Source of the DNA: Dehalococcoidia bacterium
GTDB lineage: Bacteria > Chloroflexota > Dehalococcoidia > Plut-88900
DNA length: 64,000 bases
Reading direction: 5' to 3'
Assembly: GCA_965207225.1 (NCBI GenBank)
Contig: CBDBLV010000004.1
Span: 640,001-704,000 of the forward strand
Under the pieces are notes generated by a model. The model made no database searches. It was not told the DNA's origin and worked only from the letters and a program-made list of their open reading frames with translations. The translations under genes and the position numbers were made by a program. Positions 1 to 64,000 of this stretch are shown here, piece by piece. The first letter of the stretch is position 1; every line of letters starts with the position of its first letter.

Positions 1-200
1 GGGTGGAGTGCCTGGTCCCGGGGCTCGGGTGGGTGGGCCTCGATCCGACAAACAACTGGATTGTGGGAGAGAGGCACGTACGGGTAGCGGTGGGTCGAGA
101 CTACCGGGACGTATCGCCGACTCGGGGGGTTATGCTGGGGGCTGGGGAGACGAGGCTGGAGGTGGAAGTGCGAATGGAGTCCCTCGTCCCTACCAGCTAG
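1..200 (+). CDS. Transglutaminase-like family protein, C-terminal part (5' truncated by window)
   Basis: VECLVPGLGWVGLDPTNN...HVRVAVGRDYRDVSP is typical of bacterial transglutaminase-like proteins. Confidence 0.85.
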   Translation, partial: VECLVPGLGWVGLDPTNNWIVGERHVRVAVGRDYRDVSPTRGVMLGAGETRLEVEVRMESLVPTS

Positions 201-238
201 TTCATCGCTCCCTAGAGGCTCTCAGTAAAGTCAGGGAG

Positions 239-1720
239 TTATCGCGCTCCGTAGACGAGGTTGGGAAGCCACAGGGCGATCTGGGGGAAGGCGAGGACCA
301 ACCCCGCGGTGACGGCCATACAGATCATGAAGGGAAGAACGCCTATCCATACATCCTTGATGGTCCTCTGAGGCATGGGACTGTCTGTGCGTTCGGCCTG
401 TTCACGGTCGATATCTCGGCGGACGCCGTGGAGCACGTAGAGATTTATGCCCTCCGGAGGGCTGATGAGTGCGGCCTCGACCAGGATCACCATGATGACG
501 CCAAACCATACGAGGTCGACTCCGGCGGCATTAAGGGCAGGCAGGAGAATGGGAACGGTCGTGACCATCATGGCGAAGCTCTCCATGAAGGTGCCCAATA
601 TTAGATAGAAGATGACCAGGGCCAGGACCAGTTGCCAATCGTTGAGCTGCAGGTCTGAAATCACTTCGGCGATTTGCTGGGAGATGCCGAGTCGGGCAAA
701 GGCGAAGCTGAGAGTGAGGGCGGCGAGCAGTATCAGGAAGATCATTCCCGTGGTGCGTACGGCAGAGAGCAGGGAGTCGCGCACCATGCGGAAGTTGCTT
801 TCCATGACGGCGGAGACCATTGGCCGGTCGGATGGGGGGTCTTCCGCGGAGTCGATGGGGGCTAGGCCACTCAATCCGGCGGTATTGAGGAGGCGTCGGG
901 CGGAGGGGACGATGATATCGGCGGAATTGAAGAGGATGGCAAGGAGGAATGCGCCGGTAACGCCGAAGGCCGCGGCTTCTCCTGGGCTGGCGAGGCCCAG
1001 GTAGATAGCGCCGAGAACGAGGAAGACTAGGGCCAGCATAGGAAGAAGCTGGAAGATGCCGAGCAGTCTCATGCGCCAGCCCTGCCAGGAGGCTAACCCG
1101 TAGCCCTGTTCCCTCGGGGCCATGCCACGCCAGACGAGAGCCACAATCGCGATCATCACCATGAACGAAAGGGCGAGTAGAAGGCCGGGGATGAATCCGG
1201 CCATGAAGAGTCGGCCGACGGACTCCTCCACGAGAACCCCGTACAAGATTAGGGTGATGCTGGGAGGTATGAGGATGCCCAGGGTCCCGCCCGCGGCCAG
1301 TGAGCCTATGACCATCCTTTCGGAGTAACCCCGCTGTCGGAAGGAGGGGAGGGAGACGCGGCTGATGGTGGCCGAGGTCGCGACACTGGATCCGGAGCAG
1401 GCGGCAAACAGGGCGGAAGAAACGATATTGGTGTGAACAAGCCCACCGGGCAGGAACCAGACCCAGCGGGAGATTACGGCATACATGCGCTCGCCGATGC
1501 CCGAGCGGTTTATGAGTTCGCCCATGAGGAGGAACAGTGGGATGGCAACCAGGATGAATCCGGTGTTAACGTCGAAGGCCTTGCTGGACACGATGTTCCA
1601 GAGAGCGGGCTTGCCGAAGAAGAAGAGCATGACGAGGGAAAGGCAGCCCAGGGCCCCGGCCACGTACATGCCGGCCATGAAGAAGGCCCCCATCAAGCCG
1701 AATGCTACGCCGATTGCCAC
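239..1720 (-). CDS. dctM: TRAP transporter large permease
   Basis: AIPLFLLMG, FAACSGSSVA and GGTLGILIPPS motifs; highly hydrophobic; adjacent to dctQ/dctP. Confidence 0.93.
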   Translation of the reverse strand: MAIGVAFGLMGAFFMAGMYVAGALGCLSLVMLFFFGKPALWNIVSSKAFDVNTGFILVAIPLFLLMGELINRSGIGERMYAVISRWVWFLPGGLVHTNIVSSALFAACSGSSVATSATISRVSLPSFRQRGYSERMVIGSLAAGGTLGILIPPSITLILYGVLVEESVGRLFMAGFIPGLLLALSFMVMIAIVALVWRGMAPREQGYGLASWQGWRMRLLGIFQLLPMLALVFLVLGAIYLGLASPGEAAAFGVTGAFLLAILFNSADIIVPSARRLLNTAGLSGLAPIDSAEDPPSDRPMVSAVMESNFRMVRDSLLSAVRTTGMIFLILLAALTLSFAFARLGISQQIAEVISDLQLNDWQLVLALVIFYLILGTFMESFAMMVTTVPILLPALNAAGVDLVWFGVIMVILVEAALISPPEGINLYVLHGVRRDIDREQAERTDSPMPQRTIKDVWIGVLPFMICMAVTAGLVLAFPQIALWLPNLVYGAR

Positions 1721-1723
1721 AGG

Positions 1724-2365
1724 TCAATCTCTCCTTCGATTCGCCGGTACAGATTCGCTATCCAGGTGTTCTCGGGAGATGTCGGCGCCGCCCATGAGCT
1801 TGTGGATGGTCGGGAGGGACTTCTCGGCGAGGATGGAGAGGAGCATTTGAAGGCAGGCCGCCAACAGAAGGGTGTAACCGACGGCTATGAAGGCCTTGGG
1901 GAAGAAGAGGGGGGTGCGGGGATAGTCGTTGCTGTACTGATTCAGCTGGTATGAAGTGATAACGTCTCCCCACATCTTCCAGGTGACGATGTAGGCAAGA
2001 AAAGCCAGTCCCATAACGGCGACGAAGTCTGCAATTGCCCGGACCCTGGGGCCCATGAGAGGAAGCAGGACGTCGATGCGGACATTGGCGTCGGAGCGGA
2101 GGGTGTAGGCGAGCCCCCAGGTGGCCGCCATCCCGAGGACGTAGCCGCTCATCACGTCGGTCCCGGGGGCGCGGGGCCAGTCGAGGTTTCGGGCAGCAAC
2201 CTGGTAGGTTATGAAGAAGCCGAGGAGGAGGAGTTCTAGGCCGCAGAGGTAGCCAAGATATTTGTAGAGAACGTCAGCCTTGCCGCTGAGTGCCCGGACG
2301 GCTAGCAATAGAAACAGAGCGGGGGTCCTGCGGCCCGAGTAGGTCGTTGGGCTGATGGTGCTCAT
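1724..2365 (-). CDS. dctQ: TRAP transporter small permease
   Basis: 4 TM segments, LAYTLRSDANVRIDVL motif, lies between dctP and dctM. Confidence 0.88.
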   Translation of the reverse strand: MSTISPTTYSGRRTPALFLLLAVRALSGKADVLYKYLGYLCGLELLLLGFFITYQVAARNLDWPRAPGTDVMSGYVLGMAATWGLAYTLRSDANVRIDVLLPLMGPRVRAIADFVAVMGLAFLAYIVTWKMWGDVITSYQLNQYSNDYPRTPLFFPKAFIAVGYTLLLAACLQMLLSILAEKSLPTIHKLMGGADISREHLDSESVPANRRRD

Positions 2366-2452
2366 GCAGTGCTCGGCGGGTCAGGGGTAGGAAGATTGTA
2401 GGGAGGGGCGGGAACGTACGCAATGCGGGGACCGGTTACGGGAAAAACGGAA

Positions 2453-2488
2453 GAAGGCTATCGGCAGAGCGTTCTGCCGACAGCCTTC
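2453..2488. terminator. Intercistronic hairpin after dctP (terminator or mRNA stabiliser)
   Basis: gaaggctatcggcaga-gcgt-tctgccgacagccttc inverted repeat. Confidence 0.55.
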
Positions 2489-2512
2489 CAATCGATCAGT
2501 CTAAGGTTTTAG

Positions 2513-4084
2513 CTACCTTGCTCGGGAGCCCTTGGTGATGGGAACCTCGGTTATTGAGCCATCCTCGTTGAAGGAGTAGCCGACGTAAGGGCTTATGACA
2601 TCGTTAAAGGTGGCTACTACATCGGCGTTTCTGTCGGGGTAGCCGAGCCTCTTTATCCAGCCGGGAAGGATGTGCCCGGGTAAAACGACGTTGTCGATGT
2701 GGTCCAGGATTTCCTGGGAGAAGGGTACGGGGGTCATGCCGAGAGCCAGGTTGGCCTGCATTGCATACAAGTTATCGAAGGGGGCGAGGCGCAGGGCTTC
2801 CAGTTCAGCCTTGGCCCCTTCTTCAATGATGATCTGCTGAATGTCCTCAGGAATGTCGTTCCAGATGTCCTTGTTTATGACGTTGTTGGTGTAGCCGAAG
2901 GCGATGATAGGGCCGGCCAGGTAGTCGGTGACCTCATAAATCCTGTCGGAAAGGGATAGAAGGATGCCGAGGGTGGTGGCATCAACCTGGCCAATCTCGA
3001 TGGCGGTATAAGACTGACCAGGGCCGAGGAAGACGGGTTCTGCGCCCAGGCCGGTTATGAAGTCGGACATTGATGCGCTGTGGGAACGGATTTTGATGCC
3101 CCCAAAGTCGGCTACGGACAACAGGGGCTTGTTCCCGTAGAACCATTGGTCCGAGCCGGCGAACCAGTTGCGGTTGATTACGGGGCTGCCACCACTGGAT
3201 TCCAATATGATCCTGTCTACGTCCGGCGCGAGCTCCGTGAGTATGGAGTAAGTGGTCTCCCAGTCCTGAGAAGTACCCCATAGGGACTGGACTTCCAGGG
3301 CGGGAACGGCGCCTGCAACGTAACCTGTGTAGATGTTGGCCATGTCCAGGGTGCCGTCGCCCACCTGCTGCAGGGTCTCGGGGCCGGCGAGCCCGAGCTC
3401 AGGGAAGGATGTAACCGTCAGTTGGACCTGGCCATTGGTCCGCTGAGCCAGGTTCGGGGCCAAGTATGCCTGAACGATAACGCAAGTAGCCAAGGTCCTG
3501 GTTATGCAGGCGTGCTGTATTTCTATGCTCTCGCCCGAAGAGGTGAGAGGTGTAGGGTTGGTGAGTCTGGCTTTTTCAATGAGACCCTGGTAGTAGTCGC
3601 TGGTGTAAATGAACATGTGGCTGGAGATGCCCATGGAGGGAAGCCCGACAATGGATGCCGTCAATGCCTGGAGGTACTGGGCCTCGGTGGCCTGGAACAT
3701 CAGCCCGGGATGGGGAGGGGGACCGACCAGCTGCGTGGGGTCACCGACAAATATAGCGCCAGGGCCTCCGGCGTGCTCGGCAGCGTAGGCCGCCAGGGCG
3801 TCCTCGGGTGAAGGGGCGGGAGGCTCAGGGGTGTCGGCGGGCGCAGGGACCGGGGTGTCTTCCGGCTCGGGAGCAGGGGTATCAGCAGGAGCGGGAACAG
3901 GGGTGTCGGCGGGATCGGGGACAGCCGTATCGGCAGGAGCGGGGGCCGGCGCGGTCGGGGTGGGCTGGGGAGGGGTGGTTGCGTCGGCTTCGGGTTCTTC
4001 ATCTCCGCCACAAGCCGCGAGAAGCAGAGCGAGCAAGGTGGCAGCTGCAACTACGGCGAGGGCTTTAGAGATACGGCGTTTCAT
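2513..4084 (-). CDS. dctP: TRAP transporter substrate-binding lipoprotein with Pro/Thr/Ala-rich linker
   Basis: Lipobox LLAAC; PAPADTP repeats; DctP-like core (RTNGQVQL, GDGTLDMA, FGGIKIRS, GLGAEPV). Confidence 0.85.
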   Translation of the reverse strand: MKRRISKALAVVAAATLLALLLAACGGDEEPEADATTPPQPTPTAPAPAPADTAVPDPADTPVPAPADTPAPEPEDTPVPAPADTPEPPAPSPEDALAAYAAEHAGGPGAIFVGDPTQLVGPPPHPGLMFQATEAQYLQALTASIVGLPSMGISSHMFIYTSDYYQGLIEKARLTNPTPLTSSGESIEIQHACITRTLATCVIVQAYLAPNLAQRTNGQVQLTVTSFPELGLAGPETLQQVGDGTLDMANIYTGYVAGAVPALEVQSLWGTSQDWETTYSILTELAPDVDRIILESSGGSPVINRNWFAGSDQWFYGNKPLLSVADFGGIKIRSHSASMSDFITGLGAEPVFLGPGQSYTAIEIGQVDATTLGILLSLSDRIYEVTDYLAGPIIAFGYTNNVINKDIWNDIPEDIQQIIIEEGAKAELEALRLAPFDNLYAMQANLALGMTPVPFSQEILDHIDNVVLPGHILPGWIKRLGYPDRNADVVATFNDVISPYVGYSFNEDGSITEVPITKGSRAR

Positions 4085-4322
4085 CGGGTAGCTCCTCTAT
4101 GGGCCGGGAAATGTGGCGGTCGCGGGTCATTGTAGGCTGATGGTTTCAAAGGGTCAACAATTCTCAGCAGAGCACTACCATTACCCCAAGGTTGAAACAC
4201 AACTGACCGGACCCGGCAATCGATACGCCATCCAGCCTATCGCAGCGGAAAGGGTAAATATCGACCGGGTCTCCACGTTAAGGGAGCCTGTATATCGGGC
4301 CCTTTAACCGTGCGGTTCGGGA

Positions 4323-6200
4323 CTACAAGTCCGTACGATATATGTAGCGGGTATCGTAGAGGCCGTAGAGAGTCGGGGTGGTGTTGCCGAAGACGTTGCG
4401 AATGGCGCTCAGGCGCTCGGAAAGGCTGGTGTAGATTAAAGGCACGTTCTCGGCGTCGATCTCCTGGGCACGACGATACAGGTCGATACGCTTATCCCGG
4501 TCCAGCTCGCGACTTGCCATTATGTATAGTTCGTCTATCTCGGCCTCCCAGTCGGTGGCGGGCTCAGGCTGATTGGGATACCAGAGGTGCAGGTTTTCGC
4601 CGCTGTGCCAGAGGCTTATGCCGGAGTGGGGGTCGGGGCCGCCGGTGAAACCTATGAGGATGGCCTCCCAATCATAGGACTGGGTAAGCTGGGAGACGAG
4701 GTCTCCGAAGTCGATCGTACGGTAGTCCACGTCGAGTCCGATTTGCTCCATACCCAGACTGATTTTGTCTCCAACCCGTTCACGCACACTGTTGCCGGAA
4801 TTGGTCACAAGGGAGATTTCAATTTCGTTGCCTGCGGTATCTTCGCGGATGCCGTTGCCGTTGGTATCCACCCAACCAAGGCCATCGAGGATAGCGTTGG
4901 CCTTGTCTATGTCGTATTCGTAGCGTCGGGCGTTGGGGTTATGGAAGTCACCGGCGGCCGGACTTATGGATGACCACTGGGGGTAGCCGGAACCGTGCAG
5001 GATTTCGTTGATGATGGCTTCCTTGTCTATCGTATGGGCAACGGCTTGCCGGAACTCCTTGTTCTGGAACCATGCCAGCTTGTGGGACTCCACATAGGGT
5101 TCGTAGGTATCCGGGTTGCTTCCGGGATTCATGTTAAAGGTAAGAAACGTGGTGCCGAAAGCAGGTCCCCGACGGTGAACGGTGAAGTTTCCTTCAGCCT
5201 GGAGGGGTTCAAGCTGTACCAACTCCTCTCCGAGTATGCCGTGGGTGTCCGCCACTCCATCCAGGAACATTTCCAGTTCCGCTTCCAAGTCTGGGACTAT
5301 GATGCGGACAATATTGTCGAGATAGGGCAAGGAATTGCCCTGGGCATCCTTGAGCCAGTAGTCCGGGTTCCGTTTGTGGACCAATCGCTCGCCGGGAACG
5401 TAGCTCTCGATAGTGAATGGGCCGGTACCGATGATCTCTGCAGGATCAGTGTTGATGTCCCAGATTTCGTTGAAAGTGCCATCATCTACATGCTTCTCCA
5501 GGACATGCCTGGGGTAGATAGCCGTGCCCATGGAGCGAAGGAAAGGTGCGAACGGGGCCGGGAGGACGCACTGCACGGTGTAATCATCCAATGCAGTCAC
5601 GGTCATTGGGCTCTCCTCCCAGACCCCCGTGTCCTCGTTCAGAAATCGGAATTGGAAGGAAGCTCGGCTGCTAGCAGGAATGTCGTCGTTGTAGATGATG
5701 CGGTTGAATGTGAATTCGACATCGTGGGCCGTAAAGGGCGTACCATCGTGCCATCGGACGTCACGTCGGATGTTAAAGGTCCAGGTCAAGCCGTCATCGG
5801 AGTGGTCCCATGACTCGGCGAGGGAAGGTTCCACCTCGTCGGTAAGCCAGGAGGTCTCGGTAAGGCCATCGAAGAGGTAGCCTAGGACGCCGGAGGATGA
5901 GGCGTCGGTTGAAATGGCCAGGTTGAAGGTGAGGGGCTCGGAAATTGTCGCGAAGGTAAGGTCGCCGCCATGCTTGCCAATGGAGTACTCGAACTGTTCG
6001 GCGTTCATTCTTAGTTGGTCAACCACCGTAGGCTCAGGCGTGGCAGAAGGGGGTGGGGCGGTGGGGGTGGGGGCTACAGGGGTTGGGTCGTGGTGCTCTT
6101 CGGGGGTGGGGTGGATATCTTCCCAGCAGGCGGACAGCAGTAGCAGGGAAAGAAGGAGAAAGCTAACCAGGGTGATACGTGCGGCCAACTTGATTGTCAT
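4323..6200 (-). CDS. ABC transporter substrate-binding lipoprotein, family 5 (peptide/nickel type)
   Basis: Lipobox LLSAC; PSLAESW, TWTFNIRRDVRWHDGTPFTAHDVEFTF and IGTGPF motifs. Confidence 0.92.
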   Translation of the reverse strand: MTIKLAARITLVSFLLLSLLLLSACWEDIHPTPEEHHDPTPVAPTPTAPPPSATPEPTVVDQLRMNAEQFEYSIGKHGGDLTFATISEPLTFNLAISTDASSSGVLGYLFDGLTETSWLTDEVEPSLAESWDHSDDGLTWTFNIRRDVRWHDGTPFTAHDVEFTFNRIIYNDDIPASSRASFQFRFLNEDTGVWEESPMTVTALDDYTVQCVLPAPFAPFLRSMGTAIYPRHVLEKHVDDGTFNEIWDINTDPAEIIGTGPFTIESYVPGERLVHKRNPDYWLKDAQGNSLPYLDNIVRIIVPDLEAELEMFLDGVADTHGILGEELVQLEPLQAEGNFTVHRRGPAFGTTFLTFNMNPGSNPDTYEPYVESHKLAWFQNKEFRQAVAHTIDKEAIINEILHGSGYPQWSSISPAAGDFHNPNARRYEYDIDKANAILDGLGWVDTNGNGIREDTAGNEIEISLVTNSGNSVRERVGDKISLGMEQIGLDVDYRTIDFGDLVSQLTQSYDWEAILIGFTGGPDPHSGISLWHSGENLHLWYPNQPEPATDWEAEIDELYIMASRELDRDKRIDLYRRAQEIDAENVPLIYTSLSERLSAIRNVFGNTTPTLYGLYDTRYIYRTDL

Positions 6201-6255
6201 GATTCCCGGATAAAGTCCTTTCGCATGGAAGTCTAGGTTAAACGTGTATAGGAAG

Positions 6256-6963
6256 CTAGGGTCGGGGGTCTGGGACAGCTTTGGCTACGAAGTGCCTTTC
6301 TACTCGGCCGGTTACGAGCATGAAGCCAATGATGACCAACCAAAGCAAGAATACAATGCCGGTGATGCGGTGAACTATGGTGGCGGCATCCAACCAGATG
6401 AACTGCATGGCAACGCCTAATATGGCAGACAAGGGTGCAATCTTCTTCAACGGCATTCCGGCTTTCCACTGCTGCCTTGCGGCAATAAGAAGACCCACGC
6501 CGGCAAGGGTGAAGCCTATCTTTCCGGTTATCCAACGGGCGGCGCCAAGGGCCTCAGTCGTCGCACCGATGGATTCAGAATCCGCATTTCCTTGGGCGGT
6601 GACGGAAAGAGCAAGGGCACATGCTCCCGAGACAGCCGTAATGACACCCGACAGCGCAAGAAACACCGGGACCAGGGGATGGCCAAAGCCCTGCCTGATC
6701 ACCCACGTCCGCAAGAGAAGCCATCCGGCAACCAGGAGGGTTATCCCCGAAACGAATCTGGCAATCCCGCCTGTACCATAGAGGAGGCGGCTGTCTGCTA
6801 TTGCGGAGAGGGTTTCGGGGAGGGTGGGGTGGTCGGCGTTGGCTGAAACTCTAGTTACGACGGCCACTAACGTGGCGATTGCTGTCATTATGAGGAATAC
6901 GCCAGCCAGAGGGGCCGAAGAATCCCTTCGACCGATACTTGCTTGCTTCGCTGTATCTTTCAA
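6256..6963 (-). CDS. Hypothetical multi-pass membrane protein
   Basis: 235-aa ORF with about 6 hydrophobic segments. Confidence 0.7.
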   Translation of the reverse strand: MKDTAKQASIGRRDSSAPLAGVFLIMTAIATLVAVVTRVSANADHPTLPETLSAIADSRLLYGTGGIARFVSGITLLVAGWLLLRTWVIRQGFGHPLVPVFLALSGVITAVSGACALALSVTAQGNADSESIGATTEALGAARWITGKIGFTLAGVGLLIAARQQWKAGMPLKKIAPLSAILGVAMQFIWLDAATIVHRITGIVFLLWLVIIGFMLVTGRVERHFVAKAVPDPRP

Positions 6964-7298
6964 GGCGTTGACAATAGCCGGCTAGACAAGATTGCAGACG
7001 CTATTTTAACAGTTTAGGGAAAGGTTGATTGATACTATATATCTAATCTGCTCCTGAGCAGATTCCGAAGTGGCTTTGCCACGGAGTCTGGAGGAAGGAC
7101 TCCAGACGAAGAAAGAAGCATATAAGGAGTGAGGTTCAAGGGCTTAATTTACACCTGAATGACACAGGATGACATCCAAGATCGACCACGGCGAACATTG
7201 ACATGGAGAGGGAGCATTCGGAAGGTCGCAAGGAATTGTGATTCCTAGTAGAATCGGTCGAGTTCTGCTCGACATACCAGGCGCAGGAGGCCACTCCA

Positions 7299-9059
7299 AC
7301 GGCTACGGCAGCAGCTAATCCCCGGTACGAAGTAGACGAAAACCCGCCCCATAGGTCCACATTCGGGCTCGGGTTACAGTTCAGCATTCTTGCTTCAGCG
7401 ACGCTGCTGGTGACGCCTGTCGTGGTGGCAAGGGAGTCGGGGCGCGGCGACTCCTATCTCATTTGGATGGTTTTCGCATCGCTGCTGGTGGTGGGGGTGT
7501 CAACGCTGATCCAGGTGAGGACGATAGGCCCGGTCGGGGGGCGGGCGGTGCTTCCAATGTTCACCGCGGCATTCGCCATCCCATTCTGTATTACGGCGGT
7601 CGTGGACGGGGGCCCGGCAACTCTGGCTACGCTGATCATGGCTTCTGCCATTTTCCAGCTGGTGATTTCCAAGTGGCTTTTCCTGCTGCGGCGGGTTGTG
7701 ACGCCCATCGTAAGCGGCACGGTGATCATGATCCTTTCGATAACGTTGGCCTCGGTGGTGTTTGCTCTTCTGGAAGATGCAACGGAGGAAGAGCCCGGGT
7801 CGGCTCTTCTCACAACACTGGTGACCCTGACCATTGTGGTAGCGCTCACGTTAAGGGGAACGGCGCTGATGAAGTTATGGGCGCCGGTCTTGGGCATCGC
7901 GGCGGGGTGTGCCACGTCGGCGGCGCTGGGAATCTACGATACAACGCTGGTTACGGAGTCGACGTGGGTCGGGCTGCCTGCCGAAATCCCGGACCTGGGC
8001 GTCGACTTTGGGGTGGACTTCTGGGTGCTGCTTCCTTCTTTCTTGTTCCTGGGGGTGATCATCTCCATACAGGTAAACGGAGAAACGGTGGCCAATCAGA
8101 GGGCGTCGTCCAGGGAGCCCAAGGCGATCGATTTTCGCAGGGTGCAGGGAAGTCTGGCAGGGGCGGGGGTAGCCAACCTGATGGCAGGGGCAGCGGGGGC
8201 GGTCCCAATAGTAGTCAACCCGGGGGCGGCGCCCTTCGTACAGGCAACGGGAGTGGCGTCCCGCAGAATCGGCTACGTAATAGGGGTCGTGTTTATCCTG
8301 GTAGCATTTCTTCCGAAGGCGTCGGGGCTGCTTAGCACGATCCCGGGCCCCGTAATGGCAGGATACCTGTTGCTGGTGGTGGGTTCGTTGTTCGTGGAGG
8401 GGGCACGGACGGTGATCCAGAACGAGCAGAACAGGTCCAGGTTGATAGTGGCGGGGATATCGTTCTGGATTGGGGCATCTTTCCAATTCACGCTGTTCAA
8501 TCTGCCCGACCTCGGGCCAGTGGTCGGGGGGCTGATGAAGAGTGCGGTGACGACAGGTGGGGTGTCGGCGGTGCTGATGATCATCTTCCTGGAGCTTACC
8601 AGCTACAGACGGATGCGCTTCCAGGCCAAGCTGCACATCGATTCGCTGCCGGAACTCACGCAGTTCATCGAGCGCTTTTGCAAGAGTCGGCGGTGGAACG
8701 ATGCAATGAGAGATAGACTATCGGCGGTTGCCGAAGAAACGCTGCTCACGCTGGCCCCCCTGGACCTGGAGGCGGAGCTGGAAGAGTTGGAAGAAGACCC
8801 CGACGTTATACCTCGACAGCTGGTTGTTGTGGCTTCGAGCGACGGGCCGGTCGCCGACCTGGAGTTTATAGGAGGTGGCAGCGAAGGGGAAAACGTGGAA
8901 GACCGGATGCGGCAGATGCAGGACCATGAAGAGGAAACGCCCGTAGATACTGAGATTTCTCTCAGGCTATTGAGGCGTTATGCGTCTTCAGTGCGACACC
9001 AGCAATTCCACGACATGGACATCATAACCGTCAGGGTGGGGCCGCCAGGAACAAGGTAG
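7299..9059 (+). CDS. NCS2 (xanthine/uracil permease) family transporter with a soluble C-terminal extension
   Basis: YEVDENPP..GLQ N-terminus, TPIVSGTVIM, TGVASRRIG and STIPGPVMAG motifs. The frame is open upstream of the ORF-track start (7410); AGGAGG at 7285-7290 precedes an in-frame ACG at 7299. Confidence 0.85.
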   Translation, partial: TATAAANPRYEVDENPPHRSTFGLGLQFSILASATLLVTPVVVARESGRGDSYLIWMVFASLLVVGVSTLIQVRTIGPVGGRAVLPMFTAAFAIPFCITAVVDGGPATLATLIMASAIFQLVISKWLFLLRRVVTPIVSGTVIMILSITLASVVFALLEDATEEEPGSALLTTLVTLTIVVALTLRGTALMKLWAPVLGIAAGCATSAALGIYDTTLVTESTWVGLPAEIPDLGVDFGVDFWVLLPSFLFLGVIISIQVNGETVANQRASSREPKAIDFRRVQGSLAGAGVANLMAGAAGAVPIVVNPGAAPFVQATGVASRRIGYVIGVVFILVAFLPKASGLLSTIPGPVMAGYLLLVVGSLFVEGARTVIQNEQNRSRLIVAGISFWIGASFQFTLFNLPDLGPVVGGLMKSAVTTGGVSAVLMIIFLELTSYRRMRFQAKLHIDSLPELTQFIERFCKSRRWNDAMRDRLSAVAEETLLTLAPLDLEAELEELEEDPDVIPRQLVVVASSDGPVADLEFIGGGSEGENVEDRMRQMQDHEEETPVDTEISLRLLRRYASSVRHQQFHDMDIITVRVGPPGTR

Positions 9060-9088
9060 GGGGTCCACTCTCCAGGAGTCGGTTGGGT

Positions 9089-10639
9089 CTAGCGGCCCTC
9101 TTTGATGAAGTCCGCGACGCGTTCGGCCATGGCCATGATGTTGGCGCTTAGGTTCGCCCGCAGGGAGTGGGGCATGATGGAAGCGTCGAGCACCCGTACT
9201 CCTTCGACACCATGCACCCTGGCAAACTGATCTACGACCGCCAGGGAGTCGGAGGAAGGGCCCATCTTGCAGGTGCCTGCGGGATGATGGCCGGTCCTGA
9301 CGTTCTTCCTTAACCATTGGTCAAGGGCATCGTCGGATGCCAGTATTTCATCGGAAGGGGCTTGCCGTTTGCCGATAAGGCCATCAAAGGGGGCCCTGCT
9401 GAAGATGTCAACGCAGACCCTGACGCCCTCCCGGAACCTGGAGCGATCCAGGGGCTCCTCCAGGTAGTTGTAGTCCAGGAGCGGGGCCTTGCGGGGGTCG
9501 GTGGAGACCACCTTCATCTGGCCGCTGCAGAGGCTCATATATATGAGGAGCTGACACCCGACCAGGACCTCCGCCGCTTCGTCCAGGGGAAGGCCCGGCA
9601 TCTCCGACATCCGGTTGTTCATGCATACCACCATGTCGTTCTTCCAGGGTGAGCCCGAGGCGGTATAGCGCAGGGTGATGGCGCCCTCGGCGCACTTTTC
9701 ATCTGCCAGCCGCATCGGGGCTAGGCTCTCCCAGATCAGGTCTAGGTCCATGTGATCGCGCAGGTTCGCCCCGACTCCCGGCAAGTCCTGCACCACGGGA
9801 ATCCCCAGATTCACAAGCTGGTCGGCCGGCCCAATGCCCGAAAGGGTGAGAATGTGTGGAGAACCTATAACCCCCGCACAGAGGATGATCTCGTCTCCGT
9901 AGACAGTGAACATCTCGCCGCCGCTGTTCACCAGCAGGCCCTCGGCCTTGTTGCCCTCGAATATGATGCCGTGGACTTCGCAGTTGGGTCGGATGTTGAG
10001 ATTGACGCGGTGCCGGGCGGGGTTGAGGTAGCCTAGAGCGGTACTCCAGCGAACCCGGTCAACAACGTTGAAAGTTAGCGGGCCGACGCCGGTGGAGTCG
10101 GGACGGTTGTGGTCCGGGCAATCAGGGAAGCCGTAGTCCAGGCAGGCGTCATAGAAAGCCTTCTGGAAGGGCCCCCATTCTTCAGGGGTGAAGCGGCGGC
10201 AGCGGATGGGACCCGACTTGCCGTGATAATCGTCGTCGAAATCTTCGTCTGACTCCGTCTTCTTGAAGTAGGGGAGAATCTTCTCGAAGGCCCATTCGTC
10301 GTTGCCGGCCTCTGCCCAGAGATCATAGTCTTCCCTTTCTCCGCGGAGGAAATTGGCCCCGTTTATGGCGCTGGTTCCCCCCGTGACCCGACCGCGTGGG
10401 ACCATGGTGGGAATAGCCTCGTCAGTGGTGCGGGCCTCGAAGTTCCAGAGGTGGTGGCTTTCGAAGACCGTGGGTCGGGGGCCGTAGACGTATTTCAGTT
10501 CGTCGGGAAGGTGGTCAAGGTCGGCAAAATCGGCGCCGGCCTCGACGAGGAGCACCGACCGATTGGGATCTTCCGAGAGCCGGCTGGCCATGACTGCACC
10601 ACCGGAACCCGCGCCAACGACGATGTGGTCGTATTTCAT
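9089..10639 (-). CDS. GMC family oxidoreductase (choline dehydrogenase/MftG-like)
   Basis: YDHIVVGAGSGG FAD motif, PRGRVTGGTSAING, HPAGTCKMG, RVLDASIMP. Confidence 0.92.
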   Translation of the reverse strand: MKYDHIVVGAGSGGAVMASRLSEDPNRSVLLVEAGADFADLDHLPDELKYVYGPRPTVFESHHLWNFEARTTDEAIPTMVPRGRVTGGTSAINGANFLRGEREDYDLWAEAGNDEWAFEKILPYFKKTESDEDFDDDYHGKSGPIRCRRFTPEEWGPFQKAFYDACLDYGFPDCPDHNRPDSTGVGPLTFNVVDRVRWSTALGYLNPARHRVNLNIRPNCEVHGIIFEGNKAEGLLVNSGGEMFTVYGDEIILCAGVIGSPHILTLSGIGPADQLVNLGIPVVQDLPGVGANLRDHMDLDLIWESLAPMRLADEKCAEGAITLRYTASGSPWKNDMVVCMNNRMSEMPGLPLDEAAEVLVGCQLLIYMSLCSGQMKVVSTDPRKAPLLDYNYLEEPLDRSRFREGVRVCVDIFSRAPFDGLIGKRQAPSDEILASDDALDQWLRKNVRTGHHPAGTCKMGPSSDSLAVVDQFARVHGVEGVRVLDASIMPHSLRANLSANIMAMAERVADFIKEGR

Positions 10640-10657
10640 GACAAACCTCAAGATGGT

Positions 10658-10688
10658 GACCACGGGAGGGTAATCCCCTCCCGTGGTC
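10658..10688. terminator. Intercistronic 13-bp stem hairpin between SBP and GMC genes
   Basis: gaccacgggaggg-taatc-ccctcccgtggtc. Confidence 0.5.
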
Positions 10689-10745
10689 TATGACTCTCGG
10701 ATTCAATTGTGATCGCCTATAGGCAGGTATGCCCGGGGGCAATCT

Positions 10746-11720
10746 CTACGGGATCCAGGCGCTCCAGACGTCCTCGTTGGCATCTATCCACGCTTGGGCA
10801 GCCTCGCGAGGAGTTACTTCGTTCTCAGTGACGTTAAGGACCATCTCGTTCTGCTGATCGTTAGTCAACTGGAAGTTGGACAGGAATTCGTAGACCTCGG
10901 GGAATTCGTCCTGGAGGCCGGGCCAGACCAGCTTGGCAACGTCGTCGGCGGGCCAGCCGCACTTGAAATCGTCGGCGTTGCCTGCCGGGTAGCAGTCGTC
11001 GGTTAGCGGCGGAAGCTCGATGGATACCAGATCGTACTTGGCGTGGGCCCAGTGGGGTTCCCACAGGTAAGTGAGTACCGGATCGCCGCGGTTGAAGGCA
11101 GCGTCGAGTTCCGAAAGAGCGGCTGCTTCAGATCCTGCGAAAACGACCTGGTAGTCGGCTCCCATGGCATCGAGCCTCTCCTGGCTTCTGTCGTCCCAGG
11201 CGGGGGTGAAACCGAGGAGCCTTCCGCTCTCTCCTGTGTCGGCGGTGGCGAAGACGCTCTTGAACTGATCGAGTTCGTCCCAGCTGTCCAGGCCCGGGGC
11301 AGGGGCGTCAGCACCCTCCACGACATACGAGGGGGTGTACCAGCCAGTCCCGCCGCTGATCCCTGTAGAGCCCAGGCGTTCGACGGACTCCTTGCCGCCG
11401 GCATTCACGTATTCGTCCAAAAGGGCGAAGCTGTAGGAGGGCCAGTTACAGCAGACAAAGTGGAAGTCGCCGGACTCTAGCCCGATAAACAGAGGCGCTG
11501 AGTCGGCAGGTGCAAACTTGGTCTCGACTGTATAGCCCAATTCATCTTCAAGGAGGATTTGGACCACGCGGGTGGTGACAAGTTGGCCGTCCCAGTCCTG
11601 GTCAACGATGACCACGGTGCCCTTGGGCTCGTCGGCGCCGCAGGCAAGGGCCACAGCCAAAACAACGATCAGGGCAAGGGCCACAGCCAGAATGGTCCGT
11701 TTGGATTTCAGTTTTTTCAT
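10746..11720 (-). CDS. Glycine betaine/proline-type ABC transporter substrate-binding lipoprotein (ProX/OpuAC family)
   Basis: Lipobox ALAC; GWYTPSY, YLWEPHW, AAQAWIDANED motifs. Confidence 0.88.
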   Translation of the reverse strand: MKKLKSKRTILAVALALIVVLAVALACGADEPKGTVVIVDQDWDGQLVTTRVVQILLEDELGYTVETKFAPADSAPLFIGLESGDFHFVCCNWPSYSFALLDEYVNAGGKESVERLGSTGISGGTGWYTPSYVVEGADAPAPGLDSWDELDQFKSVFATADTGESGRLLGFTPAWDDRSQERLDAMGADYQVVFAGSEAAALSELDAAFNRGDPVLTYLWEPHWAHAKYDLVSIELPPLTDDCYPAGNADDFKCGWPADDVAKLVWPGLQDEFPEVYEFLSNFQLTNDQQNEMVLNVTENEVTPREAAQAWIDANEDVWSAWIP

Positions 11721-11838
11721 GTTGGGTCTCCCTTCCGGGTTGGGAGCTTTGATTAAGAACCTTCAGACCTGATTCGCAGCTAATTTCTCATAGGCATCAC
11801 CCCTATTGGAGGGCCACTTCAGTTTGCTGACGTTGATT

Positions 11839-13827
11839 CTACCTTAATTCAGCGAGGCTTCGCATCGCCCCCCGTTTACCTTGAGTCATGCGGTCCAGGA
11901 CCATGGCCATGAAGACAATCGCCATGCCGGAGACAAAACCGTCTCCCATCCTGAGGTATATGGAACTGATATAGACCTGTTCCCCGAGGCCCCTTCCACC
12001 TACAAGTCCTCCGATTATCACCATGGCCATGACCATGATGATGGTCTGGTTGACGCCCATCATGATGGTGGGTACTGCCAGCGGCATTTTCACCTGCCAC
12101 AAGGTCTGCAGATTGGTGGAGCCGTGGGATTGGGCGGTCTCTATCACCTGGGGCGGGACTTCCTTTATGCCCAGGGCTGTCATGCGTATCACGGGGGGAA
12201 GGGCATACACAAAGGTGGCAATTATCCCTACCAGCGGGCCTATGCCCCAGAGCATGATGACCGGTATGAGATACACGAAGATGGGCATCGTCTGCATGGT
12301 GTCCAGGATGGGGCGGATTATGGATTCGAAGGTGCGGTTTTGCGATGCCAGCACCCCGAGGGCTATCCCGACGGCCACGGTTACTACACCAGCCGTCAGG
12401 ACCTGCCCGAGGGTGTCCATGGTCACGTCCCACACCCCTCCAATACCCACGAAGGTGAGCCCCACAACTGCCAGGAGGGATAATCTCCACCCGGCCGTCA
12501 GGTAGGCCAGTCCGGCAACCAGTACCATCATTGCGGGCCACGGGAGCCACAGCAGCAAGGTCTGGACGGGAGCCAGGCCAAATTCCCGGAAAAGTGTGTC
12601 TCTAATCCAGCTGGTGATGAAATACAGATTGACGGACATCCAGTCGACCACGCTCTCGACGGGGCCGGCAATGGAAAAGGTAATCTCTTCCGGGAACTCC
12701 TTGAGGAAAGGCAGCACCGCCCCTACGATCAGAAGAAGCGCTATTACTCCGACACCCACTGCCTGCGCTGGGTACCTGGAGACGAGGGCCCTGAGTCTCT
12801 CACTCAAGGCGCCTTCCGTAATCGGGGAAGTGGGTGGGGCGCTTCTCGACGTGGTCGGGCCTGTGCGGGCAAGGGCGTAGCTCAGCCGGTCAAAAATAAT
12901 AGCGACAAGGACGATGGCTATGCCGCTTTCCAGGCCCTCGCCCGGATTCACTTCCCTGAGGGAGACCCAGACGTCCTTCCCCAGCCCCGGCACCCCGACC
13001 AGCGCCGTGATAATCACCATCGCTATCGCCATCATTATGGTCTGGTTTATTCCCAGCATGATGGAGTTCTTGGCCAGGGGCAGCTGGACCTGGAATAGAG
13101 TCTGCAGGGTTGTCGACCCGTGGGAATGGGACGTTTCGACGACGGCTCGGGGGACTTGCCGGATCCCGAGATTCGTCAACCTGATGACGGGTGGAATGGC
13201 ATAAACAACGGTAAGGAACACTCCCTGGGTGCCGCTTACACCGAACAGGACGATGGCCGGGATGAGGTAAACGAAAGCAGGCAGCACCTGCATGGTGTCC
13301 AGGATGGGACGGACTATGGACTCGAAGCGGTTGTTGTAGGCGGCGAGAATGCCTACAACAACCCCGAATGCGACAGCTATGAACACCGACACCCCCACTA
13401 CGCTAAGGGTGATCATGGCCGAGTCCCAATACCCGTTCAGCCCGATCCACAGCGTCGCAGCGCCGCAGAAAAGGCCCAGCCACTTGCCTCCAAGCCTGAA
13501 TCCCGTAAATCCCGCCACGGCAACTACCACAGGCCAGGGGAGCCACAGCAGGAAGGAGTCGATTAGCTCCAACCCCCAGTCAATGACGTCCGAGAGCGGG
13601 TTGAAAAACCATGCAAAGGTATCCCCGACCCAGTCAAAGAACGTGTCTATGGGCTCCTGGATGCCAAGCTCCCAGCCAGCGGGCCAGTCGCCGAATTCGG
13701 TGCCGGCGTCGGCCCTGGAGAGGAAGTAGGCAAGGAGGTACGCAGCGACCGCAGCCGCGGCCCAGAAGTAGGCCTGATACCGACCTCCCTGGCGCAGCTG
13801 GTTCGGGAGAGCGCCGACGCGAATCAT
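11839..13827 (-). CDS. Glycine betaine/proline-type ABC permease, duplicated ProW domains
   Basis: Two copies of RPILDTMQ..P.FVYLIP / PPVIR.T.LGI / GINQTIMMA. Confidence 0.92.
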   Translation of the reverse strand: MIRVGALPNQLRQGGRYQAYFWAAAAVAAYLLAYFLSRADAGTEFGDWPAGWELGIQEPIDTFFDWVGDTFAWFFNPLSDVIDWGLELIDSFLLWLPWPVVVAVAGFTGFRLGGKWLGLFCGAATLWIGLNGYWDSAMITLSVVGVSVFIAVAFGVVVGILAAYNNRFESIVRPILDTMQVLPAFVYLIPAIVLFGVSGTQGVFLTVVYAIPPVIRLTNLGIRQVPRAVVETSHSHGSTTLQTLFQVQLPLAKNSIMLGINQTIMMAIAMVIITALVGVPGLGKDVWVSLREVNPGEGLESGIAIVLVAIIFDRLSYALARTGPTTSRSAPPTSPITEGALSERLRALVSRYPAQAVGVGVIALLLIVGAVLPFLKEFPEEITFSIAGPVESVVDWMSVNLYFITSWIRDTLFREFGLAPVQTLLLWLPWPAMMVLVAGLAYLTAGWRLSLLAVVGLTFVGIGGVWDVTMDTLGQVLTAGVVTVAVGIALGVLASQNRTFESIIRPILDTMQTMPIFVYLIPVIMLWGIGPLVGIIATFVYALPPVIRMTALGIKEVPPQVIETAQSHGSTNLQTLWQVKMPLAVPTIMMGVNQTIIMVMAMVIIGGLVGGRGLGEQVYISSIYLRMGDGFVSGMAIVFMAMVLDRMTQGKRGAMRSLAELR

Positions 13828-15059
13828 GTGGCCACCCCGTCGTTGCTAATCAGGGCGGTCATGGCGACCTCACGGGTAATCGTGCCGAGGCACTTGGTGT
13901 CATCGAGAACGGCGATGGGGGCTTCGTTGTCGATAACAAGCGGGATAAGCTCTTCGAGTCGGGTGGCAGGGGCTGCGGTTGGACAGGCATCGCGCATTAC
14001 GGAGGCAACGCTGGCGTTTTCGGTGGCGGCTTTTGCGTCGGAGAGTCGAAGAGCTCCCCTGAATTGGTCTTGATTATCTAATACAACCGCGCAGTCGCAG
14101 TTCTCTTCAGTCATCCTGGTGACCAGGTCCGACAACCCTTCATCTGCGGTGCAAGATACGCGCGCAGGTGTCATTACCGAGCGGGCCGTCAGGACCTTGG
14201 ATCGGGGCACGTCCCTGGTAAAGTCCCGGACATAGTCGTCAGTAGGCGCGGAAACCACCTCCTCCGGGGTCCCGACCTGCACAAACTCACCATCTTTCAT
14301 TATGGCCACCCGGTCCCCGACCTTGAGGGCCTCCAGGAAATCGTGAGTGATAAATACCATGGTCTTCTGGACGAGCTGCTGGAGCCGGATTAGCTGGTCC
14401 TGCATTTCACGGCGGATGAGGGGGTCCAGGGCACTAAAGGGCTCGTCAAAGAGTAGTATCTGGGGGTCGACAGCAAGGGCCCGGGCCAGGCCGACGCGCT
14501 GCTGCATGCCGCCGCTAAGCTCGTGGGGAAATCGCTCTTCCCAACCCATGAGGCCGACAAGTTCTATGACCTCGGCGGCCCGCTTGTTGCGCGCTGCCTT
14601 CTCCATCCCCTGTATCTGAAGGCCGTAGACCACGTTGTCCATTACACGCTTATGGGGGAAGTTGCCGAAGTGCTGGAAAACCATCCCCATCTTGTAGCGG
14701 CGGATGTCCCGCAACTCCTGCTTGTTCATGGCCAGGACGTCCTGGCCGTCTATGAGTACTTCGCCTCGTGTGGGCTCTATGAGGCGGCTCAGGCACCGAA
14801 CCAGGGTGGACTTGCCGCTGCCGGAGAGTCCCATGATGACAAAGGTCTCGCCTTCCCGGACGGAAAATGACACGTCCTTGACCGCGACGACGTTGCCCGT
14901 CTGTGCGAGCACCTCCTCCCGGGAAAGCGCGGGGTCTATGGAGTCGACCAGGGAGTCAGCGCCGTCCCCAAAAACTTTCCAGATGTTGCGGCATTCAAGG
15001 CGGTAGCCGGTCTCGGTTCCGGTCGTACGGTTGTCTTCCGCGGCTGTCATTCGCCTCAA
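13824..15059 (-). CDS. proV: Glycine betaine/proline-type ABC ATP-binding protein with CBS domains (start may be ATG 15050)
   Basis: GLSGSGKST, LSGGMQQRVGLARAL, DEPFSALDPLIRREMQ; C-terminal CBS pair. Confidence 0.92.
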   Translation of the reverse strand: MRRMTAAEDNRTTGTETGYRLECRNIWKVFGDGADSLVDSIDPALSREEVLAQTGNVVAVKDVSFSVREGETFVIMGLSGSGKSTLVRCLSRLIEPTRGEVLIDGQDVLAMNKQELRDIRRYKMGMVFQHFGNFPHKRVMDNVVYGLQIQGMEKAARNKRAAEVIELVGLMGWEERFPHELSGGMQQRVGLARALAVDPQILLFDEPFSALDPLIRREMQDQLIRLQQLVQKTMVFITHDFLEALKVGDRVAIMKDGEFVQVGTPEEVVSAPTDDYVRDFTRDVPRSKVLTARSVMTPARVSCTADEGLSDLVTRMTEENCDCAVVLDNQDQFRGALRLSDAKAATENASVASVMRDACPTAAPATRLEELIPLVIDNEAPIAVLDDTKCLGTITREVAMTALISNDGVAT

Positions 15060-15061
15060 AC

Positions 15062-16210
15062 CTACCTCAAGTTGTACACATCTACGGCGTTTTGGCCCAT
15101 CACTTTGTTCACGTCTTCTTCCGAAAGGGGGCTCAGCAGGTCCCTGATGGCCCCGACTACACCCGGAAAACCATCATGGTGCGGGAAGTCGGAAGCCCAG
15201 AAAAACTTGTCCGCCCCGACCTTGCTGATGATTTGTGGGATAAGCTCTTCCTCGGGTTCGAGAGATATCCAGCATTGGCGCCGGAAATAGTCGCTGGGCT
15301 GCTCCTTGAAATTAGTGGCATGGCTCTGGCTCTTGAACTTGTCGTCGAGGCGTTCGAGGAGGTAGGCAAGCCACGTGGCGCCGGTCTCCAGGAATACGTA
15401 TTTCATAGTTGGGAAACGATCGAAGGCGCCCTCAGTGATCATGTGGATAAGGGCAAGCTGGGACTGGAACGGGATGACCATGGTGACGTAGTAAAAGTCG
15501 TCACCCATGGTATCGAAGGAGCGGTTTTGGTCCTTGGCCAGGTAGTTTATCTGGCTTACAACGTGGTTGCCCAGGGGCAGCCCCGACTCTTCAACGGCCT
15601 CGTACAACGGATCGAAGTAAGGGTTGCCGTAGTAGATGCCATTGGTGGCAGTGTTGTACACCATGAACCCCTTGACCCCCAGGGCTGCGGTGCGCCGCAC
15701 TTCCGCGGCCGCTTCATAGGCATCCAGCGTAGGAATATGAGCTATGGGGTAGTGACGGTTCGAATATGACTTACAGAAATCGACTATCCAGTCGTTGTAA
15801 GCGCGGCAGTACGCTGAGGCGACCTTGGGGTCGTCACACTCATCCTCCCAGGAGATACCGATAGTGGGATACAGAACAGCCTTGTCGATACCCTCCTGGT
15901 CGTGCCAGGCAGCACGGGCATCGGGTTGGTTGGAGGCGGGAATCATTCCGTCGTAGTAGTGGACTCCGCCCGGGGTGAAGAAAGGCTCGTAGTCATCGGT
16001 CCCAAAGGCCTTGCCCGCGTCGACACCCAGCCCCGTGCCTCCCTGTACAAGCGACGATTTCTTCCCGTTTATCTCCAGGTATTCGAGGCCGTTCTCGTCG
16101 TTGAGCAGGCGTAGTGGTCTATCCCTGAACGCAGGATCAAGGTACTGCTCCATAATTTCGGTGATGGGCTCCGCAACGTGCCCGTCTACGTCTACTACTA
16201 CGCCTTGCAT
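15062..16210 (-). CDS. Amidohydrolase family protein (amidohydro_2)
   Basis: DVDGHV, AYCRAYNDW, GAFDRFP, ETGATW, WASDFPHHD. Confidence 0.9.
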   Translation of the reverse strand: MQGVVVDVDGHVAEPITEIMEQYLDPAFRDRPLRLLNDENGLEYLEINGKKSSLVQGGTGLGVDAGKAFGTDDYEPFFTPGGVHYYDGMIPASNQPDARAAWHDQEGIDKAVLYPTIGISWEDECDDPKVASAYCRAYNDWIVDFCKSYSNRHYPIAHIPTLDAYEAAAEVRRTAALGVKGFMVYNTATNGIYYGNPYFDPLYEAVEESGLPLGNHVVSQINYLAKDQNRSFDTMGDDFYYVTMVIPFQSQLALIHMITEGAFDRFPTMKYVFLETGATWLAYLLERLDDKFKSQSHATNFKEQPSDYFRRQCWISLEPEEELIPQIISKVGADKFFWASDFPHHDGFPGVVGAIRDLLSPLSEEDVNKVMGQNAVDVYNLR

Positions 16211-16281
16211 TTGCTTCCTGTGAATCCGCCTCGGTTAACCCCTTTATCTAAACGCATCAGCCCCACATTCGGTTGAAGGGC

Positions 16282-17415
16282 CTACTTAAGGTCGTAGATT
16301 CTGAGAGCGTTGCCGCCCAGGATCAGGTCCTGCTCCTCCTGGGACAGGGGGTCGAGGGTCTCCTTGAGTTCGGGGACCGGCTCTTCGTGGCCCTCTTCGT
16401 GGGGATAGTCGGAGCCAAACATGAGCTTGTGAGCCCCGACCAGCTGGGCCATGTGAGGGAATGTCTTTTCGTCGGCCTCACCGGTTATCCATCCCTGGCG
16501 ATCGAAGTACTCGCTGGGCAGCATCTTCATCTCGGGGTGGCCTGAAATCTTGTATTTTGAGTCCAGGAGCTCCATCCAGTGGGCAATCCAACCGCATCCT
16601 GTTTCCACCACCCCGACGCTCAGCCCGGGAAACCGTTCGAAAACGCCGCCCTGAAGGAAGGTGCTGAAGGCCAACTGGCAGTCCTGGTTGTACATGATTT
16701 GGAACCACCAGTAGTTGGAGTGGAAGCCGCCCTGGTACAGATGGCTGCCGGCGTGCTTTGGCGTGTTGCTGACGTGGATGCCGAGAGGTAGATTGAGGTC
16801 CTGGCAAGCCGCCCAGAACGGATCGTAGTGGTGGTCGCCATAGGGTATGTCATTGACGGGGGTGGCAAACAGGTAGACGCCCCGTGCCCCTAGCCTCGCG
16901 GCCCGATTCACCTCGATCACGGCATCTTCGATGTTGTGAAGAGCGACGTGTGCAATCGGCACCATCCGGTCGGAGTAGGGGCGGCAGAGATCGGTGAGCC
17001 ATGTGTTGTAGACGCGGCAGTAGGCGGTCGCTAGGTCAGGATCCTCAACCTCGTCCTGCCAGCCGAGAAGCAGAGACGGGTATACGATGGCCATGTCGAT
17101 CCCGTGATGGTCCATCCAGTCCAGGCGTACGTCGAAGTTGCGGGCCCCTTCCGGGACGCTCTCCTCGTAGGTCGGGCCCCCAGCCCCGTCCGCGGTATCG
17201 CGGAGGGATCTTACGTCGGCGTCCAGGCTGCCAAAGCTGTTGAATCCCCCGCCGCTCACGCAAACCGACTTCTTGCCCTCCAGTTCCATGTACTCCAGGC
17301 CGTCCGAGTCGATCCTGAGTCGAATTGCCCTGTCCCGGTACTCGGGTTCCAGGTTCTTTTCCCACAGGTCCGACGGTTCGAGGATGTGACCGTCTGCGTC
17401 TACAACCTTGGTCAT
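16282..17415 (-). CDS. Amidohydrolase family protein (amidohydro_2)
   Basis: DADGHILEP, GGVFERFPGL, ETGCGW, GSDYPHEE. Confidence 0.9.
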   Translation of the reverse strand: MTKVVDADGHILEPSDLWEKNLEPEYRDRAIRLRIDSDGLEYMELEGKKSVCVSGGGFNSFGSLDADVRSLRDTADGAGGPTYEESVPEGARNFDVRLDWMDHHGIDMAIVYPSLLLGWQDEVEDPDLATAYCRVYNTWLTDLCRPYSDRMVPIAHVALHNIEDAVIEVNRAARLGARGVYLFATPVNDIPYGDHHYDPFWAACQDLNLPLGIHVSNTPKHAGSHLYQGGFHSNYWWFQIMYNQDCQLAFSTFLQGGVFERFPGLSVGVVETGCGWIAHWMELLDSKYKISGHPEMKMLPSEYFDRQGWITGEADEKTFPHMAQLVGAHKLMFGSDYPHEEGHEEPVPELKETLDPLSQEEQDLILGGNALRIYDLK

Positions 17416-17457
17416 TGCCCCTCTCCCTTTAATGAACTTGACCCGAAGGGACCGCTC

Positions 17458-18702
17458 CTAGCCCTGGAACTCCGGCATAATCTTCGTGCCGAAAATCTCC
17501 ATCTGTTCCATCGCTTCGTCTATGGGTTGGTATCCCTGGTCCAACTGGAGGGTGAACCACTCGAGGTTGCCTCCGTCATGGCAGCGGGACAGGGAGTCCA
17601 TCTGGCGCTTTACGTCGTCCACTGTCCCGACAAGGGCAAATTCATGCTCGATAAGGCGCTGGGTGACGGCGGTGGAGTCCTTGAAGCGAAGGGGCTTGGG
17701 CTCTTCCGGGTCTTCCGGGTTGCGGAAGCCTTCCATGAACCCGAAGGCGCCGAAGTACTCGGAGTACTGCCACCCGAGCGTCCTTTCGGCCCGTGCGAAG
17801 GCCTCTTCGTAGGTATCCCCTATGTAGACGTACCGAGGCGCGGCCACGCTCTCTCCAAGCTCCAAGTCCCTCCCGTTTTCGGCGGCGGTCTCGCGGTAAA
17901 CGTGACATAGCTTGTTGAAGTCCGCGGGACGGGAGACCTGGATCTGGGAGATCATCCCTTCCCTTGCTGCGAACCTGATGCTGGTCTCGCTGAGCGAGAA
18001 GGCCATGAAAACGGGGGGATGAGGCGACTGGTAGGGCTTGGGGACTACGGATATACCTCGGATGACTCCCTCATCGTCGATCTCGCCGGGGGCGCCGCGG
18101 TCTCGGGTGATCTGGCCGAGTGCCCAGCCCTGGATGCCGTCCTCGTATGGGAAAGGGACCTCGTAGAAATCGCCCTGGTAGCTGAGAACGTCCTGGGTCC
18201 AGGCGGCCTTGATGACCTGCCAATTCTGCTCGAAGAGCTTGCGGTTGCGCTCGTTGGTCTGCGATTTGTCGGACTGGGTGCCCTTGACCCGGTATTTCTG
18301 GCCGAGTACGCCGACCCACCGGTCCTGGTAACCCCGGGCAAAGCCGGCCATCAAGCGGCCCTTAGTCAGATGGTCGAGAACGGCCAGCTCCTCCGCCGCA
18401 CGGATCGGGTCCCAGGTGGTGAGGACAAGGGCGAGGGGTGCGAATTTTATCCTCTTGGTTCTCGCAGCGAGGTCCGTATACAGGAGCAGGGGGGCCACGG
18501 ACATCTCGATGCCCTCGGAGTGGAAGTGGTGCTCGGTGGTGGAGAAGGTATCGAAGCCCAGGTCTTCCGCCGCAAAGCAAATGCGCTTCATCTCCTCTAT
18601 AAGCTCCTGGTAGCGCTCATTGTTGCGCCCTATCGGGGCCAGCTTCTCGCCGTCGGGGATTACGCCGGGAGACGCGGGGTTGGTGAAGATTCCGAACTTC
18701 AT
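17458..18702 (-). CDS. LLM class flavin-dependent oxidoreductase (luciferase-like monooxygenase)
   Basis: MKFGIF, AEDLGFD..TEHHF, DHLTKGRL..GFARG, PKPYQSPHPP. Confidence 0.92.
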   Translation of the reverse strand: MKFGIFTNPASPGVIPDGEKLAPIGRNNERYQELIEEMKRICFAAEDLGFDTFSTTEHHFHSEGIEMSVAPLLLYTDLAARTKRIKFAPLALVLTTWDPIRAAEELAVLDHLTKGRLMAGFARGYQDRWVGVLGQKYRVKGTQSDKSQTNERNRKLFEQNWQVIKAAWTQDVLSYQGDFYEVPFPYEDGIQGWALGQITRDRGAPGEIDDEGVIRGISVVPKPYQSPHPPVFMAFSLSETSIRFAAREGMISQIQVSRPADFNKLCHVYRETAAENGRDLELGESVAAPRYVYIGDTYEEAFARAERTLGWQYSEYFGAFGFMEGFRNPEDPEEPKPLRFKDSTAVTQRLIEHEFALVGTVDDVKRQMDSLSRCHDGGNLEWFTLQLDQGYQPIDEAMEQMEIFGTKIMPEFQG

Positions 18703-18982
18703 GGGATTCCTCCTTAAATCAGGAGCCGGGGAACGGATGTGAAGGTTGCCTTACCCTATAAACGGACCCACGGGCTTGGTGCCAATCCGAAGTAATGCTG
18801 GTTGCAGTTTGTGGCAACCTATTAGGTGGGGATACTAACATATCCAGCCTGACATTAGGTAGAGGTGCGTTGACCGGGCTGCACAGGGTGGATAACATCG
18901 TTCGACAAAGATGAAGGAGTCCCCTGAAACCGAACTTATGCGTGCGTTTGAGCTTGCTCACAGGGCCCCGGAATGACAGATA

Positions 18983-20020
18983 GTGGAGTTTGAAATGGCA
19001 GACCCAGTTTCGGATGCGGTGGAGGTAATCGAGCACTTCTACCGGGAAGGCTTGACCGACGGCCTCCCCGTCCTTCCCCCGACGCCCGAGTCCGTGAGCC
19101 GGTTCCTCGAGGCTGCCGGCGTGGACGCTGAGGAGGTGATAGGGACCCGGGCCAGCCGCAATTGGAAGGTTACCGCTCAGAAGGTAGCCATCAATGCGGT
19201 AATGGCGGGATGCCAGGCGGCCTATGCGCCAGTTGTGATAGCCGCAATGCGCGGGATGCTGGAACCCGAGTTCAATGCGTCGGCGCTAGCGGAGACAACG
19301 GGGGCTTCAGCGGCGATGATAGTGATAAACGGGCCTGTCAGAAATGAAATCGACCTGAATTGCGGGTGGAACCTGCTTGGTCCCGGATGGCGGGCCAACG
19401 CGACCATCGGGCGGGCGCTGCGGCTCGTGATGATGAACGTGTGTCGGGAGATACCCGGGGTGACGGACAAGTCGGCCTTCGGGCATTCTGGTCGGTACAC
19501 CATGTGCTTCGGAGAGAACGAGGAACTGAGCCCCTGGAGCCCGCATCACGTAGACAACGGCTTTCCGCTGGAGGCCAGCACTGTCAGCCTGATACCGGTC
19601 GGGCACCCGATGGAAGCCTACAACCAGAGGGACAGCAGTCCCGAGGCGATACTGGAGGTCATAGCCCATACTGTAGCCGCCAGTGAGCGATGTCATGGAG
19701 GCGCCATTGTAGTCCTGAGCCCCGAGCATTCAACGCTGGTTGCCGAGGCCGGTTGGTCCAAGGAAAGGGTGAAGGAGCACTTGGCGGACAGGTCCAACAT
19801 CCTGAGGCCGGCCCTCGCCCCCGACAGAGGCATGAGCGGGGCGCTGGCCGGAGCCGTGTTCCCGGGCCACGAGGGCGACGCCGGCGCCGCACGCATCACT
19901 GCCGATGACGTAATGCTATTCGTGGCCGGGGGCCCCGCAGGGGGACACTCCATGGTATTGCCTCTCTGGGGACAGGGAATCTGCAAACCCGTCACCCGAG
20001 AAGTGATCGGGGCCAGGTAG
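18983..20020 (+). CDS. Conserved hypothetical protein (GxTDGLPVxPPT family)
   Basis: GLTDGLPVLPPT, KVAINAVMAGC, RANATIGRALRL, CFGENEELSPW motifs. Confidence 0.8.
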   Translation: MEFEMADPVSDAVEVIEHFYREGLTDGLPVLPPTPESVSRFLEAAGVDAEEVIGTRASRNWKVTAQKVAINAVMAGCQAAYAPVVIAAMRGMLEPEFNASALAETTGASAAMIVINGPVRNEIDLNCGWNLLGPGWRANATIGRALRLVMMNVCREIPGVTDKSAFGHSGRYTMCFGENEELSPWSPHHVDNGFPLEASTVSLIPVGHPMEAYNQRDSSPEAILEVIAHTVAASERCHGGAIVVLSPEHSTLVAEAGWSKERVKEHLADRSNILRPALAPDRGMSGALAGAVFPGHEGDAGAARITADDVMLFVAGGPAGGHSMVLPLWGQGICKPVTREVIGAR

Positions 20021-20023
20021 GGT

Positions 20024-21580
20024 ATGGCCAGGCAGTACGATGTGGCGGTGGTCGGGGGTGGGCACAACGGGCTGGTCTGCGCGGCGTACCTCGCTAGGGC
20101 GGGACTGGACGCAGCAGTGCTGGAGCGGCGGTCGATTGTCGGCGGGGCGTGCGTTACGGAGGAGATTTTCCCCGGCTACAAGGTCTGTACTGCCGCGCAA
20201 ATCGGTGGCCTGCTGAAGACCAAGATCATCCGAGACCTCGACCTGGAAAAGTTCGGGTTCAGTCTCGTGCCCTTCGACCCCCACCGCCTGCACCTATTCC
20301 CGGACGGGCGCTACATCCAGTACTGGCGAGACCCATCCAGGAGCATGACAGAGGTAGCCAGGTTCTCCGAGAAGGACGCACAGGCCTACCTGCGCTTCGA
20401 ACAGCAGATGGACCGGCTCGCCTCGATAATGAAGCCCTCTCTGGAACTCCGGCCCCCGATGTCCATTGGAGAAGTGGAAGCGAGGTTTGACGAGGCGGGG
20501 GAGTCGAGGGCGTTCCGGGAGATTATGTTCGGGAGCATGAAAGGCTTCCTGGACGCGAGGTTTGAATCGGAAGAAGTGAAGGCATCCATCGCGCCTAGGG
20601 GGATGACAGGCATAGGGAGGGGCCCGATGTCGGCAGGGTCTGCATACATGATGCTGCACTATTGGCCGGAGCCCGGGACGGCGTGGGGTCGAGTCCCGGG
20701 CGGCATGGGTACAATAACGCAGGCACTCTCCGCAGCGGCCCGGGTCCTGGGAGCTGACGTTTACACGGATGCCGAGGTTGCTTCGATAAGCGTGAAGGAG
20801 GGTCGGGCGGCTGGTGTGGAGTTGGTGGATGGTCGGATCATCGAGGCGAAGGTCGTGGCCTCAAACGCCGACCCAAAGAGGACATTTCAGACGCTGGTCG
20901 AACCTGAACACCTGGACCCAGACTTCCTGACGCAGGTCGAGGGCATATCAGCGCATGGGATGACCTTCAACATCCATTTGGCCATGAGTGGTCTGCCGGA
21001 ATTCAAGGCGTTTCCGGGCGAGGGGCAGGGGAGCCAGCACCAGGGGCTGTTCTGGATAGCCCCGAGCGTCGATTACCTGGAACGTGCGGTGGACGAGGCC
21101 AAGTTCGGGAACCCGGCGAAGGGACCCTACCTGTCGGGGATCATCCACTCGGTGATGGACCCATCGATGGCGCCGCCGGGCAAGCACTACATGACGGTCT
21201 ACGGACAGTGGGCGCCCTACCACCTGAAAGAGGGAACGTGGGACGAAATCGGGGACTCGTACGTGAAGCACTGCATCGACCTGATGACGGGGTACATCCC
21301 CAACCTGCCGGAAATCATCGAAGACTACTTCCTCGTATCTCCGGAGGAGCTGGAGGACCGGATTGGCATGAGCCAGGGGCATATGTTCCACGGCGAATGC
21401 GTGCCGGGCCAGCTATTCCAGCACCGACCCTTCTCCGGCTGGGCCGACTACCGGACACTCATCAACAACCTGTACCTGTGCGGGGCTGGCACCCATCCCG
21501 GAGGCACGGTAACCGGCGCCCCCGGCCACAACGCCGCCCACGAGATCCTGAAGGACTGGAAGGAAGGGGTCGTGGGCTAG
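20024..21580 (+). CDS. Phytoene desaturase-like NAD(P)/FAD-dependent oxidoreductase
   Basis: VVGGGHNGLVCAAYLARAG, LYLCGAGTHPGG.VTGAPGHNAA. Confidence 0.9.
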   Translation: MARQYDVAVVGGGHNGLVCAAYLARAGLDAAVLERRSIVGGACVTEEIFPGYKVCTAAQIGGLLKTKIIRDLDLEKFGFSLVPFDPHRLHLFPDGRYIQYWRDPSRSMTEVARFSEKDAQAYLRFEQQMDRLASIMKPSLELRPPMSIGEVEARFDEAGESRAFREIMFGSMKGFLDARFESEEVKASIAPRGMTGIGRGPMSAGSAYMMLHYWPEPGTAWGRVPGGMGTITQALSAAARVLGADVYTDAEVASISVKEGRAAGVELVDGRIIEAKVVASNADPKRTFQTLVEPEHLDPDFLTQVEGISAHGMTFNIHLAMSGLPEFKAFPGEGQGSQHQGLFWIAPSVDYLERAVDEAKFGNPAKGPYLSGIIHSVMDPSMAPPGKHYMTVYGQWAPYHLKEGTWDEIGDSYVKHCIDLMTGYIPNLPEIIEDYFLVSPEELEDRIGMSQGHMFHGECVPGQLFQHRPFSGWADYRTLINNLYLCGAGTHPGGTVTGAPGHNAAHEILKDWKEGVVG

Positions 21581-21593
21581 GGGTGAGCGTCTG

Positions 21594-21965
21594 CTAGACG
21601 TGCTGGTCAAACAGGATCGTATTGCCGTCAGGGTCCTGGATTATGAAGCTTCCCGGGCCCGAGGTTGCCTCGTCGGCTTCGCTGATGAACTGCATACCCT
21701 TGGATTTGAGCTGCCGTTGCAGTTCACGAATGTCTACAAAAGAGTCTAGGGGCTGGGCCTCGTCATCCCAGCCGGGGTTGAAAGTGAGGATGTTCTCTTC
21801 GAACATTCCCTGGAAGAGGCCTATCGTGTGGCCGCTGTTCCTTAGAATCAGCCAGTTCTGGGCCTGCTCTCCCCCGACAACCTCGAATCCCAGCTTTTCG
21901 TAGAACTCCCGTGAGGCCTGGATATCCTTTACGGCCAAACTAACCGAAAACGCGCCAAGTTTCAT
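21594..21965 (-). CDS. VOC (glyoxalase/bleomycin resistance) family protein
   Basis: MKLGAFSVSLAVKDI..SREFYEKLGF, DPDGNTILFDQH. Confidence 0.9.
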   Translation of the reverse strand: MKLGAFSVSLAVKDIQASREFYEKLGFEVVGGEQAQNWLILRNSGHTIGLFQGMFEENILTFNPGWDDEAQPLDSFVDIRELQRQLKSKGMQFISEADEATSGPGSFIIQDPDGNTILFDQHV

Positions 21966-22042
21966 GTCTGTATCTCCTGGTTGCCTTAAGCAATGGGCGT
22001 AGAAGTGCCAACTAGTATTGCGGATTTCGAGAATGCCTTGGG

Positions 22043-22513
22043 TCAGCAACTGAAGGAATACGTGCCTTCATCGAAGATGCCGTTGGCAAGCTGAAGTTCC
22101 CGGATGTAGCAGATGAGGTTCTCAACCGCCGCATCGGAGACGCCGACCACGGGCGGCATGTCCCCGAACCACCAGTGGTGCTGCGGCACCCCGTTGCGCA
22201 CTGCGCTGCGAATAGTGACGTCCGAGTGATGGCCCGGCTCATATATCCTGTCGATCAGGGGAGGCCCGGTGCCCGTGCCCATGACGTCCGACCCGTGACA
22301 CAGGGCGCAGTTGGCGTCGAAGACCTCCTTGCCCATTAGCGCCGAGTTGGAGAGCTCAGGCCCCGAGGGAGCAAACGTCGCGGCTGGCGGGGGGGTGGGG
22401 GTGTCTTCGGGCGGAGGGGGCTCTGAGCCACAGGCCGCAATTGCCGTCAGTATCAAGCCCATCGCACACAGGAATCCTAGGATTCCGACTAATCGACCGT
22501 TCTTGTTTGTCAT
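22043..22513 (-). CDS. Cytochrome c lipoprotein (monoheme)
   Basis: Lipobox IAAC; CALCH heme motif; GPPL..IYEPGHH, HHWWFGDMP. Confidence 0.88.
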   Translation of the reverse strand: MTNKNGRLVGILGFLCAMGLILTAIAACGSEPPPPEDTPTPPPAATFAPSGPELSNSALMGKEVFDANCALCHGSDVMGTGTGPPLIDRIYEPGHHSDVTIRSAVRNGVPQHHWWFGDMPPVVGVSDAAVENLICYIRELQLANGIFDEGTYSFSC

Positions 22514-22720
22514 ATCCAATCCCGAGTCTAAGTGCCGCATTAAGGAGCACTGAAGCTGCGTCAACTCTAGTGCAGTCAGCCAAAATGCTCTTGCGTTTGC
22601 TGTGATTAAAGCTTATCACGAGCCGCTTCTTCAGGAGTGGGGATCGCAGAATGAGTAGTGCTAAACTCGGAGCGTGAATCAAAGATGCTGAGCCCCTGCA
22701 CATTCTGGCAGGAAGATATT

Positions 22721-23218
22721 ATGACAATTCCAAGGACCATGACCCCGCTCCTTTTGCTGGCGACACTAATCGCTGTCGCCGCGTGTGGCGAAACCCGGGT
22801 ACCTGAGCCTCCGGAACCCTCCGCCTCCGCGCTTATGGGGTACCTCGAAGAGGTGGACTACCGGGAGAATTGGGGCCTGTGGCCCGGGCTTGGGGAGAAG
22901 TACTCGGCCAGGGAGCCCCATGGCATGCTGATAACTACCTACCTAAACCCCTCGGCCCTCGACGCCCTCGTAGGCAAGAAGGGAAGCATGCCTGAAGGTG
23001 CTATTATCGTAAAGGAGAACTACACGTCAGACGGGGAGTTCGAGGCCCATACGGTGATGTACAAGAAATCGGGTTTCAACCCCGACCACAACGACTGGTT
23101 CTGGTTCAAGGTACTGGAGGACGGAACGGTGGAGGAAGAGGGCCGTAGTGAGTCATGTCTCGCATGCCACGGGCAGGTGGAAGTAAACGACTATATCTGG
23201 AGCGGGCCCCTGTTCTAA
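22721..23218 (+). CDS. Cytochrome P460 family lipoprotein
   Basis: Lipobox VAAC; MPEGAIIVKENY, VMYK..G....DWFW, C-terminal CLACH. Confidence 0.82.
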   Translation: MTIPRTMTPLLLLATLIAVAACGETRVPEPPEPSASALMGYLEEVDYRENWGLWPGLGEKYSAREPHGMLITTYLNPSALDALVGKKGSMPEGAIIVKENYTSDGEFEAHTVMYKKSGFNPDHNDWFWFKVLEDGTVEEEGRSESCLACHGQVEVNDYIWSGPLF

Positions 23219-24696
23219 GGCTTCGGCCCGGGACACGACGCAGCGACGCGCTCGGCGCGTTTTACAACAGCTCTGATAAGTCCCCGAAAGATCCATGAGT
23301 GTACCGGGTACAGGCCGTACCAGTAGAGCAGGCCGGCTACGCCCCTCGGATCAAAGGACGCAGTCTGCTCCAGCCAGGTTATCCCATCTTCGGCCTCCCG
23401 GGCTTTGAACTGGAGCCAGGCGCTTCCGGGCAGCTTCATCTCGGCTTTCAGACGAAGAAGGTGGCCGGGGTCCAGAACCTCCACGCGCCAGAAGTCCAGG
23501 GCATCCCCGACGCGCAGTTCGTCGGGGTGGCGCCGACCCCTCCTTAGGCCCGCTCCACCGAGAAGCCGGTCTATCATGCCTCGTATGCTCCAGGCCCAGT
23601 TTGCAAAGTACCAGCCCCGACGCGCTCCTATGCCGGTGAATACGCTATAGACTTGTCCTGGGGTCGCAGACACACGGAGGTGTCGGCGTTCGATTATCAG
23701 ACCATGTCGGGACTCCAGGGTTACGGGTTCCTGGGCATCACCGAAAGTGCCGTAGGCGTCGCTCCACGAAGTGTCTATACGCCCTGAGTCAAGCTCTTCT
23801 GTCACCCTTCTGATGGCAGAGACACAGTCCAGGGGCTCTATGTCGGGAAAGAGGTTCCGGGCGAGATCGTTGCCGACCACGATGTCGTTGCGCAGACCTT
23901 CTACGAGGGCCACGGTTATCGGGGCGGGGATCGGCGTCACCCAGTGGACCCAGTAGGAGGACAGGCGAGGGGTCAGAACGGGCACGGGTATCAGCAGCCG
24001 GCGCAGCCCCCGGGCTTTGGCATAGCCGAGCATCATCCCGCCGTAGGTCGTCACGTCCCCACCCCCAACCTCGATGGTCAGGCCTTTGCTGCCGGGGTTC
24101 GTCAGGGCGGCAACCAGGTAGTCCAGGAGGTCATCGATGGCCATGGGCTGGACCCGGGAGTAGATCCATCTCGGGCAGATCATGACGGGAAGACGTTCGA
24201 CGAGATAGCGGATCATCTCGAAGGATATGCTGCCGGAGCCGACAATGACGGCTGCTCGGAACTCGGTAACCGGCACTCCGCCCTCTCGGAGCAGTTGCCC
24301 GCATTCCTGCCGAGACCGAAGGTGGAGTGAGAGGTTGGTGCCCGGGTCCCCGAGACCTCCCACATAGATGATGTGCGAGACATCAGCATCCTTCGCAGCG
24401 CGTCCAAAAGCTCGGGCGGCTTCGAGGTCTATATTATGGAAATTCGGGCCGCTGGTCATGCTGTGGATCAGGTAGTAGGCAGTATCTACTCCACTCAGCG
24501 CGTCCGACAGTGCCCGTGGATCTAGTGCATCACCGACGACGATCTCAACGTTCCGGGCCCAGGGGCGGGAGAGGGCTCGGGCCTGGCTGCGGACAAGGAC
24601 TCGGACACGGTGCCCCCGTTCAAGCAGACGAGGTACAAGCCGTCCGCCAATGTAACCCGTGGCACCGATGACAAGGATTGTCGAGTGAAAGGTCAA
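23215..24696 (-). CDS. SDR family NAD(P)-binding oxidoreductase with DUF2867 C-terminus (YbjT-like)
   Basis: GATGYIGGRL, AAVIVGSGS.SFEM, GDALDFWRV, AEMKLPG.AWL, GLLYWY. Confidence 0.88.
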   Translation of the reverse strand: MTFHSTILVIGATGYIGGRLVPRLLERGHRVRVLVRSQARALSRPWARNVEIVVGDALDPRALSDALSGVDTAYYLIHSMTSGPNFHNIDLEAARAFGRAAKDADVSHIIYVGGLGDPGTNLSLHLRSRQECGQLLREGGVPVTEFRAAVIVGSGSISFEMIRYLVERLPVMICPRWIYSRVQPMAIDDLLDYLVAALTNPGSKGLTIEVGGGDVTTYGGMMLGYAKARGLRRLLIPVPVLTPRLSSYWVHWVTPIPAPITVALVEGLRNDIVVGNDLARNLFPDIEPLDCVSAIRRVTEELDSGRIDTSWSDAYGTFGDAQEPVTLESRHGLIIERRHLRVSATPGQVYSVFTGIGARRGWYFANWAWSIRGMIDRLLGGAGLRRGRRHPDELRVGDALDFWRVEVLDPGHLLRLKAEMKLPGSAWLQFKAREAEDGITWLEQTASFDPRGVAGLLYWYGLYPVHSWIFRGLIRAVVKRAERVAASCPGPKP

Positions 24697-24767
24697 GGGG
24701 ATGCCTTAGTTGCGCGAATCTGATTCGGAAGCAATAGGAAGCGGAGGGGGAGATAAATTTGGGTGCA

Positions 24768-24819
24768 GTGGTGGGCCTGAGTTGACGATAGGCAGAACCA
24801 TTTTCGAATTGTGGATGGG
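24768..24819 (+). repeat. 52-bp imperfect direct repeat, copy 1 (putative att junction)
   Basis: 44/52 identical to 41914-41965; the reverse complement of its start reads actcaggcccacca (tRNA 3'-end-like). Confidence 0.75.
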
Positions 24820-24887
24820 TGATCCAACTTCACTCCGGCGATCCTGACACCCACGTTAGTATATTACCTAGCCGCCCCACGGCCAGC

Positions 24888-24926
24888 GCAAGGGGGGCCT
24901 GCGACATTGCCGGAGGCCCCCCTTGC
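24888..24926 (-). terminator. Hairpin downstream of adhesin 1
   Basis: gcaaggggggcct...aggccccccttgc; homologous hairpin at 30647-30684. Confidence 0.6.
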
Positions 24927-24954
24927 ATCCTCTTGCCGGTCCGGCCGGGCCGGA

Positions 24955-27900
24955 CTAGTCGTCGTCCACGATGGTCATGGTTCCCACGGCGTCGGGCGGG
25001 TAGAGGGTCCCGGGCAGGTACGCCTCCACCGCGAAGTACTCGTCCGGCTCCTCATCGTCGTCGTACTCCAGCCACACCTCCGCCGTCAGCTCCGTCACCC
25101 CCGGCGCGAACACCAGCTCACCCTCCGTGTACTGATAGTCGGTCATGTGCGCCCGGTCGTCCAGCAGGTGGTACGCAGGCGCGGTGTTCCATCTGATCCT
25201 GATCTCCTCGGTGGACGCCTCGGACAGCCGCACCCGGAACTCCAGCACGTCGCCCTCCACCGCCGACGCGGCCTCGACGGTGACGGTTATCTCCACCTCC
25301 GGCGCAGCATCGTCGTTGTCTGCCACGCCGACCGTGGCCGCGCCCTGGGACGAGGACACCGTGTAGCCGCTGCCCGCGTTCACCGTCGCCGTCACCGACC
25401 CGTCGGTCTCGTCCGCGCTGTCGTCCGTGGTGCCGACGGTGAGGGTGACGCTGCCCGTGGTGGGTATCGTCACCGTGCGCTGGCCCGTGGTCGCGCCGTA
25501 GTCGCCGCTCTGGGAGACCGTGACGCTCACCGCCAGGTTGGCCGCCGGGGCCGGGATGGCCGTCACCGTGAAGACGGCGTCCCCGCCCTCGGTCACCCCG
25601 CTGCCAGCGGTGATACTCACCACCGGCGTGGGGGCGTCGTCGTTGTCGGACACCGCCACCGTGGCCGCGCCCTGGGTCGAGGACACGGTGTAGCCGCTGC
25701 CGGCGTTCACCGTGGCCGTCACCGAGCCGTCGGTCTCGTCGGCGGCGTCGTCGGTGGTGCCGACGGTGAGGGTGACGCTGCCCGTGGTGGGGACGGTCAC
25801 CGTGCGCTTCCCCGTGGCCGCGCCGTAGTCGCCGCTCTGGGAGACCGTGACGCTCACGTCCAGGTTGGACGAAGGCGCCGGGCTGGCGGTCACCGTGAAG
25901 ACGGCGTCGCCGCCCTCGGTGATGCCGTTCCCGCCGGTGACGCTCACCACCGGCGTGGGGGCGGCGTCGTTGTCGGCCACGCCGACCGTGGCCGCGCCCT
26001 GGGTCGAGGACACCGTGTAGCCGCTGCCGGCGTTCACCGTGGCCGTCACCGAGCCGTCGGTCTCGTCGGCATTGTCGTCCGTGGTGCCCACGGTGAGGGT
26101 GACGCTGCCCGTGGTGGGGACGGTCACCGTGCGCTGGCCCGTGGTCGCGCCGTAGTCGCCGCTCTGCGACACCGTGACGCTCACGTCGAGGTTGGAGGCC
26201 GGAGCCGGGCTGGCCGTCACCGTGAAGGTGGCGTCGCCGCCCTCGGTCACCACATTGCCGCCGGTGACGCTCACCTCAGGCGTGGGCGGAGGAGGCGTTT
26301 GCGTTGACGCCGCCTCCAGCGCCGTCAGCTCGGTCACCACCTCGTCCCACACCGGGCTGCTGTGTTTGTCCGCCATATCCTGGGCCTCGGACGCCGTCAT
26401 CGGGCCGCCCGTGACGCCGGCGCCGTCGTGCTCGCCGAAGGCGACGAGCACCCGGTTCCAGCGGTTCACGTGGGCCGTCCCGTGCTGCGTCTGCGACGCC
26501 AGCTCCCTGACCTTCGCGATCACGTCCGGGTCCACCGTGTAGCCCGTCTGCTCCTCAACGACCGGGTCGTCGTTGTCTGCGACGCCGGCCGTCTCCGACG
26601 ACGGCGCGCCCACCGTGTAGTCGCTGCCCGCGTTCAGCGTCAGCGTGACCGAGCCGTCCGGCTCGTCCACCTCGTCGTCCGTGGTGGCGATGGTCACCGT
26701 GGCGCTGCCCGACGTTGGGATGGTGACGCTGGTGGGCAGCGTCCCGTACCCGAAGTCGCCGGTCGTGGCGACCGTCACGCTCACCGCCAGGTTGGACGAA
26801 GGCGCCGGGCTGGCCGTCACCGTGAAGACGGCGCTGCCGCCCTCGGTGATACCAGTGCCGCCGGTAACGCTCACCACCGGCGTGGAGGCGTCGTCGTCCA
26901 GCAGCGGCAACGTGACGCGGGAAGGGTCGCCCAGCGTGTAGCCCTCGCCGACCACAATTTGCGCCACCAGCGTGCCGTCGGACAGCGCGTCGTCGTCGGA
27001 GTAGGCGATGATGGTCTGCGATGCGGACGACTCGAAGGCCTTGATGACCAGCGTGAGGAACTGTTCGCGCGCGACGCGGTCCGCACCCTCGCCCATCTCC
27101 TCGATAACGCTCACGATGACCGGCGTGTCGACCTGCGGGACCGGGCTGGCGCTGACCGTGAAGGTCACGTCGCCGCCCTCGGGCGCCGACAGCGCGTTGC
27201 TGGAGAGCGTCATCGTGGAGCCGTCGTTGAGCGTCCCCAGCGCCGAGAACGCGCGGCGGATCTCCGGCGGCGCATTGGACGGCGGCGTGAACTGGTTGCA
27301 GTCCACCTTGACGCTGAACTTGTTCGACGGCCAGCCTGACGGCGACTGCAACTGCACGCAGAACGTCACGGCCTCCCCCGGCACCTCGTCGTTGCGCAGG
27401 GTCACCGGCGTGATCGTGATCCGGTAGACCGGGTCGCCGGGGTTCGAGCGGTCGCGGTACGTGGTCTTCAGGCCGGTGTTGACGATGCCCGCTCTGTACG
27501 GCTCCTGGTTGACCACGCCGTCGTGCGCGATGACCCGGTCAACACGCCGCGAGTAGATGTACGTCGGCGGCGTATCCGTCAGGCTGTTGTCGGCCTCGAC
27601 CTTGACGCGCCACTCCGAGAAGTGCTCCTCGGCGTCGTAGAGGTCGTTGCGCGGTTTACCGGGGCTGACCAGCGGCGGGCCGGTCGGCAGGTCCCACCAC
27701 CAGTGGATGTTGAAGTAGTACTCGCACTCGCCGCCGGTCGTGTAGCTGTCGCACCTGTAGCCGACGGCGTCGCCCGCGTTCGCCAGCAGCGTGCCCGTGT
27801 AGGCCGTGTCGACCGTCAGGTCGGCGGGCTGCGGCGACTTGGTGTCCACCACCTTGACCCGCACGTCGTGCCAGGTGGTCAGGTTCCAGTCGATCCCGCG

Positions 27901-30396
27901 GCCCACCCGGTCGCGGCCGGCGAACTTGTCGCCGGGCAGCTCCAGCTCGTGCTGGATGATGTACGCGTTGTGATCTTCATGGTCGGCGCAGTGGACGTTG
28001 ACGCTGATCGTCTGCCACTGATCCCAGTTGCTGGAGTCGAAGTCCAGCGAGATGTAGGTGTTGACGGGCGGCCCGCCGGAGACCGCGTAGGTCGTGTCCT
28101 CGCCGGGCGGCCGCACGGTGATGCCGTTGCGGTAGAAGTTGGAGGCCCAGATCTCCCGTTTCCAGATCTCGTTCCAGTGGTCGCTGTCGACCGGCCCCGT
28201 GGCGAGGCTGCCCTGCCGGTAGACGACGTACTTGGGGTTGTAGACGTAGAGCTCGGCCTGGCCCGCCGGGTCGGCGTAGAGACGCACGCGGTAGGTGACC
28301 AGGTCCGTGGGGTGGGTGACGCCGCCCAGCTCGGAGACGTCGTTGGGCGCGGTATTACAGGCGGAGGGCTCGTCCACCACGATCATCCGCTGCCGTCCCT
28401 GCCAGCGGAGTAGTCCCCACTCCAGCGGTTCGTCCACATCGGCCTGCACGATCTCCAGGCGCGGCCGCTTGTCGATGCGGAAGACCGGCGAGATGCCCAG
28501 GATTGAGTGGCTCTCAACCCTCGTGGTGGAAGCGCCCACCCAGGGGTTCCGGGCTTCTCCTTCTTCGAAGGACTGGCCGCGGACGACGTGTCCGCTGCTG
28601 CCCATGCTGCTCAACGCATGTTTCGTCCCGTCCGGTTGGGTGCCGCTCCAGTGCCAGTCGACGCGGGTGTCGCTGTCGACGACCGAGACGCTGGCCGCCG
28701 TCCTGCGGTCATGTTCGGACCAGTTCTCCCACGAGCTGCTGAAGAATCCCGCCGTGTCCTTGGCCACGCGTGGGCCGTTCAGCCAGTAGATCGCCGTGTC
28801 GCGGCCCGGGTCGATGTGGTCTCGGGCGTTGACCGTGGGGGTCGATCCCACCACTTTGAACGCGTCGGAATAGGGAATGATCGCCGGGTGCGAGCCGCCG
28901 GTGTGGCTGCCGACGATGGAGTCCTGGACGTGGGCGTCGTAGTCGGCAATGTTGGCGGTGGTGGCGTCGCGCCAGGTGTTGGTCAGGAACAGCAACCGGA
29001 ACTCGCCGCCGATCCTGCGCAGCTCCTCGGGCACCAGCGGCCAGTCGGCGGGCACGGTGTAGGTGCCGTCGCCGTTCGCCTCGGGCGCCGGAGGCGGACT
29101 CTCGTCATCGATGATCGTCACCCGCAGCCAGTCGCGCTCGCCGACGTCGTAGCCGTCAAGGCCGCCGGTGAGCTTCAGGTAGAAGTGCTCGTAGTCCTCA
29201 TGGTCGGCGTCGTCCATGATCTGGACGCCGGTGGCGGTGTCCCGGTTGACCTCAACGGTCACGTTTTCCGTGCCGGCCGATATGGGCACGTCGATGTAGT
29301 CGGTGGTCACGGTGGACCCGTAGTCGTAGTCGCTGCTCTCGGTCGCGCTCCATCGACCCTGATGCGGCTCCTGGGTCCGGAGCCGCACCGTGATGTCCTG
29401 GTAGGGCGCTGGACGCGCGTACAGCACCGCCTCATAGGAATCGGTCGAGCCTTCCACCACCGCGAGGGTGGTCCCGCCGAAGCTGACGGTCGGCAGGTCG
29501 TCGTCCCGCACGATGGCGTATGCCTTCCGGGCTTCTTCCCTTCTGTCCGGCACATACTGCCTCCCATAAATGGTTGCGGGCAGGATCTCCACCAGAATCT
29601 TGCCGTCGGCTTCGCTGACGTCGTCGTCGATGATGGGGACGCACAATTCCCTACTGATGTAACCGTTGCTAACGTGTTCAGGATCGCGCAATTCTATGGA
29701 GCTGGCTTCCTCGGTAATGAAGGAGCCTTCCTGGGTGACCCGGTAGTTGATATTGGTCGGGAGAGCGACCGACCCTCCCAGGGCGGGGCGTACCCGTACT
29801 GTGAATCTTGCGCACGGGTGCGCGCCTTCGCGATAGGTGGCGCTCCGAGTGCTGGTTTGCCCTTCGGCGTAGACGCTCGCTATCGGGCGTAACCGAAGCG
29901 CCTCATGGTCAACGTCGGGGGCGTCGTCGTCCACTATGACCATCAGTGCCGACAGGATGTTCTCCATGTCCAACTGGTAATTCTTGCCCGGCTGAAGGGT
30001 CACGACGACCGATTTATCGGCATGAAAAACATCGTCGTCATTGAGAGCAACCGAGAACGCCCCCGCGGCCCGAGGCGGATCAGGAAAGAGCTGGACGAGC
30101 GTAAAGCGGTCACCTGTCTGAAGCGTGGCGTCGCCAGTCTGAAAGACGTGGTAGTTGACTTCAAGCGGGTAGATATCCTTGCCGGCGACGAAGGGGTGGC
30201 GCACCTGGATGCCATATACGAGAGAGCCGCCCTGCTCTCTCCATGTTGTTGGATTCGGGGGGATGAGCGATACGAGCGGCAGCGTATCGCTCTGCGCCTG
30301 CGCCGTCCCGGATGGCGGGCCGTCGAGCGGGAGCAGGGCTGCGAGGAGTAACGCCCCCAGGAAGCCCAGGAGTAGCCAGCGTCGAGGCTTGATCAC
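24955..30396 (-). CDS. Giant secreted surface protein/adhesin 1 (Calx-beta-like repeats, lectin-like domain, helical domain)
   Basis: Signal peptide (RRWLLLGFLGALLLAALL...AQA); 109-aa TEGG...DD.DE.DGSVT...DND repeats; the SD-linked ATG at 30443 is out of frame (see findings). Confidence 0.85.
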   Translation of the reverse strand: MIKPRRWLLLGFLGALLLAALLPLDGPPSGTAQAQSDTLPLVSLIPPNPTTWREQGGSLVYGIQVRHPFVAGKDIYPLEVNYHVFQTGDATLQTGDRFTLVQLFPDPPRAAGAFSVALNDDDVFHADKSVVVTLQPGKNYQLDMENILSALMVIVDDDAPDVDHEALRLRPIASVYAEGQTSTRSATYREGAHPCARFTVRVRPALGGSVALPTNINYRVTQEGSFITEEASSIELRDPEHVSNGYISRELCVPIIDDDVSEADGKILVEILPATIYGRQYVPDRREEARKAYAIVRDDDLPTVSFGGTTLAVVEGSTDSYEAVLYARPAPYQDITVRLRTQEPHQGRWSATESSDYDYGSTVTTDYIDVPISAGTENVTVEVNRDTATGVQIMDDADHEDYEHFYLKLTGGLDGYDVGERDWLRVTIIDDESPPPAPEANGDGTYTVPADWPLVPEELRRIGGEFRLLFLTNTWRDATTANIADYDAHVQDSIVGSHTGGSHPAIIPYSDAFKVVGSTPTVNARDHIDPGRDTAIYWLNGPRVAKDTAGFFSSSWENWSEHDRRTAASVSVVDSDTRVDWHWSGTQPDGTKHALSSMGSSGHVVRGQSFEEGEARNPWVGASTTRVESHSILGISPVFRIDKRPRLEIVQADVDEPLEWGLLRWQGRQRMIVVDEPSACNTAPNDVSELGGVTHPTDLVTYRVRLYADPAGQAELYVYNPKYVVYRQGSLATGPVDSDHWNEIWKREIWASNFYRNGITVRPPGEDTTYAVSGGPPVNTYISLDFDSSNWDQWQTISVNVHCADHEDHNAYIIQHELELPGDKFAGRDRVGRGIDWNLTTWHDVRVKVVDTKSPQPADLTVDTAYTGTLLANAGDAVGYRCDSYTTGGECEYYFNIHWWWDLPTGPPLVSPGKPRNDLYDAEEHFSEWRVKVEADNSLTDTPPTYIYSRRVDRVIAHDGVVNQEPYRAGIVNTGLKTTYRDRSNPGDPVYRITITPVTLRNDEVPGEAVTFCVQLQSPSGWPSNKFSVKVDCNQFTPPSNAPPEIRRAFSALGTLNDGSTMTLSSNALSAPEGGDVTFTVSASPVPQVDTPVIVSVIEEMGEGADRVAREQFLTLVIKAFESSASQTIIAYSDDDALSDGTLVAQIVVGEGYTLGDPSRVTLPLLDDDASTPVVSVTGGTGITEGGSAVFTVTASPAPSSNLAVSVTVATTGDFGYGTLPTSVTIPTSGSATVTIATTDDEVDEPDGSVTLTLNAGSDYTVGAPSSETAGVADNDDPVVEEQTGYTVDPDVIAKVRELASQTQHGTAHVNRWNRVLVAFGEHDGAGVTGGPMTASEAQDMADKHSSPVWDEVVTELTALEAASTQTPPPPTPEVSVTGGNVVTEGGDATFTVTASPAPASNLDVSVTVSQSGDYGATTGQRTVTVPTTGSVTLTVGTTDDNADETDGSVTATVNAGSGYTVSSTQGAATVGVADNDAAPTPVVSVTGGNGITEGGDAVFTVTASPAPSSNLDVSVTVSQSGDYGAATGKRTVTVPTTGSVTLTVGTTDDAADETDGSVTATVNAGSGYTVSSTQGAATVAVSDNDDAPTPVVSITAGSGVTEGGDAVFTVTAIPAPAANLAVSVTVSQSGDYGATTGQRTVTIPTTGSVTLTVGTTDDSADETDGSVTATVNAGSGYTVSSSQGAATVGVADNDDAAPEVEITVTVEAASAVEGDVLEFRVRLSEASTEEIRIRWNTAPAYHLLDDRAHMTDYQYTEGELVFAPGVTELTAEVWLEYDDDEEPDEYFAVEAYLPGTLYPPDAVGTMTIVDDD

Positions 30397-30646
30397 GTTT
30401 TCCCGAACGTCGGGGGGATGAATCTCCGCAGCGCGTCGGCCATGTCGTCGAACCTCCTCTTCGCCCGACTTATGCCACGACGCCGTGCGGGCGCTGGATC
30501 ACTGTATTTCAAAGCCCAAGTACGTAGCTGCCGCAAACAGCCAACCTAGACTGTCCGCCAATCTGGGCGGAGGTGTCAAGGCAATCAACCGTTCCTGTTG
30601 TTGTTCAATCGATTCCGTCCATCACCTTTACATTCCGTGGGGTAAA

Positions 30647-30684
30647 GCAAGTGGGGCCTGCATCATTGCCGCAGGCCCCCTTGC
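30647..30684 (-). terminator. Hairpin downstream of the adhesin 2/Cache gene unit
   Basis: gcaagtggggcctgc...gcaggcccccttgc, homologous to 24888-24926. Confidence 0.55.
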
Positions 30685-30688
30685 ATCC

Positions 30689-32728
30689 TCTTGCCAATCC
30701 GGCTGGGCCGGCGCAGCCCTGGGCCGGCCTATCTGATCATCCTCCCGAGCCGTCCTCTTTCCTGTCCCGTCAGCCTGACTCCGTGCTTCTCCTGCACCAT
30801 GGCTGCATCCCCATCAGGAGCGAGCCCGCAGTGTCATGGACACGGGCCGGTGGGATAGGGGTTCGGCACGCACGAAAGGGTGTCGTAGTAAATGGTCGCC
30901 AAGAACAGATTGTCGCGCCGAACCACCCAAGCGTGAGCTATCAAGTTCTCCGGCCCGTTGACGACCGCCCAGGGAATGTTGATCCAGCGGCCGGCCTCCG
31001 TTGTCTTCGATACCTCCTGGAAAGCCGGATTCCCGTCCACATCCACAAGCGGCAACTGATTGGAGTCGAATCCCACCAGATTGGGAGCGGTGCCGTTGAC
31101 GACGTAAATGCCGTTCTCGTCCAACACGGTCAGGAACCAAAGGCCGCCGGAGTTCTCCCCAGCGCCGTAAATCTCCTTCACCGCATCCATCCCCTTGCTC
31201 TCGTACACGTCAACGGCTTCCTGGATGAAATCCTGGGCGAATGCCGGCAGGTCTTTGGGGGCCGGGTAGTATCCGGAGGCGAACAGCAGTCCATCCTTTC
31301 GGACCGCGTAGGATATTTTTGTGGCCTCTCTGAGGGTTGCCGGATGAGGCCACAGGTATTCCACCCAGACACCTTCTCCCTCTCCGGCCTTGGCCAGCGC
31401 TTTGCCCAGCTCAAACCCGTCCCTCGCCACGTCTTTGATGTCGGTTCCTTTCAGGTTAGGCCGGAACGGATGGACGATGTAGATGTCGTCGGCGTCGGTA
31501 GCGAACAGATACCATTCTCCCTCAAAGGAAGCTACGCTGTCATAGTAGGCCACCATGGCGTCAACGCCGTCTTCCTCATAGCGTTTGATGGCCCGGTTCA
31601 CGTAGTCAAGGGTGTACTCGCGGGGGTCGGCTACCATCCAGGGCGGGCGTTCATCTTCCGGCAGGGGGTTGTAGTAGCCCGAGGCGAAGATCAGCCCGTC
31701 GTGTCGGATGGCCCAGGTAGTCTTGGCTTCATCCCGGCCGCTGACCGGGTTGAGCCACAGGTATTCCACCCAGTCACCCTCCTCCGTCGCCTTTGCTATA
31801 TCCTTGCCCAGTTCGTAATAGTTCCCCTCGAAGTCCTTGCCTGTCACCTCCTTGATGTCCGTCCCTCGCAGGTCATGGCGAATAGGATGCACCAGGTAGA
31901 TGTCGTTCTCATCCATCAGGAACAGATAGAAAAAGCCGTCCATGCTGTCCCGGCTGTTGTAGTGGGCGACGGTGGCTTCAAGCCCGTTCTCATCGTAATA
32001 CCGTATTGCCCTGTTCACGTAATTCTTGGTGGCGTCGCCAATGTTTTCTCGAAGGATGAAATGCCCGGCAGTGAAGATGAGGCCGTCGTGTCGGATGCCG
32101 AAGCTCCGTTTGGGTTCGAGCTGTCCGGTAAGCGGGTTGGTGGATTGGTATTCCAACCAACCTTCTCCCTCAGCTGTCGCAGCGATCCAGCCGAGCAGAA
32201 ACGCGGTGAATTCACCTGCATCTACGCCTATAAGAGGGATTCCTACTATGTCCCGACGTACCAAGGTTGCCCACGTAGTGTGGGTAGTGGGGTCGAAGAT
32301 GAACATCGACCGAACGCCTTCGAGGCTCTCCTGGCTGTTGTAGTAGGCGAGGGCGGCCTCCCGTCCGTCGCGGTCATAATGCTCGATAGCCCGCATCACG
32401 TATTCGCGGGTAAGGGCGTCGTCGTCCGGCAAGTCGGGTTCCGGCGCCGAGGTAGCCGCAGGTTCCAGCGTTGGCGTGGCCGAAGGTTCCGGGGCTGTGG
32501 TGGGCGCAGGCTCCAGCGTTGGCGTGGCCGAAGGTACCGGCGTTGCGGTGGGTTCGTCGTCGCAGGCAACGGCGAGGGCTAAAAAGGAAGCCAGAACCAG
32601 GAGCAAGGACAGTGCGCGCAGCCAGCCCGGCATCCGCCGGGTTGGCCTTCTGTTCGGTTCGCCGCCGGTTCGTTTTTCCTGCTCTGCACGCATCGCTGAT
32701 CACCTTCTTGCCAATCCGGCCGGGCCGG
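30689..32728. repeat. 23-bp direct repeats (30689-30711; 32706-32728) flanking the Cache gene
   Basis: tcttgccaatccggcYgggccgg, 1 mismatch. Confidence 0.8.
30834..32693 (-). CDS. Lipoprotein with four tandem single-Cache-like domains
   Basis: Lipobox LAVAC; four repeats of YV.RAI..Y...G...YLF..D....G.WVEY.W.NP...K......DGL.F.SGYY. Confidence 0.85.
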   Translation of the reverse strand: MRAEQEKRTGGEPNRRPTRRMPGWLRALSLLLVLASFLALAVACDDEPTATPVPSATPTLEPAPTTAPEPSATPTLEPAATSAPEPDLPDDDALTREYVMRAIEHYDRDGREAALAYYNSQESLEGVRSMFIFDPTTHTTWATLVRRDIVGIPLIGVDAGEFTAFLLGWIAATAEGEGWLEYQSTNPLTGQLEPKRSFGIRHDGLIFTAGHFILRENIGDATKNYVNRAIRYYDENGLEATVAHYNSRDSMDGFFYLFLMDENDIYLVHPIRHDLRGTDIKEVTGKDFEGNYYELGKDIAKATEEGDWVEYLWLNPVSGRDEAKTTWAIRHDGLIFASGYYNPLPEDERPPWMVADPREYTLDYVNRAIKRYEEDGVDAMVAYYDSVASFEGEWYLFATDADDIYIVHPFRPNLKGTDIKDVARDGFELGKALAKAGEGEGVWVEYLWPHPATLREATKISYAVRKDGLLFASGYYPAPKDLPAFAQDFIQEAVDVYESKGMDAVKEIYGAGENSGGLWFLTVLDENGIYVVNGTAPNLVGFDSNQLPLVDVDGNPAFQEVSKTTEAGRWINIPWAVVNGPENLIAHAWVVRRDNLFLATIYYDTLSCVPNPYPTGPCP

Positions 32729-32729
32729 A

Positions 32730-35700
32730 CTAGTCGTCGTCTTTGATCGTCATGGTTCCCACGGCGTCGGGCGGGTAGAGGGTCCCGGGCAGGTACGCCT
32801 CCACCACGAAGTACTCGTCCGGCTCCTCATCGTCGTCGTACTCCAGCCACACCTCCGCCGTCAACTCCGTCACCCCCGGCGCGAACACCAGCTCACCCTC
32901 CGTGTACTGATAGTCGGTCATGTGCGCCCGGTCGTCCAGCAGGTGGTACGCAGGCGCGGTGTTCCATCTGATCCTGATCTCCTCGGTGGACGCCTCGGAC
33001 AGCCGCACCCGGAACTCCAGCACGTCGCCCTCCACCGCCGACGCGGCCTCGACGGTGACGGTTATCTCCACCTCCGGCGCAGCATCGTCGTTGTCTGCCA
33101 CGCCGACCGTGGCCGCGCCCTGGGACGAGGACACCGTGTAGCCGCTGCCCGCGTTCACCGTCGCCGTCACCGACCCGTCGGTCTCGTCCGCGCTGTCGTC
33201 CGTGGTGCCGACGGTGAGGGTGACGCTGCCCGTGGTGGGTATCGTCACCGTGCGCTGGCCCGTGGTCGCGCCGTAGTCGCCGCTCTGGGAGACCGTGACG
33301 CTCACCGCCAGGTTGGCCGCCGGGGCCGGGATGGCCGTCACCGTGAAGACGGCGTCCCCGCCCTCGGTCACCCCGCTGCCAGCGGTGACGCTCACCACCG
33401 GCGTGGGGGCGTCGTCGTTGTCGGACACGCCGACCGTGGCCGCGCCCTGGGACGAGGACACCGTGTAGCCGCTGCCCGCGTTCACCGTCGCGATGACCGA
33501 GCCGTCGGTCTCGTCAGTAGTATCGTCCGTGGTGCCAACGGTGAGGGTGACGCTGCCCGTGGTGGGTATCGTCACCGTGCGCTGGCCCGTGGTCGCGCCG
33601 TAGTCGCCGCTCTGGGACACCGTGACGCTCACCGCCAGGTTGGACGCCGGGGCCGGGCTGGCCGTCACCGTGAAGACGGCGTCCCCGCCCTCGGTCACCC
33701 CGCTGCCAGCGGTGACGCTCACCACCGGCGTGGGGGCGTCGTCGTTGTCGGACACGCCGACCGTGGCCGCGCCCTGGGACGAGGACACCGTGTAGCCGCT
33801 GCCCGCGTTCACCGTCGCGATGACCGAGCCGTCGGTCTCGTCAGTAGTATCGTCCGTGGTGCCAACGGTGAGGGTGACGCTGCCCGAAGTCGGGACGGTC
33901 ACCGTGCGCTGGCCTGTGGTCGCGCCGTAGTCGCCGCTCTGCGATACCGTGACGCTCACCGCCAGGTTGGACGCCGGGGCCGGGCTGGCCGTCACCGTGA
34001 AGACGACGTCCCCACCCTCGGTCACCCCGCTGCCAGCAGTGACGCTCACCACCGGCGTGGGGGCGTCGTCGTTGTCGGACACCGCCACCGTGGCCGCGCC
34101 CTGGGACGAGGACACCGTGTAGCCGCTGCCCGCGTTCACCGTGGCCGTGACCGACCCGTCGGTCTCGTCAGTAGTATCGTCCGTGGTGCCCACGGTGAGG
34201 GTGACGCTGCCCGTGGTGGGTATCGTCACCGTCCGCTGGCCCGTGGTCGCGCCGTAGTCGCCGCTCTGCGAGACCGTGACGCTCACGTCCAGATTGGACG
34301 AAGGCGCCGGGCTGGCCGTCACCGTGAAGACGGCGTCGCCGCCCTCGGTTATCCCGCTTCCAGCGGTGACGCTCACCTCAGGCGTGGGCGGCGGTGGCGT
34401 CTGCGCTGACGCCGCCTCCAGCGCCGTCAGCTCGGTCACCACCTCGTCCCACACGGGGCTGCTGTGTTTGTCCGCCATGTCCTGGGCCTCGGCCGCCGTC
34501 ATCGGGCCGCCCGTGACGCCGGTGCCGTCGTGCTCGCCGAAGGCGACGAGCACCCGGTTCCAGCGGTTCACGTGGGCCGTGCCGTGCTGCGTCTGCGACG
34601 CCAGCTCCCTGACCTTCGCGATCACGTCCGGGTCCACCGTGTAGCCCGTCTGCTCCTCAACGACCGGGTCGTCGTTGTCTGCGACGCCGGCCGTGGCAGC
34701 CCCCTGGGACGAGGACACCGTGTAGCCGCTGCCCGCGTTCACCGTTGCGGTGACCGACCCGTCGGCCTCGTCGGCGCTGTCGTCCGTGGTGCCGACGGTG
34801 ATGGTGACGCTGCCCGTGGTGGGTATCGTCACCGTGCGCTGGCCCGTGGTCGCGCCGTAGTCGCCGCTCTGGGAGACCGTGACGCTCACGTCGAGGTTGG
34901 CGGCGGGGGCGGGGTTTGCGCTGACGGTGAAGCTTGCGCTGCCGCCCTCGGTGATGCCGCCGCCCGCGCTGACGCTCACCACCGGCGTGGAGGCGTCGTC
35001 GTTGTCGGACACGGCCACCGTGGCCGCGCCCTGGGACGAGGACACCGTGTAGCCGCTGCCCGCGTTCACCGTCGCGGTGACCGAGCCGTCGGTCTCGTCG
35101 GCGTTATCGTCCGTGGTGCCCACGGTGAGGGTGACGCTGCCCGTGGTGGGTATCGTCACCGTGCGCTGGCCCGTGGCCGCGCCGTAGTCGCCGCTCTGGG
35201 ACACCGTTACGCTCACGTCCAGGTTCGCGGTCGGGGCCGGGCTGGCCGTCACCGTGAAGACGGCGTCGCCGCCCTCGGTCACCCCGCTGCCAGCGGTGAT
35301 ACTCACCTCGGGCGTGGGCGGCGGCGGCGGCGTCTGCGCCGCGGCCGCTTCCAGGGCGGTCAGCTCGACGACCACCAGGTCCCAGACGGGGCTGCTGTGA
35401 TTGTCGGCCATGTCCTGGGCCTCGGACGCCGTCATCGGGCCGCCGGTGACGCCGGTGCCGTCGTGCTCGCCGAAGGCCAGCAGCACCCGGTTCCAGCGGT
35501 TCACGTGGGCCGCGCCGTGCTGCGTCTGCGACGCCAGCTCCTTGACCCTGGCGATCGTTCCCTGGTTGACCGTGTAGCCGCCGTCGTCGTCGGACACGAC
35601 CACGACGGCCGTCCCCTGGGACGAGGACACCCGGTAGTCGAGGTTGGCGCTGGCGTCGACGGTGACCGTGACCGATCCGTCGGGCTCGTCCACCTCGTCG

Positions 35701-37973
35701 TTGGTGGTGGCCACCGTCAGCGCGGCGTAGCCCGCCGACGGGATGGTCACCGTCCGATGTTCCATGGATATCCCGGAGTCGTCGCTCTGCGACACCGTGA
35801 CGCTCACGTCCAGGTCCGCAGCCGGGGCCGGGTTGGCGCTGACCGTGAAGGTCGCGTCCCCGCCCTCGGTCACGTTGCCGTCGGCGGTCACGCTGATCAG
35901 CGGCACGGACGTGTTGGGCGCGGGCGTCTCGAAGTCCACCGTGAAGGTCTTCGGCGTCGCGCCGGCGGCCAGGGTCCGCACGGTGATCTTGTCCAGCTGG
36001 GTCGTCCCGTGAAGGACGGAGACCACGTAGTGCGACTGCGGGTCGAGGCCGGTGAGCTGGTGCTCGGTGGCGGTGGTCGTGACTTCCGTCAGGACCGGGA
36101 CGCCCGTGAAGCTCTCGTGCCAGACGACCAGGTAGGACGCGCCGTCCCCCTGCGGCTTCCAGGCGACGGTCGCCGTGGTGTCGGAGACGCGCTTGAGCTG
36201 CACCGGCGGCGGCGGCGGCAGGTCGTTGTTGGCGATATAGACCGAGGCGTAGCTCCTGAACCTGTTCAGCCGGTAGCCCTCGCCGAACTGCACCGTCGCG
36301 CCGAGCATCCCGTTGGAGCCCCAACCGGTGTCGTCGACGGTGGGGATGGTGAACGAGACGCTGCCGCCGGTGGGCACGTTGACCGTGCGCTCGCCCAGGT
36401 GCTGGGCGGCGACCACGGAGCCGGGGCCGGCCACGCCCACCCTGACGTCCAGCGGCGCGTCGGGCGCGGGGTTCACGGTGACCGTGTAGACCGCGTCCTC
36501 GCCCTCGGTGATGGTGCCGCCGGCGGCGCTGATCGACACCTCGGGCACACGCTCCACGATGACCGACGTGGGCTCCGCCTCCACCGGCGAGCCCGCCGCA
36601 AGCGTGGTGAAGCGAATCACCGGGCTGGCGGTGCTCAGCTGCGTCGCGCCGTGGTCGGCGTAGTAGACCACCGCCCGGTACTCGGTGTCCGGCTCCAGGT
36701 GGCGGATGTTCCAGGCCGGGTCGTTGGGCTCGGCCCCGAACCAGGCCTCGTCGGCCGGGACGCCGGGGAAGGGCGACGTGGTGGACCAGTAGCGCACCTC
36801 GTAGCCCTCGGCGCCGACCACCTGAGGCCAGCTCAGGTCGATGCCCGTGTCGGACAGGTTGGCGTAGCTCAGGTCGCCCACGCGCTCCACCACCGGGTCC
36901 GGCAGGTCGCCCAGCAGCCGCTGGCAGCCCACGCAGGAGCCCAGCGTGCGGTGGAAGCTGAAGCTGTCGGTGCGCACCGTCTTCGGCGGCGTCTCCGTCG
37001 AGATCTGGTTGTCGCTGCGCTCGTACAGCTTGTAGCCCTCGACCTGGAAGGTCACGTTGCCGACCACGTTGGCGCCGACGTGGACGTCGACCTGGACCGG
37101 CGTGCGGCTGACCGTGACCGAGCCGGCGCTGACGGCAGAGTCAGTTCTGAAGGTGTGCAGGTGCGAGGCGGCGGGGCTGGTGAACCAGACCCGGTGGGAC
37201 CGGAAGTACTCCGACGTGCCGCTCCGCAACAGCGGCTCGGCGAAGTCGGCGCTGATGGAGAAGCGCTTGTCCTGGTCCGCCGGCGGGTCGTTCTTCGTCC
37301 GCACCCAGAAGTAGTGCGCCTTGCGCCCCGTGTTCAGCGAGGCCGGGAAGGCCAGATTGAGCCCGCCGTCCTCGATGGACGTCCAGGTGGTCCCGTCGTC
37401 GATGGAGAACTCCAGGGTCTGCTCCCACTCGTCGTCGTCCCTGATGATGAGCGGCACCTGCACCTCGGGGTAGTCGAAGCCTCCCACCTGGTACAGCACG
37501 CCATTTTCATAGAAGTTGTGGCCGACGGCGTGGGGCCGGTGGATCAGGAACGTCCCGTGGTCGAAGGCGTCGCTGTCCTGCCCCGCGGCGAGGCTCACCG
37601 GACGCCACTTGTTGGCGTCGCTCTCGTAGACGGACTGCGACGAGAAGGGGCAGCCGTCGTGCCGGTCCAGCAGCGGGCCGGCGGTGCTGCCGTAGCCGAA
37701 ATGAATCCCATCCCGGCCAAGCCCTTCGACGATGGGGTCGCCCAGGTTGTAGGGGCTGCGGCTCCCGGTGTGGCACATCAGCCGGTCCCGGTCCGGTTTG
37801 CCCGGCCCGATGTAGCCGCCGTGGTGGCTGAGCGGCTCACCCACCTGGCTGGCGACGTAGAAGTGCCGGCGCTCGTGGGGGTCCACCGCCTGCCACTGGT
37901 AGGTCACCGCCGGGCCGCCCTCGGTCAGCGTGATCGTCGGCGGCGGGTCGTGCCTGTTGTAGTTGGCGATCAC
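32730..37973 (-). CDS. Giant surface protein/adhesin 2, C-terminal part (2 FN3-like domains, about 8 Calx-beta-like repeats, 2 helical domains)
   Basis: LSWPQV.GAEGYEVRY / LEPDTEY and LTGLDPQSHY FN3 motifs; 327-bp repeats; no signal peptide; probably the frameshifted continuation of 37970-41731. Confidence 0.85.
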   Translation of the reverse strand: MIANYNRHDPPPTITLTEGGPAVTYQWQAVDPHERRHFYVASQVGEPLSHHGGYIGPGKPDRDRLMCHTGSRSPYNLGDPIVEGLGRDGIHFGYGSTAGPLLDRHDGCPFSSQSVYESDANKWRPVSLAAGQDSDAFDHGTFLIHRPHAVGHNFYENGVLYQVGGFDYPEVQVPLIIRDDDEWEQTLEFSIDDGTTWTSIEDGGLNLAFPASLNTGRKAHYFWVRTKNDPPADQDKRFSISADFAEPLLRSGTSEYFRSHRVWFTSPAASHLHTFRTDSAVSAGSVTVSRTPVQVDVHVGANVVGNVTFQVEGYKLYERSDNQISTETPPKTVRTDSFSFHRTLGSCVGCQRLLGDLPDPVVERVGDLSYANLSDTGIDLSWPQVVGAEGYEVRYWSTTSPFPGVPADEAWFGAEPNDPAWNIRHLEPDTEYRAVVYYADHGATQLSTASPVIRFTTLAAGSPVEAEPTSVIVERVPEVSISAAGGTITEGEDAVYTVTVNPAPDAPLDVRVGVAGPGSVVAAQHLGERTVNVPTGGSVSFTIPTVDDTGWGSNGMLGATVQFGEGYRLNRFRSYASVYIANNDLPPPPPVQLKRVSDTTATVAWKPQGDGASYLVVWHESFTGVPVLTEVTTTATEHQLTGLDPQSHYVVSVLHGTTQLDKITVRTLAAGATPKTFTVDFETPAPNTSVPLISVTADGNVTEGGDATFTVSANPAPAADLDVSVTVSQSDDSGISMEHRTVTIPSAGYAALTVATTNDEVDEPDGSVTVTVDASANLDYRVSSSQGTAVVVVSDDDGGYTVNQGTIARVKELASQTQHGAAHVNRWNRVLLAFGEHDGTGVTGGPMTASEAQDMADNHSSPVWDLVVVELTALEAAAAQTPPPPPTPEVSITAGSGVTEGGDAVFTVTASPAPTANLDVSVTVSQSGDYGAATGQRTVTIPTTGSVTLTVGTTDDNADETDGSVTATVNAGSGYTVSSSQGAATVAVSDNDDASTPVVSVSAGGGITEGGSASFTVSANPAPAANLDVSVTVSQSGDYGATTGQRTVTIPTTGSVTITVGTTDDSADEADGSVTATVNAGSGYTVSSSQGAATAGVADNDDPVVEEQTGYTVDPDVIAKVRELASQTQHGTAHVNRWNRVLVAFGEHDGTGVTGGPMTAAEAQDMADKHSSPVWDEVVTELTALEAASAQTPPPPTPEVSVTAGSGITEGGDAVFTVTASPAPSSNLDVSVTVSQSGDYGATTGQRTVTIPTTGSVTLTVGTTDDTTDETDGSVTATVNAGSGYTVSSSQGAATVAVSDNDDAPTPVVSVTAGSGVTEGGDVVFTVTASPAPASNLAVSVTVSQSGDYGATTGQRTVTVPTSGSVTLTVGTTDDTTDETDGSVIATVNAGSGYTVSSSQGAATVGVSDNDDAPTPVVSVTAGSGVTEGGDAVFTVTASPAPASNLAVSVTVSQSGDYGATTGQRTVTIPTTGSVTLTVGTTDDTTDETDGSVIATVNAGSGYTVSSSQGAATVGVSDNDDAPTPVVSVTAGSGVTEGGDAVFTVTAIPAPAANLAVSVTVSQSGDYGATTGQRTVTIPTTGSVTLTVGTTDDSADETDGSVTATVNAGSGYTVSSSQGAATVGVADNDDAAPEVEITVTVEAASAVEGDVLEFRVRLSEASTEEIRIRWNTAPAYHLLDDRAHMTDYQYTEGELVFAPGVTELTAEVWLEYDDDEEPDEYFVVEAYLPGTLYPPDAVGTMTIKDDD
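33070..35310 (-). repeat. Near-identical 327-bp (109-aa) tandem coding repeats, also at ~25300-26280
   Basis: accaccggcgtgggggcgtcgtcgttgtcggacac recurs at 33394, 33721, 34048. Confidence 0.9.
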
Positions 37974-40900
37974 CCAGCCCGTCGTCGCACGTCGTTGCCC
38001 GACACCGTGCCCGCGCAGGTGCGGAACTGCACGAAGGCGTCGGCGGCCCCCAGGTTCAGGCCGATCTTGAGCGCCTCGGAGTGGGTGCTCCAGGAGACGG
38101 CGGGGTTGGGGTAGAGCGACCAGGAACTGTGGCCGTCGCCGATGCTCCAGCCCTCGGGCAGGCGCAGGCCCCGCAGGCGCTCGGAGTTCGACGCGGTGGC
38201 GCGAAGGGTGTACGTGCTGTTGGGCTGCACGGACGCGTCGTATACGTACACCCAGTAGGTGGTGTTCGGCTCCAGCCGCAGCCCCGAACCGTCGTCGCCC
38301 TGGTAGGTGAAGGTGAAGGTCCGATCGGCGCTGCCCACCGGCATGGAGGGGCGCGCCAGGTCGGCCAGGACGTCGGCGGCGGTACTGCCCGGCGAGCCGC
38401 CGGAGCCGGCCCAGATCTGTACCCTCAGATCACGGGCGGCGTTGGAGTCGCCGATCTCGGCAAACTCGACGTCGACGCTGTTGAGGCGGTAGTGGCCGCC
38501 GTTCTTGCCCGTCGTGAACGACTGCGCGCGGTCACGTACGGTACTGGCAGTCGTCACGGTCAACGCCGCGCCGTCCGCCTGGCCCAGGTTGCTCATCACC
38601 GCCGGCTCACCGGGCGGCGCGTTCACCGGCGTGGGCTCCACCCGGAACAGGGGCGAGATGCCGTAGAACGCGTGGTCCTGGGTGCTCGCGATGGTGTTGT
38701 AGCTGATGGGGCCGGTGTCCGCGTCGGTGGTCGAGAACCGTCCCCGCCGGGCGTTGCTGGCGCCCAGAGGGTTCGCCTCCTTCGCACCGTCGGTCCTGGT
38801 GCCCGTCCACGGCCAGTCGTTCGAGGTGCTCCTCTCGCCGCTCTCGAAGCGCCGGTCCGCCATCGCCCAGTTCTCCCAGGTGTCGGACCAGAAGCCGGCG
38901 TTGTTCGCCGCGACGCGCTCGCCGTTCAGCCACCAGACCTCCGCGTCCGTGTGCCCGGCGTTGTTGGGGTTGGTCCGGGTGTGGTCCCGGGCGTCCACCG
39001 CGGCGGTGGAGCCCACCACCCGGAAGTGGTCGGCGTAGCGCCGGACGGCGGCGTGCCCGTCGCGGGCCGCCTCCCGCACGTGGGCGTCGTAGACGCCGAT
39101 GTCGGCGGCGGTGGCGTCGCGGTGGTCTTCGGTCATGAACAGCAGCCGGAACGTCTCGCCCGCGCCCAGACCGAGCGGCTTCAGCGGCCAGTCGAAGGGC
39201 ACGGTGTAGGAACCGTCCGCGTGGGGCAGCAGCCGGCCGTTGACTCCCATCGACAGAGTGGAGCCGCCGACCAGGGTGATCCAGTTGCCGCCCCCCTGCG
39301 CGCGGATGCGAGCGTCGTTGTTGATGCTCCAGCCGGGCGCCGCGCCCTCGTCCTCGGAGTTGCTCTGCGTGAACTTCACCTGGCTGTTGCCTTCCGTGAG
39401 TCCGGCTGCGTCCAGCACGACCCAGTAGCGGGTGTCCGCCTCGAGCGCGACGCCCGGGTGCGTGAAGCTGTACGTGCCGGCCTGCCGGTTCACGAAGGCG
39501 GGATTGGCCAGGGTCCCCACGACCGTGCCGGGAGCCCCGTTGGCACCTTTGTGGACGGTGACCGTCAGCTTGGAGCCGAAGTCCTCGGTGGACCGGTTGA
39601 AGGCCACGTCCACGCTGGTCAGGGTGTACCCCGAGGGGTTGCCGCCGGTGTCGAAACCCTGCGCCAGGTCCACGTGCAGGCCCTGCACCAGGCCGCTCGA
39701 CTGGCCGGTGTTCTTCACCAGCGCCGGGTCGTCGTCCCGCACCCGGACCGTCGCCGTCCCCAGCGACGTGGCCAGGTCGTAGTCCGACCCGTCCACCAGC
39801 GTCACCGTGACCGAGCCGTGGGCTTCGTCCACGTCGTCGCCGGTGGTGGGGATCTCCAGCGTCGCGGTGCCCGAGTCCGGGATGGTGACGCTGGTGGGCA
39901 GGGTCCCGTACCCGAAGTCCCCGGTCGTGGCCACCGTCACGCTCACCGGCAGGTCCGCCGTGGGCGCCGGGACCGCCGTCAGCGTGAAGCTGGCGCTGAC
40001 GCCCTCGGTGACGGCGCCGCCGCCAAGGATGCTCACCCTCGACGGCCGCGGCTTGCTGACGCCGTCGAGGCTGATCTTCAGTGACGATACGTTGGGGGTC
40101 CACGCGCCCGTCGAGGAAGCCGTTCTCGTCCCGGCGCCGTCGGCGATGCTCCAGCCGGCCAGGCCCCCGCCGTCCTCGGCGTCCGAACCCGTCAGGCGTA
40201 CCCTCGAAGAACTCTGGCCGGCGTCCATGTCGATCACCAGGAAGTAGGTGGCGCTCCCCTCAAGGTCGATGCCCGCGCTGCTGGTGAAGGTCAGCGTCTG
40301 GTCCGAGGTGGAGGCGGGGAAGCTGGCGGGGTTGGTCAGGGTCCCCAGCGAGCTGCCCGGAGACCCGCCGGAGGCGGCGTGGATGCTGGCGGTCAGCGCC
40401 GAGGAACTGAAGGCGCTGTCGATGGTGGAGAACTCCACGTCGACGCTGTGCAGGCTGTAGCCGAAGCCGTTGGAGCCGGTGGTGAAGGCCTGGTGGAAGT
40501 CATTGCCCAGAAACGAGGTGCCTCCGTCCGCCTGGCCGGTGTTGGCGACGAAGGTCTCCGTCTCGACCGTCTCGACGGCCGTGCCGTGGATGGTCATCTT
40601 GCGGGACTGGCTGAACGAGGTCCAGGCGCCCGAGGTGTTCCAGGTCCGGTAGTGGCCGTCGTCGGCGATGGTCCAGCCGTCCGCGCCGCCGGCGTCCTCG
40701 GCGTCCGACCCGGTGTTCTGGATGGTGTTGGCGCCGGGCAACAGGACCAGGGTGACGTCCAGCACCGCCCAGTACGTGGTGTTCGCCGCGAGCGCCACGC
40801 CCGAGTGCGTGAAGCTGTTCGTGCCGGCGGCAATCGTGCCGGGCTTGGTCAGGGTGGCGACCACCGCGCCCGGCGCTCCGCTGCTGTCGCTTCTGATCTC

Positions 40901-41731
40901 GGCAGCCAGCTTCCCCGCCAGCCCGCCGTCGTTGATTTGCGGAAACGAGAAGTCGACGCCCGTCAGGGTGTACCCGCCGGCGTTGGCGCCCGTCGTGAAC
41001 GCCTGGGCGTGGTCGTGCTGGACGAAATTGCCGGTGCCGCCGTCCGCCTGCCCGAAGTTCGAAACCAGGAAAGGCTTGCTGACGCCGCCGAGGCTGAGTT
41101 TCGGTGATGACGTGCTGGTGGTCCATGCGGCTGTTGAGGAAAATGCTCTAAACAAAGTGCCGTCGCTGATGCTCCAACCGGCCAGGGCTCCGCTGTCCTC
41201 GGCGTCCGAAGTCGTCAAGCGCAGATTCGAAAAGGGCTCACCACTGCTAATGTCAATCACTAGGAAGTAGGTGGTACTCGCCGCAAGGTCGATGCCCGCG
41301 CTGGTGAAGGCCAGCGTCTGGTCCGAGCTGGAGACGGGAAAGCTGGCGGGCTTGGTCAGGGTCCCGAGGGAGCTGCCCGGAGACCCGCTGGAGTCGGTGT
41401 GGATGCTGGCGGTGAGGGATGAAGAGCTGAAGCCGCTGTGGATAGAGGCGAATTCCACGGCGACGCTGGTCAGGGAGTACCCACCCGGGTTGCTGCCGGT
41501 GGTGAAGGCGTGGGCGTAGTCATTGGACAGAGATGTAGCAGCCCCGTCTGCCTGGCCGGTGTTGCTGACGAAGGTCTGCGCGGTCTGCGCGTTAGCCTGC
41601 TCCGCCGGCGTCGCCGCGAACACCACCGCCAGCAGCGCGAGGGCGAGAAGCGCAATCCCAGGGCGCCTCATGAGAGAGAACCCCCACGAAATGCGGGGGG
41701 GGGGGGTGAAGCTCCGCAGCGCGTTGGTCAT
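37970..41731 (-). CDS. Giant surface protein/adhesin 2, N-terminal part (five choice-of-anchor-R-like repeats, Calx-beta-like and lectin-like domains)
   Basis: Signal peptide; five VSN.GQ.DG...AQ.FTTG.N..GY.L..V repeats; C12 tract in codons 9-13. Confidence 0.82.
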   Translation of the reverse strand: MTNALRSFTPPPRISWGFSLMRRPGIALLALALLAVVFAATPAEQANAQTAQTFVSNTGQADGAATSLSNDYAHAFTTGSNPGGYSLTSVAVEFASIHSGFSSSSLTASIHTDSSGSPGSSLGTLTKPASFPVSSSDQTLAFTSAGIDLAASTTYFLVIDISSGEPFSNLRLTTSDAEDSGALAGWSISDGTLFRAFSSTAAWTTSTSSPKLSLGGVSKPFLVSNFGQADGGTGNFVQHDHAQAFTTGANAGGYTLTGVDFSFPQINDGGLAGKLAAEIRSDSSGAPGAVVATLTKPGTIAAGTNSFTHSGVALAANTTYWAVLDVTLVLLPGANTIQNTGSDAEDAGGADGWTIADDGHYRTWNTSGAWTSFSQSRKMTIHGTAVETVETETFVANTGQADGGTSFLGNDFHQAFTTGSNGFGYSLHSVDVEFSTIDSAFSSSALTASIHAASGGSPGSSLGTLTNPASFPASTSDQTLTFTSSAGIDLEGSATYFLVIDMDAGQSSSRVRLTGSDAEDGGGLAGWSIADGAGTRTASSTGAWTPNVSSLKISLDGVSKPRPSRVSILGGGAVTEGVSASFTLTAVPAPTADLPVSVTVATTGDFGYGTLPTSVTIPDSGTATLEIPTTGDDVDEAHGSVTVTLVDGSDYDLATSLGTATVRVRDDDPALVKNTGQSSGLVQGLHVDLAQGFDTGGNPSGYTLTSVDVAFNRSTEDFGSKLTVTVHKGANGAPGTVVGTLANPAFVNRQAGTYSFTHPGVALEADTRYWVVLDAAGLTEGNSQVKFTQSNSEDEGAAPGWSINNDARIRAQGGGNWITLVGGSTLSMGVNGRLLPHADGSYTVPFDWPLKPLGLGAGETFRLLFMTEDHRDATAADIGVYDAHVREAARDGHAAVRRYADHFRVVGSTAAVDARDHTRTNPNNAGHTDAEVWWLNGERVAANNAGFWSDTWENWAMADRRFESGERSTSNDWPWTGTRTDGAKEANPLGASNARRGRFSTTDADTGPISYNTIASTQDHAFYGISPLFRVEPTPVNAPPGEPAVMSNLGQADGAALTVTTASTVRDRAQSFTTGKNGGHYRLNSVDVEFAEIGDSNAARDLRVQIWAGSGGSPGSTAADVLADLARPSMPVGSADRTFTFTYQGDDGSGLRLEPNTTYWVYVYDASVQPNSTYTLRATASNSERLRGLRLPEGWSIGDGHSSWSLYPNPAVSWSTHSEALKIGLNLGAADAFVQFRTCAGTVSGNDVRRRAG

Positions 41732-41913
41732 GTCGTCGAACCTCCTGTGTCGCCCGACTTATGCCGCGACGCCTGCGGGCGCTGGATCAGTAGTATTTCT
41801 AGCTCATGTCAATATATGTCGCAAGCGGCCAGTGTATATCATCCGCCAATCTGGGGTTCGTTGTCAATGGGGTCCGGGTTGGATTGGGGACGGAAAGGGA
41901 GGGCGGCGGCGCT

Positions 41914-41965
41914 GTGGTGGGCCTAAATTGACGTTAGGCAGAACCATCTTTGAGCTTTGGATGGG
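41914..41965 (+). repeat. 52-bp imperfect direct repeat, copy 2 (putative att junction)
   Basis: Matches 24768-24819; encodes GGPKLTLGRTIFELWMG. Confidence 0.75.
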
Positions 41966-42206
41966 GTTGTGACCGCTCGTGAGTGCTATGGATGCGATGC
42001 GTTGAGGAGGGAGGACATCGGTGCACATTGGTTTTTTGGATCACAGGGAAGAGTCTAACCGACTGATTCCGATACTGGGCACGAACTTTGGTCTATGCGA
42101 TGGGGGATCATCGGTCCGACAATCACAAAGCCCAGTTTGGCACTCAGAGACTGAGCATAGGCTTGAAGACAATATTGTTTAGATAAGTGGGAGAGAAGCG
42201 GACGAC

Positions 42207-42566
42207 TCAAGATGAGAGTTCAAATTGATCCCGTCGCCACTGCCACCATGTGAGGAAAGCGGTGACAGCGGCAAACAGGACGCCAGTCGCAATGATCGGG
42301 AGCATAAACATTAGCCAGTTATCGTTGTCTGCTCGAACAACATACCAACCCTGCGAGCGGGCGAGCACAAGCACTACCAAGCCGCCCACCGACCCTAAGA
42401 CACCGAGCCAAAGTCCTAAGATCAGACAACTGCGCACACTCGCTTTGTGAGCCACCAGCCCGGTCAGCCCTCCGGCGAAGATCGTCATCAAAGGAGGAGG
42501 CCCCAAGTACAGCAACGCTGCCAAGATGACATCCCAGATGCTAATGTCAAGATCAATTATCGGCAA
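42207..42566 (-). CDS. Small hypothetical membrane protein
   Basis: GGAGGAGG SD before TTG at 42566; 3-4 hydrophobic segments. Confidence 0.65.
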   Translation of the reverse strand: MPIIDLDISIWDVILAALLYLGPPPLMTIFAGGLTGLVAHKASVRSCLILGLWLGVLGSVGGLVVLVLARSQGWYVVRADNDNWLMFMLPIIATGVLFAAVTAFLTWWQWRRDQFELSS

Positions 42567-42804
42567 GTTTCCTCCTCCTATACATTCGGAGCAGGTGCTT
42601 AATTGGAAACCGTTAGCCCTCTTACGGATCATCCATGTTATCGGAACGGATCGCAAGCCGTAGTACAAAGAGTCCTTAGTTCGAGTTGTAACCGCCGACG
42701 GTACTCGAATGGTATGTGGAACCCGCTGGGATAGGCTCCAGGGTCATTCTTTTCAGTCTTGTAGGTGCTGAATCACAGCACCTACAAGCCCCGACAGAAT
42801 GTGA

Positions 42805-42833
42805 TTGACATACATAACCGTATGGGTTATAGT
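42805..42833 (+). promoter_or_regulatory. Sigma70-type promoter with overlapping operator palindrome; probably leaderless toxin mRNA
   Basis: TTGACA(42805)-17 bp-TATAGT(42828); ataacc-N5-ggttat at 42814-42830; ATG only 6 nt after the -10 box. Confidence 0.75.
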
Positions 42834-42839
42834 CGTGCA

Positions 42840-43184
42840 ATGTATCCGGTATTCTTCCACCAGCGGCCCAACGGTGCCATTCCCTATGAGGAGTACGTGC
42901 GGAACGTCTATCGGGCGGGGCAAAAGACCGAGGCGGCGAAAATCAGGGCATTCGTTGAACGCCTTGAGCAGGAAGGTTCGCAGCGTCTCGTTGGGAGGCG
43001 ATGGGCAGAAAAGATGAACGACGTATGGCAGCTTCGCGCTGGCCAGCACCGGATATTCTACTTCTGGGACTCAGAGGCCGAGCGGTACGTCATTCTAAAC
43101 GGCTTTCGAAAGAGGTCGCGTCGGACTCCACGCCCAGAGTTGGAGAGAGCAGAGAGTCTACGGGCTGAGTATCTGGGAAGATGA
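42840..43184 (+). CDS. Type II toxin, RelE/ParE superfamily (Gp49/HigB-like)
   Basis: VWQLRAGQHRIFYF...VILNGFRKRSRRTP..ELERA. Confidence 0.85.
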   Translation: MYPVFFHQRPNGAIPYEEYVRNVYRAGQKTEAAKIRAFVERLEQEGSQRLVGRRWAEKMNDVWQLRAGQHRIFYFWDSEAERYVILNGFRKRSRRTPRPELERAESLRAEYLGR

Positions 43185-43194
43185 GGAGAAGATC

Positions 43195-43608
43195 ATGAGA
43201 CGGCATGAGGTTGAGGATAGCCACGCCGAGTGGCTAGAGGACATTGAGTATCGGCAGGAGTTTGGTTCGGAGACCGCCAAGCTTGAGGTCGCGGCAGCAC
43301 TTGCAGACGCACGGGAGGCCGCCGGGATGACTCAATCGGTGCTGGCGGATCGAGCAAGAGTATCCCAGGCATACATCGCAAAGCTGGAGAGGGGTGACGC
43401 AAATCCCACTATTGGCCATATCGGACGACTGTTGGCCTGCATGGGATTGAAGCCTTCCGTCACCGTCGCTCCCATGGAGCCAGCCGCTTCCTCCGAATCT
43501 GTTGATGCAGGGAGCCAGGGAGACTCCAAGTTTGGGGCAGTCTACTCCGACGACCCCCTAGCTGAAGTCGCCGGTTCTTCCGTCGAGCAACCGTCGCCAG
43601 CGGTGTGA
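43195..43608 (+). CDS. XRE-family HTH antitoxin (HigA-like)
   Basis: AREAAGMTQSVLADRARVSQAYIAKLERGDANPTI; directly follows the toxin. Confidence 0.85.
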   Translation: MRRHEVEDSHAEWLEDIEYRQEFGSETAKLEVAAALADAREAAGMTQSVLADRARVSQAYIAKLERGDANPTIGHIGRLLACMGLKPSVTVAPMEPAASSESVDAGSQGDSKFGAVYSDDPLAEVAGSSVEQPSPAV

Positions 43609-43692
43609 AATCCCGACGGGGGATGAGCAAGGGAGACTTGGAGTTGGTGATCCCGAGCCGCCCACCTTTCTGGGTTTGAGGAGAAAAGGACA

Positions 43693-45066
43693 CTGAAGAT
43701 AACAGTAATTGGGCTAGGCCGTGTCGGAACGGTTGTCGCCACAGGGCTGGCGACGGCGGGCCATAACGTGCTGGGCGTAGACATCGACCATGATCGGGTG
43801 ACCACCCTTCGTCAGGGCAGGCCTCCATTCTACGAGCCGGAGCTGGCCGAACGGATAACCTTAGCCTCACGGGACAGCGCACTCCGGTTCCTGCACAGGG
43901 ATGAAGTGAATGAGGGCTTGGGGGAGATCGCCGTCATAACCGTCGGCACTCCTCCAGGGCAGGAATCCGCTCCCGACCTACGGCAGGTCCGGGACGCCAT
44001 GTCCTGGGTCAGGTCCATGAGCCCCCGGGGCTTGGTCATCGTCATGAAAAGCACGGTGCCTCCCAGTACAGGATTGAACCTGGTGAAGGAGGAACTGTTG
44101 GGGACAAGCATCCGCTACGTGTCCAACCCAGAATTCCTCCGGGAGGGCCAGGCAATACATGACTGGGATTCTCCCGACCGCATTGTCATCGGAGTCGCTC
44201 CGAATGACGTACGGTCCACCGAGGTCGTGAGACGGATGCACGCCGGTATCGATCCTCCGTTTCTGGTCACCGATGTCACCAGTGCGGAGATGGTCAAGTA
44301 CGCCAACAATGCCTTCCTGGCCACTCGGATTTCCTTCATCAACGAGATTGCAGCCCTGTGCGACTCGTTCGGAGCCTCCATTGACGCCGTGGCCGAAGGC
44401 TTGGCGATGGATTCTAGGACCGGGAGCAAAATCCACGCCGGGGTAGGCTATGGCGGGTCATGCCTACCAAGGGACGTTCGGGCGTTGGACCTGTTGTCTT
44501 CCACTGGAGGGGTGAAAGCGGAGTTGCTCCGGGCGGTGACCAGCGTGAATGATCAGCAGAGGCTACTGCCTTTTCGTGCCCTGCAGAAGCGGTTCGACGG
44601 TCATATCGCCGGACTTAGGATCGGCGTCTTGGGACTGGCCTTCAAACCGGGCACCGAAGATGTCCGGGATGCGCCAGCACTGGAACTGATACGGTCCCTC
44701 GTCGCCGAGGACGCATCGGTAACAGTCTTTGACCCCCACGCCGGTGGACCTGCCAAAGGGCAACTTCCGCCCTCAGCGCGGCTGGTTGATGGGGCGGAGG
44801 AAGCCGCAGATGGTACACAAGCGCTGTGCCTGGTTACCGAGTGGGAGGAAATCGTGGAGGCTGATTGGCAGGCTGTGGCTCGTGGAATGGTTCCACCGCG
44901 TTTTATCTTCGACGGAAGGAACGTCCTAGACCCCCGCCAGATGCGCAGTCTGGGGTTTGAGTACGCAGGAGTGGGGAGAAACGGCGTCAGCACGGGGGAT
45001 CTCGCCGTTGGCACTGGCCAGTCCAAGAGCGACGGCGCAGGCGTCGGAGGCCAGGATGACTGCTGA
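43693..45066 (+). CDS. UDP-glucose/GDP-mannose dehydrogenase family protein
   Basis: (M)KITVIGLGRVG from CTG at 43693; KSTVP, SNPEFLREG, GYGGSCLPRD, GLAFKPGT.D.R. Confidence 0.92.
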   Translation: MKITVIGLGRVGTVVATGLATAGHNVLGVDIDHDRVTTLRQGRPPFYEPELAERITLASRDSALRFLHRDEVNEGLGEIAVITVGTPPGQESAPDLRQVRDAMSWVRSMSPRGLVIVMKSTVPPSTGLNLVKEELLGTSIRYVSNPEFLREGQAIHDWDSPDRIVIGVAPNDVRSTEVVRRMHAGIDPPFLVTDVTSAEMVKYANNAFLATRISFINEIAALCDSFGASIDAVAEGLAMDSRTGSKIHAGVGYGGSCLPRDVRALDLLSSTGGVKAELLRAVTSVNDQQRLLPFRALQKRFDGHIAGLRIGVLGLAFKPGTEDVRDAPALELIRSLVAEDASVTVFDPHAGGPAKGQLPPSARLVDGAEEAADGTQALCLVTEWEEIVEADWQAVARGMVPPRFIFDGRNVLDPRQMRSLGFEYAGVGRNGVSTGDLAVGTGQSKSDGAGVGGQDDC

Positions 45067-45997
45067 AGGGCGCGTCCTAATCACCGGTGTGGCCGGATTC
45101 GGCGGCTCCCGCCTGGCCGGAGCCTTACTGGAGCTCGGCTACAGTGTGACCGGCCTGGACATTGTGGCCCCTGGGCACGCTGACCTACTGCGTCGAGAGC
45201 TGTCCAATCCAAGGTTTCACTATCTCTGGAAGGGTATCCAGGACATCCAGGCTAAGGACATCGAGGGCCATTCGGTGGTGGTGCACCTTGCGGCCCAGCC
45301 GGACGCCCCACTCGCTTTCGAGTCGCCCCGGTACACGGTCATTCAGAACATCGAGGGCACTGTCGCCCTGCTGGAAGCGGTGCGGCAGGCAGACTGCGTA
45401 TCGAAGCTGATGTTTGCGGGGTCCGGCAACGAGATAGGGCGAGCCTTGTACCTGCCAATCGACGAAGACCATCCGTTGACTCCTCACAATCCATACGGGT
45501 TCTCGAAGGCAGCGGCCGAGATGGCATTGGGGGCATGGCGCCTCGCCTATGAAATCCCGTCAATGGTCATGGGCACAGGCGTCGTGATCGGCCCCAACAT
45601 GCGCAGAGAGGTATTCGTATTCAAGTGGCTGTGGACCGCGCTGCATGGCAAGCCCATAGTGGTCGAGGGCGGTAAGCAGACTCGCGATGTGGCATTCATC
45701 GATGACGTAGTTAGGGCTTGGACACTCGCAATTCAGGCTCCCGTTGAAGAGGTCGTGGGGCAGAAGTTCCTCGTAGGCTCTGGTCAGGAACACTCTATCG
45801 ACGACCTCGCAAGATTCTGCCGGGATAGCGCAGGGAATGACGTCCCAATCGAGTACGTGGGTTACCGTCCTGGAGAAGAAGGACACAGAGAGGCGTTCAG
45901 CGTGGAGAAGGCCCAGAGGGTGCTAGGCTACACTCCCCAGGTCTCACCCAGAGAAGCTATCGGACTAACCGCCGAGTGGGTGCGAACGCTGCTCTAG
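45056..45997 (+). CDS. NAD-dependent epimerase/dehydratase
   Basis: VLITGVAGFGG, VHLAAQ, YGFSK, GKQTRD. Confidence 0.9.
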   Translation: MTAEGRVLITGVAGFGGSRLAGALLELGYSVTGLDIVAPGHADLLRRELSNPRFHYLWKGIQDIQAKDIEGHSVVVHLAAQPDAPLAFESPRYTVIQNIEGTVALLEAVRQADCVSKLMFAGSGNEIGRALYLPIDEDHPLTPHNPYGFSKAAAEMALGAWRLAYEIPSMVMGTGVVIGPNMRREVFVFKWLWTALHGKPIVVEGGKQTRDVAFIDDVVRAWTLAIQAPVEEVVGQKFLVGSGQEHSIDDLARFCRDSAGNDVPIEYVGYRPGEEGHREAFSVEKAQRVLGYTPQVSPREAIGLTAEWVRTLL

Positions 45998-46636
45998 CCC
46001 TTTCCAAATGAAGTGGAGTCGTTCCCCGCATCGCCATAGCAGCAGCCCATCCAGATAGTCCGGCCAACCGATCTCGTCTACCGGCAACCTGTAAAGGTGT
46101 GCGACTAGAACTGCCAATATGGCGTCGTGGGTCACGTAGATGTTCAGGCGTCCACAAGCCTGAAGGTCGGTGGTCGTTAGCCGCAGTAGCAGGTCGATAC
46201 CCTCAGCAGTTGGCCTCATGCCGACGGGAGGATTGGCACGGGTGAGTTGGCGCCTCACTATCTCCAATATGCCGATTTCCAGAAAGAGCGCTCCGCTAAC
46301 TTCCGAATCCACGACGAAGGGACCGGGGTCTCCTAGCCGCCAATCTGGGACAATCTCTTCGGGCAACGCACCACCACGCAAGATCGCCTGCGCCGTCGAT
46401 TTACATCTGGGCACGGGGCTGGTGATGACCCTTGTACAGTGCCTTATGTGGGACAGCGCAGCTCCAAGTCTTTCCGCCGAGGCGACTCCATAGGCGGTCA
46501 GGGGCACGTCCACTCCGAATGTCCCTGGAGGAATGTCCTCGCGCTCTGCGTGTCTCAGAACGAGTGCGGCGTCAGCTTCAGCCGGTATGCTCCCAAGCTG
46601 TTCTTTGATCCACGACGCTCCGTCAGTGTCGGTCAT
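45965..46636 (-). CDS. Histidine phosphatase family protein
   Basis: LRHAER, LT..G, TSPVPRCKSTA, VTHD. Confidence 0.85.
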   Translation of the reverse strand: MTDTDGASWIKEQLGSIPAEADAALVLRHAEREDIPPGTFGVDVPLTAYGVASAERLGAALSHIRHCTRVITSPVPRCKSTAQAILRGGALPEEIVPDWRLGDPGPFVVDSEVSGALFLEIGILEIVRRQLTRANPPVGMRPTAEGIDLLLRLTTTDLQACGRLNIYVTHDAILAVLVAHLYRLPVDEIGWPDYLDGLLLWRCGERLHFIWKGLEQRSHPLGG

Positions 46637-48324
46637 GACGCTCTGGCGCGGATGATGGAACTTACGGCCACTGTCTCGATCATGTCGAGCAGGTCGAAGC
46701 CCGCCTCACGCAGGATGTTCCTGAACTGCTCCTCCGTGCGTTCAGCCCCTTGCGTCATCACGAGCATGTTCAGGTCCAATAGACCGCCCTCGCCAGTCTC
46801 TTCGCCCAGCACCATCTCGATCACATAGAGCGTGCCGTCTTTTGGCATTGCTTCGCGGGCGCGCTTCAGAATTCGCAGCGCGTTATGGTCGGGCCAGTCG
46901 TGGAGCACCCTCGCCAGAATCACGGCATCCGACGTAACCGGCCATTTCTCAAAGAGATCTCCTCCGACGAATCGGCACCGCTCTGCAAGGTCTGTGGGCG
47001 GTCTGGCGACCCTAACCACCTCCGGCCTGTCCATTACTATTGAACCCAGTCCTGGGCAGGAACGCAGCAACGCGAATGCCAACTCGCCGGTGCCGCCCCC
47101 AGCATCCAGAATGCTGTCGTGGGCACCGAATTCCACCGAGCGGGCAAGGCCCGGGTAGTCGTGTCTTGCGTAGGTCGACATGGCCGAATGGTAGGCTTGT
47201 AGATCGGTGGGCCTGTCCTGAATCCAGTCGAAGAAGTTCTTGCCTTGCATTCTCTCGAAGGCGGACTCTCCGGTCCGAAGTGACCGGGCAACCCCGGACC
47301 AAGCTTCGTAAGATTCTTTGCCCCAGTGTCGAGACGCATCCGCAAGTGAGAAGGGGTGACTTCGCACGAGGAGCGCCCCGCGCTCGGTTGGATGGTAGAT
47401 GCCCTCCGCATCCCTCAGCACGAGTCCCAACTCTGTGAGCGCCCTCATCAATCTAACCCCAACCGACGTGTGCAACTGGGCCTTTCGCTCAATCTGTTCC
47501 GCCGATGCGGGCAGGGACTCGAACACGCCCAGTTCCACCGCAGCATGAATCGTCTGGGTCCGCCAGAGACCGACCATATCGCCTGACAGCCCTTCAAGAT
47601 GTGATTGCGATGGCCTCCTGAGCTCCAGTACAAGCAGGCCCGACTCGTTGATTACCGACAGGGAGCCGTCGAAACCCTCCACGCGGGCCTGCCCGTTGTA
47701 GAACGGCTCCACGCTCTTGAAACGCTCTCTGTACAAGGGCTTCCCCATCATGTCCACATGGTGCCAGCCTTCTGAGTCCCGGGCGCGCGCGTACCGCTTG
47801 TGGAACACGTCCAGGTCTTGGAACCATTGACCATGGAGTGGAACGCCAGAGGCGTCTATGTGGGTGTGTCTACCGTCCTCACGTTGAACAACCGCGTAGC
47901 CGTCCTTGAAGTCTCCGGCGTACCGGTAGCGTTCCCCGTATGCAACTGAGCCATCGCCTGTAATGTGGAGGTAGTCACCGCCAACCAACCGGACGGCGCA
48001 TCTGTCCTCCTGGAAGTTGCCGCACCAGGTGTAGCGCTTCTCGTACAAGGGATTCCCTTCCGGGAGGATATGGACCCAACCATCCTCCGAATGGACCGCT
48101 GCCCGGCCCTCGTAGAATCCAAAGGTTCTGACATAGCGCGGTTCGTAGGCTGCCAGCCCGTCGGGGGTGATGTGGTACGCGCCTGAGCCGTCAAGAACGG
48201 GAGCCAATCCTGGTTCATGGAACTTCAGCACCTCGCGGAATCTCGACGAATAGGCCGACCCTCCCCGATAGACGTGATGGGATGCGTCTTCGGATATCCC
48301 GAAACTGCGCCAGCGATCTTTCAT
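46633..48324 (-). CDS. WG-repeat / O-methyltransferase fusion protein
   Basis: N-terminal F.EG.A.V...GW.HI repeats; wHTH dimerisation domain; LDAGGGTG, GGDLF, LARVLHDWPD. Confidence 0.85.
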   Translation of the reverse strand: MKDRWRSFGISEDASHHVYRGGSAYSSRFREVLKFHEPGLAPVLDGSGAYHITPDGLAAYEPRYVRTFGFYEGRAAVHSEDGWVHILPEGNPLYEKRYTWCGNFQEDRCAVRLVGGDYLHITGDGSVAYGERYRYAGDFKDGYAVVQREDGRHTHIDASGVPLHGQWFQDLDVFHKRYARARDSEGWHHVDMMGKPLYRERFKSVEPFYNGQARVEGFDGSLSVINESGLLVLELRRPSQSHLEGLSGDMVGLWRTQTIHAAVELGVFESLPASAEQIERKAQLHTSVGVRLMRALTELGLVLRDAEGIYHPTERGALLVRSHPFSLADASRHWGKESYEAWSGVARSLRTGESAFERMQGKNFFDWIQDRPTDLQAYHSAMSTYARHDYPGLARSVEFGAHDSILDAGGGTGELAFALLRSCPGLGSIVMDRPEVVRVARPPTDLAERCRFVGGDLFEKWPVTSDAVILARVLHDWPDHNALRILKRAREAMPKDGTLYVIEMVLGEETGEGGLLDLNMLVMTQGAERTEEQFRNILREAGFDLLDMIETVAVSSIIRARAS

Positions 48325-49400
48325 GACTCAGCCGGCCGTCGCATGTTGCACCCCTGGCACAGCGCGTTCCGCATGTAGTTGACTTCAAGGTTTCTGTACG
48401 CCGCACTCTCCCAGATGTCGTACAGGCTCGTGTCGTTTACGTTGCCGAAGTAGCCGAGCGTCCGGCGCAGCACGTCCGGGGCGCAGCAGGGATTGAATCG
48501 GCCATCGGAGGCAACCCACGCCTCCTGTCCGAGAAACGGGCATTCACCATCTGGGGTGATGTCGCCCTCGCCGTTCTTGTCCAGCCTGAAGATATTCTCC
48601 AACAGCACACGGTCGCCGTTCGGCAGCCTGTGACGCTCAGCAACCTCGTAGGCCGAATCCACAACGGCGTTCCAATGGGCGATGGCGTCTTGGCTTCTAC
48701 GCATCGACTGGAAGCGCATCTGCTTGAAGTGGACCCAAAGATGATGACCCTTCACCCTGTCCACACCAAGATCAGCAGCCAGCTTCACTATGCCGGGCAG
48801 CTCTGAGACGTTGATTTCCATGAATGTCAGCTGGAACGTCACGCGGCAGTGATTGCCGCCTCGTGCTGCGTGGGCGTCCCTGACCCCAATGAACGTACGA
48901 ACGTTTTCCACAACGGTCTCCCAGTTCGATCCCAGCATGACGTTCTCGTGCGTCGCTTTCGTTGCGCCGTTCCACGACACCTTCATGTCGGACGTGACGG
49001 GTACGATCCGCTCGGCCCACGCTCTAGCTCCGCGCTTGGGAAAGGTGCCGTTCGTCGTCAGGTTGAGCTTGACTCCGTACTCCGCGCAGAGATCCAGGAT
49101 CTCGTCGAAGTGCCGGTACAGCAGCGGTTCGCCCATGGTGGAGGGTATGATTTCGCGCAGCCCCGTGCCCCTGGACTCCTCCATCACCCTGCGGATCAGA
49201 TCGAAGTCCATTCGACGCTTGGGGCGTCCTGCCTCCCGTCTGTCGGTCTGAGTCGTGCTGTAGGGGGAATGGTCCTCGCACATGATGCAGTGGAGGTTGC
49301 AGTCGTCGGGATTAGTGTCGAAGGTGATCCGCCAGGGACCGGACCGATCCTGTGCAGTCCCGGCAAAACTTGCGTTCTTTTCGACGGTGGCTTCAGTCAT
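48321..49400 (-). CDS. Radical SAM protein with SPASM/twitch domain
   Basis: CNLHCIMC, MGEPLL, TTNGT, CPFLG....DG.FNPCC, GNV, CQGC. Confidence 0.9.
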   Translation of the reverse strand: MTEATVEKNASFAGTAQDRSGPWRITFDTNPDDCNLHCIMCEDHSPYSTTQTDRREAGRPKRRMDFDLIRRVMEESRGTGLREIIPSTMGEPLLYRHFDEILDLCAEYGVKLNLTTNGTFPKRGARAWAERIVPVTSDMKVSWNGATKATHENVMLGSNWETVVENVRTFIGVRDAHAARGGNHCRVTFQLTFMEINVSELPGIVKLAADLGVDRVKGHHLWVHFKQMRFQSMRRSQDAIAHWNAVVDSAYEVAERHRLPNGDRVLLENIFRLDKNGEGDITPDGECPFLGQEAWVASDGRFNPCCAPDVLRRTLGYFGNVNDTSLYDIWESAAYRNLEVNYMRNALCQGCNMRRPAES

Positions 49401-49404
49401 TGTC

Positions 49405-50706
49405 CTAACCTCTGGATATCAAGTGGTCGTAGATTCTCTCAACAGCAAGGGAGTGCTCTAGCATGCCTCGAACGTTACCGTCGTCCGACTGCACGTAACC
49501 CCTTCTGCCCAACCGATCCGCGAGCCGTGTGTCGTCAGCCAATCGCTGCATTTGCTGCGCCAGGGAGTCGGCGTCGCGATGAGCGAACAGCAGGCCGTTC
49601 CGTTCGTGATGGACATACTCGGCCATCCCACCGTAGTCGGCCGTAATCACGGGAACCCTGGCCTGCAACGCCTCGTGAATGACGAGGGGGGAGTTTTCCG
49701 CCCAAATCGAGGGCACTACAACTGCATCGCAGCGGTTGAACACGTCGGCAACGATGTCTTGGTTCCTGTACTCGCCCATCCACTCAATTCGATTGCCCGC
49801 GTAGTCGGGCAGGCTTTGCGCCAATGCCTTCAGTCCCTCGGTCTCGACGCCTCGGTGGCGTCCCCAGATTCGAAGCCTGGAACTGCCGGACACGCTGCCG
49901 AATGACTCTATGAGGTGGTTCACTCCCTTCGCCGGTATGTGTGTCCCGATGTAGCCGAAGGTAAACGGCTCGCCCGGTATCCTGTTTCGTCCCTCCATGC
50001 GCCGCCGGTGGAAGCCGTAGTCGAGGTAGGTGAGCTTCTTATCGGGGATTCCGAAGTCGTCTCTGAATCGCCTCAGAAGATACCTTGACGGTGCAATGAA
50101 CATGTCCACGGCATCGCACACCTTGCGGACATGAGCCATGCGCCTGCCCACCCATCCCGTCCAGTAGGCAGCATCCTCCTCGTGCTCCTCCTCACTGCCT
50201 GAGAAGTAGCGCACGTAACAGCGGACGGCGCACTTCCTGTCGTCCTGCCCGTCGCAGACGGCCCAGACGTCCATAGGGTCCCGAGGATACATCTGGATGA
50301 ACTGACCCCTCGGACACATCAGCCAGTAGTCGTGGAGCGTGAATACGATGGGGATCCGTCGCTCTCTGGCCTCGAACACAAACGAGGTGGACAGATGGTT
50401 CAGGTGTCCCACGTGGACTACTTCCGGGCGAATCTCATCCAGCAGACTTGCGAAAGTGGAGTCTACTGCCGGGTGGCGGTATCCGTCCCGCGCTCTTGCC
50501 ATGTTGACGACGTGAAGGGCGATTCGGGGGTCGGACGGATCGGTCTCGCGCTGCATGGCGTATTCGGGAAGGAATGCATTCTCCTGCCTCGTGAAGACGT
50601 GCACTTCGTGACGCTCTGCAAGTGCTTGAGCCAAGCCCTGGCTGTACACCTCGGACCCGGCATTGTACCGCATCGGATAACCATGAATGACTTGGAGGAC
50701 CTTCAC
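49405..50706 (-). CDS. Glycosyltransferase family 4
   Basis: MKVLQVIHGYP..AGSE, FTLHDYWLMCP, KGV, VVPSIWAENSPLVIHEA. Confidence 0.9.
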   Translation of the reverse strand: MKVLQVIHGYPMRYNAGSEVYSQGLAQALAERHEVHVFTRQENAFLPEYAMQRETDPSDPRIALHVVNMARARDGYRHPAVDSTFASLLDEIRPEVVHVGHLNHLSTSFVFEARERRIPIVFTLHDYWLMCPRGQFIQMYPRDPMDVWAVCDGQDDRKCAVRCYVRYFSGSEEEHEEDAAYWTGWVGRRMAHVRKVCDAVDMFIAPSRYLLRRFRDDFGIPDKKLTYLDYGFHRRRMEGRNRIPGEPFTFGYIGTHIPAKGVNHLIESFGSVSGSSRLRIWGRHRGVETEGLKALAQSLPDYAGNRIEWMGEYRNQDIVADVFNRCDAVVVPSIWAENSPLVIHEALQARVPVITADYGGMAEYVHHERNGLLFAHRDADSLAQQMQRLADDTRLADRLGRRGYVQSDDGNVRGMLEHSLAVERIYDHLISRG

Positions 50707-50731
50707 CGAAACACCCTACCTTTGCCGACAT

Positions 50732-51238
50732 CTACTGGAGAAGCCTCTCCGGTTCTACTAGCAGCTCAGAGACGCGTCTCCCCAAGGCTCCTGCGATGGC
50801 TTCGAGGGTACGGAACCGGGGCGACTGCTCTCCCTTTTCCACCCGCACCAGCGTCACCCGCCCGATGTCCGCAGCACGAGCGAGGGCCTCCTGCGTCATG
50901 CCGGCAGACTCCCTCATATCCCGGATGCGTGCTCCAAGAGTCTGCCTGCCCTGAATCGCTATCGCCTCGATTGCCGGTCGATAGAATGCGTCGCAGTAGT
51001 GGCGAGCGAAATCCCAGGGAATCTCCACCTGCTCTCCGCTGTCGGTCTCCACCATCATCTCGTAAGGGTTCGGCAATTCGAGGCTGGACACGGCCCCGCG
51101 TTCCTTGATCTCAGGAACGTCTGCGTAGGGTATGAGGCCCTTGGACCCATCAGCGAAGTTGAGCTCGATGCCGTCCTCCAGCAGGCTGGCGGCCGTCATC
51201 ATCCGACTGGCGTTTCTGACCAGGACTGCTTCCATCAT
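50732..51238 (-). CDS. DUF2442-like antitoxin fused to an XRE HTH
   Basis: IELNFADGSKG.I N-terminus; LGARIRDMRESAGMTQEALARAADIGRVTL.RVEKG C-terminus. Confidence 0.75.
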   Translation of the reverse strand: MMEAVLVRNASRMMTAASLLEDGIELNFADGSKGLIPYADVPEIKERGAVSSLELPNPYEMMVETDSGEQVEIPWDFARHYCDAFYRPAIEAIAIQGRQTLGARIRDMRESAGMTQEALARAADIGRVTLVRVEKGEQSPRFRTLEAIAGALGRRVSELLVEPERLLQ

Positions 51239-51241
51239 CGC

Positions 51242-51472
51242 CTATCCTCCATGAATGGCGTCCCACGTTCTTCTGATCTCCTCGGCATATCTGGCATATG
51301 CCCTCATGATGTTCCTGAAGTTACCAGGGGGAGGAGTGTCCATGCAGGCACCCCCGTTGAGCTCTATGCGGCACACATCTTCGTTGCCGACCCAGACGTG
51401 GGGCGGCTCAAAGCTGTTCTCCCTAGTGTTGACGACGAAGCGGAACTGGCCTTCTATCGCCACAGTTGGCAT
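51242..51472 (-). CDS. DUF4160 family protein (putative toxin)
   Basis: MPTV....FRF....E...EPPHV.V...W..IH pattern. Confidence 0.8.
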   Translation of the reverse strand: MPTVAIEGQFRFVVNTRENSFEPPHVWVGNEDVCRIELNGGACMDTPPPGNFRNIMRAYARYAEEIRRTWDAIHGG

Positions 51473-51599
51473 GGGCAATCCTTCCGCTCATCGATGCATT
51501 GTCGGGAGCCTTTGTCGCACTGGAATAGTATCATACAACGACACAACGGGGCAATACATACTGCGTTGGGCTGAGTCGGAGGAGAGGTCCGATTCTTCA

Positions 51600-52446
51600 C
51601 CGACTAACTCCACCGCAGACCCCAACGTTAGCACTCGCCTCAGCCACATGGCCTTGTCCAGTTCCCTTTGAGCCGCCTGCAAAGCCTGCCGCCGCCACCT
51701 TAGGTGGTCCTCCCTGCGCGAAGCGTCCAGCGGCGCTCAGCTTCCCCTCTGCTGTATCATCCTGGTGGTCCTCCCTGCGCGAAGCGTCCAACGGTTCGGT
51801 CTCCGGCGGCAGCGTCAGGCCGTAGTCGCCGAGCATGGCTATCTCCAACTCCCACCGGCGCCCCGAAGGCGTGCTCCTCGTCGGGCTGTTCCTCCGACGT
51901 GACCACTCCGGCGTCGGGTAGTCCGTGCTCCCGTCTGGGAGGCCGCCACTCCCTGCGCCGACCATCGCCATCACCGACCGGATCAGGCTTGCTCGGCTCC
52001 CGTTTCTCTTCCTCCGCCCCGTCCTCCGATCCTCCAACATTGCGTTGCAACTCCGTCAGCTGCTTCGCCTGGGCTTCGACGGTCTCCGCCATGGCGCCAT
52101 GCGCTCCCTCCAATGCCGTCACCCGTTCTTCCAGCGCCGCTATCTTCTCCGCAATGTCACCGGCCTCATCGTCCTGCTCATCCCCGCCGTCACCGTGCTT
52201 GTCCCTGAACTCCGCCAACGCCTTCCGCATCCGCCGCGATACGTGACGAGACTCGTGGCAGGTCACCATAGTGCGGTAGTTCACCCCCAGGGCCTCCGCA
52301 GCAGCCACCTTGCTCCGGTCATTCATCATAGCGTCCAGCAGGTCCAGTAGGGGATCGTCCGTTAGGGGGGCATCCTATAGAGGGATGCTCTTGCCGTCGC
52401 TGGCACCCTTCGACCCGGCCCCGCTGGGTTCCTCATGGTTAACCAT
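51600..52446 (-). pseudogene. Decayed mobile-element hypothetical gene (HTH-like N-terminus, coiled coil)
   Basis: SD + ATG at 52446; in-frame TAG near 52377; coding sense spread over three frames; 27-bp direct repeat at 51703/51764. Confidence 0.6.
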
Positions 52447-53365
52447 TGGCTCCTCCTTAACTCAGAAACTACAACAGACTACAATACAATCAGTACAATA
52501 GACTTAGCACTGACCCGCAGTAAAACTGCTCGATGGATTCCCTTCGCTTCGCCCTGGTTCCCCTTCATTCAGCTACGAATGTCACCCAGATTGTATTCTA
52601 CAATGTGCTCCTAATCTCCTTACAGCCCTCCCAGGGCGAAAGCCGTCCCTGAGCGATTGTAGTCTGACAGGTCAGCCCATCGGCACTCGGCCAGCCCGAA
52701 ACCGTTGGCGGGCCGATAGCGGCCACGATCCCTCGCTCAATTCCGTCCGTTCCGCACCCTCATGCAAGTTGCTATTTCCTGCAACTGGCCCCTGACACAA
52801 AGTGTTCTGTGATTTGGCCCGGTAGGGAGACGTGCCTCTCCATCTCAGCTTTGAAACAGCGCGAATCTGCAACTTGCAGCGAGTCTGTTTCTGCGTACTG
52901 CCCCCCTGACTTCGAGGAAGCCCCTCGCAGGGTCGTCACCGATAGGAGGCTGACGCATCAGTGGGCCAGTAACCCCTTTGCATTGACGTAGTCCCCTCCG
53001 AGGGATACCGGCTCGCTTTCCCAGGCCCAAACACTGGTCTAGGGACGCCGGTAGTACGGCATCGACGGCGGAAAGGCCAGTCTGCAATCCCGCCGGAGAC
53101 CGAGACCAAGGAGCGGGATGAAAGGGGTCGATAGAAGGAAGCCATCAAAGTGGGTTGCCACGCCCTCGAATGGAGCGACGGCGGCCCACACCGTCAAGCG
53201 GCGAGAGACGCTGCGCATCCTGACCAGCATGTCCATTCGCCCTTCCTGCGGCGGAAGGCGTCGCGGGCTTCGCAAGCCCTCGGGAGGCGGTGCATGTTCG
53301 CACCCGCATACGGGCAGGTGCATTTCCGCACCGCCCCGTGGGAGGTTCCGGATCGCATGTCCATT

Positions 53366-53901
53366 GTTCACACTCCTTTGCAGGCGCTGCGGTCCAACGG
53401 TCCGCAGCAGGCCGCAGGGAGGTAAACGAGTTGGCGCTGACATCGAAGCTCCAGCCGCCTGGGCGGCTCATCCCGCCGGGAACCGCACCGGTCCCGTCCT
53501 GCGCCGTCCCGACGTCACGCACCCCCGCCTCAAGCGGGATTTTGGGCGACTCTTGTCATCGGACCGTCGATTTTCTCCGGTGCGGACACCCCCGCCTCAA
53601 GCCCTCTTTTGTCATTGGAGACCGAACTCCGGCCTTTCAACAGATTGCTCGCCGGTTACGTCCCATAGGGGCCGATCTACCCCTGATTCAGCTACGAAAT
53701 CACGACTTCGACCACTGCGTCACCAAACTCTATTTCCTGTACACCCCCGCCACTGCAAGAAACGCCTCCCCGATTGGAGACCCTCCGTGGCGCCACCATG
53801 CGTGAGGTCTTTTTCAGCGTCCCGGTCGTTCACACTCTCTGGCGAGGGCTGCGGTCCGGTGACCCGCAGCAAACCGCAGGAGGTGAACATCTTGGCGCTG
53901 A
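53366..53901 (+). repeat. ~75-bp hairpin-containing direct repeat (53366-53440; 53828-53901)
   Basis: gttcacactc...gctgcgg-loop-ccgcagc..ccgcagg(g)aggt.aac...ttggcgctga occurs twice. Confidence 0.75.
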
Positions 53902-54195
53902 GTTCGACAGGGAGAGCGACAACCCCAGTGACGCCGCGGCCTCCCCGGCCTCAGCCCGGAGGGCGGGGAGGCTCATTGCGGCTCACCAGCACTGGCTACA
54001 TCGGCGTAGTGGCTTCCAGGGGACTACACCGATGTAGTCCCTTCCAGGGGATAACGCTCGCCATTCCGGTCGCCCACACTGACGTAAAGACCGGGCGGTA
54101 GCCCGCCCGTCGGTCCGTCTGTGCCCGGCGGCCACCCAGGACACCTGTAGACGAGAGGCCAGCGGCCCGACGAACCGCCGCTGCGACTGTGACCC

Positions 54196-54435
54196 ATGAG
54201 AGACAGCAATAGAGAAGATACAAGGAACAGGCAAAGGAAGAGGAGCGGAGGAGACGCTCCCGATCCCTCCATCGACAGGCCGATGGAGCCCTACACCGCC
54301 GAGCAGCGAGCTCAGCTCCAACGCGGGCTGCGCATCCTGGCCCGGATGATCGTCCGCGCCCATCTGCGGGGTGAGATACCCAAGGCAGCGTCGCCTTCCA
54401 CGAAGCCGCCGTCAGAGAAGGTGTCCGGCGGATGA
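54196..54435 (+). CDS. Small hypothetical protein of the mobile element (degenerate copy at ~53118-53290)
   Basis: YTAEQRAQLQRGLRILARMIVRAHL; related HTVKRRETLRIL at ~53190. Confidence 0.55.
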   Translation: MRDSNREDTRNRQRKRSGGDAPDPSIDRPMEPYTAEQRAQLQRGLRILARMIVRAHLRGEIPKAASPSTKPPSEKVSGG

Positions 54436-54621
54436 ACCGCCATCAAGCAAGCCCCGCATCCTCAATGCCGCGTCATCCTGGCGGCGGCTCAGGGCATCGT
54501 GATCACGGCCCCTGCTTTACCACAACTCCGACCCCATAACAACGGCTTGCAAGGCATTACATGCGAGCAATCTCCCGTTCAAGATGGGACGTTGGGACAT
54601 TGTTGACAAGCGGAGCACCAA

Positions 54622-56535
54622 TTGGCAGCCACGGATTCACGAGCAGCAGAACTGAACGGCGCAGCGCAGGCCGGAGCGGACCTCGACGAGGCGGTCCGGG
54701 ACTACGTGCGCACCTACGCCGTGCTGCATGGGAAGCCGAAGGCGGCCGAGGCTCTCGGCGTCTCCCGCCACACCCTGTGGCGCTTCCTCGACCGGGGCCA
54801 CGCGGGACGCGCCATACCCCGCGCGGTGCTGGAGCAAGTGGGCGACAGACCAGAGGCGCTGGAGGACGCCGAGGAGCGGCTGATACTCCAGGCGCAAACC
54901 AGGCGGCGGCTGAAGGACGGCGGCCCGTCGACCGGTTCCAAGCGCCTGTCCGAGGCCCTGGAGGACGCCCTCCGGCTGGTCTGCGCAACGCCCCTGGCCA
55001 CCGTGGACGAGCTGTCCCGCTTCGGACGTGTTCCCGCCTCCACTATGAGAGAACGCATTGACAAGCTCGCCAGGCGGGGCCTGGTGGACTCCGTGTCGCA
55101 CCAACTGAGCGTTCTCGGCTCCCGCCCCCAACGACGCTACTTCCCCACGAAGCAGGGCATCGTCGCCGGAGGAAGGATCGAGCACGGCACGGACTACTTC
55201 CTCAGCGAGTACCCGGTGTCCAGACAGTGGTTCCGGCTGCTGGCCGAGCGCATGGACGCCGTGGCCGTCCTCTACCGCCTCGCCACCATGATCGCCGACG
55301 CAGACCCGCACCATAAGCCCGTGCGCGTGGACCACTACCGCAGCGGCCCCTACGACATGCTGATCACTCTGTCGGGTGGCCGCTCCATCGGCATCATCCG
55401 CCAGGGTCAGACCCTACCCACCTCCAACCTGCGCTACCGCCTCAGGAGCGTCGAGCATCTCCCCAGCCGGGAGAAACCTTTCGCCACCCTGGTGCTGACA
55501 CACGCCGACCAGGCCACCCGCAGGGCGATACGCTCATTGGGCGACCCCTCGGAACACCGTAGGACCTTCGCGGCGACGGAGGGGGAGCTTCTGGCCGTTG
55601 CCCACACCGGCGCCGTCTGGCAGCAGTGCGGAGACGGACGGGACAATGACCCGCCCGTGCCTATCGACCCCGGCGCGGCTCTTAGGGGCATCCTGGCGTG
55701 GATGGATCGGCTGCTGGACTCGTCCCATTCGTCCTTCCGCGACAACCCGAGGCCCGATCTCGAAGACCTCTACTCTTCCCGTGTGAAGGCCGCCATGCCG
55801 GAGCCTGCCCAGCAGATCACGTCATCCCCATCGGCGCAACTCACTCGCGCCGGGAAGGACGCCCTGGACCTGCTGTCCGCCTGGCCCCTGTGCACCCGTG
55901 AGCAGCTCGCGGGGCTGATGGGCGGCGTCACCCTGCGTCGGGTCAACCAGGTGCTCCGCTCACTCCGTGAGCACGGCCTCGTGCGGGAGGACGGCTCCCT
56001 GCTCGTTCTCACCGACGAGGGGCTGACACACCTGGCTCGCCGGGACCGGGCCGCCGTCGGCCTCACCCTCGACCGCTGGAGCCCAGAACTCACCCTCAGG
56101 AAGCCCTCCGTCTACGTCGGGACAGCCCTGCGCGCCCTGGCCACCCAGCTGCGCCACCACGCCGGCGTCGTCGGCTTCGCGGCCTCCCTCTCAGCCGAGG
56201 TAGCTAAGTCCCCGGACTACGACCTGTTCGACCTGCTGCCCACCCACCGTTCCAGCATCGGCTACCGCTACGACCAGACCACCTACGCCATTCACCCCGA
56301 CGCATCCTTCACCCTGGAGTACAAAGGCGATTGGCGTCCCTTCCTGCTGGAGTTCGAGCGGAGGGCCACCACGCCGAAGCGCATCCCCAAACGCCTGAGG
56401 TCCTACCGACGTTATTTCACCAGCGGCTGGGCGAAACGAGATCATGAGGGACACCTGCCCAACGTGCTCTTCATCTTCGAGTCCCCCGACTGTCGTTACC
56501 CAAGATCTTTGAGCCAGGTTACCCACGAACATTGA
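54622..56535 (+). CDS. Replication-relaxation family protein with wHTH domains, C-terminus truncated by IS21
   Basis: wHTH segments; HHAGV..F, IHPDA.F......PFLLEFERRA, RL.SY..YF (PD-(D/E)xK-like); last 14 codons come from the IS end. Confidence 0.75.
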   Translation: MAATDSRAAELNGAAQAGADLDEAVRDYVRTYAVLHGKPKAAEALGVSRHTLWRFLDRGHAGRAIPRAVLEQVGDRPEALEDAEERLILQAQTRRRLKDGGPSTGSKRLSEALEDALRLVCATPLATVDELSRFGRVPASTMRERIDKLARRGLVDSVSHQLSVLGSRPQRRYFPTKQGIVAGGRIEHGTDYFLSEYPVSRQWFRLLAERMDAVAVLYRLATMIADADPHHKPVRVDHYRSGPYDMLITLSGGRSIGIIRQGQTLPTSNLRYRLRSVEHLPSREKPFATLVLTHADQATRRAIRSLGDPSEHRRTFAATEGELLAVAHTGAVWQQCGDGRDNDPPVPIDPGAALRGILAWMDRLLDSSHSSFRDNPRPDLEDLYSSRVKAAMPEPAQQITSSPSAQLTRAGKDALDLLSAWPLCTREQLAGLMGGVTLRRVNQVLRSLREHGLVREDGSLLVLTDEGLTHLARRDRAAVGLTLDRWSPELTLRKPSVYVGTALRALATQLRHHAGVVGFAASLSAEVAKSPDYDLFDLLPTHRSSIGYRYDQTTYAIHPDASFTLEYKGDWRPFLLEFERRATTPKRIPKRLRSYRRYFTSGWAKRDHEGHLPNVLFIFESPDCRYPRSLSQVTHEH

Positions 56536-56585
56536 GCCACCCTGAACGCCGATGATACGGATTATGACAGGATGCTATCGGCGGT

Positions 56586-57380
56586 TCAATCACCTCCCTT
56601 CTTGCCGAGGATTTTGGCCACCTTTCCCAGTAGGGCGCGGTGAGGAGAGAGCCTCTCCCGGTAGCTGGTGCCCTCGATGACGATCTGGTAGCTGGTGTTG
56701 GCCAGACGGTCCAGGGCGCTGTTGCCCAGGATGGGATCGTTGAAGAGGCTGAGCCACTCTTCGATGGCGCGGTTGGAGGTGATGACGAAGCTGGAGGCCC
56801 GGTGCTTGCCGACGATGAGTTGGTAGAGGTCCGATGACTGTTGTGCGTTAAGACGGTGCAGGCCCAGGTCGTCGAGGATGAGCAGGTCGGGGGAGAGGAA
56901 GGAGCGGAAGGCTTTGTCCACCGAGTTGTCCACCCTGGCTTGGGACATGGCTTTGAAGAAGTCGTATGCGTGGATGAAGCGGACGGAGTATCCGGCTCTG
57001 ACGGCGGCGTAGCCGAGGGCCTGGGCCAGGAAGCTCTTGCCGACGCCCGCCGGTCCCATGAGCAGGACGTGCTCGTGCCTGGGGATGAAGTCCAGGGAGA
57101 AGGCGGCGTCAAGGAGGCGGCGGTCCAGGGTGATTTCGGACGTCCAGTCGAAGTCCTCCAGGCGGCAGGTCTCCTCGAAGCCGGCCCGGTTCAGGCGGGT
57201 CTCGATGCGCCGGTTCTCCCTGCGGCTGACCTCGTCGGCCAGGATGATCTCCAGGAAGGCGGCATAGTCCAACTGGTCCCTTCGGGCCAGGGCGATGCGC
57301 TCGGGCAGGGTGTCCAGCATGCCGCTGAGCTTGAGGGTCTTGAGCAGCGGGGCCAGATCGACGTTGCGGTTGCGGGTCAT
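56586..57380 (-). CDS. istB: IS21 helper ATPase
   Basis: LEDFDW, GPAGVGKSFLAQALG, DLLILDDLG, ITSNR, ALDRL. Confidence 0.95.
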   Translation of the reverse strand: MTRNRNVDLAPLLKTLKLSGMLDTLPERIALARRDQLDYAAFLEIILADEVSRRENRRIETRLNRAGFEETCRLEDFDWTSEITLDRRLLDAAFSLDFIPRHEHVLLMGPAGVGKSFLAQALGYAAVRAGYSVRFIHAYDFFKAMSQARVDNSVDKAFRSFLSPDLLILDDLGLHRLNAQQSSDLYQLIVGKHRASSFVITSNRAIEEWLSLFNDPILGNSALDRLANTSYQIVIEGTSYRERLSPHRALLGKVAKILGKKGGD

Positions 57381-58957
57381 AGCGTAACTCCTTCGGTTGG
57401 GTGATGGCCGTTGACCAGGGCGAAGACGGAGCCGGGCCTGGCAAAGCGCCCCGGCGGTATGAGGTCGGCAAGGGGCGGCGCATCCTGCTGCTCCAGGGCT
57501 TCAACCAGGATGCGCTCGACGCGGTGCACGTCGATGAGGTCCACGTCCAAGGCCTTGCGGCAGGCGTCGTTCAGCCTGTCGGGGGTGTAGCGCTGGGCGA
57601 GGCGGAGCAGCTTGTGTCCCTGCCGCACCTTGGCCCAAGGCGTGGGGCCTTCGAAGAGCCGGTCGGCGAAGGCGGCCACCGCCTCTCCCAGCTCCGCCGC
57701 GCTCTGCTTGATCTTGTCGGGCCCTCGCAGGGTGTAGGCGATGAACTCCTTTGGGTAGTCGTCGGGGTCGGTGGAGCGTTTGCCCCTGGGCTGACGGGGA
57801 TGGACCTTGATCAGCTTGCCCCGGTGGTAGATGCGCACCAGCTTGCTGTCCAGCGCGATCTCCACCTGCTGCCCCGGAGGGCACAGGGCCGACGGCACCG
57901 AGTAGAGGGCGTGCTGGCAGGTCACGTGGTGGTCGCGCTGCACCTTGGCGTTGCGCCAGCGGGTAACCTCGTAGGGATCGCCGTCCCAGGGCAGCAACGT
58001 CTGGCGCTCCTCTGTGTCGAAGACCTCCACGGGCTTGCGCCTGGTGGTGCCGTGCACCCGCTGTCCGGCCACCTCACGGCACCAGTGGAGCGCTTCCTTC
58101 CGCATGTGAGGCAGGTCCCTGAAGGAGGCTCCCTTGAAGAAGCGCTCTCTCACGTACTGGACTCCCCGCTCCACCTTGGGCTTATCCCTGGGGTGGCGCA
58201 CCCGGGCCGGGTCGGTGATGAAACCCCGGCGCTGCGAGTACTCCAGGAAGCCCCTGGTCAGCCTGGGATGCAGGGCGTCGGCCCCGGCCACCGCCGCCGG
58301 GAAGTTGTCGATGACCAGGTACTTGGGTATGCCGTCGAAGAAAGCCCAGGCCGCCTCCAGTCCGGCGACCACGTCCTCCAGCTTCTGCCCGTGGGTGGGC
58401 CAGACGAAGCTGTGCCGCGAGTAGGCCAGCACCACGATCAGCGCCCACACCGTCCGGCGGCGTCCCGTCTCCGGGTCCTCCAGCGGCCCCAGCCGACCGA
58501 AGTCCAGCTCCGCCACCTCGCCCGGAGGACTCTCCTCCATCCGCACCGTCCGAAGACTGCGGCCTCGCCAGTTGCGGCGGGCCACGAAGCGCTGGAGGGA
58601 CGAATAGGGCACATCGCAGCCCCGCTCCAAGAGCAACTCCCGGATGCGGGTCAGTTGCAGCCGGTCCCCGATGAGCCACTGCTGAATCTGGTCGGCCCAG
58701 GGGGACAGCCTCTCCTCTATGGGCATCTTGGTCTGCCGCGGTCCCGCACGGCCGATGGCCGCCAGCTTGCTCAGTTGCTCCTCGCTGGGACCCGGTCCGT
58801 CCCGGGACAGCCCCAACCTCTCCGCTGAGGAGATGTATTTGACCACCGTGTTCCGGGACAGGCCCGTCCCAGTCGCTATGTGGCGCTGGCTCTCTCCAGC
58901 CTGCCAGCGCCGGATGACTTCTTCTATCTCCACTCTGAGTACCTCCTTGTAGGCCAT
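57377..58957 (-). CDS. istA: IS21 transposase
   Basis: N-terminal HTH; PGEVAELDFG, FFDGIP...VIDN, PRDKPKVER, RVHGTTRRKP. Confidence 0.95.
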   Translation of the reverse strand: MAYKEVLRVEIEEVIRRWQAGESQRHIATGTGLSRNTVVKYISSAERLGLSRDGPGPSEEQLSKLAAIGRAGPRQTKMPIEERLSPWADQIQQWLIGDRLQLTRIRELLLERGCDVPYSSLQRFVARRNWRGRSLRTVRMEESPPGEVAELDFGRLGPLEDPETGRRRTVWALIVVLAYSRHSFVWPTHGQKLEDVVAGLEAAWAFFDGIPKYLVIDNFPAAVAGADALHPRLTRGFLEYSQRRGFITDPARVRHPRDKPKVERGVQYVRERFFKGASFRDLPHMRKEALHWCREVAGQRVHGTTRRKPVEVFDTEERQTLLPWDGDPYEVTRWRNAKVQRDHHVTCQHALYSVPSALCPPGQQVEIALDSKLVRIYHRGKLIKVHPRQPRGKRSTDPDDYPKEFIAYTLRGPDKIKQSAAELGEAVAAFADRLFEGPTPWAKVRQGHKLLRLAQRYTPDRLNDACRKALDVDLIDVHRVERILVEALEQQDAPPLADLIPPGRFARPGSVFALVNGHHPTEGVTL

Positions 58958-59080
58958 CGCGGCACCTCCTTATCAAGTGCTGCAATGGTCTAAGCTGGGG
59001 CGCTCAGGGTGGCTCAAAGACCCTGGTTATCTGGCTCAATGTTAGTGGGTATTGTGGCTCAATGTTCCTGGGTATTGACA

Positions 59081-59134
59081 GACGAACGGCATCCGGCTCA
59101 GGGCGTCGAGCAACTGGTGGTCGGAGAGGGCCAT
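59081..59134 (-). pseudogene. 18-codon N-terminal stub of a gene cut by IS21 (MALSDHQLLDALSRMPFV)
   Basis: ATG at 59134 runs straight into the IS21 end; resembles the wHTH starts within the rep-relaxation protein. Confidence 0.45.
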
Positions 59135-59803
59135 GTGTCTAGCATATAGAGGTCCGGATGCTGTGGGCAACGGTCATGTGACAGCGGCGGTGCATGGTAA
59201 GTTCGTTCGGGTAACGGTCCTCAACTTGCCCCGCGAACCCCGGAACACCGCCATAGATGCTGCGTTTGGCCGCCGAAGCCTCTGGTGGGAGCTTTGCCGA
59301 GCAACCGCCTAAATTCCTAAGTTATCGGCGACCTACGCGGCACCCGTCGGTCCCTTGCAAGTTCAGGTCTTCGGGGACGAGTTTGACATGTCGGCGGAGC
59401 ACGAGCGACGAATAGGCTACTCCAAGAGATATGCCAAGCGACAAAGGGACAGGGCAGGAGACATGGAGTCAGTGGAACGTCCGTCGAGCGGCTCTTGCAG
59501 CCGCTTCCTTGCGGTTCAAGACGCCACCTCCGCATATGGTCTTTTCTTTCTTTGTTCTCGGTCCATTCTCCCCGGCGGGGATTTTCTGTTGAGCGATGTC
59601 GCCCGCAATAGTCCCTTGACTGGGGATATGCGTCAGTAGACTTGGCCGGACGTGCTGGTCAAGATGAGTACTGCCCAGTTCGCGCAACATCCTTTTGGGT
59701 GGAGTTTGATTCGGATTGTCCTGATCCCACACCCTTAGGATGCGGTGTCCTGCGATTCCCACAGGACTGCCTCTTGTATCGGAAGTGCACGTTCGCCTCT
59801 TGC

Positions 59804-62224
59804 CTACCCCGCAGCCTCGATTACCCAAGCTCCGCCGGTCTGCTTGCTCGCTGCAAAGTTGTACCGAACGCCGTTTATGGTCACGTTTCTCGCATTGATT
59901 GAGGTTCCCGCGACGAAGAACAAGAACCTTCCTCTACCGGACGAATCGACCGAGAACTCCTCGGACGTACTCGGGTAGACACAACTCTCCCCAAGCCTGA
60001 CCACTAGACCTACCCGACACAGTCCGTCGCCGTCCGATGGACGCGGCGTCGCCGTCGGTTCGGCAGTGACGGAAACCGCTACCGCTCTTGAGCAGTTGTT
60101 ACCTGTATCGGACTCGCCCACCACCGCATCCACACACGCTCCATAGTAGTGAGTCCCCGTCATGGAAGGCGCGGTCAGACTGATGGACTCGATCTTGCCG
60201 CCCGACGCAGGCACTGTGGGGACCCTGCCCGTGCCAGCCTCGGTGTCAGACGTCGTGATCGTGGTGTCAGCCGAGCGATAGTAACGCAGGGTCGTCGAGC
60301 TCGAAGGATCGCTGCCTTGGTTGCGGACCGTGGCGCGAAGGGTAAAGGAATCGCCGGTATCGGGGCTGGTGTCGCTGGTTGAAACCGACTCCACAACCAG
60401 ATCGGCCGCCCCCTGAGTTGGGGTGGCCGTGGGGTAGGGAGTCGCGGTAGGCTGCGGTGTAGCAGTGTGACGCGGCGTGGCTGTAGGGCGTGGTGTAGCA
60501 GGGGGAGCATTAGCCGCCCCGGCAGTCAGCGGCAGATACTGAACGCTGAAGAAAACTGGGGCGACGCTAAGGGCGAGATAGCTTGCATTACCGGGGCCTT
60601 GCATAACGATGTCGCCCCGAACCACCGTATCTGGGAGAATCTCCTTGTCAGTCAAGAGATTGTCCGTATCGGGCGCTCCGAAGGTATCTCCCAGTTCTTC
60701 ATTGCTCGCACCGGTCAGAGCGAACGCGTTGGAATTGAAAGAAAAGTCATCATCGCCACGATTTCTTACTTCGACAACAACCTTGACCCATTCGTTGCCA
60801 TCGTCCAGCCAGAAATCCGCCCTCGCGTTCCCAGTATGCCCCCGCACGACTTCCAGCACCCGTAACTCCATGTGTATCCCGAAGGAATCGTGCTCGAGTG
60901 TCAGAAAGTCAGCGGATGCAGAGGGCGTACTAGCTCCCGGCTTAGGTGTAGGGGTGGTCGTTGGATTCGGGGTAGTAGTAATGGTCACTATCACCGCCGA
61001 CGAGCAGTTGTTGGTCGTGTCAGACTCTCCAGACACCGCATCCACGCACGCTCCATAGTAGTAAGTCCCCGCCGTGGACGGCGCGGTCAGACTGATGGAC
61101 TCGGCCTTGCTGCCCGACGCAGGCACTGCGGGGACCCTGCCCGTGCCAGCCTCGGTGTCAGACTTCATGATCGTGGTGTCAGTCGAGCGATAGTAACGCA
61201 GGGTGGTCAAGTCCGAAGGACCGCTTCCCTGGTTGCTTACCGTCGCGCTCAGCGTGAACGACTCGCCTGCGGTGGGGTTGTTGTCGCTCACCGTGGCGGT
61301 GTCCACAACCAGATCAGCCGCCCCCTGAGTTGGCGTGGCTGTAGGGCGTGAGGCAACATGCCTGTCACCGGGCGCAAGCACCCGGTATCTCAAAGTCACG
61401 GTCTTGGACGTAACGAAAGAGAACCAATTGTCGAACACCAAGGTGTAAACACCTGAGGACTCTGCCGTTACTTCTCCGTTCAGCGACTTTGCCCTTCTCA
61501 CTTCTCTCAATACATCTCCGGATGTATTGAGGAGTCTAAAGTCAATGTCCAGCTCCCTAAGAAACCAAAAGCTTCTGCCGGCGTCGAATCGATATTCGAG
61601 GGTCTCTCCCTCGGACAGGGTGATGCGCATCTCACCTACTTCGAGGGCCGGTACCTTGATCACAGACCTCTTCCAGGGGATGTCTCCGTGATCTGCCCAA
61701 GGCGTGGACGTAGCAACGGGAGTAGATGTGGGCGGCGTGGCCGGTTCCATCGCGGCATCCTCAGCCTCTCCCAGTACTATAGGGGAAGAACTGAGCCATC
61801 TCCCCCGGCTGTCGGCTGGAAGGAAGCGGCTGGTTGGCAGGATGCGCTCTCCCCATCCGGCGTCCTCACGTTCTTGAAGCGCGAACTCGACTCGCCCGTC
61901 CACGAGGCGACGGGCAGTAACCCGCAAGTCAGGCCCGGTCGTGGCCTGATCCATCGTGGTACCGACGGGCTTTCCCAGTGTTATCGGGGAAGAACTGAGC
62001 CATATGCCTCCACTATCGGCTGGCAAGAAGCGATTCTCTGGCAGGATGCGCTCCCCCCATCCCCCATCCCCGCGTTCCTGGAGCGCAAACTCGATGCGCC
62101 CGTCGCCAAGGCGCTGGGCAGCAATTCTCACTTCTCTCGCACCGTTGTCATCAGCGACGACAACGGCCGCGCCGACCGTGAGGATGAAAGCCATTGCAAC
62201 TGTCAGAAAGATGATCCGCTTCAT
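59804..62224 (-). CDS. Secreted multidomain protein: duplicated N-terminal domain, GOLD-like, 2 CARDB-like, DUF4352-like, Cys-containing C-terminal domain
   Basis: Signal peptide MKRIIFLTVAM; SGVYTLVFDNWFS; two ADLVV...TV.NQG...YYGACVD..GESDT.NNCS; PT-rich linkers. Confidence 0.82.
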   Translation of the reverse strand: MKRIIFLTVAMAFILTVGAAVVVADDNGAREVRIAAQRLGDGRIEFALQERGDGGWGERILPENRFLPADSGGIWLSSSPITLGKPVGTTMDQATTGPDLRVTARRLVDGRVEFALQEREDAGWGERILPTSRFLPADSRGRWLSSSPIVLGEAEDAAMEPATPPTSTPVATSTPWADHGDIPWKRSVIKVPALEVGEMRITLSEGETLEYRFDAGRSFWFLRELDIDFRLLNTSGDVLREVRRAKSLNGEVTAESSGVYTLVFDNWFSFVTSKTVTLRYRVLAPGDRHVASRPTATPTQGAADLVVDTATVSDNNPTAGESFTLSATVSNQGSGPSDLTTLRYYRSTDTTIMKSDTEAGTGRVPAVPASGSKAESISLTAPSTAGTYYYGACVDAVSGESDTTNNCSSAVIVTITTTPNPTTTPTPKPGASTPSASADFLTLEHDSFGIHMELRVLEVVRGHTGNARADFWLDDGNEWVKVVVEVRNRGDDDFSFNSNAFALTGASNEELGDTFGAPDTDNLLTDKEILPDTVVRGDIVMQGPGNASYLALSVAPVFFSVQYLPLTAGAANAPPATPRPTATPRHTATPQPTATPYPTATPTQGAADLVVESVSTSDTSPDTGDSFTLRATVRNQGSDPSSSTTLRYYRSADTTITTSDTEAGTGRVPTVPASGGKIESISLTAPSMTGTHYYGACVDAVVGESDTGNNCSRAVAVSVTAEPTATPRPSDGDGLCRVGLVVRLGESCVYPSTSEEFSVDSSGRGRFLFFVAGTSINARNVTINGVRYNFAASKQTGGAWVIEAAG

Positions 62225-62272
62225 TATCCCATCCCTCCTACTAAACTGATTTGCAATGAATCTGCTCATGGT

Positions 62273-62480
62273 TTAATACGAAACGCTTGAAACTTGTGGG
62301 AGGCTGTCGTCTTCATTGACATACGCAAGGAATTCTATGATCACCAGCAACAGCAAAACAGGAGACATGAGTAACGAGAGCCACCAAGCGGAACGGCCGG
62401 TGTCATGTAAGCGCCTTGCGGTGACTGCCAGATGTGGCACTCCCCTGCTCCGACACCACGCACTCGTTGATGGCCCGGTA
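62273..62480 (-). pseudogene. DUF805 family membrane protein fragment
   Basis: LAVTARRLHDTGRSAWWL signature without a credible N-terminus. Confidence 0.6.
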
Positions 62481-62759
62481 TGCCCACGGGTCCACGCCAA
62501 AAGCGACCAGCAGGTCAGAGCGAGGCTAGGGCACCGCGCCCGCGCCTTATCGAACTCTGGCCTGACCACAATTCCAGCAGTCCCGCCTCTACCAGGGTAA
62601 GTCTCCGGCTTACTAAAATGCACAGCCAGTGCCAGGGAATTTCCGTACTTGAACAAGGTTTGCCATACTGGGTCATCTCGTCAGGCTAGTGCTGTAGCGG
62701 GTCCGGCAGCCGGAAACGTGCCTGGACTTCGGGATGTTGCTGGTCGTTTGGGCAGTGGT

Positions 62760-62905
62760 CATACTGAAGGTCGTCCACCCCTTCTCCGCCAATTGGGGTC
62801 AACAGCATCAGCGAGGTGACCGTCCGTCCAGCCCTGGTCCACTCTTTGACCTTCACGTGGCGTCTGATCGACTCGCCCAGCCCGACTCCCTCAAGCATCT
62901 CCGCT
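62760..62905 (-). pseudogene. Probable IS1380-family transposase fragment
   Basis: GLGESIRRHVKV...WT...VTSLMLL..GGEGVDDL resembles IS1380 transposase N-termini. Confidence 0.45.
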
Positions 62906-62975
62906 CCTCCCGGTCTGGGAGTCTGTGGAACCTGATCAGTACTGGCAAGTCGCCTCAGAACCTGTCTCCGCCCCT

Positions 62976-64000
62976 TCAATCAAGATGCGTTATGACCCAG
63001 TCCACACCCTGCTTCTCGGCGGTGATAGAGCCAAGGTCCACCTCACTGCGCGATTGGTAAACGGATCCAGAAATCCAGCCGAATTCCACGTTCGTGCCGA
63101 TGAGTGTGATCGTGCCGGGTGATCGGCCAAATACCCACGCCTCGCCCATTACCAAGCCAGAGCCGTCAGACAGGTGGGCCGCCAAGAACCGCACAGTGTT
63201 CGGCGGCCTTATCGAATCTGCATCGGGATCAATGCAGAAACCGTCTCGCGGCAGAACTAGGCCCACTCGGCACTTCGCAATCCTCCCCTCTTCAAACATG
63301 GATAACCTGGTTGAGAGGCTGGCTCTGTTGAATTCGGTTATCGAGACTGGCTCCTGTACGGGAGTCACGGGAGTAGGCCTAGTGGTGGCCACGGGTTCGC
63401 CCACGGCGTTCATCACGTAGATCTCATAGTCCCCGTCGCGGTTGGAGTGGAACACGATGCGCTGGCCGTCGGGCGACCAGGCGGGCGACCAATCGGCAGC
63501 GTCGTTGTCGGTGAGGCGCGTGACCCCGGAGCCGTCGGCGTTCATCACGTAGATCTCATAGTCCCCGTCGCGGTCGGAGTCTAACGCGATGCGCTGGCCG
63601 TCGGGCGACCAAGCGGGGCGACCATCGCCAGCGTCGTTGTCGGTGAGGCGCGTGACCCCGGAGCCGTCGGCGTTCATCACGTAGATCTCAAAGTCCCCGT
63701 CGCGGTCGGAGTTGAACACGATGCGCTGGCCGTCGGGCGACCAGTCGGGGGACCCATCGATACCGTCGTCGTTGGTGAGGCGCGTGACCCCGGAGCCGTC
63801 GGCGTTCATCACGTAGATCTCATAGTCCCCGTCGCGGTCGGAGTTGAACGCGATGCGCTGGCCGTCGGGCGACCAGGCGGGCGACCAATCGTCGGCGTCG
63901 TCGTTGGTGAGGCGTGTGACCCCGGAGCCGTCGGCGTTCATCACGTAGATCTCATAGTCCCCGTCGCGGCCGGAGTCGAACGCGATGCGCTGGCCGTCGG
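62976..64000 (-). CDS. TolB-like PD40/WD40-like beta-propeller repeat protein (5' end outside window)
   Basis: 44-aa repeats SPAWSPDGQRIAFNSDRDGDYEIYVMNADGSGVTRLT; 132-bp period (63529, 63661, 63793, 63925). Confidence 0.9.
   Translation of the reverse strand, partial: DGQRIAFDSGRDGDYEIYVMNADGSGVTRLTNDDADDWSPAWSPDGQRIAFNSDRDGDYEIYVMNADGSGVTRLTNDDGIDGSPDWSPDGQRIVFNSDRDGDFEIYVMNADGSGVTRLTDNDAGDGRPAWSPDGQRIALDSDRDGDYEIYVMNADGSGVTRLTDNDAADWSPAWSPDGQRIVFHSNRDGDYEIYVMNAVGEPVATTRPTPVTPVQEPVSITEFNRASLSTRLSMFEEGRIAKCRVGLVLPRDGFCIDPDADSIRPPNTVRFLAAHLSDGSGLVMGEAWVFGRSPGTITLIGTNVEFGWISGSVYQSRSEVDLGSITAEKQGVDWVITHLD

Follow-up and report, generated by a model that had tools for sequence, protein, structure and literature searches.

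The closest precedent for the elements analysed here, judged by description, is provided by the ssrA islands of Dehalococcoides, which carry a serine recombinase of ~540 aa, DsiB, at the island edge (McMurdie et al. 2011, PMC3146451). As described in the relevant sections of that paper, the 3′ end of the DsiB gene always overlaps att, so that its stop codon is placed beyond the island; a single tmRNA gene serves as the target, with the cut in the T-loop and a 20-base direct repeat; the integration module comprises six genes (DsiA, RecF-like, ParB, Mom and others); and the islands accrete in tandem, some of them without the integration module (PMC3146451). The idea of a gene that is complete only in the circle or beside an adjacent island was already raised in 2011, and the same authors, noting the divergent C-termini, questioned whether the overlap codes for a functional part (PMC3146451).

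The CCA end of tRNA genes is a rare target for large serine recombinases (LSRs). Integrases of the archaeal SSV1 type and IntP of Myxococcus phage Mx8 have attP within the integrase gene, target a tRNA gene and undergo a change of their coding sequence upon integration; these are tyrosine recombinases with long identity segments. Serine integrases are prized for genome engineering, and we know of no classical phage enzyme of this kind with attP inside int or with a tRNA gene as its target; the enzyme of phage phiRSM1 is small and resolvase-like. Targeting of tRNA genes by serine recombinases, as in Mycobacterium AICEs at tRNA-Leu and phiRSM1 at tRNA-Ser, is called rare by Ghinet et al. (2011, PMC3218068), whose passages on these elements make no mention of a C-terminal swap. 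Such targeting by serine integrases was called unknown as of 2014 (PMC4383910), and the word “tRNA” does not occur in the accessible portion of the main LSR census (PMC10083194).

Here, we analysed a 64,000-nucleotide stretch (the window) of a Dehalococcoidia genome, for which a sequence-only reading had proposed that two 52-base repeats mark the left junctions of two related tRNA-targeting islands stacked in tandem, each repeat encoding the orphaned C-terminus of a recombinase. Both repeats lie where that reading placed them, copy 1 at 24769-24820 (GGPELTIGRTIFELWMG) and copy 2 at 41915-41966 (GGPKLTLGRTIFELWMG), 17,146 bases apart from start to start, with the 8 mismatches noted there in the first 51 bases, five of them in synonymous codons (att/atc, ttc/ttt, gaa/gag, ttg/ctt). 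A degenerate 33-base pattern matches the window exactly twice, at these two copies, compared to 0.00 matches expected from 100 shuffles. The pair is real, but the 4.03 Mb genome contains 17 copies of the repeat in all. The features of the window are as follows.

22700-24768, unstranded: native flank of the chromosome on the B side of attB, with 93% identity to G008 (as far as 24768) and 85% to G005
23215-24696, minus strand: gene for a 493-aa NmrA/DUF2867 protein inside the native flank (Pfam)
24769-24820, plus strand: copy 1, probable P′ half-site with orphan LSR tail at an attL-type junction (tblastn to LSR C-terminus, E 4.7e-12)
24769-24776, plus strand: identity block TGGTGGGC common to attB, attL and attR of tRNA-Val(gac) (alignment)
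24893-24926, unstranded: G+C-rich, terminator-like hairpin just downstream of the 1813-aa gene (inverted-repeat arm, read from sequence)
24955-30396, minus strand: 1813-aa surface-type protein rich in repeats (327-base units), cargo (weak Calx-beta match)
30834-32693, minus strand: 619-aa Cache-domain protein, cargo (domain search)
32706-41711, minus strand: two-gene surface-protein module, 1747 aa (fn3) and 1253 aa (domain search, paralog alignment)
41732-41914, unstranded: upstream region of the surface-protein module, with no recombinase arm (homology to paralogs up to ~41900-41906)
41915-41966, plus strand: copy 2, probable P′ half-site with orphan tail (sequence, tblastn to LSR C-terminus)
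54622-56535, plus strand: 637-aa Replic_Relax protein (domain search)
56487-59084, minus strand: IS21-family insertion sequence with 53-base terminal inverted repeats (IstB 56586-57380, IstA-like 57377-58957)

Similarity among the copies starts abruptly, as had been noticed, at TGGTGGGCCT. From this point, 92 bases of copy 1 match four other loci at 100%, with the match continuing for at least 1.2 kb at 92-95% identity at three of them and for 193 bases at 90% at the fourth. The tail frame of copy 1 (24770-24847) encodes GGPELTIGRTIFELWMGDPTSLRRS and then stops; the in-frame TAG reported ahead of it is present at 24707-24709, and the stop-to-stop frame has only 20 codons before GGP. The tail frame of copy 2 (41916-41972) encodes GGPKLTLGRTIFELWMGL, followed by a stop, at the end of a frame of 150 codons stop to stop (149 aa from a TTG start) that overlaps, in antisense, the 5′ end of the 1253-aa gene and the region upstream of it.

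The suspected recombinase origin of the peptide proved right: the repeat corresponds to the last 18-25 codons of LSRs. Complete recombinase-plus-tail ORFs, contiguous and in frame, are found at two of the 17 copies (C5:379132 and C5:1925901); they span 552 and 560 codons stop to stop, with the one at C5:1925901 encoding 551 aa from ATG. Given that two chromosomal LSRs carry the tail, it is not confined to the excised circle, as had been supposed. The Resolvase, Recombinase and Zn_ribbon_recom domains of Pfam were detected in all four LSRs scanned, namely, the tail-bearing protein at C5:1925901, the paralog fused to tRNA-Val(gac), and one convergent pair. Altogether, the genome encodes 33 LSR paralogs (at least 44% identity), including 7 convergent pairs; none of the LSR genes is in the window.

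As had been anticipated, there are LSR genes elsewhere in the genome that continue into tRNA genes of the opposite strand, at TGGTGG (CCACCA in antisense). Seven of the 33 paralogs abut tRNAs called by ARAGORN (Ile, Ala, Lys, Val-tac, Gln, Val-gac and Met), and the junction is TGGTGG in all these cases except tRNA-Gln (6/7), where it is TGGCTG; because the core identity at the latter junction is just TGG, no single crossover dinucleotide can apply to all paralogs. Among relatives, alpha-arm sites are joined to tRNAs in 6 of 15 cases. Across the class, counting one best locus per genome and setting aside the best loci of this genome and of G127, an LSR runs into an antisense tRNA at 19 of 28 loci, and does so at all 6 further loci. 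Of the 151 genomes sampled from the class, 41 contain the family, and the number of database proteins matching the LSR at E 1e-30 or better is at least 4,997. ARAGORN -m revealed no tmRNA next to an LSR at 34 class-level loci, and all resolved targets are tRNA genes. By contrast, the recombinase-into-tRNA junction expected to the right of the window does not occur on this contig, where the 4 tRNA genes are all on the plus strand and upstream of the window; the next plus-strand LSR, 30 kb beyond the window end, runs into a convergent LSR.

Copy 1 is indeed a true left junction, that of an insertion at tRNA-Val(gac), as demonstrated by empty sites in two relatives of the same genus; an empty attB was found for this copy only. 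The empty attB sites of G008 and G005 consist of ...gggtgcag and ...gagagat, respectively, followed by TGGTGGGCGATACTGGACTCGAACC, which is tRNA-Val(gac); in the window, the same flank is followed by TGGTGGGC and the tail. The tRNA-Val(gac) of this genome itself resides on contig C5, fused to an LSR, and the native far flank maps from C5:1036580 downward. The location of attL and attR on different contigs implies that the region was rearranged or that the assembly is in error across a 9-kb, 98%-identical repeat; conceivably, a later exchange between near-identical island copies moved the matching LSR-tRNA-Val(gac) junction to C5. We consider the tRNA junctions and the empty attB to be established at the sequence level.

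The best explanation, in which we have high confidence, is that the repeats are P′ half-sites of attP, together with the detached LSR tails, of islands inserted at tRNA 3′ ends. The LSR gene would be located at the right end of the island, reading outward, with its last 18-25 codons spanning the crossover point, and the chromosomal target would be a tRNA gene 3′ end in antisense orientation (CCACCA appearing as TGGTGG). Integration would keep the tRNA intact and fuse the LSR to tRNA-antisense codons, whereas the original tail would be left as an orphan at the far (left) end of the island. Such an arrangement is seen in a reference island (C5:1054270->1036574), which runs from P′ through a surface-protein module, a TraG-like gene and a Replic_Relax gene to a tRNA-fused LSR; its module is 98.3% identical over 9 kb to that at 32706-41711 of the window. 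In intact reference islands, a Replic_Relax-type gene lies directly upstream of the LSR. A tandem-type junction between an LSR and P′, at C5:1925901, adjoins an island with an LSR-tRNA-Met junction. Neither of the islands in the window can move by itself because the window contains neither an LSR gene nor a tRNA. Separately, we observed that the IS21-family element (56487-59084) occupies the spot where an LSR might be expected.

The origin of the junction at copy 2 is less clear-cut. The proposal of a recombinase-tail junction between tandem islands did not hold for this copy: its left flank is cargo, i.e., the upstream region of the surface-protein operon, rather than a recombinase arm or the native flank of a tRNA, so that a simple tandem junction is not borne out. 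The junction is bridged by contigs of run X1 from one study and of X7 and X8 from another; these were short contigs around copy 2 only, and no reads from a circular attP or an empty site were seen among them. The segment to the right, 41967-61900, has no syntenic match in 5 genomes of the same genus and, by this comparison, is accessory DNA. Copy 2 might represent the left boundary of another, distinct insertion; the first island would then have lost its LSR, coupling-protein and Replic_Relax genes, and this loss would end no more than ~10 bases from the crossover point (paralog homology extends to ~41900-41906 and P′ starts at 41915). Alternatively, and with a lower but still appreciable probability, copy 2 could be an internal relic or rearrangement scar within one composite insertion rather than the boundary of a second island, possibly produced when an LSR deleted the stretch from a pseudo-site in the cargo to an earlier recombinase-tail junction. 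Cargo reaching to ~10 bases from the core, the absence from the first island of three genes present in its 98%-identical relative (TraG-like, Replic_Relax and LSR), and the mixed arm combinations and inverted arrangements elsewhere in the genome are all in line with this scenario. However, the sequence that follows copy 2 on its right shows no relationship to the first island and has its own Replic_Relax gene, and the two copies have distinct P′ variants, which differ by 8 mismatches.

Returning to the repeats as half-sites, each would constitute the right-hand (P′) half of the attP of an LSR-moved genomic island, ordered as a 21-base arm ggttctgtctaccgtcaagtc within the LSR gene, the core TGGTGGGCCT and the inverted arm nnnTTGACGnTAGnCAGAACC (the repeat). 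Inspection by eye reveals a dyad in which the inverted P′ arm and the alpha arm are complementary at 18 of 21 positions around the 10-base core. When the empty sites of G008 and G005 are aligned with the window junction and with C5:1036575, the crossover at tRNA-Val(gac) must fall within TGGTGGGC; the dyad is centred between bases 5 and 6, which predicts GG (24773-24774) as the central dinucleotide, although both the exact dinucleotide and the symmetry are our own reading. The proximal motif [TG][GT]GA[CT] begins at base 14 in all 7 P′ sites and in 6 of the 7 tRNA half-sites, whereas GAAC begins at base 27 in 7/7 P′ sites and at base 21 in 7/7 tRNA half-sites, that is, shifted inward by 6 bases. 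No arm motif was evident by eye in the left (B) half of attB, and the att identity blocks span 3-9 bases. The site anatomy follows from these alignments; the LSRs would presumably catalyse recombination at the sites.

Another possible reading is that the tails are remains of recombinase pseudogenes cut by random deletion rather than by site-specific recombination. Although one of the 17 copies (C2:88265) does come after a decayed LSR remnant, 16 of the 17 share the same start nucleotide behind at least 8 unrelated left flanks, and the junction at copy 1 falls on exactly the base at which the tRNA ends in two empty sites, which makes such an origin very improbable.

Slimmer still are the chances of a dispersed regulatory or miniature transposable element without any link to a recombinase. 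The sequence-only reading had itself counted a dispersed repeat as evidence against islands, and the repeat is formally dispersed, with its 17 copies, many of them intergenic, in a genome that also contains other short dispersed repeats; yet, this dispersal is that of many islands and not of an unrelated repeat. The copies lack an inverted-terminal partner and are continuous in frame with LSR ORFs. Moreover, GGPxLTVDRTxFEMWLGxL, mostly as 18-19 aa, forms the C-terminal end of 53 of the 120 closest database homologs, which come from other sources, and at least 36 of the 120 have tRNA-antisense ends. In the outer tail, outside the DNA arm, the three codon positions have entropies of 0.64/0.14/0.95, so that variation is mainly at third positions and the outer tail is translated. 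We take this coding signature as firm on the codon statistics; the tail swap may have a regulatory role.

Least probable of all is the origin of the repeats as displaced tRNA 3′ fragments of tyrosine-integrase islands, given that, although their first 8-10 bases do resemble a tRNA 3′ end, as had been noted, matching in antisense those of tRNA-Ile, tRNA-Met and tRNA-Lys, identity ends there, with no cloverleaf and no tRNA likeness past base 10, with ARAGORN (0 genes) and Rfam (0 matches) detecting no tRNA or known RNA in the whole window, and with LSRs being the only recombinases found in the two reference islands C5:1054270->1036574 and C4:709009-735719 (Pfam, ORFs of at least 150-180 aa).

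The islands considered here resemble the DsiB islands, as described, in having a tRNA-like RNA gene as the target and a host of a related bacterial lineage (PMC3146451); the recombinase 3′ end overlaps att and islands in tandem occur here as well. Unlike in the DsiB islands, there is no ssrA (tmRNA) target or 20-base direct repeat but rather many tRNA genes, junctions at the CCACCA end and 3-9 shared bases; the closed tail is conserved, with a coding signature; and the reference islands carry TraG-like and Replic_Relax genes instead of the six-gene module. With the phage large serine integrases A118/LI, Bxb1 and phiC31, as covered by Rutherford et al. (2013, PMC3783163), the LSRs have in common the set of three Pfam domains, sites of ~50 bases in which inverted arms surround a short core, and a distal motif located nearer the centre in attB than in attP, the shift being 6 bases here and, for the zinc-ribbon motif of the listerial (LI) integrase, 5 bases. 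The AICEs and phiRSM1 use one tRNA each in the account of PMC3218068, compared to many tRNAs here. Unlike in the classical phage integrases known to us, attP lies inside the 3′ end of the integrase gene and attB is a tRNA end. This location of attP and the tRNA target are shared with the SSV1-type and Mx8 enzymes, from which the present system differs in employing an LSR and short identity.

A broader possibility, which we put forward tentatively and regard as rather doubtful at this point, is that, in a class-wide LSR clade, the near-universal tRNA end serves as a generic attB half-site, and a selected tail, swapped on integration, gives the enzyme a control of its own over direction or activity. 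The crossover would be provided by the CCA end and acceptor, and GAACC of the T-arm would act as the zinc-ribbon motif, 6 bases nearer the centre than in attP. A selected C-terminal peptide of 18-19 aa would extend across attP and be replaced by tRNA-antisense codons, such that the enzyme would record whether it is excised, integrated or beside another island, with no separate directionality factor.

The window itself holds two immobile scars that mark the gain of strain-specific surface-protein and polysaccharide genes. The conserved tail removed by integration offers a cheap, concrete test of the idea raised for the Dehalococcoides islands in 2011. Use of a conserved tRNA terminus as the apparent attB half-site could explain how one family colonises many tRNA loci, and could also explain the tandem arrays and the reshuffling of the chromosome, with 33 paralogs and 7 convergent pairs in this genome.

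Two 52-base repeats 17 kb apart in the window, picked out by the sequence-only reading, are both confirmed, each carrying what proves to be the detached C-terminal tail of a large serine recombinase (LSR). The two copies and the other elements discussed below are the following.

24769-24820, plus strand: copy 1, repeat with orphan tail
41915-41966, plus strand: copy 2, repeat with orphan tail
between the copies, minus strand: 1813-aa repeat protein, cargo
between the copies, minus strand: Cache-domain protein, cargo
between the copies, minus strand: two-gene module of 1747 aa (fn3) and 1253 aa, cargo
56487-59084: IS21-family element with IstA-like (526 aa) and IstB (264 aa) genes and 53-base inverted repeats, 81% complementary

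The copies differ at 8 positions within their first 51 bases, 5 of which, as had been claimed, fall in synonymous codons of the frame reading GGPELTIGRTIFELWMG and GGPKLTLGRTIFELWMG. A degenerate 33-base pattern matches at exactly these two positions of the window, where shuffled sequences give an expectation of 0.00. No credible gene is ended by either copy: the frame of copy 1 meets a TAG at 24707, 21 codons upstream, and that of copy 2 runs antisense to the start of the 1253-aa gene. Within the window, ARAGORN found no tRNA and Rfam no RNA family. Reading the repeat by eye as a sigma-70, ECF or sigma-54 promoter gave no fit and was abandoned when the coding link emerged.

The window is C4:640001-704000, and a fuzzy search of the whole assembly (4.03 Mb, 5 contigs) recovered 17 copies, 16 starting at TGGTGGGCC and 1 with a degenerate core. 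Two of the 17 extend open frames of 552 or 560 codons and one follows what is left of such a frame after decay; 7 stand behind a conserved 21-base arm, ggttcttgattttatcaagtc, and the remaining 7, including both window copies, have unrelated flanks. The domains Resolvase, Recombinase and Zn_ribbon_recom were present in all 4 LSR ORFs scanned against Pfam, namely the tail-bearing C5:1925901, an LSR fused to tRNA-Val(gac), and one convergent pair; the second tail-bearing ORF, C5:379132, is 71% identical to C5:1925901. By tblastn, the genome contains 33 LSR paralogs (at least 44% identity over more than 300 residues) and 5 distant ones, and the only LSR matches in the window are the two tails. The core of the earlier proposal, recombinase tails at tRNA-end targets, was right: tails are contiguous with LSR ORFs and LSRs abut tRNAs.

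Alignment of the gene ends reveals a constant arm within the LSR gene, followed by the core TGGTGG. Beyond the core, the sequence is the tail, a tRNA in antisense orientation or, as a third possibility, the inverted end of an LSR gene of a second class (beta), which faces the same core from the opposite side. The arm types include alpha (ggttctgtctaccgtcaagtc) and gamma (gttcgcagtatgggagtctc), the latter being the arm of both tail-bearing LSRs. Seven LSRs adjoin tRNAs called by ARAGORN (Ile-gat, Ala-tgc, Lys-ctt, Val-tac, Gln-ttg, Val-gac and Met-cat), and at 6 of these 7 junctions the core reads as the encoded CCACCA end in antisense, the Gln junction having TGG alone in common. Read in antisense, the conserved left arm (delta) corresponds to the closed tail of beta-type LSRs, which are situated across the core. 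Thus, at a delta-tail junction the orphan tails of two neighbouring islands stand back to back, the gene-less delta arms joined to tRNAs at 5 of 20 sites in relatives are accounted for, and the following convergent alpha/beta pairs are two recombinases on one common site.

Convergent LSR gene pairs in the genome studied (n = 7), the two genes on opposite strands
C3:23303-26439
C3:57433-60572
C3:85308-88435
C4:734112-737236
C4:871777-874919
C5:1960474-1963613
C5:2030765-2033889

The aligned 3' ends of each pair overlap by 52-70 bases around one common core, and each gene continues through the antisense of its partner. Such arm combinations would be expected from accretion at one tRNA end and also from exchanges between sites. 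A third type of tail (GGPKHTVLRTFRWEV...) was seen at C5:145320 and C5:1944386 and at three loci in relatives (L064, L073 and L080); its arm inverts the one found within both tail-bearing LSR genes, indicating that at least 3 arm specificities surround a single core.

When inverted, the tail arm agrees with the alpha arm at 18 of 21 positions, so that the full site consists of an arm, a 10-base core and an inverted arm, as an island attachment site (attP) should. With its centre of symmetry between bases 5 and 6 of the core, the site has GG as the predicted crossover dinucleotide. Counted from the start of the core, a proximal motif, [TG][GT]GA[CT], begins at base 14 in 7/7 tails and 6/7 tRNA half-sites; the distal GAAC begins at base 27 in all 7 tails and at base 21 in all 7 tRNA half-sites, where it is part of the T-arm. 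For the listerial (LI) integrase, the zinc-ribbon motif has been shown to sit 5 bases closer to the centre in the empty chromosomal target (attB) than in attP (Rutherford et al. 2013, PMC3783163). We infer that the T-arm may serve as the distal, zinc-ribbon motif in tRNA half-sites, which, if true, would explain the use of many different tRNAs.

The history of copy 1 can be read from relatives. The 2 kb to its left are conserved in the genus, with a match in 9 of the 11 family genomes searched, and identity to two relatives, G008 (93%) and G005 (85%), reaches the junction itself. In both relatives, the flank leads straight into TGGTGGGCGATACTGGACTCGAACC..., which is tRNA-Val(gac) in antisense, whereas in the window the same flank is followed by TGGTGGGC and then the tail. 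The tRNA-Val(gac) of the genome studied lies at C5:1036504-1036580, fused to an alpha LSR, and the sequence past this tRNA in G008 and G005 maps to C5:1036580 downward. Thus, attB is flank-TGGTGGGC-tRNA, the left junction (attL), in the window, is flank-TGGTGGGC-tail, and the right junction (attR), on C5, is arm-TGGTGGGC-tRNA; at the level of sequence comparison, copy 1 is proven to be the attL of an insertion at tRNA-Val(gac). Since attL and attR lie on different contigs, either an exchange between island copies, which have a 9-kb module in common (98.3% identity), or a mis-join of the assembly across this repeat is implied. About 360-455 bases right of tRNA-Val(gac), G008 (locus L016) has a repeat of about 90 bases that has no relation to the recombinase sites and is dispersed over many tens of loci in the genome studied and its relatives.

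Rightward from TGGTGG, copy 1 is 100% identical to four other loci over 92 query bases; in 3 of the 4, similarity persists into a paralogous surface-protein gene (92-95% over more than 1.2 kb), and in the fourth it continues over 193 bases at 90%. G+C between the copies is 0.67-0.72, versus about 0.60 in the surroundings. A reference island, C5:1054270->1036574, begins with an identical tail followed by the same two-gene module as in the window, and then encodes a TraG/TrwB-like coupling protein (884 aa), Replic_Relax (555 aa) and the LSR fused to tRNA-Val(gac); the window island lacks these last three genes. Arrays of 327-base (109-aa) repeats occupy three giant minus-strand genes (25290-27200, 33065-36526 and 39706-40026), and the first units of two of these genes are 100% identical, suggesting recent exchange between paralogs. 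Two similar G+C-rich hairpins lie in opposite orientation, at 24893-24926, downstream of the 1813-aa gene, and at 30647-30680, between the start of that gene and the end of the Cache gene.

Copy 2 does not fit the simple tandem recombinase-tail junction originally proposed for it. On its left, it is flanked by the region upstream of the module, which is common to paralogs at C2:23215 and C5:1848785 until about 10 bases before the core and contains no recombinase arm. Loss of the right part of the first island as far as the crossover point is the likelier origin of this junction; insertion of a second element at a secondary site ranks below it. The junction is bridged by contigs from the runs of two studies, X1 (41786-42898) and X7 and X8 (both from 41877), and runs containing the stretch are labelled sponge metagenome; short contigs over 40600-43600 have many joints at 40.7-41.6 kb, which are uninterpretable, with sides of less than 30 bases inside a repeat-rich gene. 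Right of copy 2, the window contains polysaccharide genes, a Replic_Relax gene directly followed by the IS21 element, and a CARDB protein gene, and no synteny of window 41967-61900 was found in 5 genomes of the same genus. A third tail, behind the conserved arm, stands at C4:709009, 5 kb past the window end, and at a distance of 25 kb beyond it are TraG-like and Replic_Relax genes and an alpha LSR running into a convergent beta LSR. Both window copies are immobile scars. A gene cluster at 46633-50706, part of the strain-specific segment and adjoining UDP-glucose dehydrogenase and epimerase genes, encodes an O-methyltransferase with WG repeats, a radical SAM/SPASM protein and a GT4 glycosyltransferase, and at least 5 tandem 132-base units (63399-64000, 90-93% identity) lie within a minus-strand ORF leaving the window end.

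The tail is conserved as a peptide. Among the best 120 of at least 4,997 database homologs (E 1e-30 or better), 53 end in GGPxLTVDRTxFEMWLGxL, mostly 18-19 residues, with T10 and F12 present in 53/53, E13 in 52/53, and W15 and G17 near-invariant. Another 36 (plus about 4 that escape the pattern) terminate in peptides encoded antisense to a tRNA, such as GGPSWTRTRDLSLIRTAL, 10 end in an inverted beta arm, and the remainder are truncated or other. Across 9 distinct sequences from the genome studied, entropy by codon position is 0.64/0.14/0.95 in the tail beyond the DNA arm, versus 0.37/0.28/0.39 in the core plus arm, indicating that the outer tail is under coding constraint. An AlphaFold2 model of the tailed LSR with 41 close homologs was unusable (mean pLDDT 46.9, tail below 50). 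The tail had been expected to be expressed only in the excised circle, an expectation contradicted by the two chromosomal LSRs that have it, at island-island junctions. SSV1-type integrases and Mx8 IntP are tyrosine-recombinase analogues of this gene-splitting idea.

Of 151 genomes sampled from the class, 41 contain the LSR family, the genome studied among them. Taking one best locus per genome (28 loci, not counting those of the genome studied and of G127), an LSR continues into an antisense tRNA (Met, Glu, Lys, Ile, Gln, Val, Ala or Asn) at 19, and also at 6/6 additional loci from small genomes, and no tmRNA adjoins an LSR at these 34 class-level loci. The alpha arm plus core was found in 6 of 30 relatives searched, all of the same family, and is absent from G005, G007 and G008.

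The nearest precedent is the ssrA islands of Dehalococcoides, which are tandem, some without integration genes, and for which the authors proposed that the recombinase gene may be whole in the circular form alone or where another island adjoins (PMC3146451). Those islands use the tmRNA gene rather than many tRNA genes, and join at a 20-base repeat in the T-loop, in contrast to the CCA end with 3-9 common bases; their tails diverge, whereas the tail here is conserved and selected, and a second recombinase class across the site is a further difference. Dehalococcoides islands have also been described at tRNA-Ala, tRNA-Val, tRNA-Lys and tRNA-Arg, together with a site-specific recombinase beside tRNA-Ala that flanks an inversion, with no mechanism given (McMurdie 2009, PMC2764846); to that extent, the phenomenon is partly in print, without mechanism. 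Of two other reports, one states that no serine integrase was known to use a tRNA gene as its target (Islander, PMC4383910) and the other that such targeting is rare, with two examples (Ghinet et al., PMC3218068). Full-text searches of main articles yielded no description of LSR crossover at the CCA end of many tRNA genes. The kind of system is already known, from one lineage-related precedent; what is new here is that tRNA ends are targeted, together with the geometry of the site and the selection on the tail, and this variant is worth a bench test.
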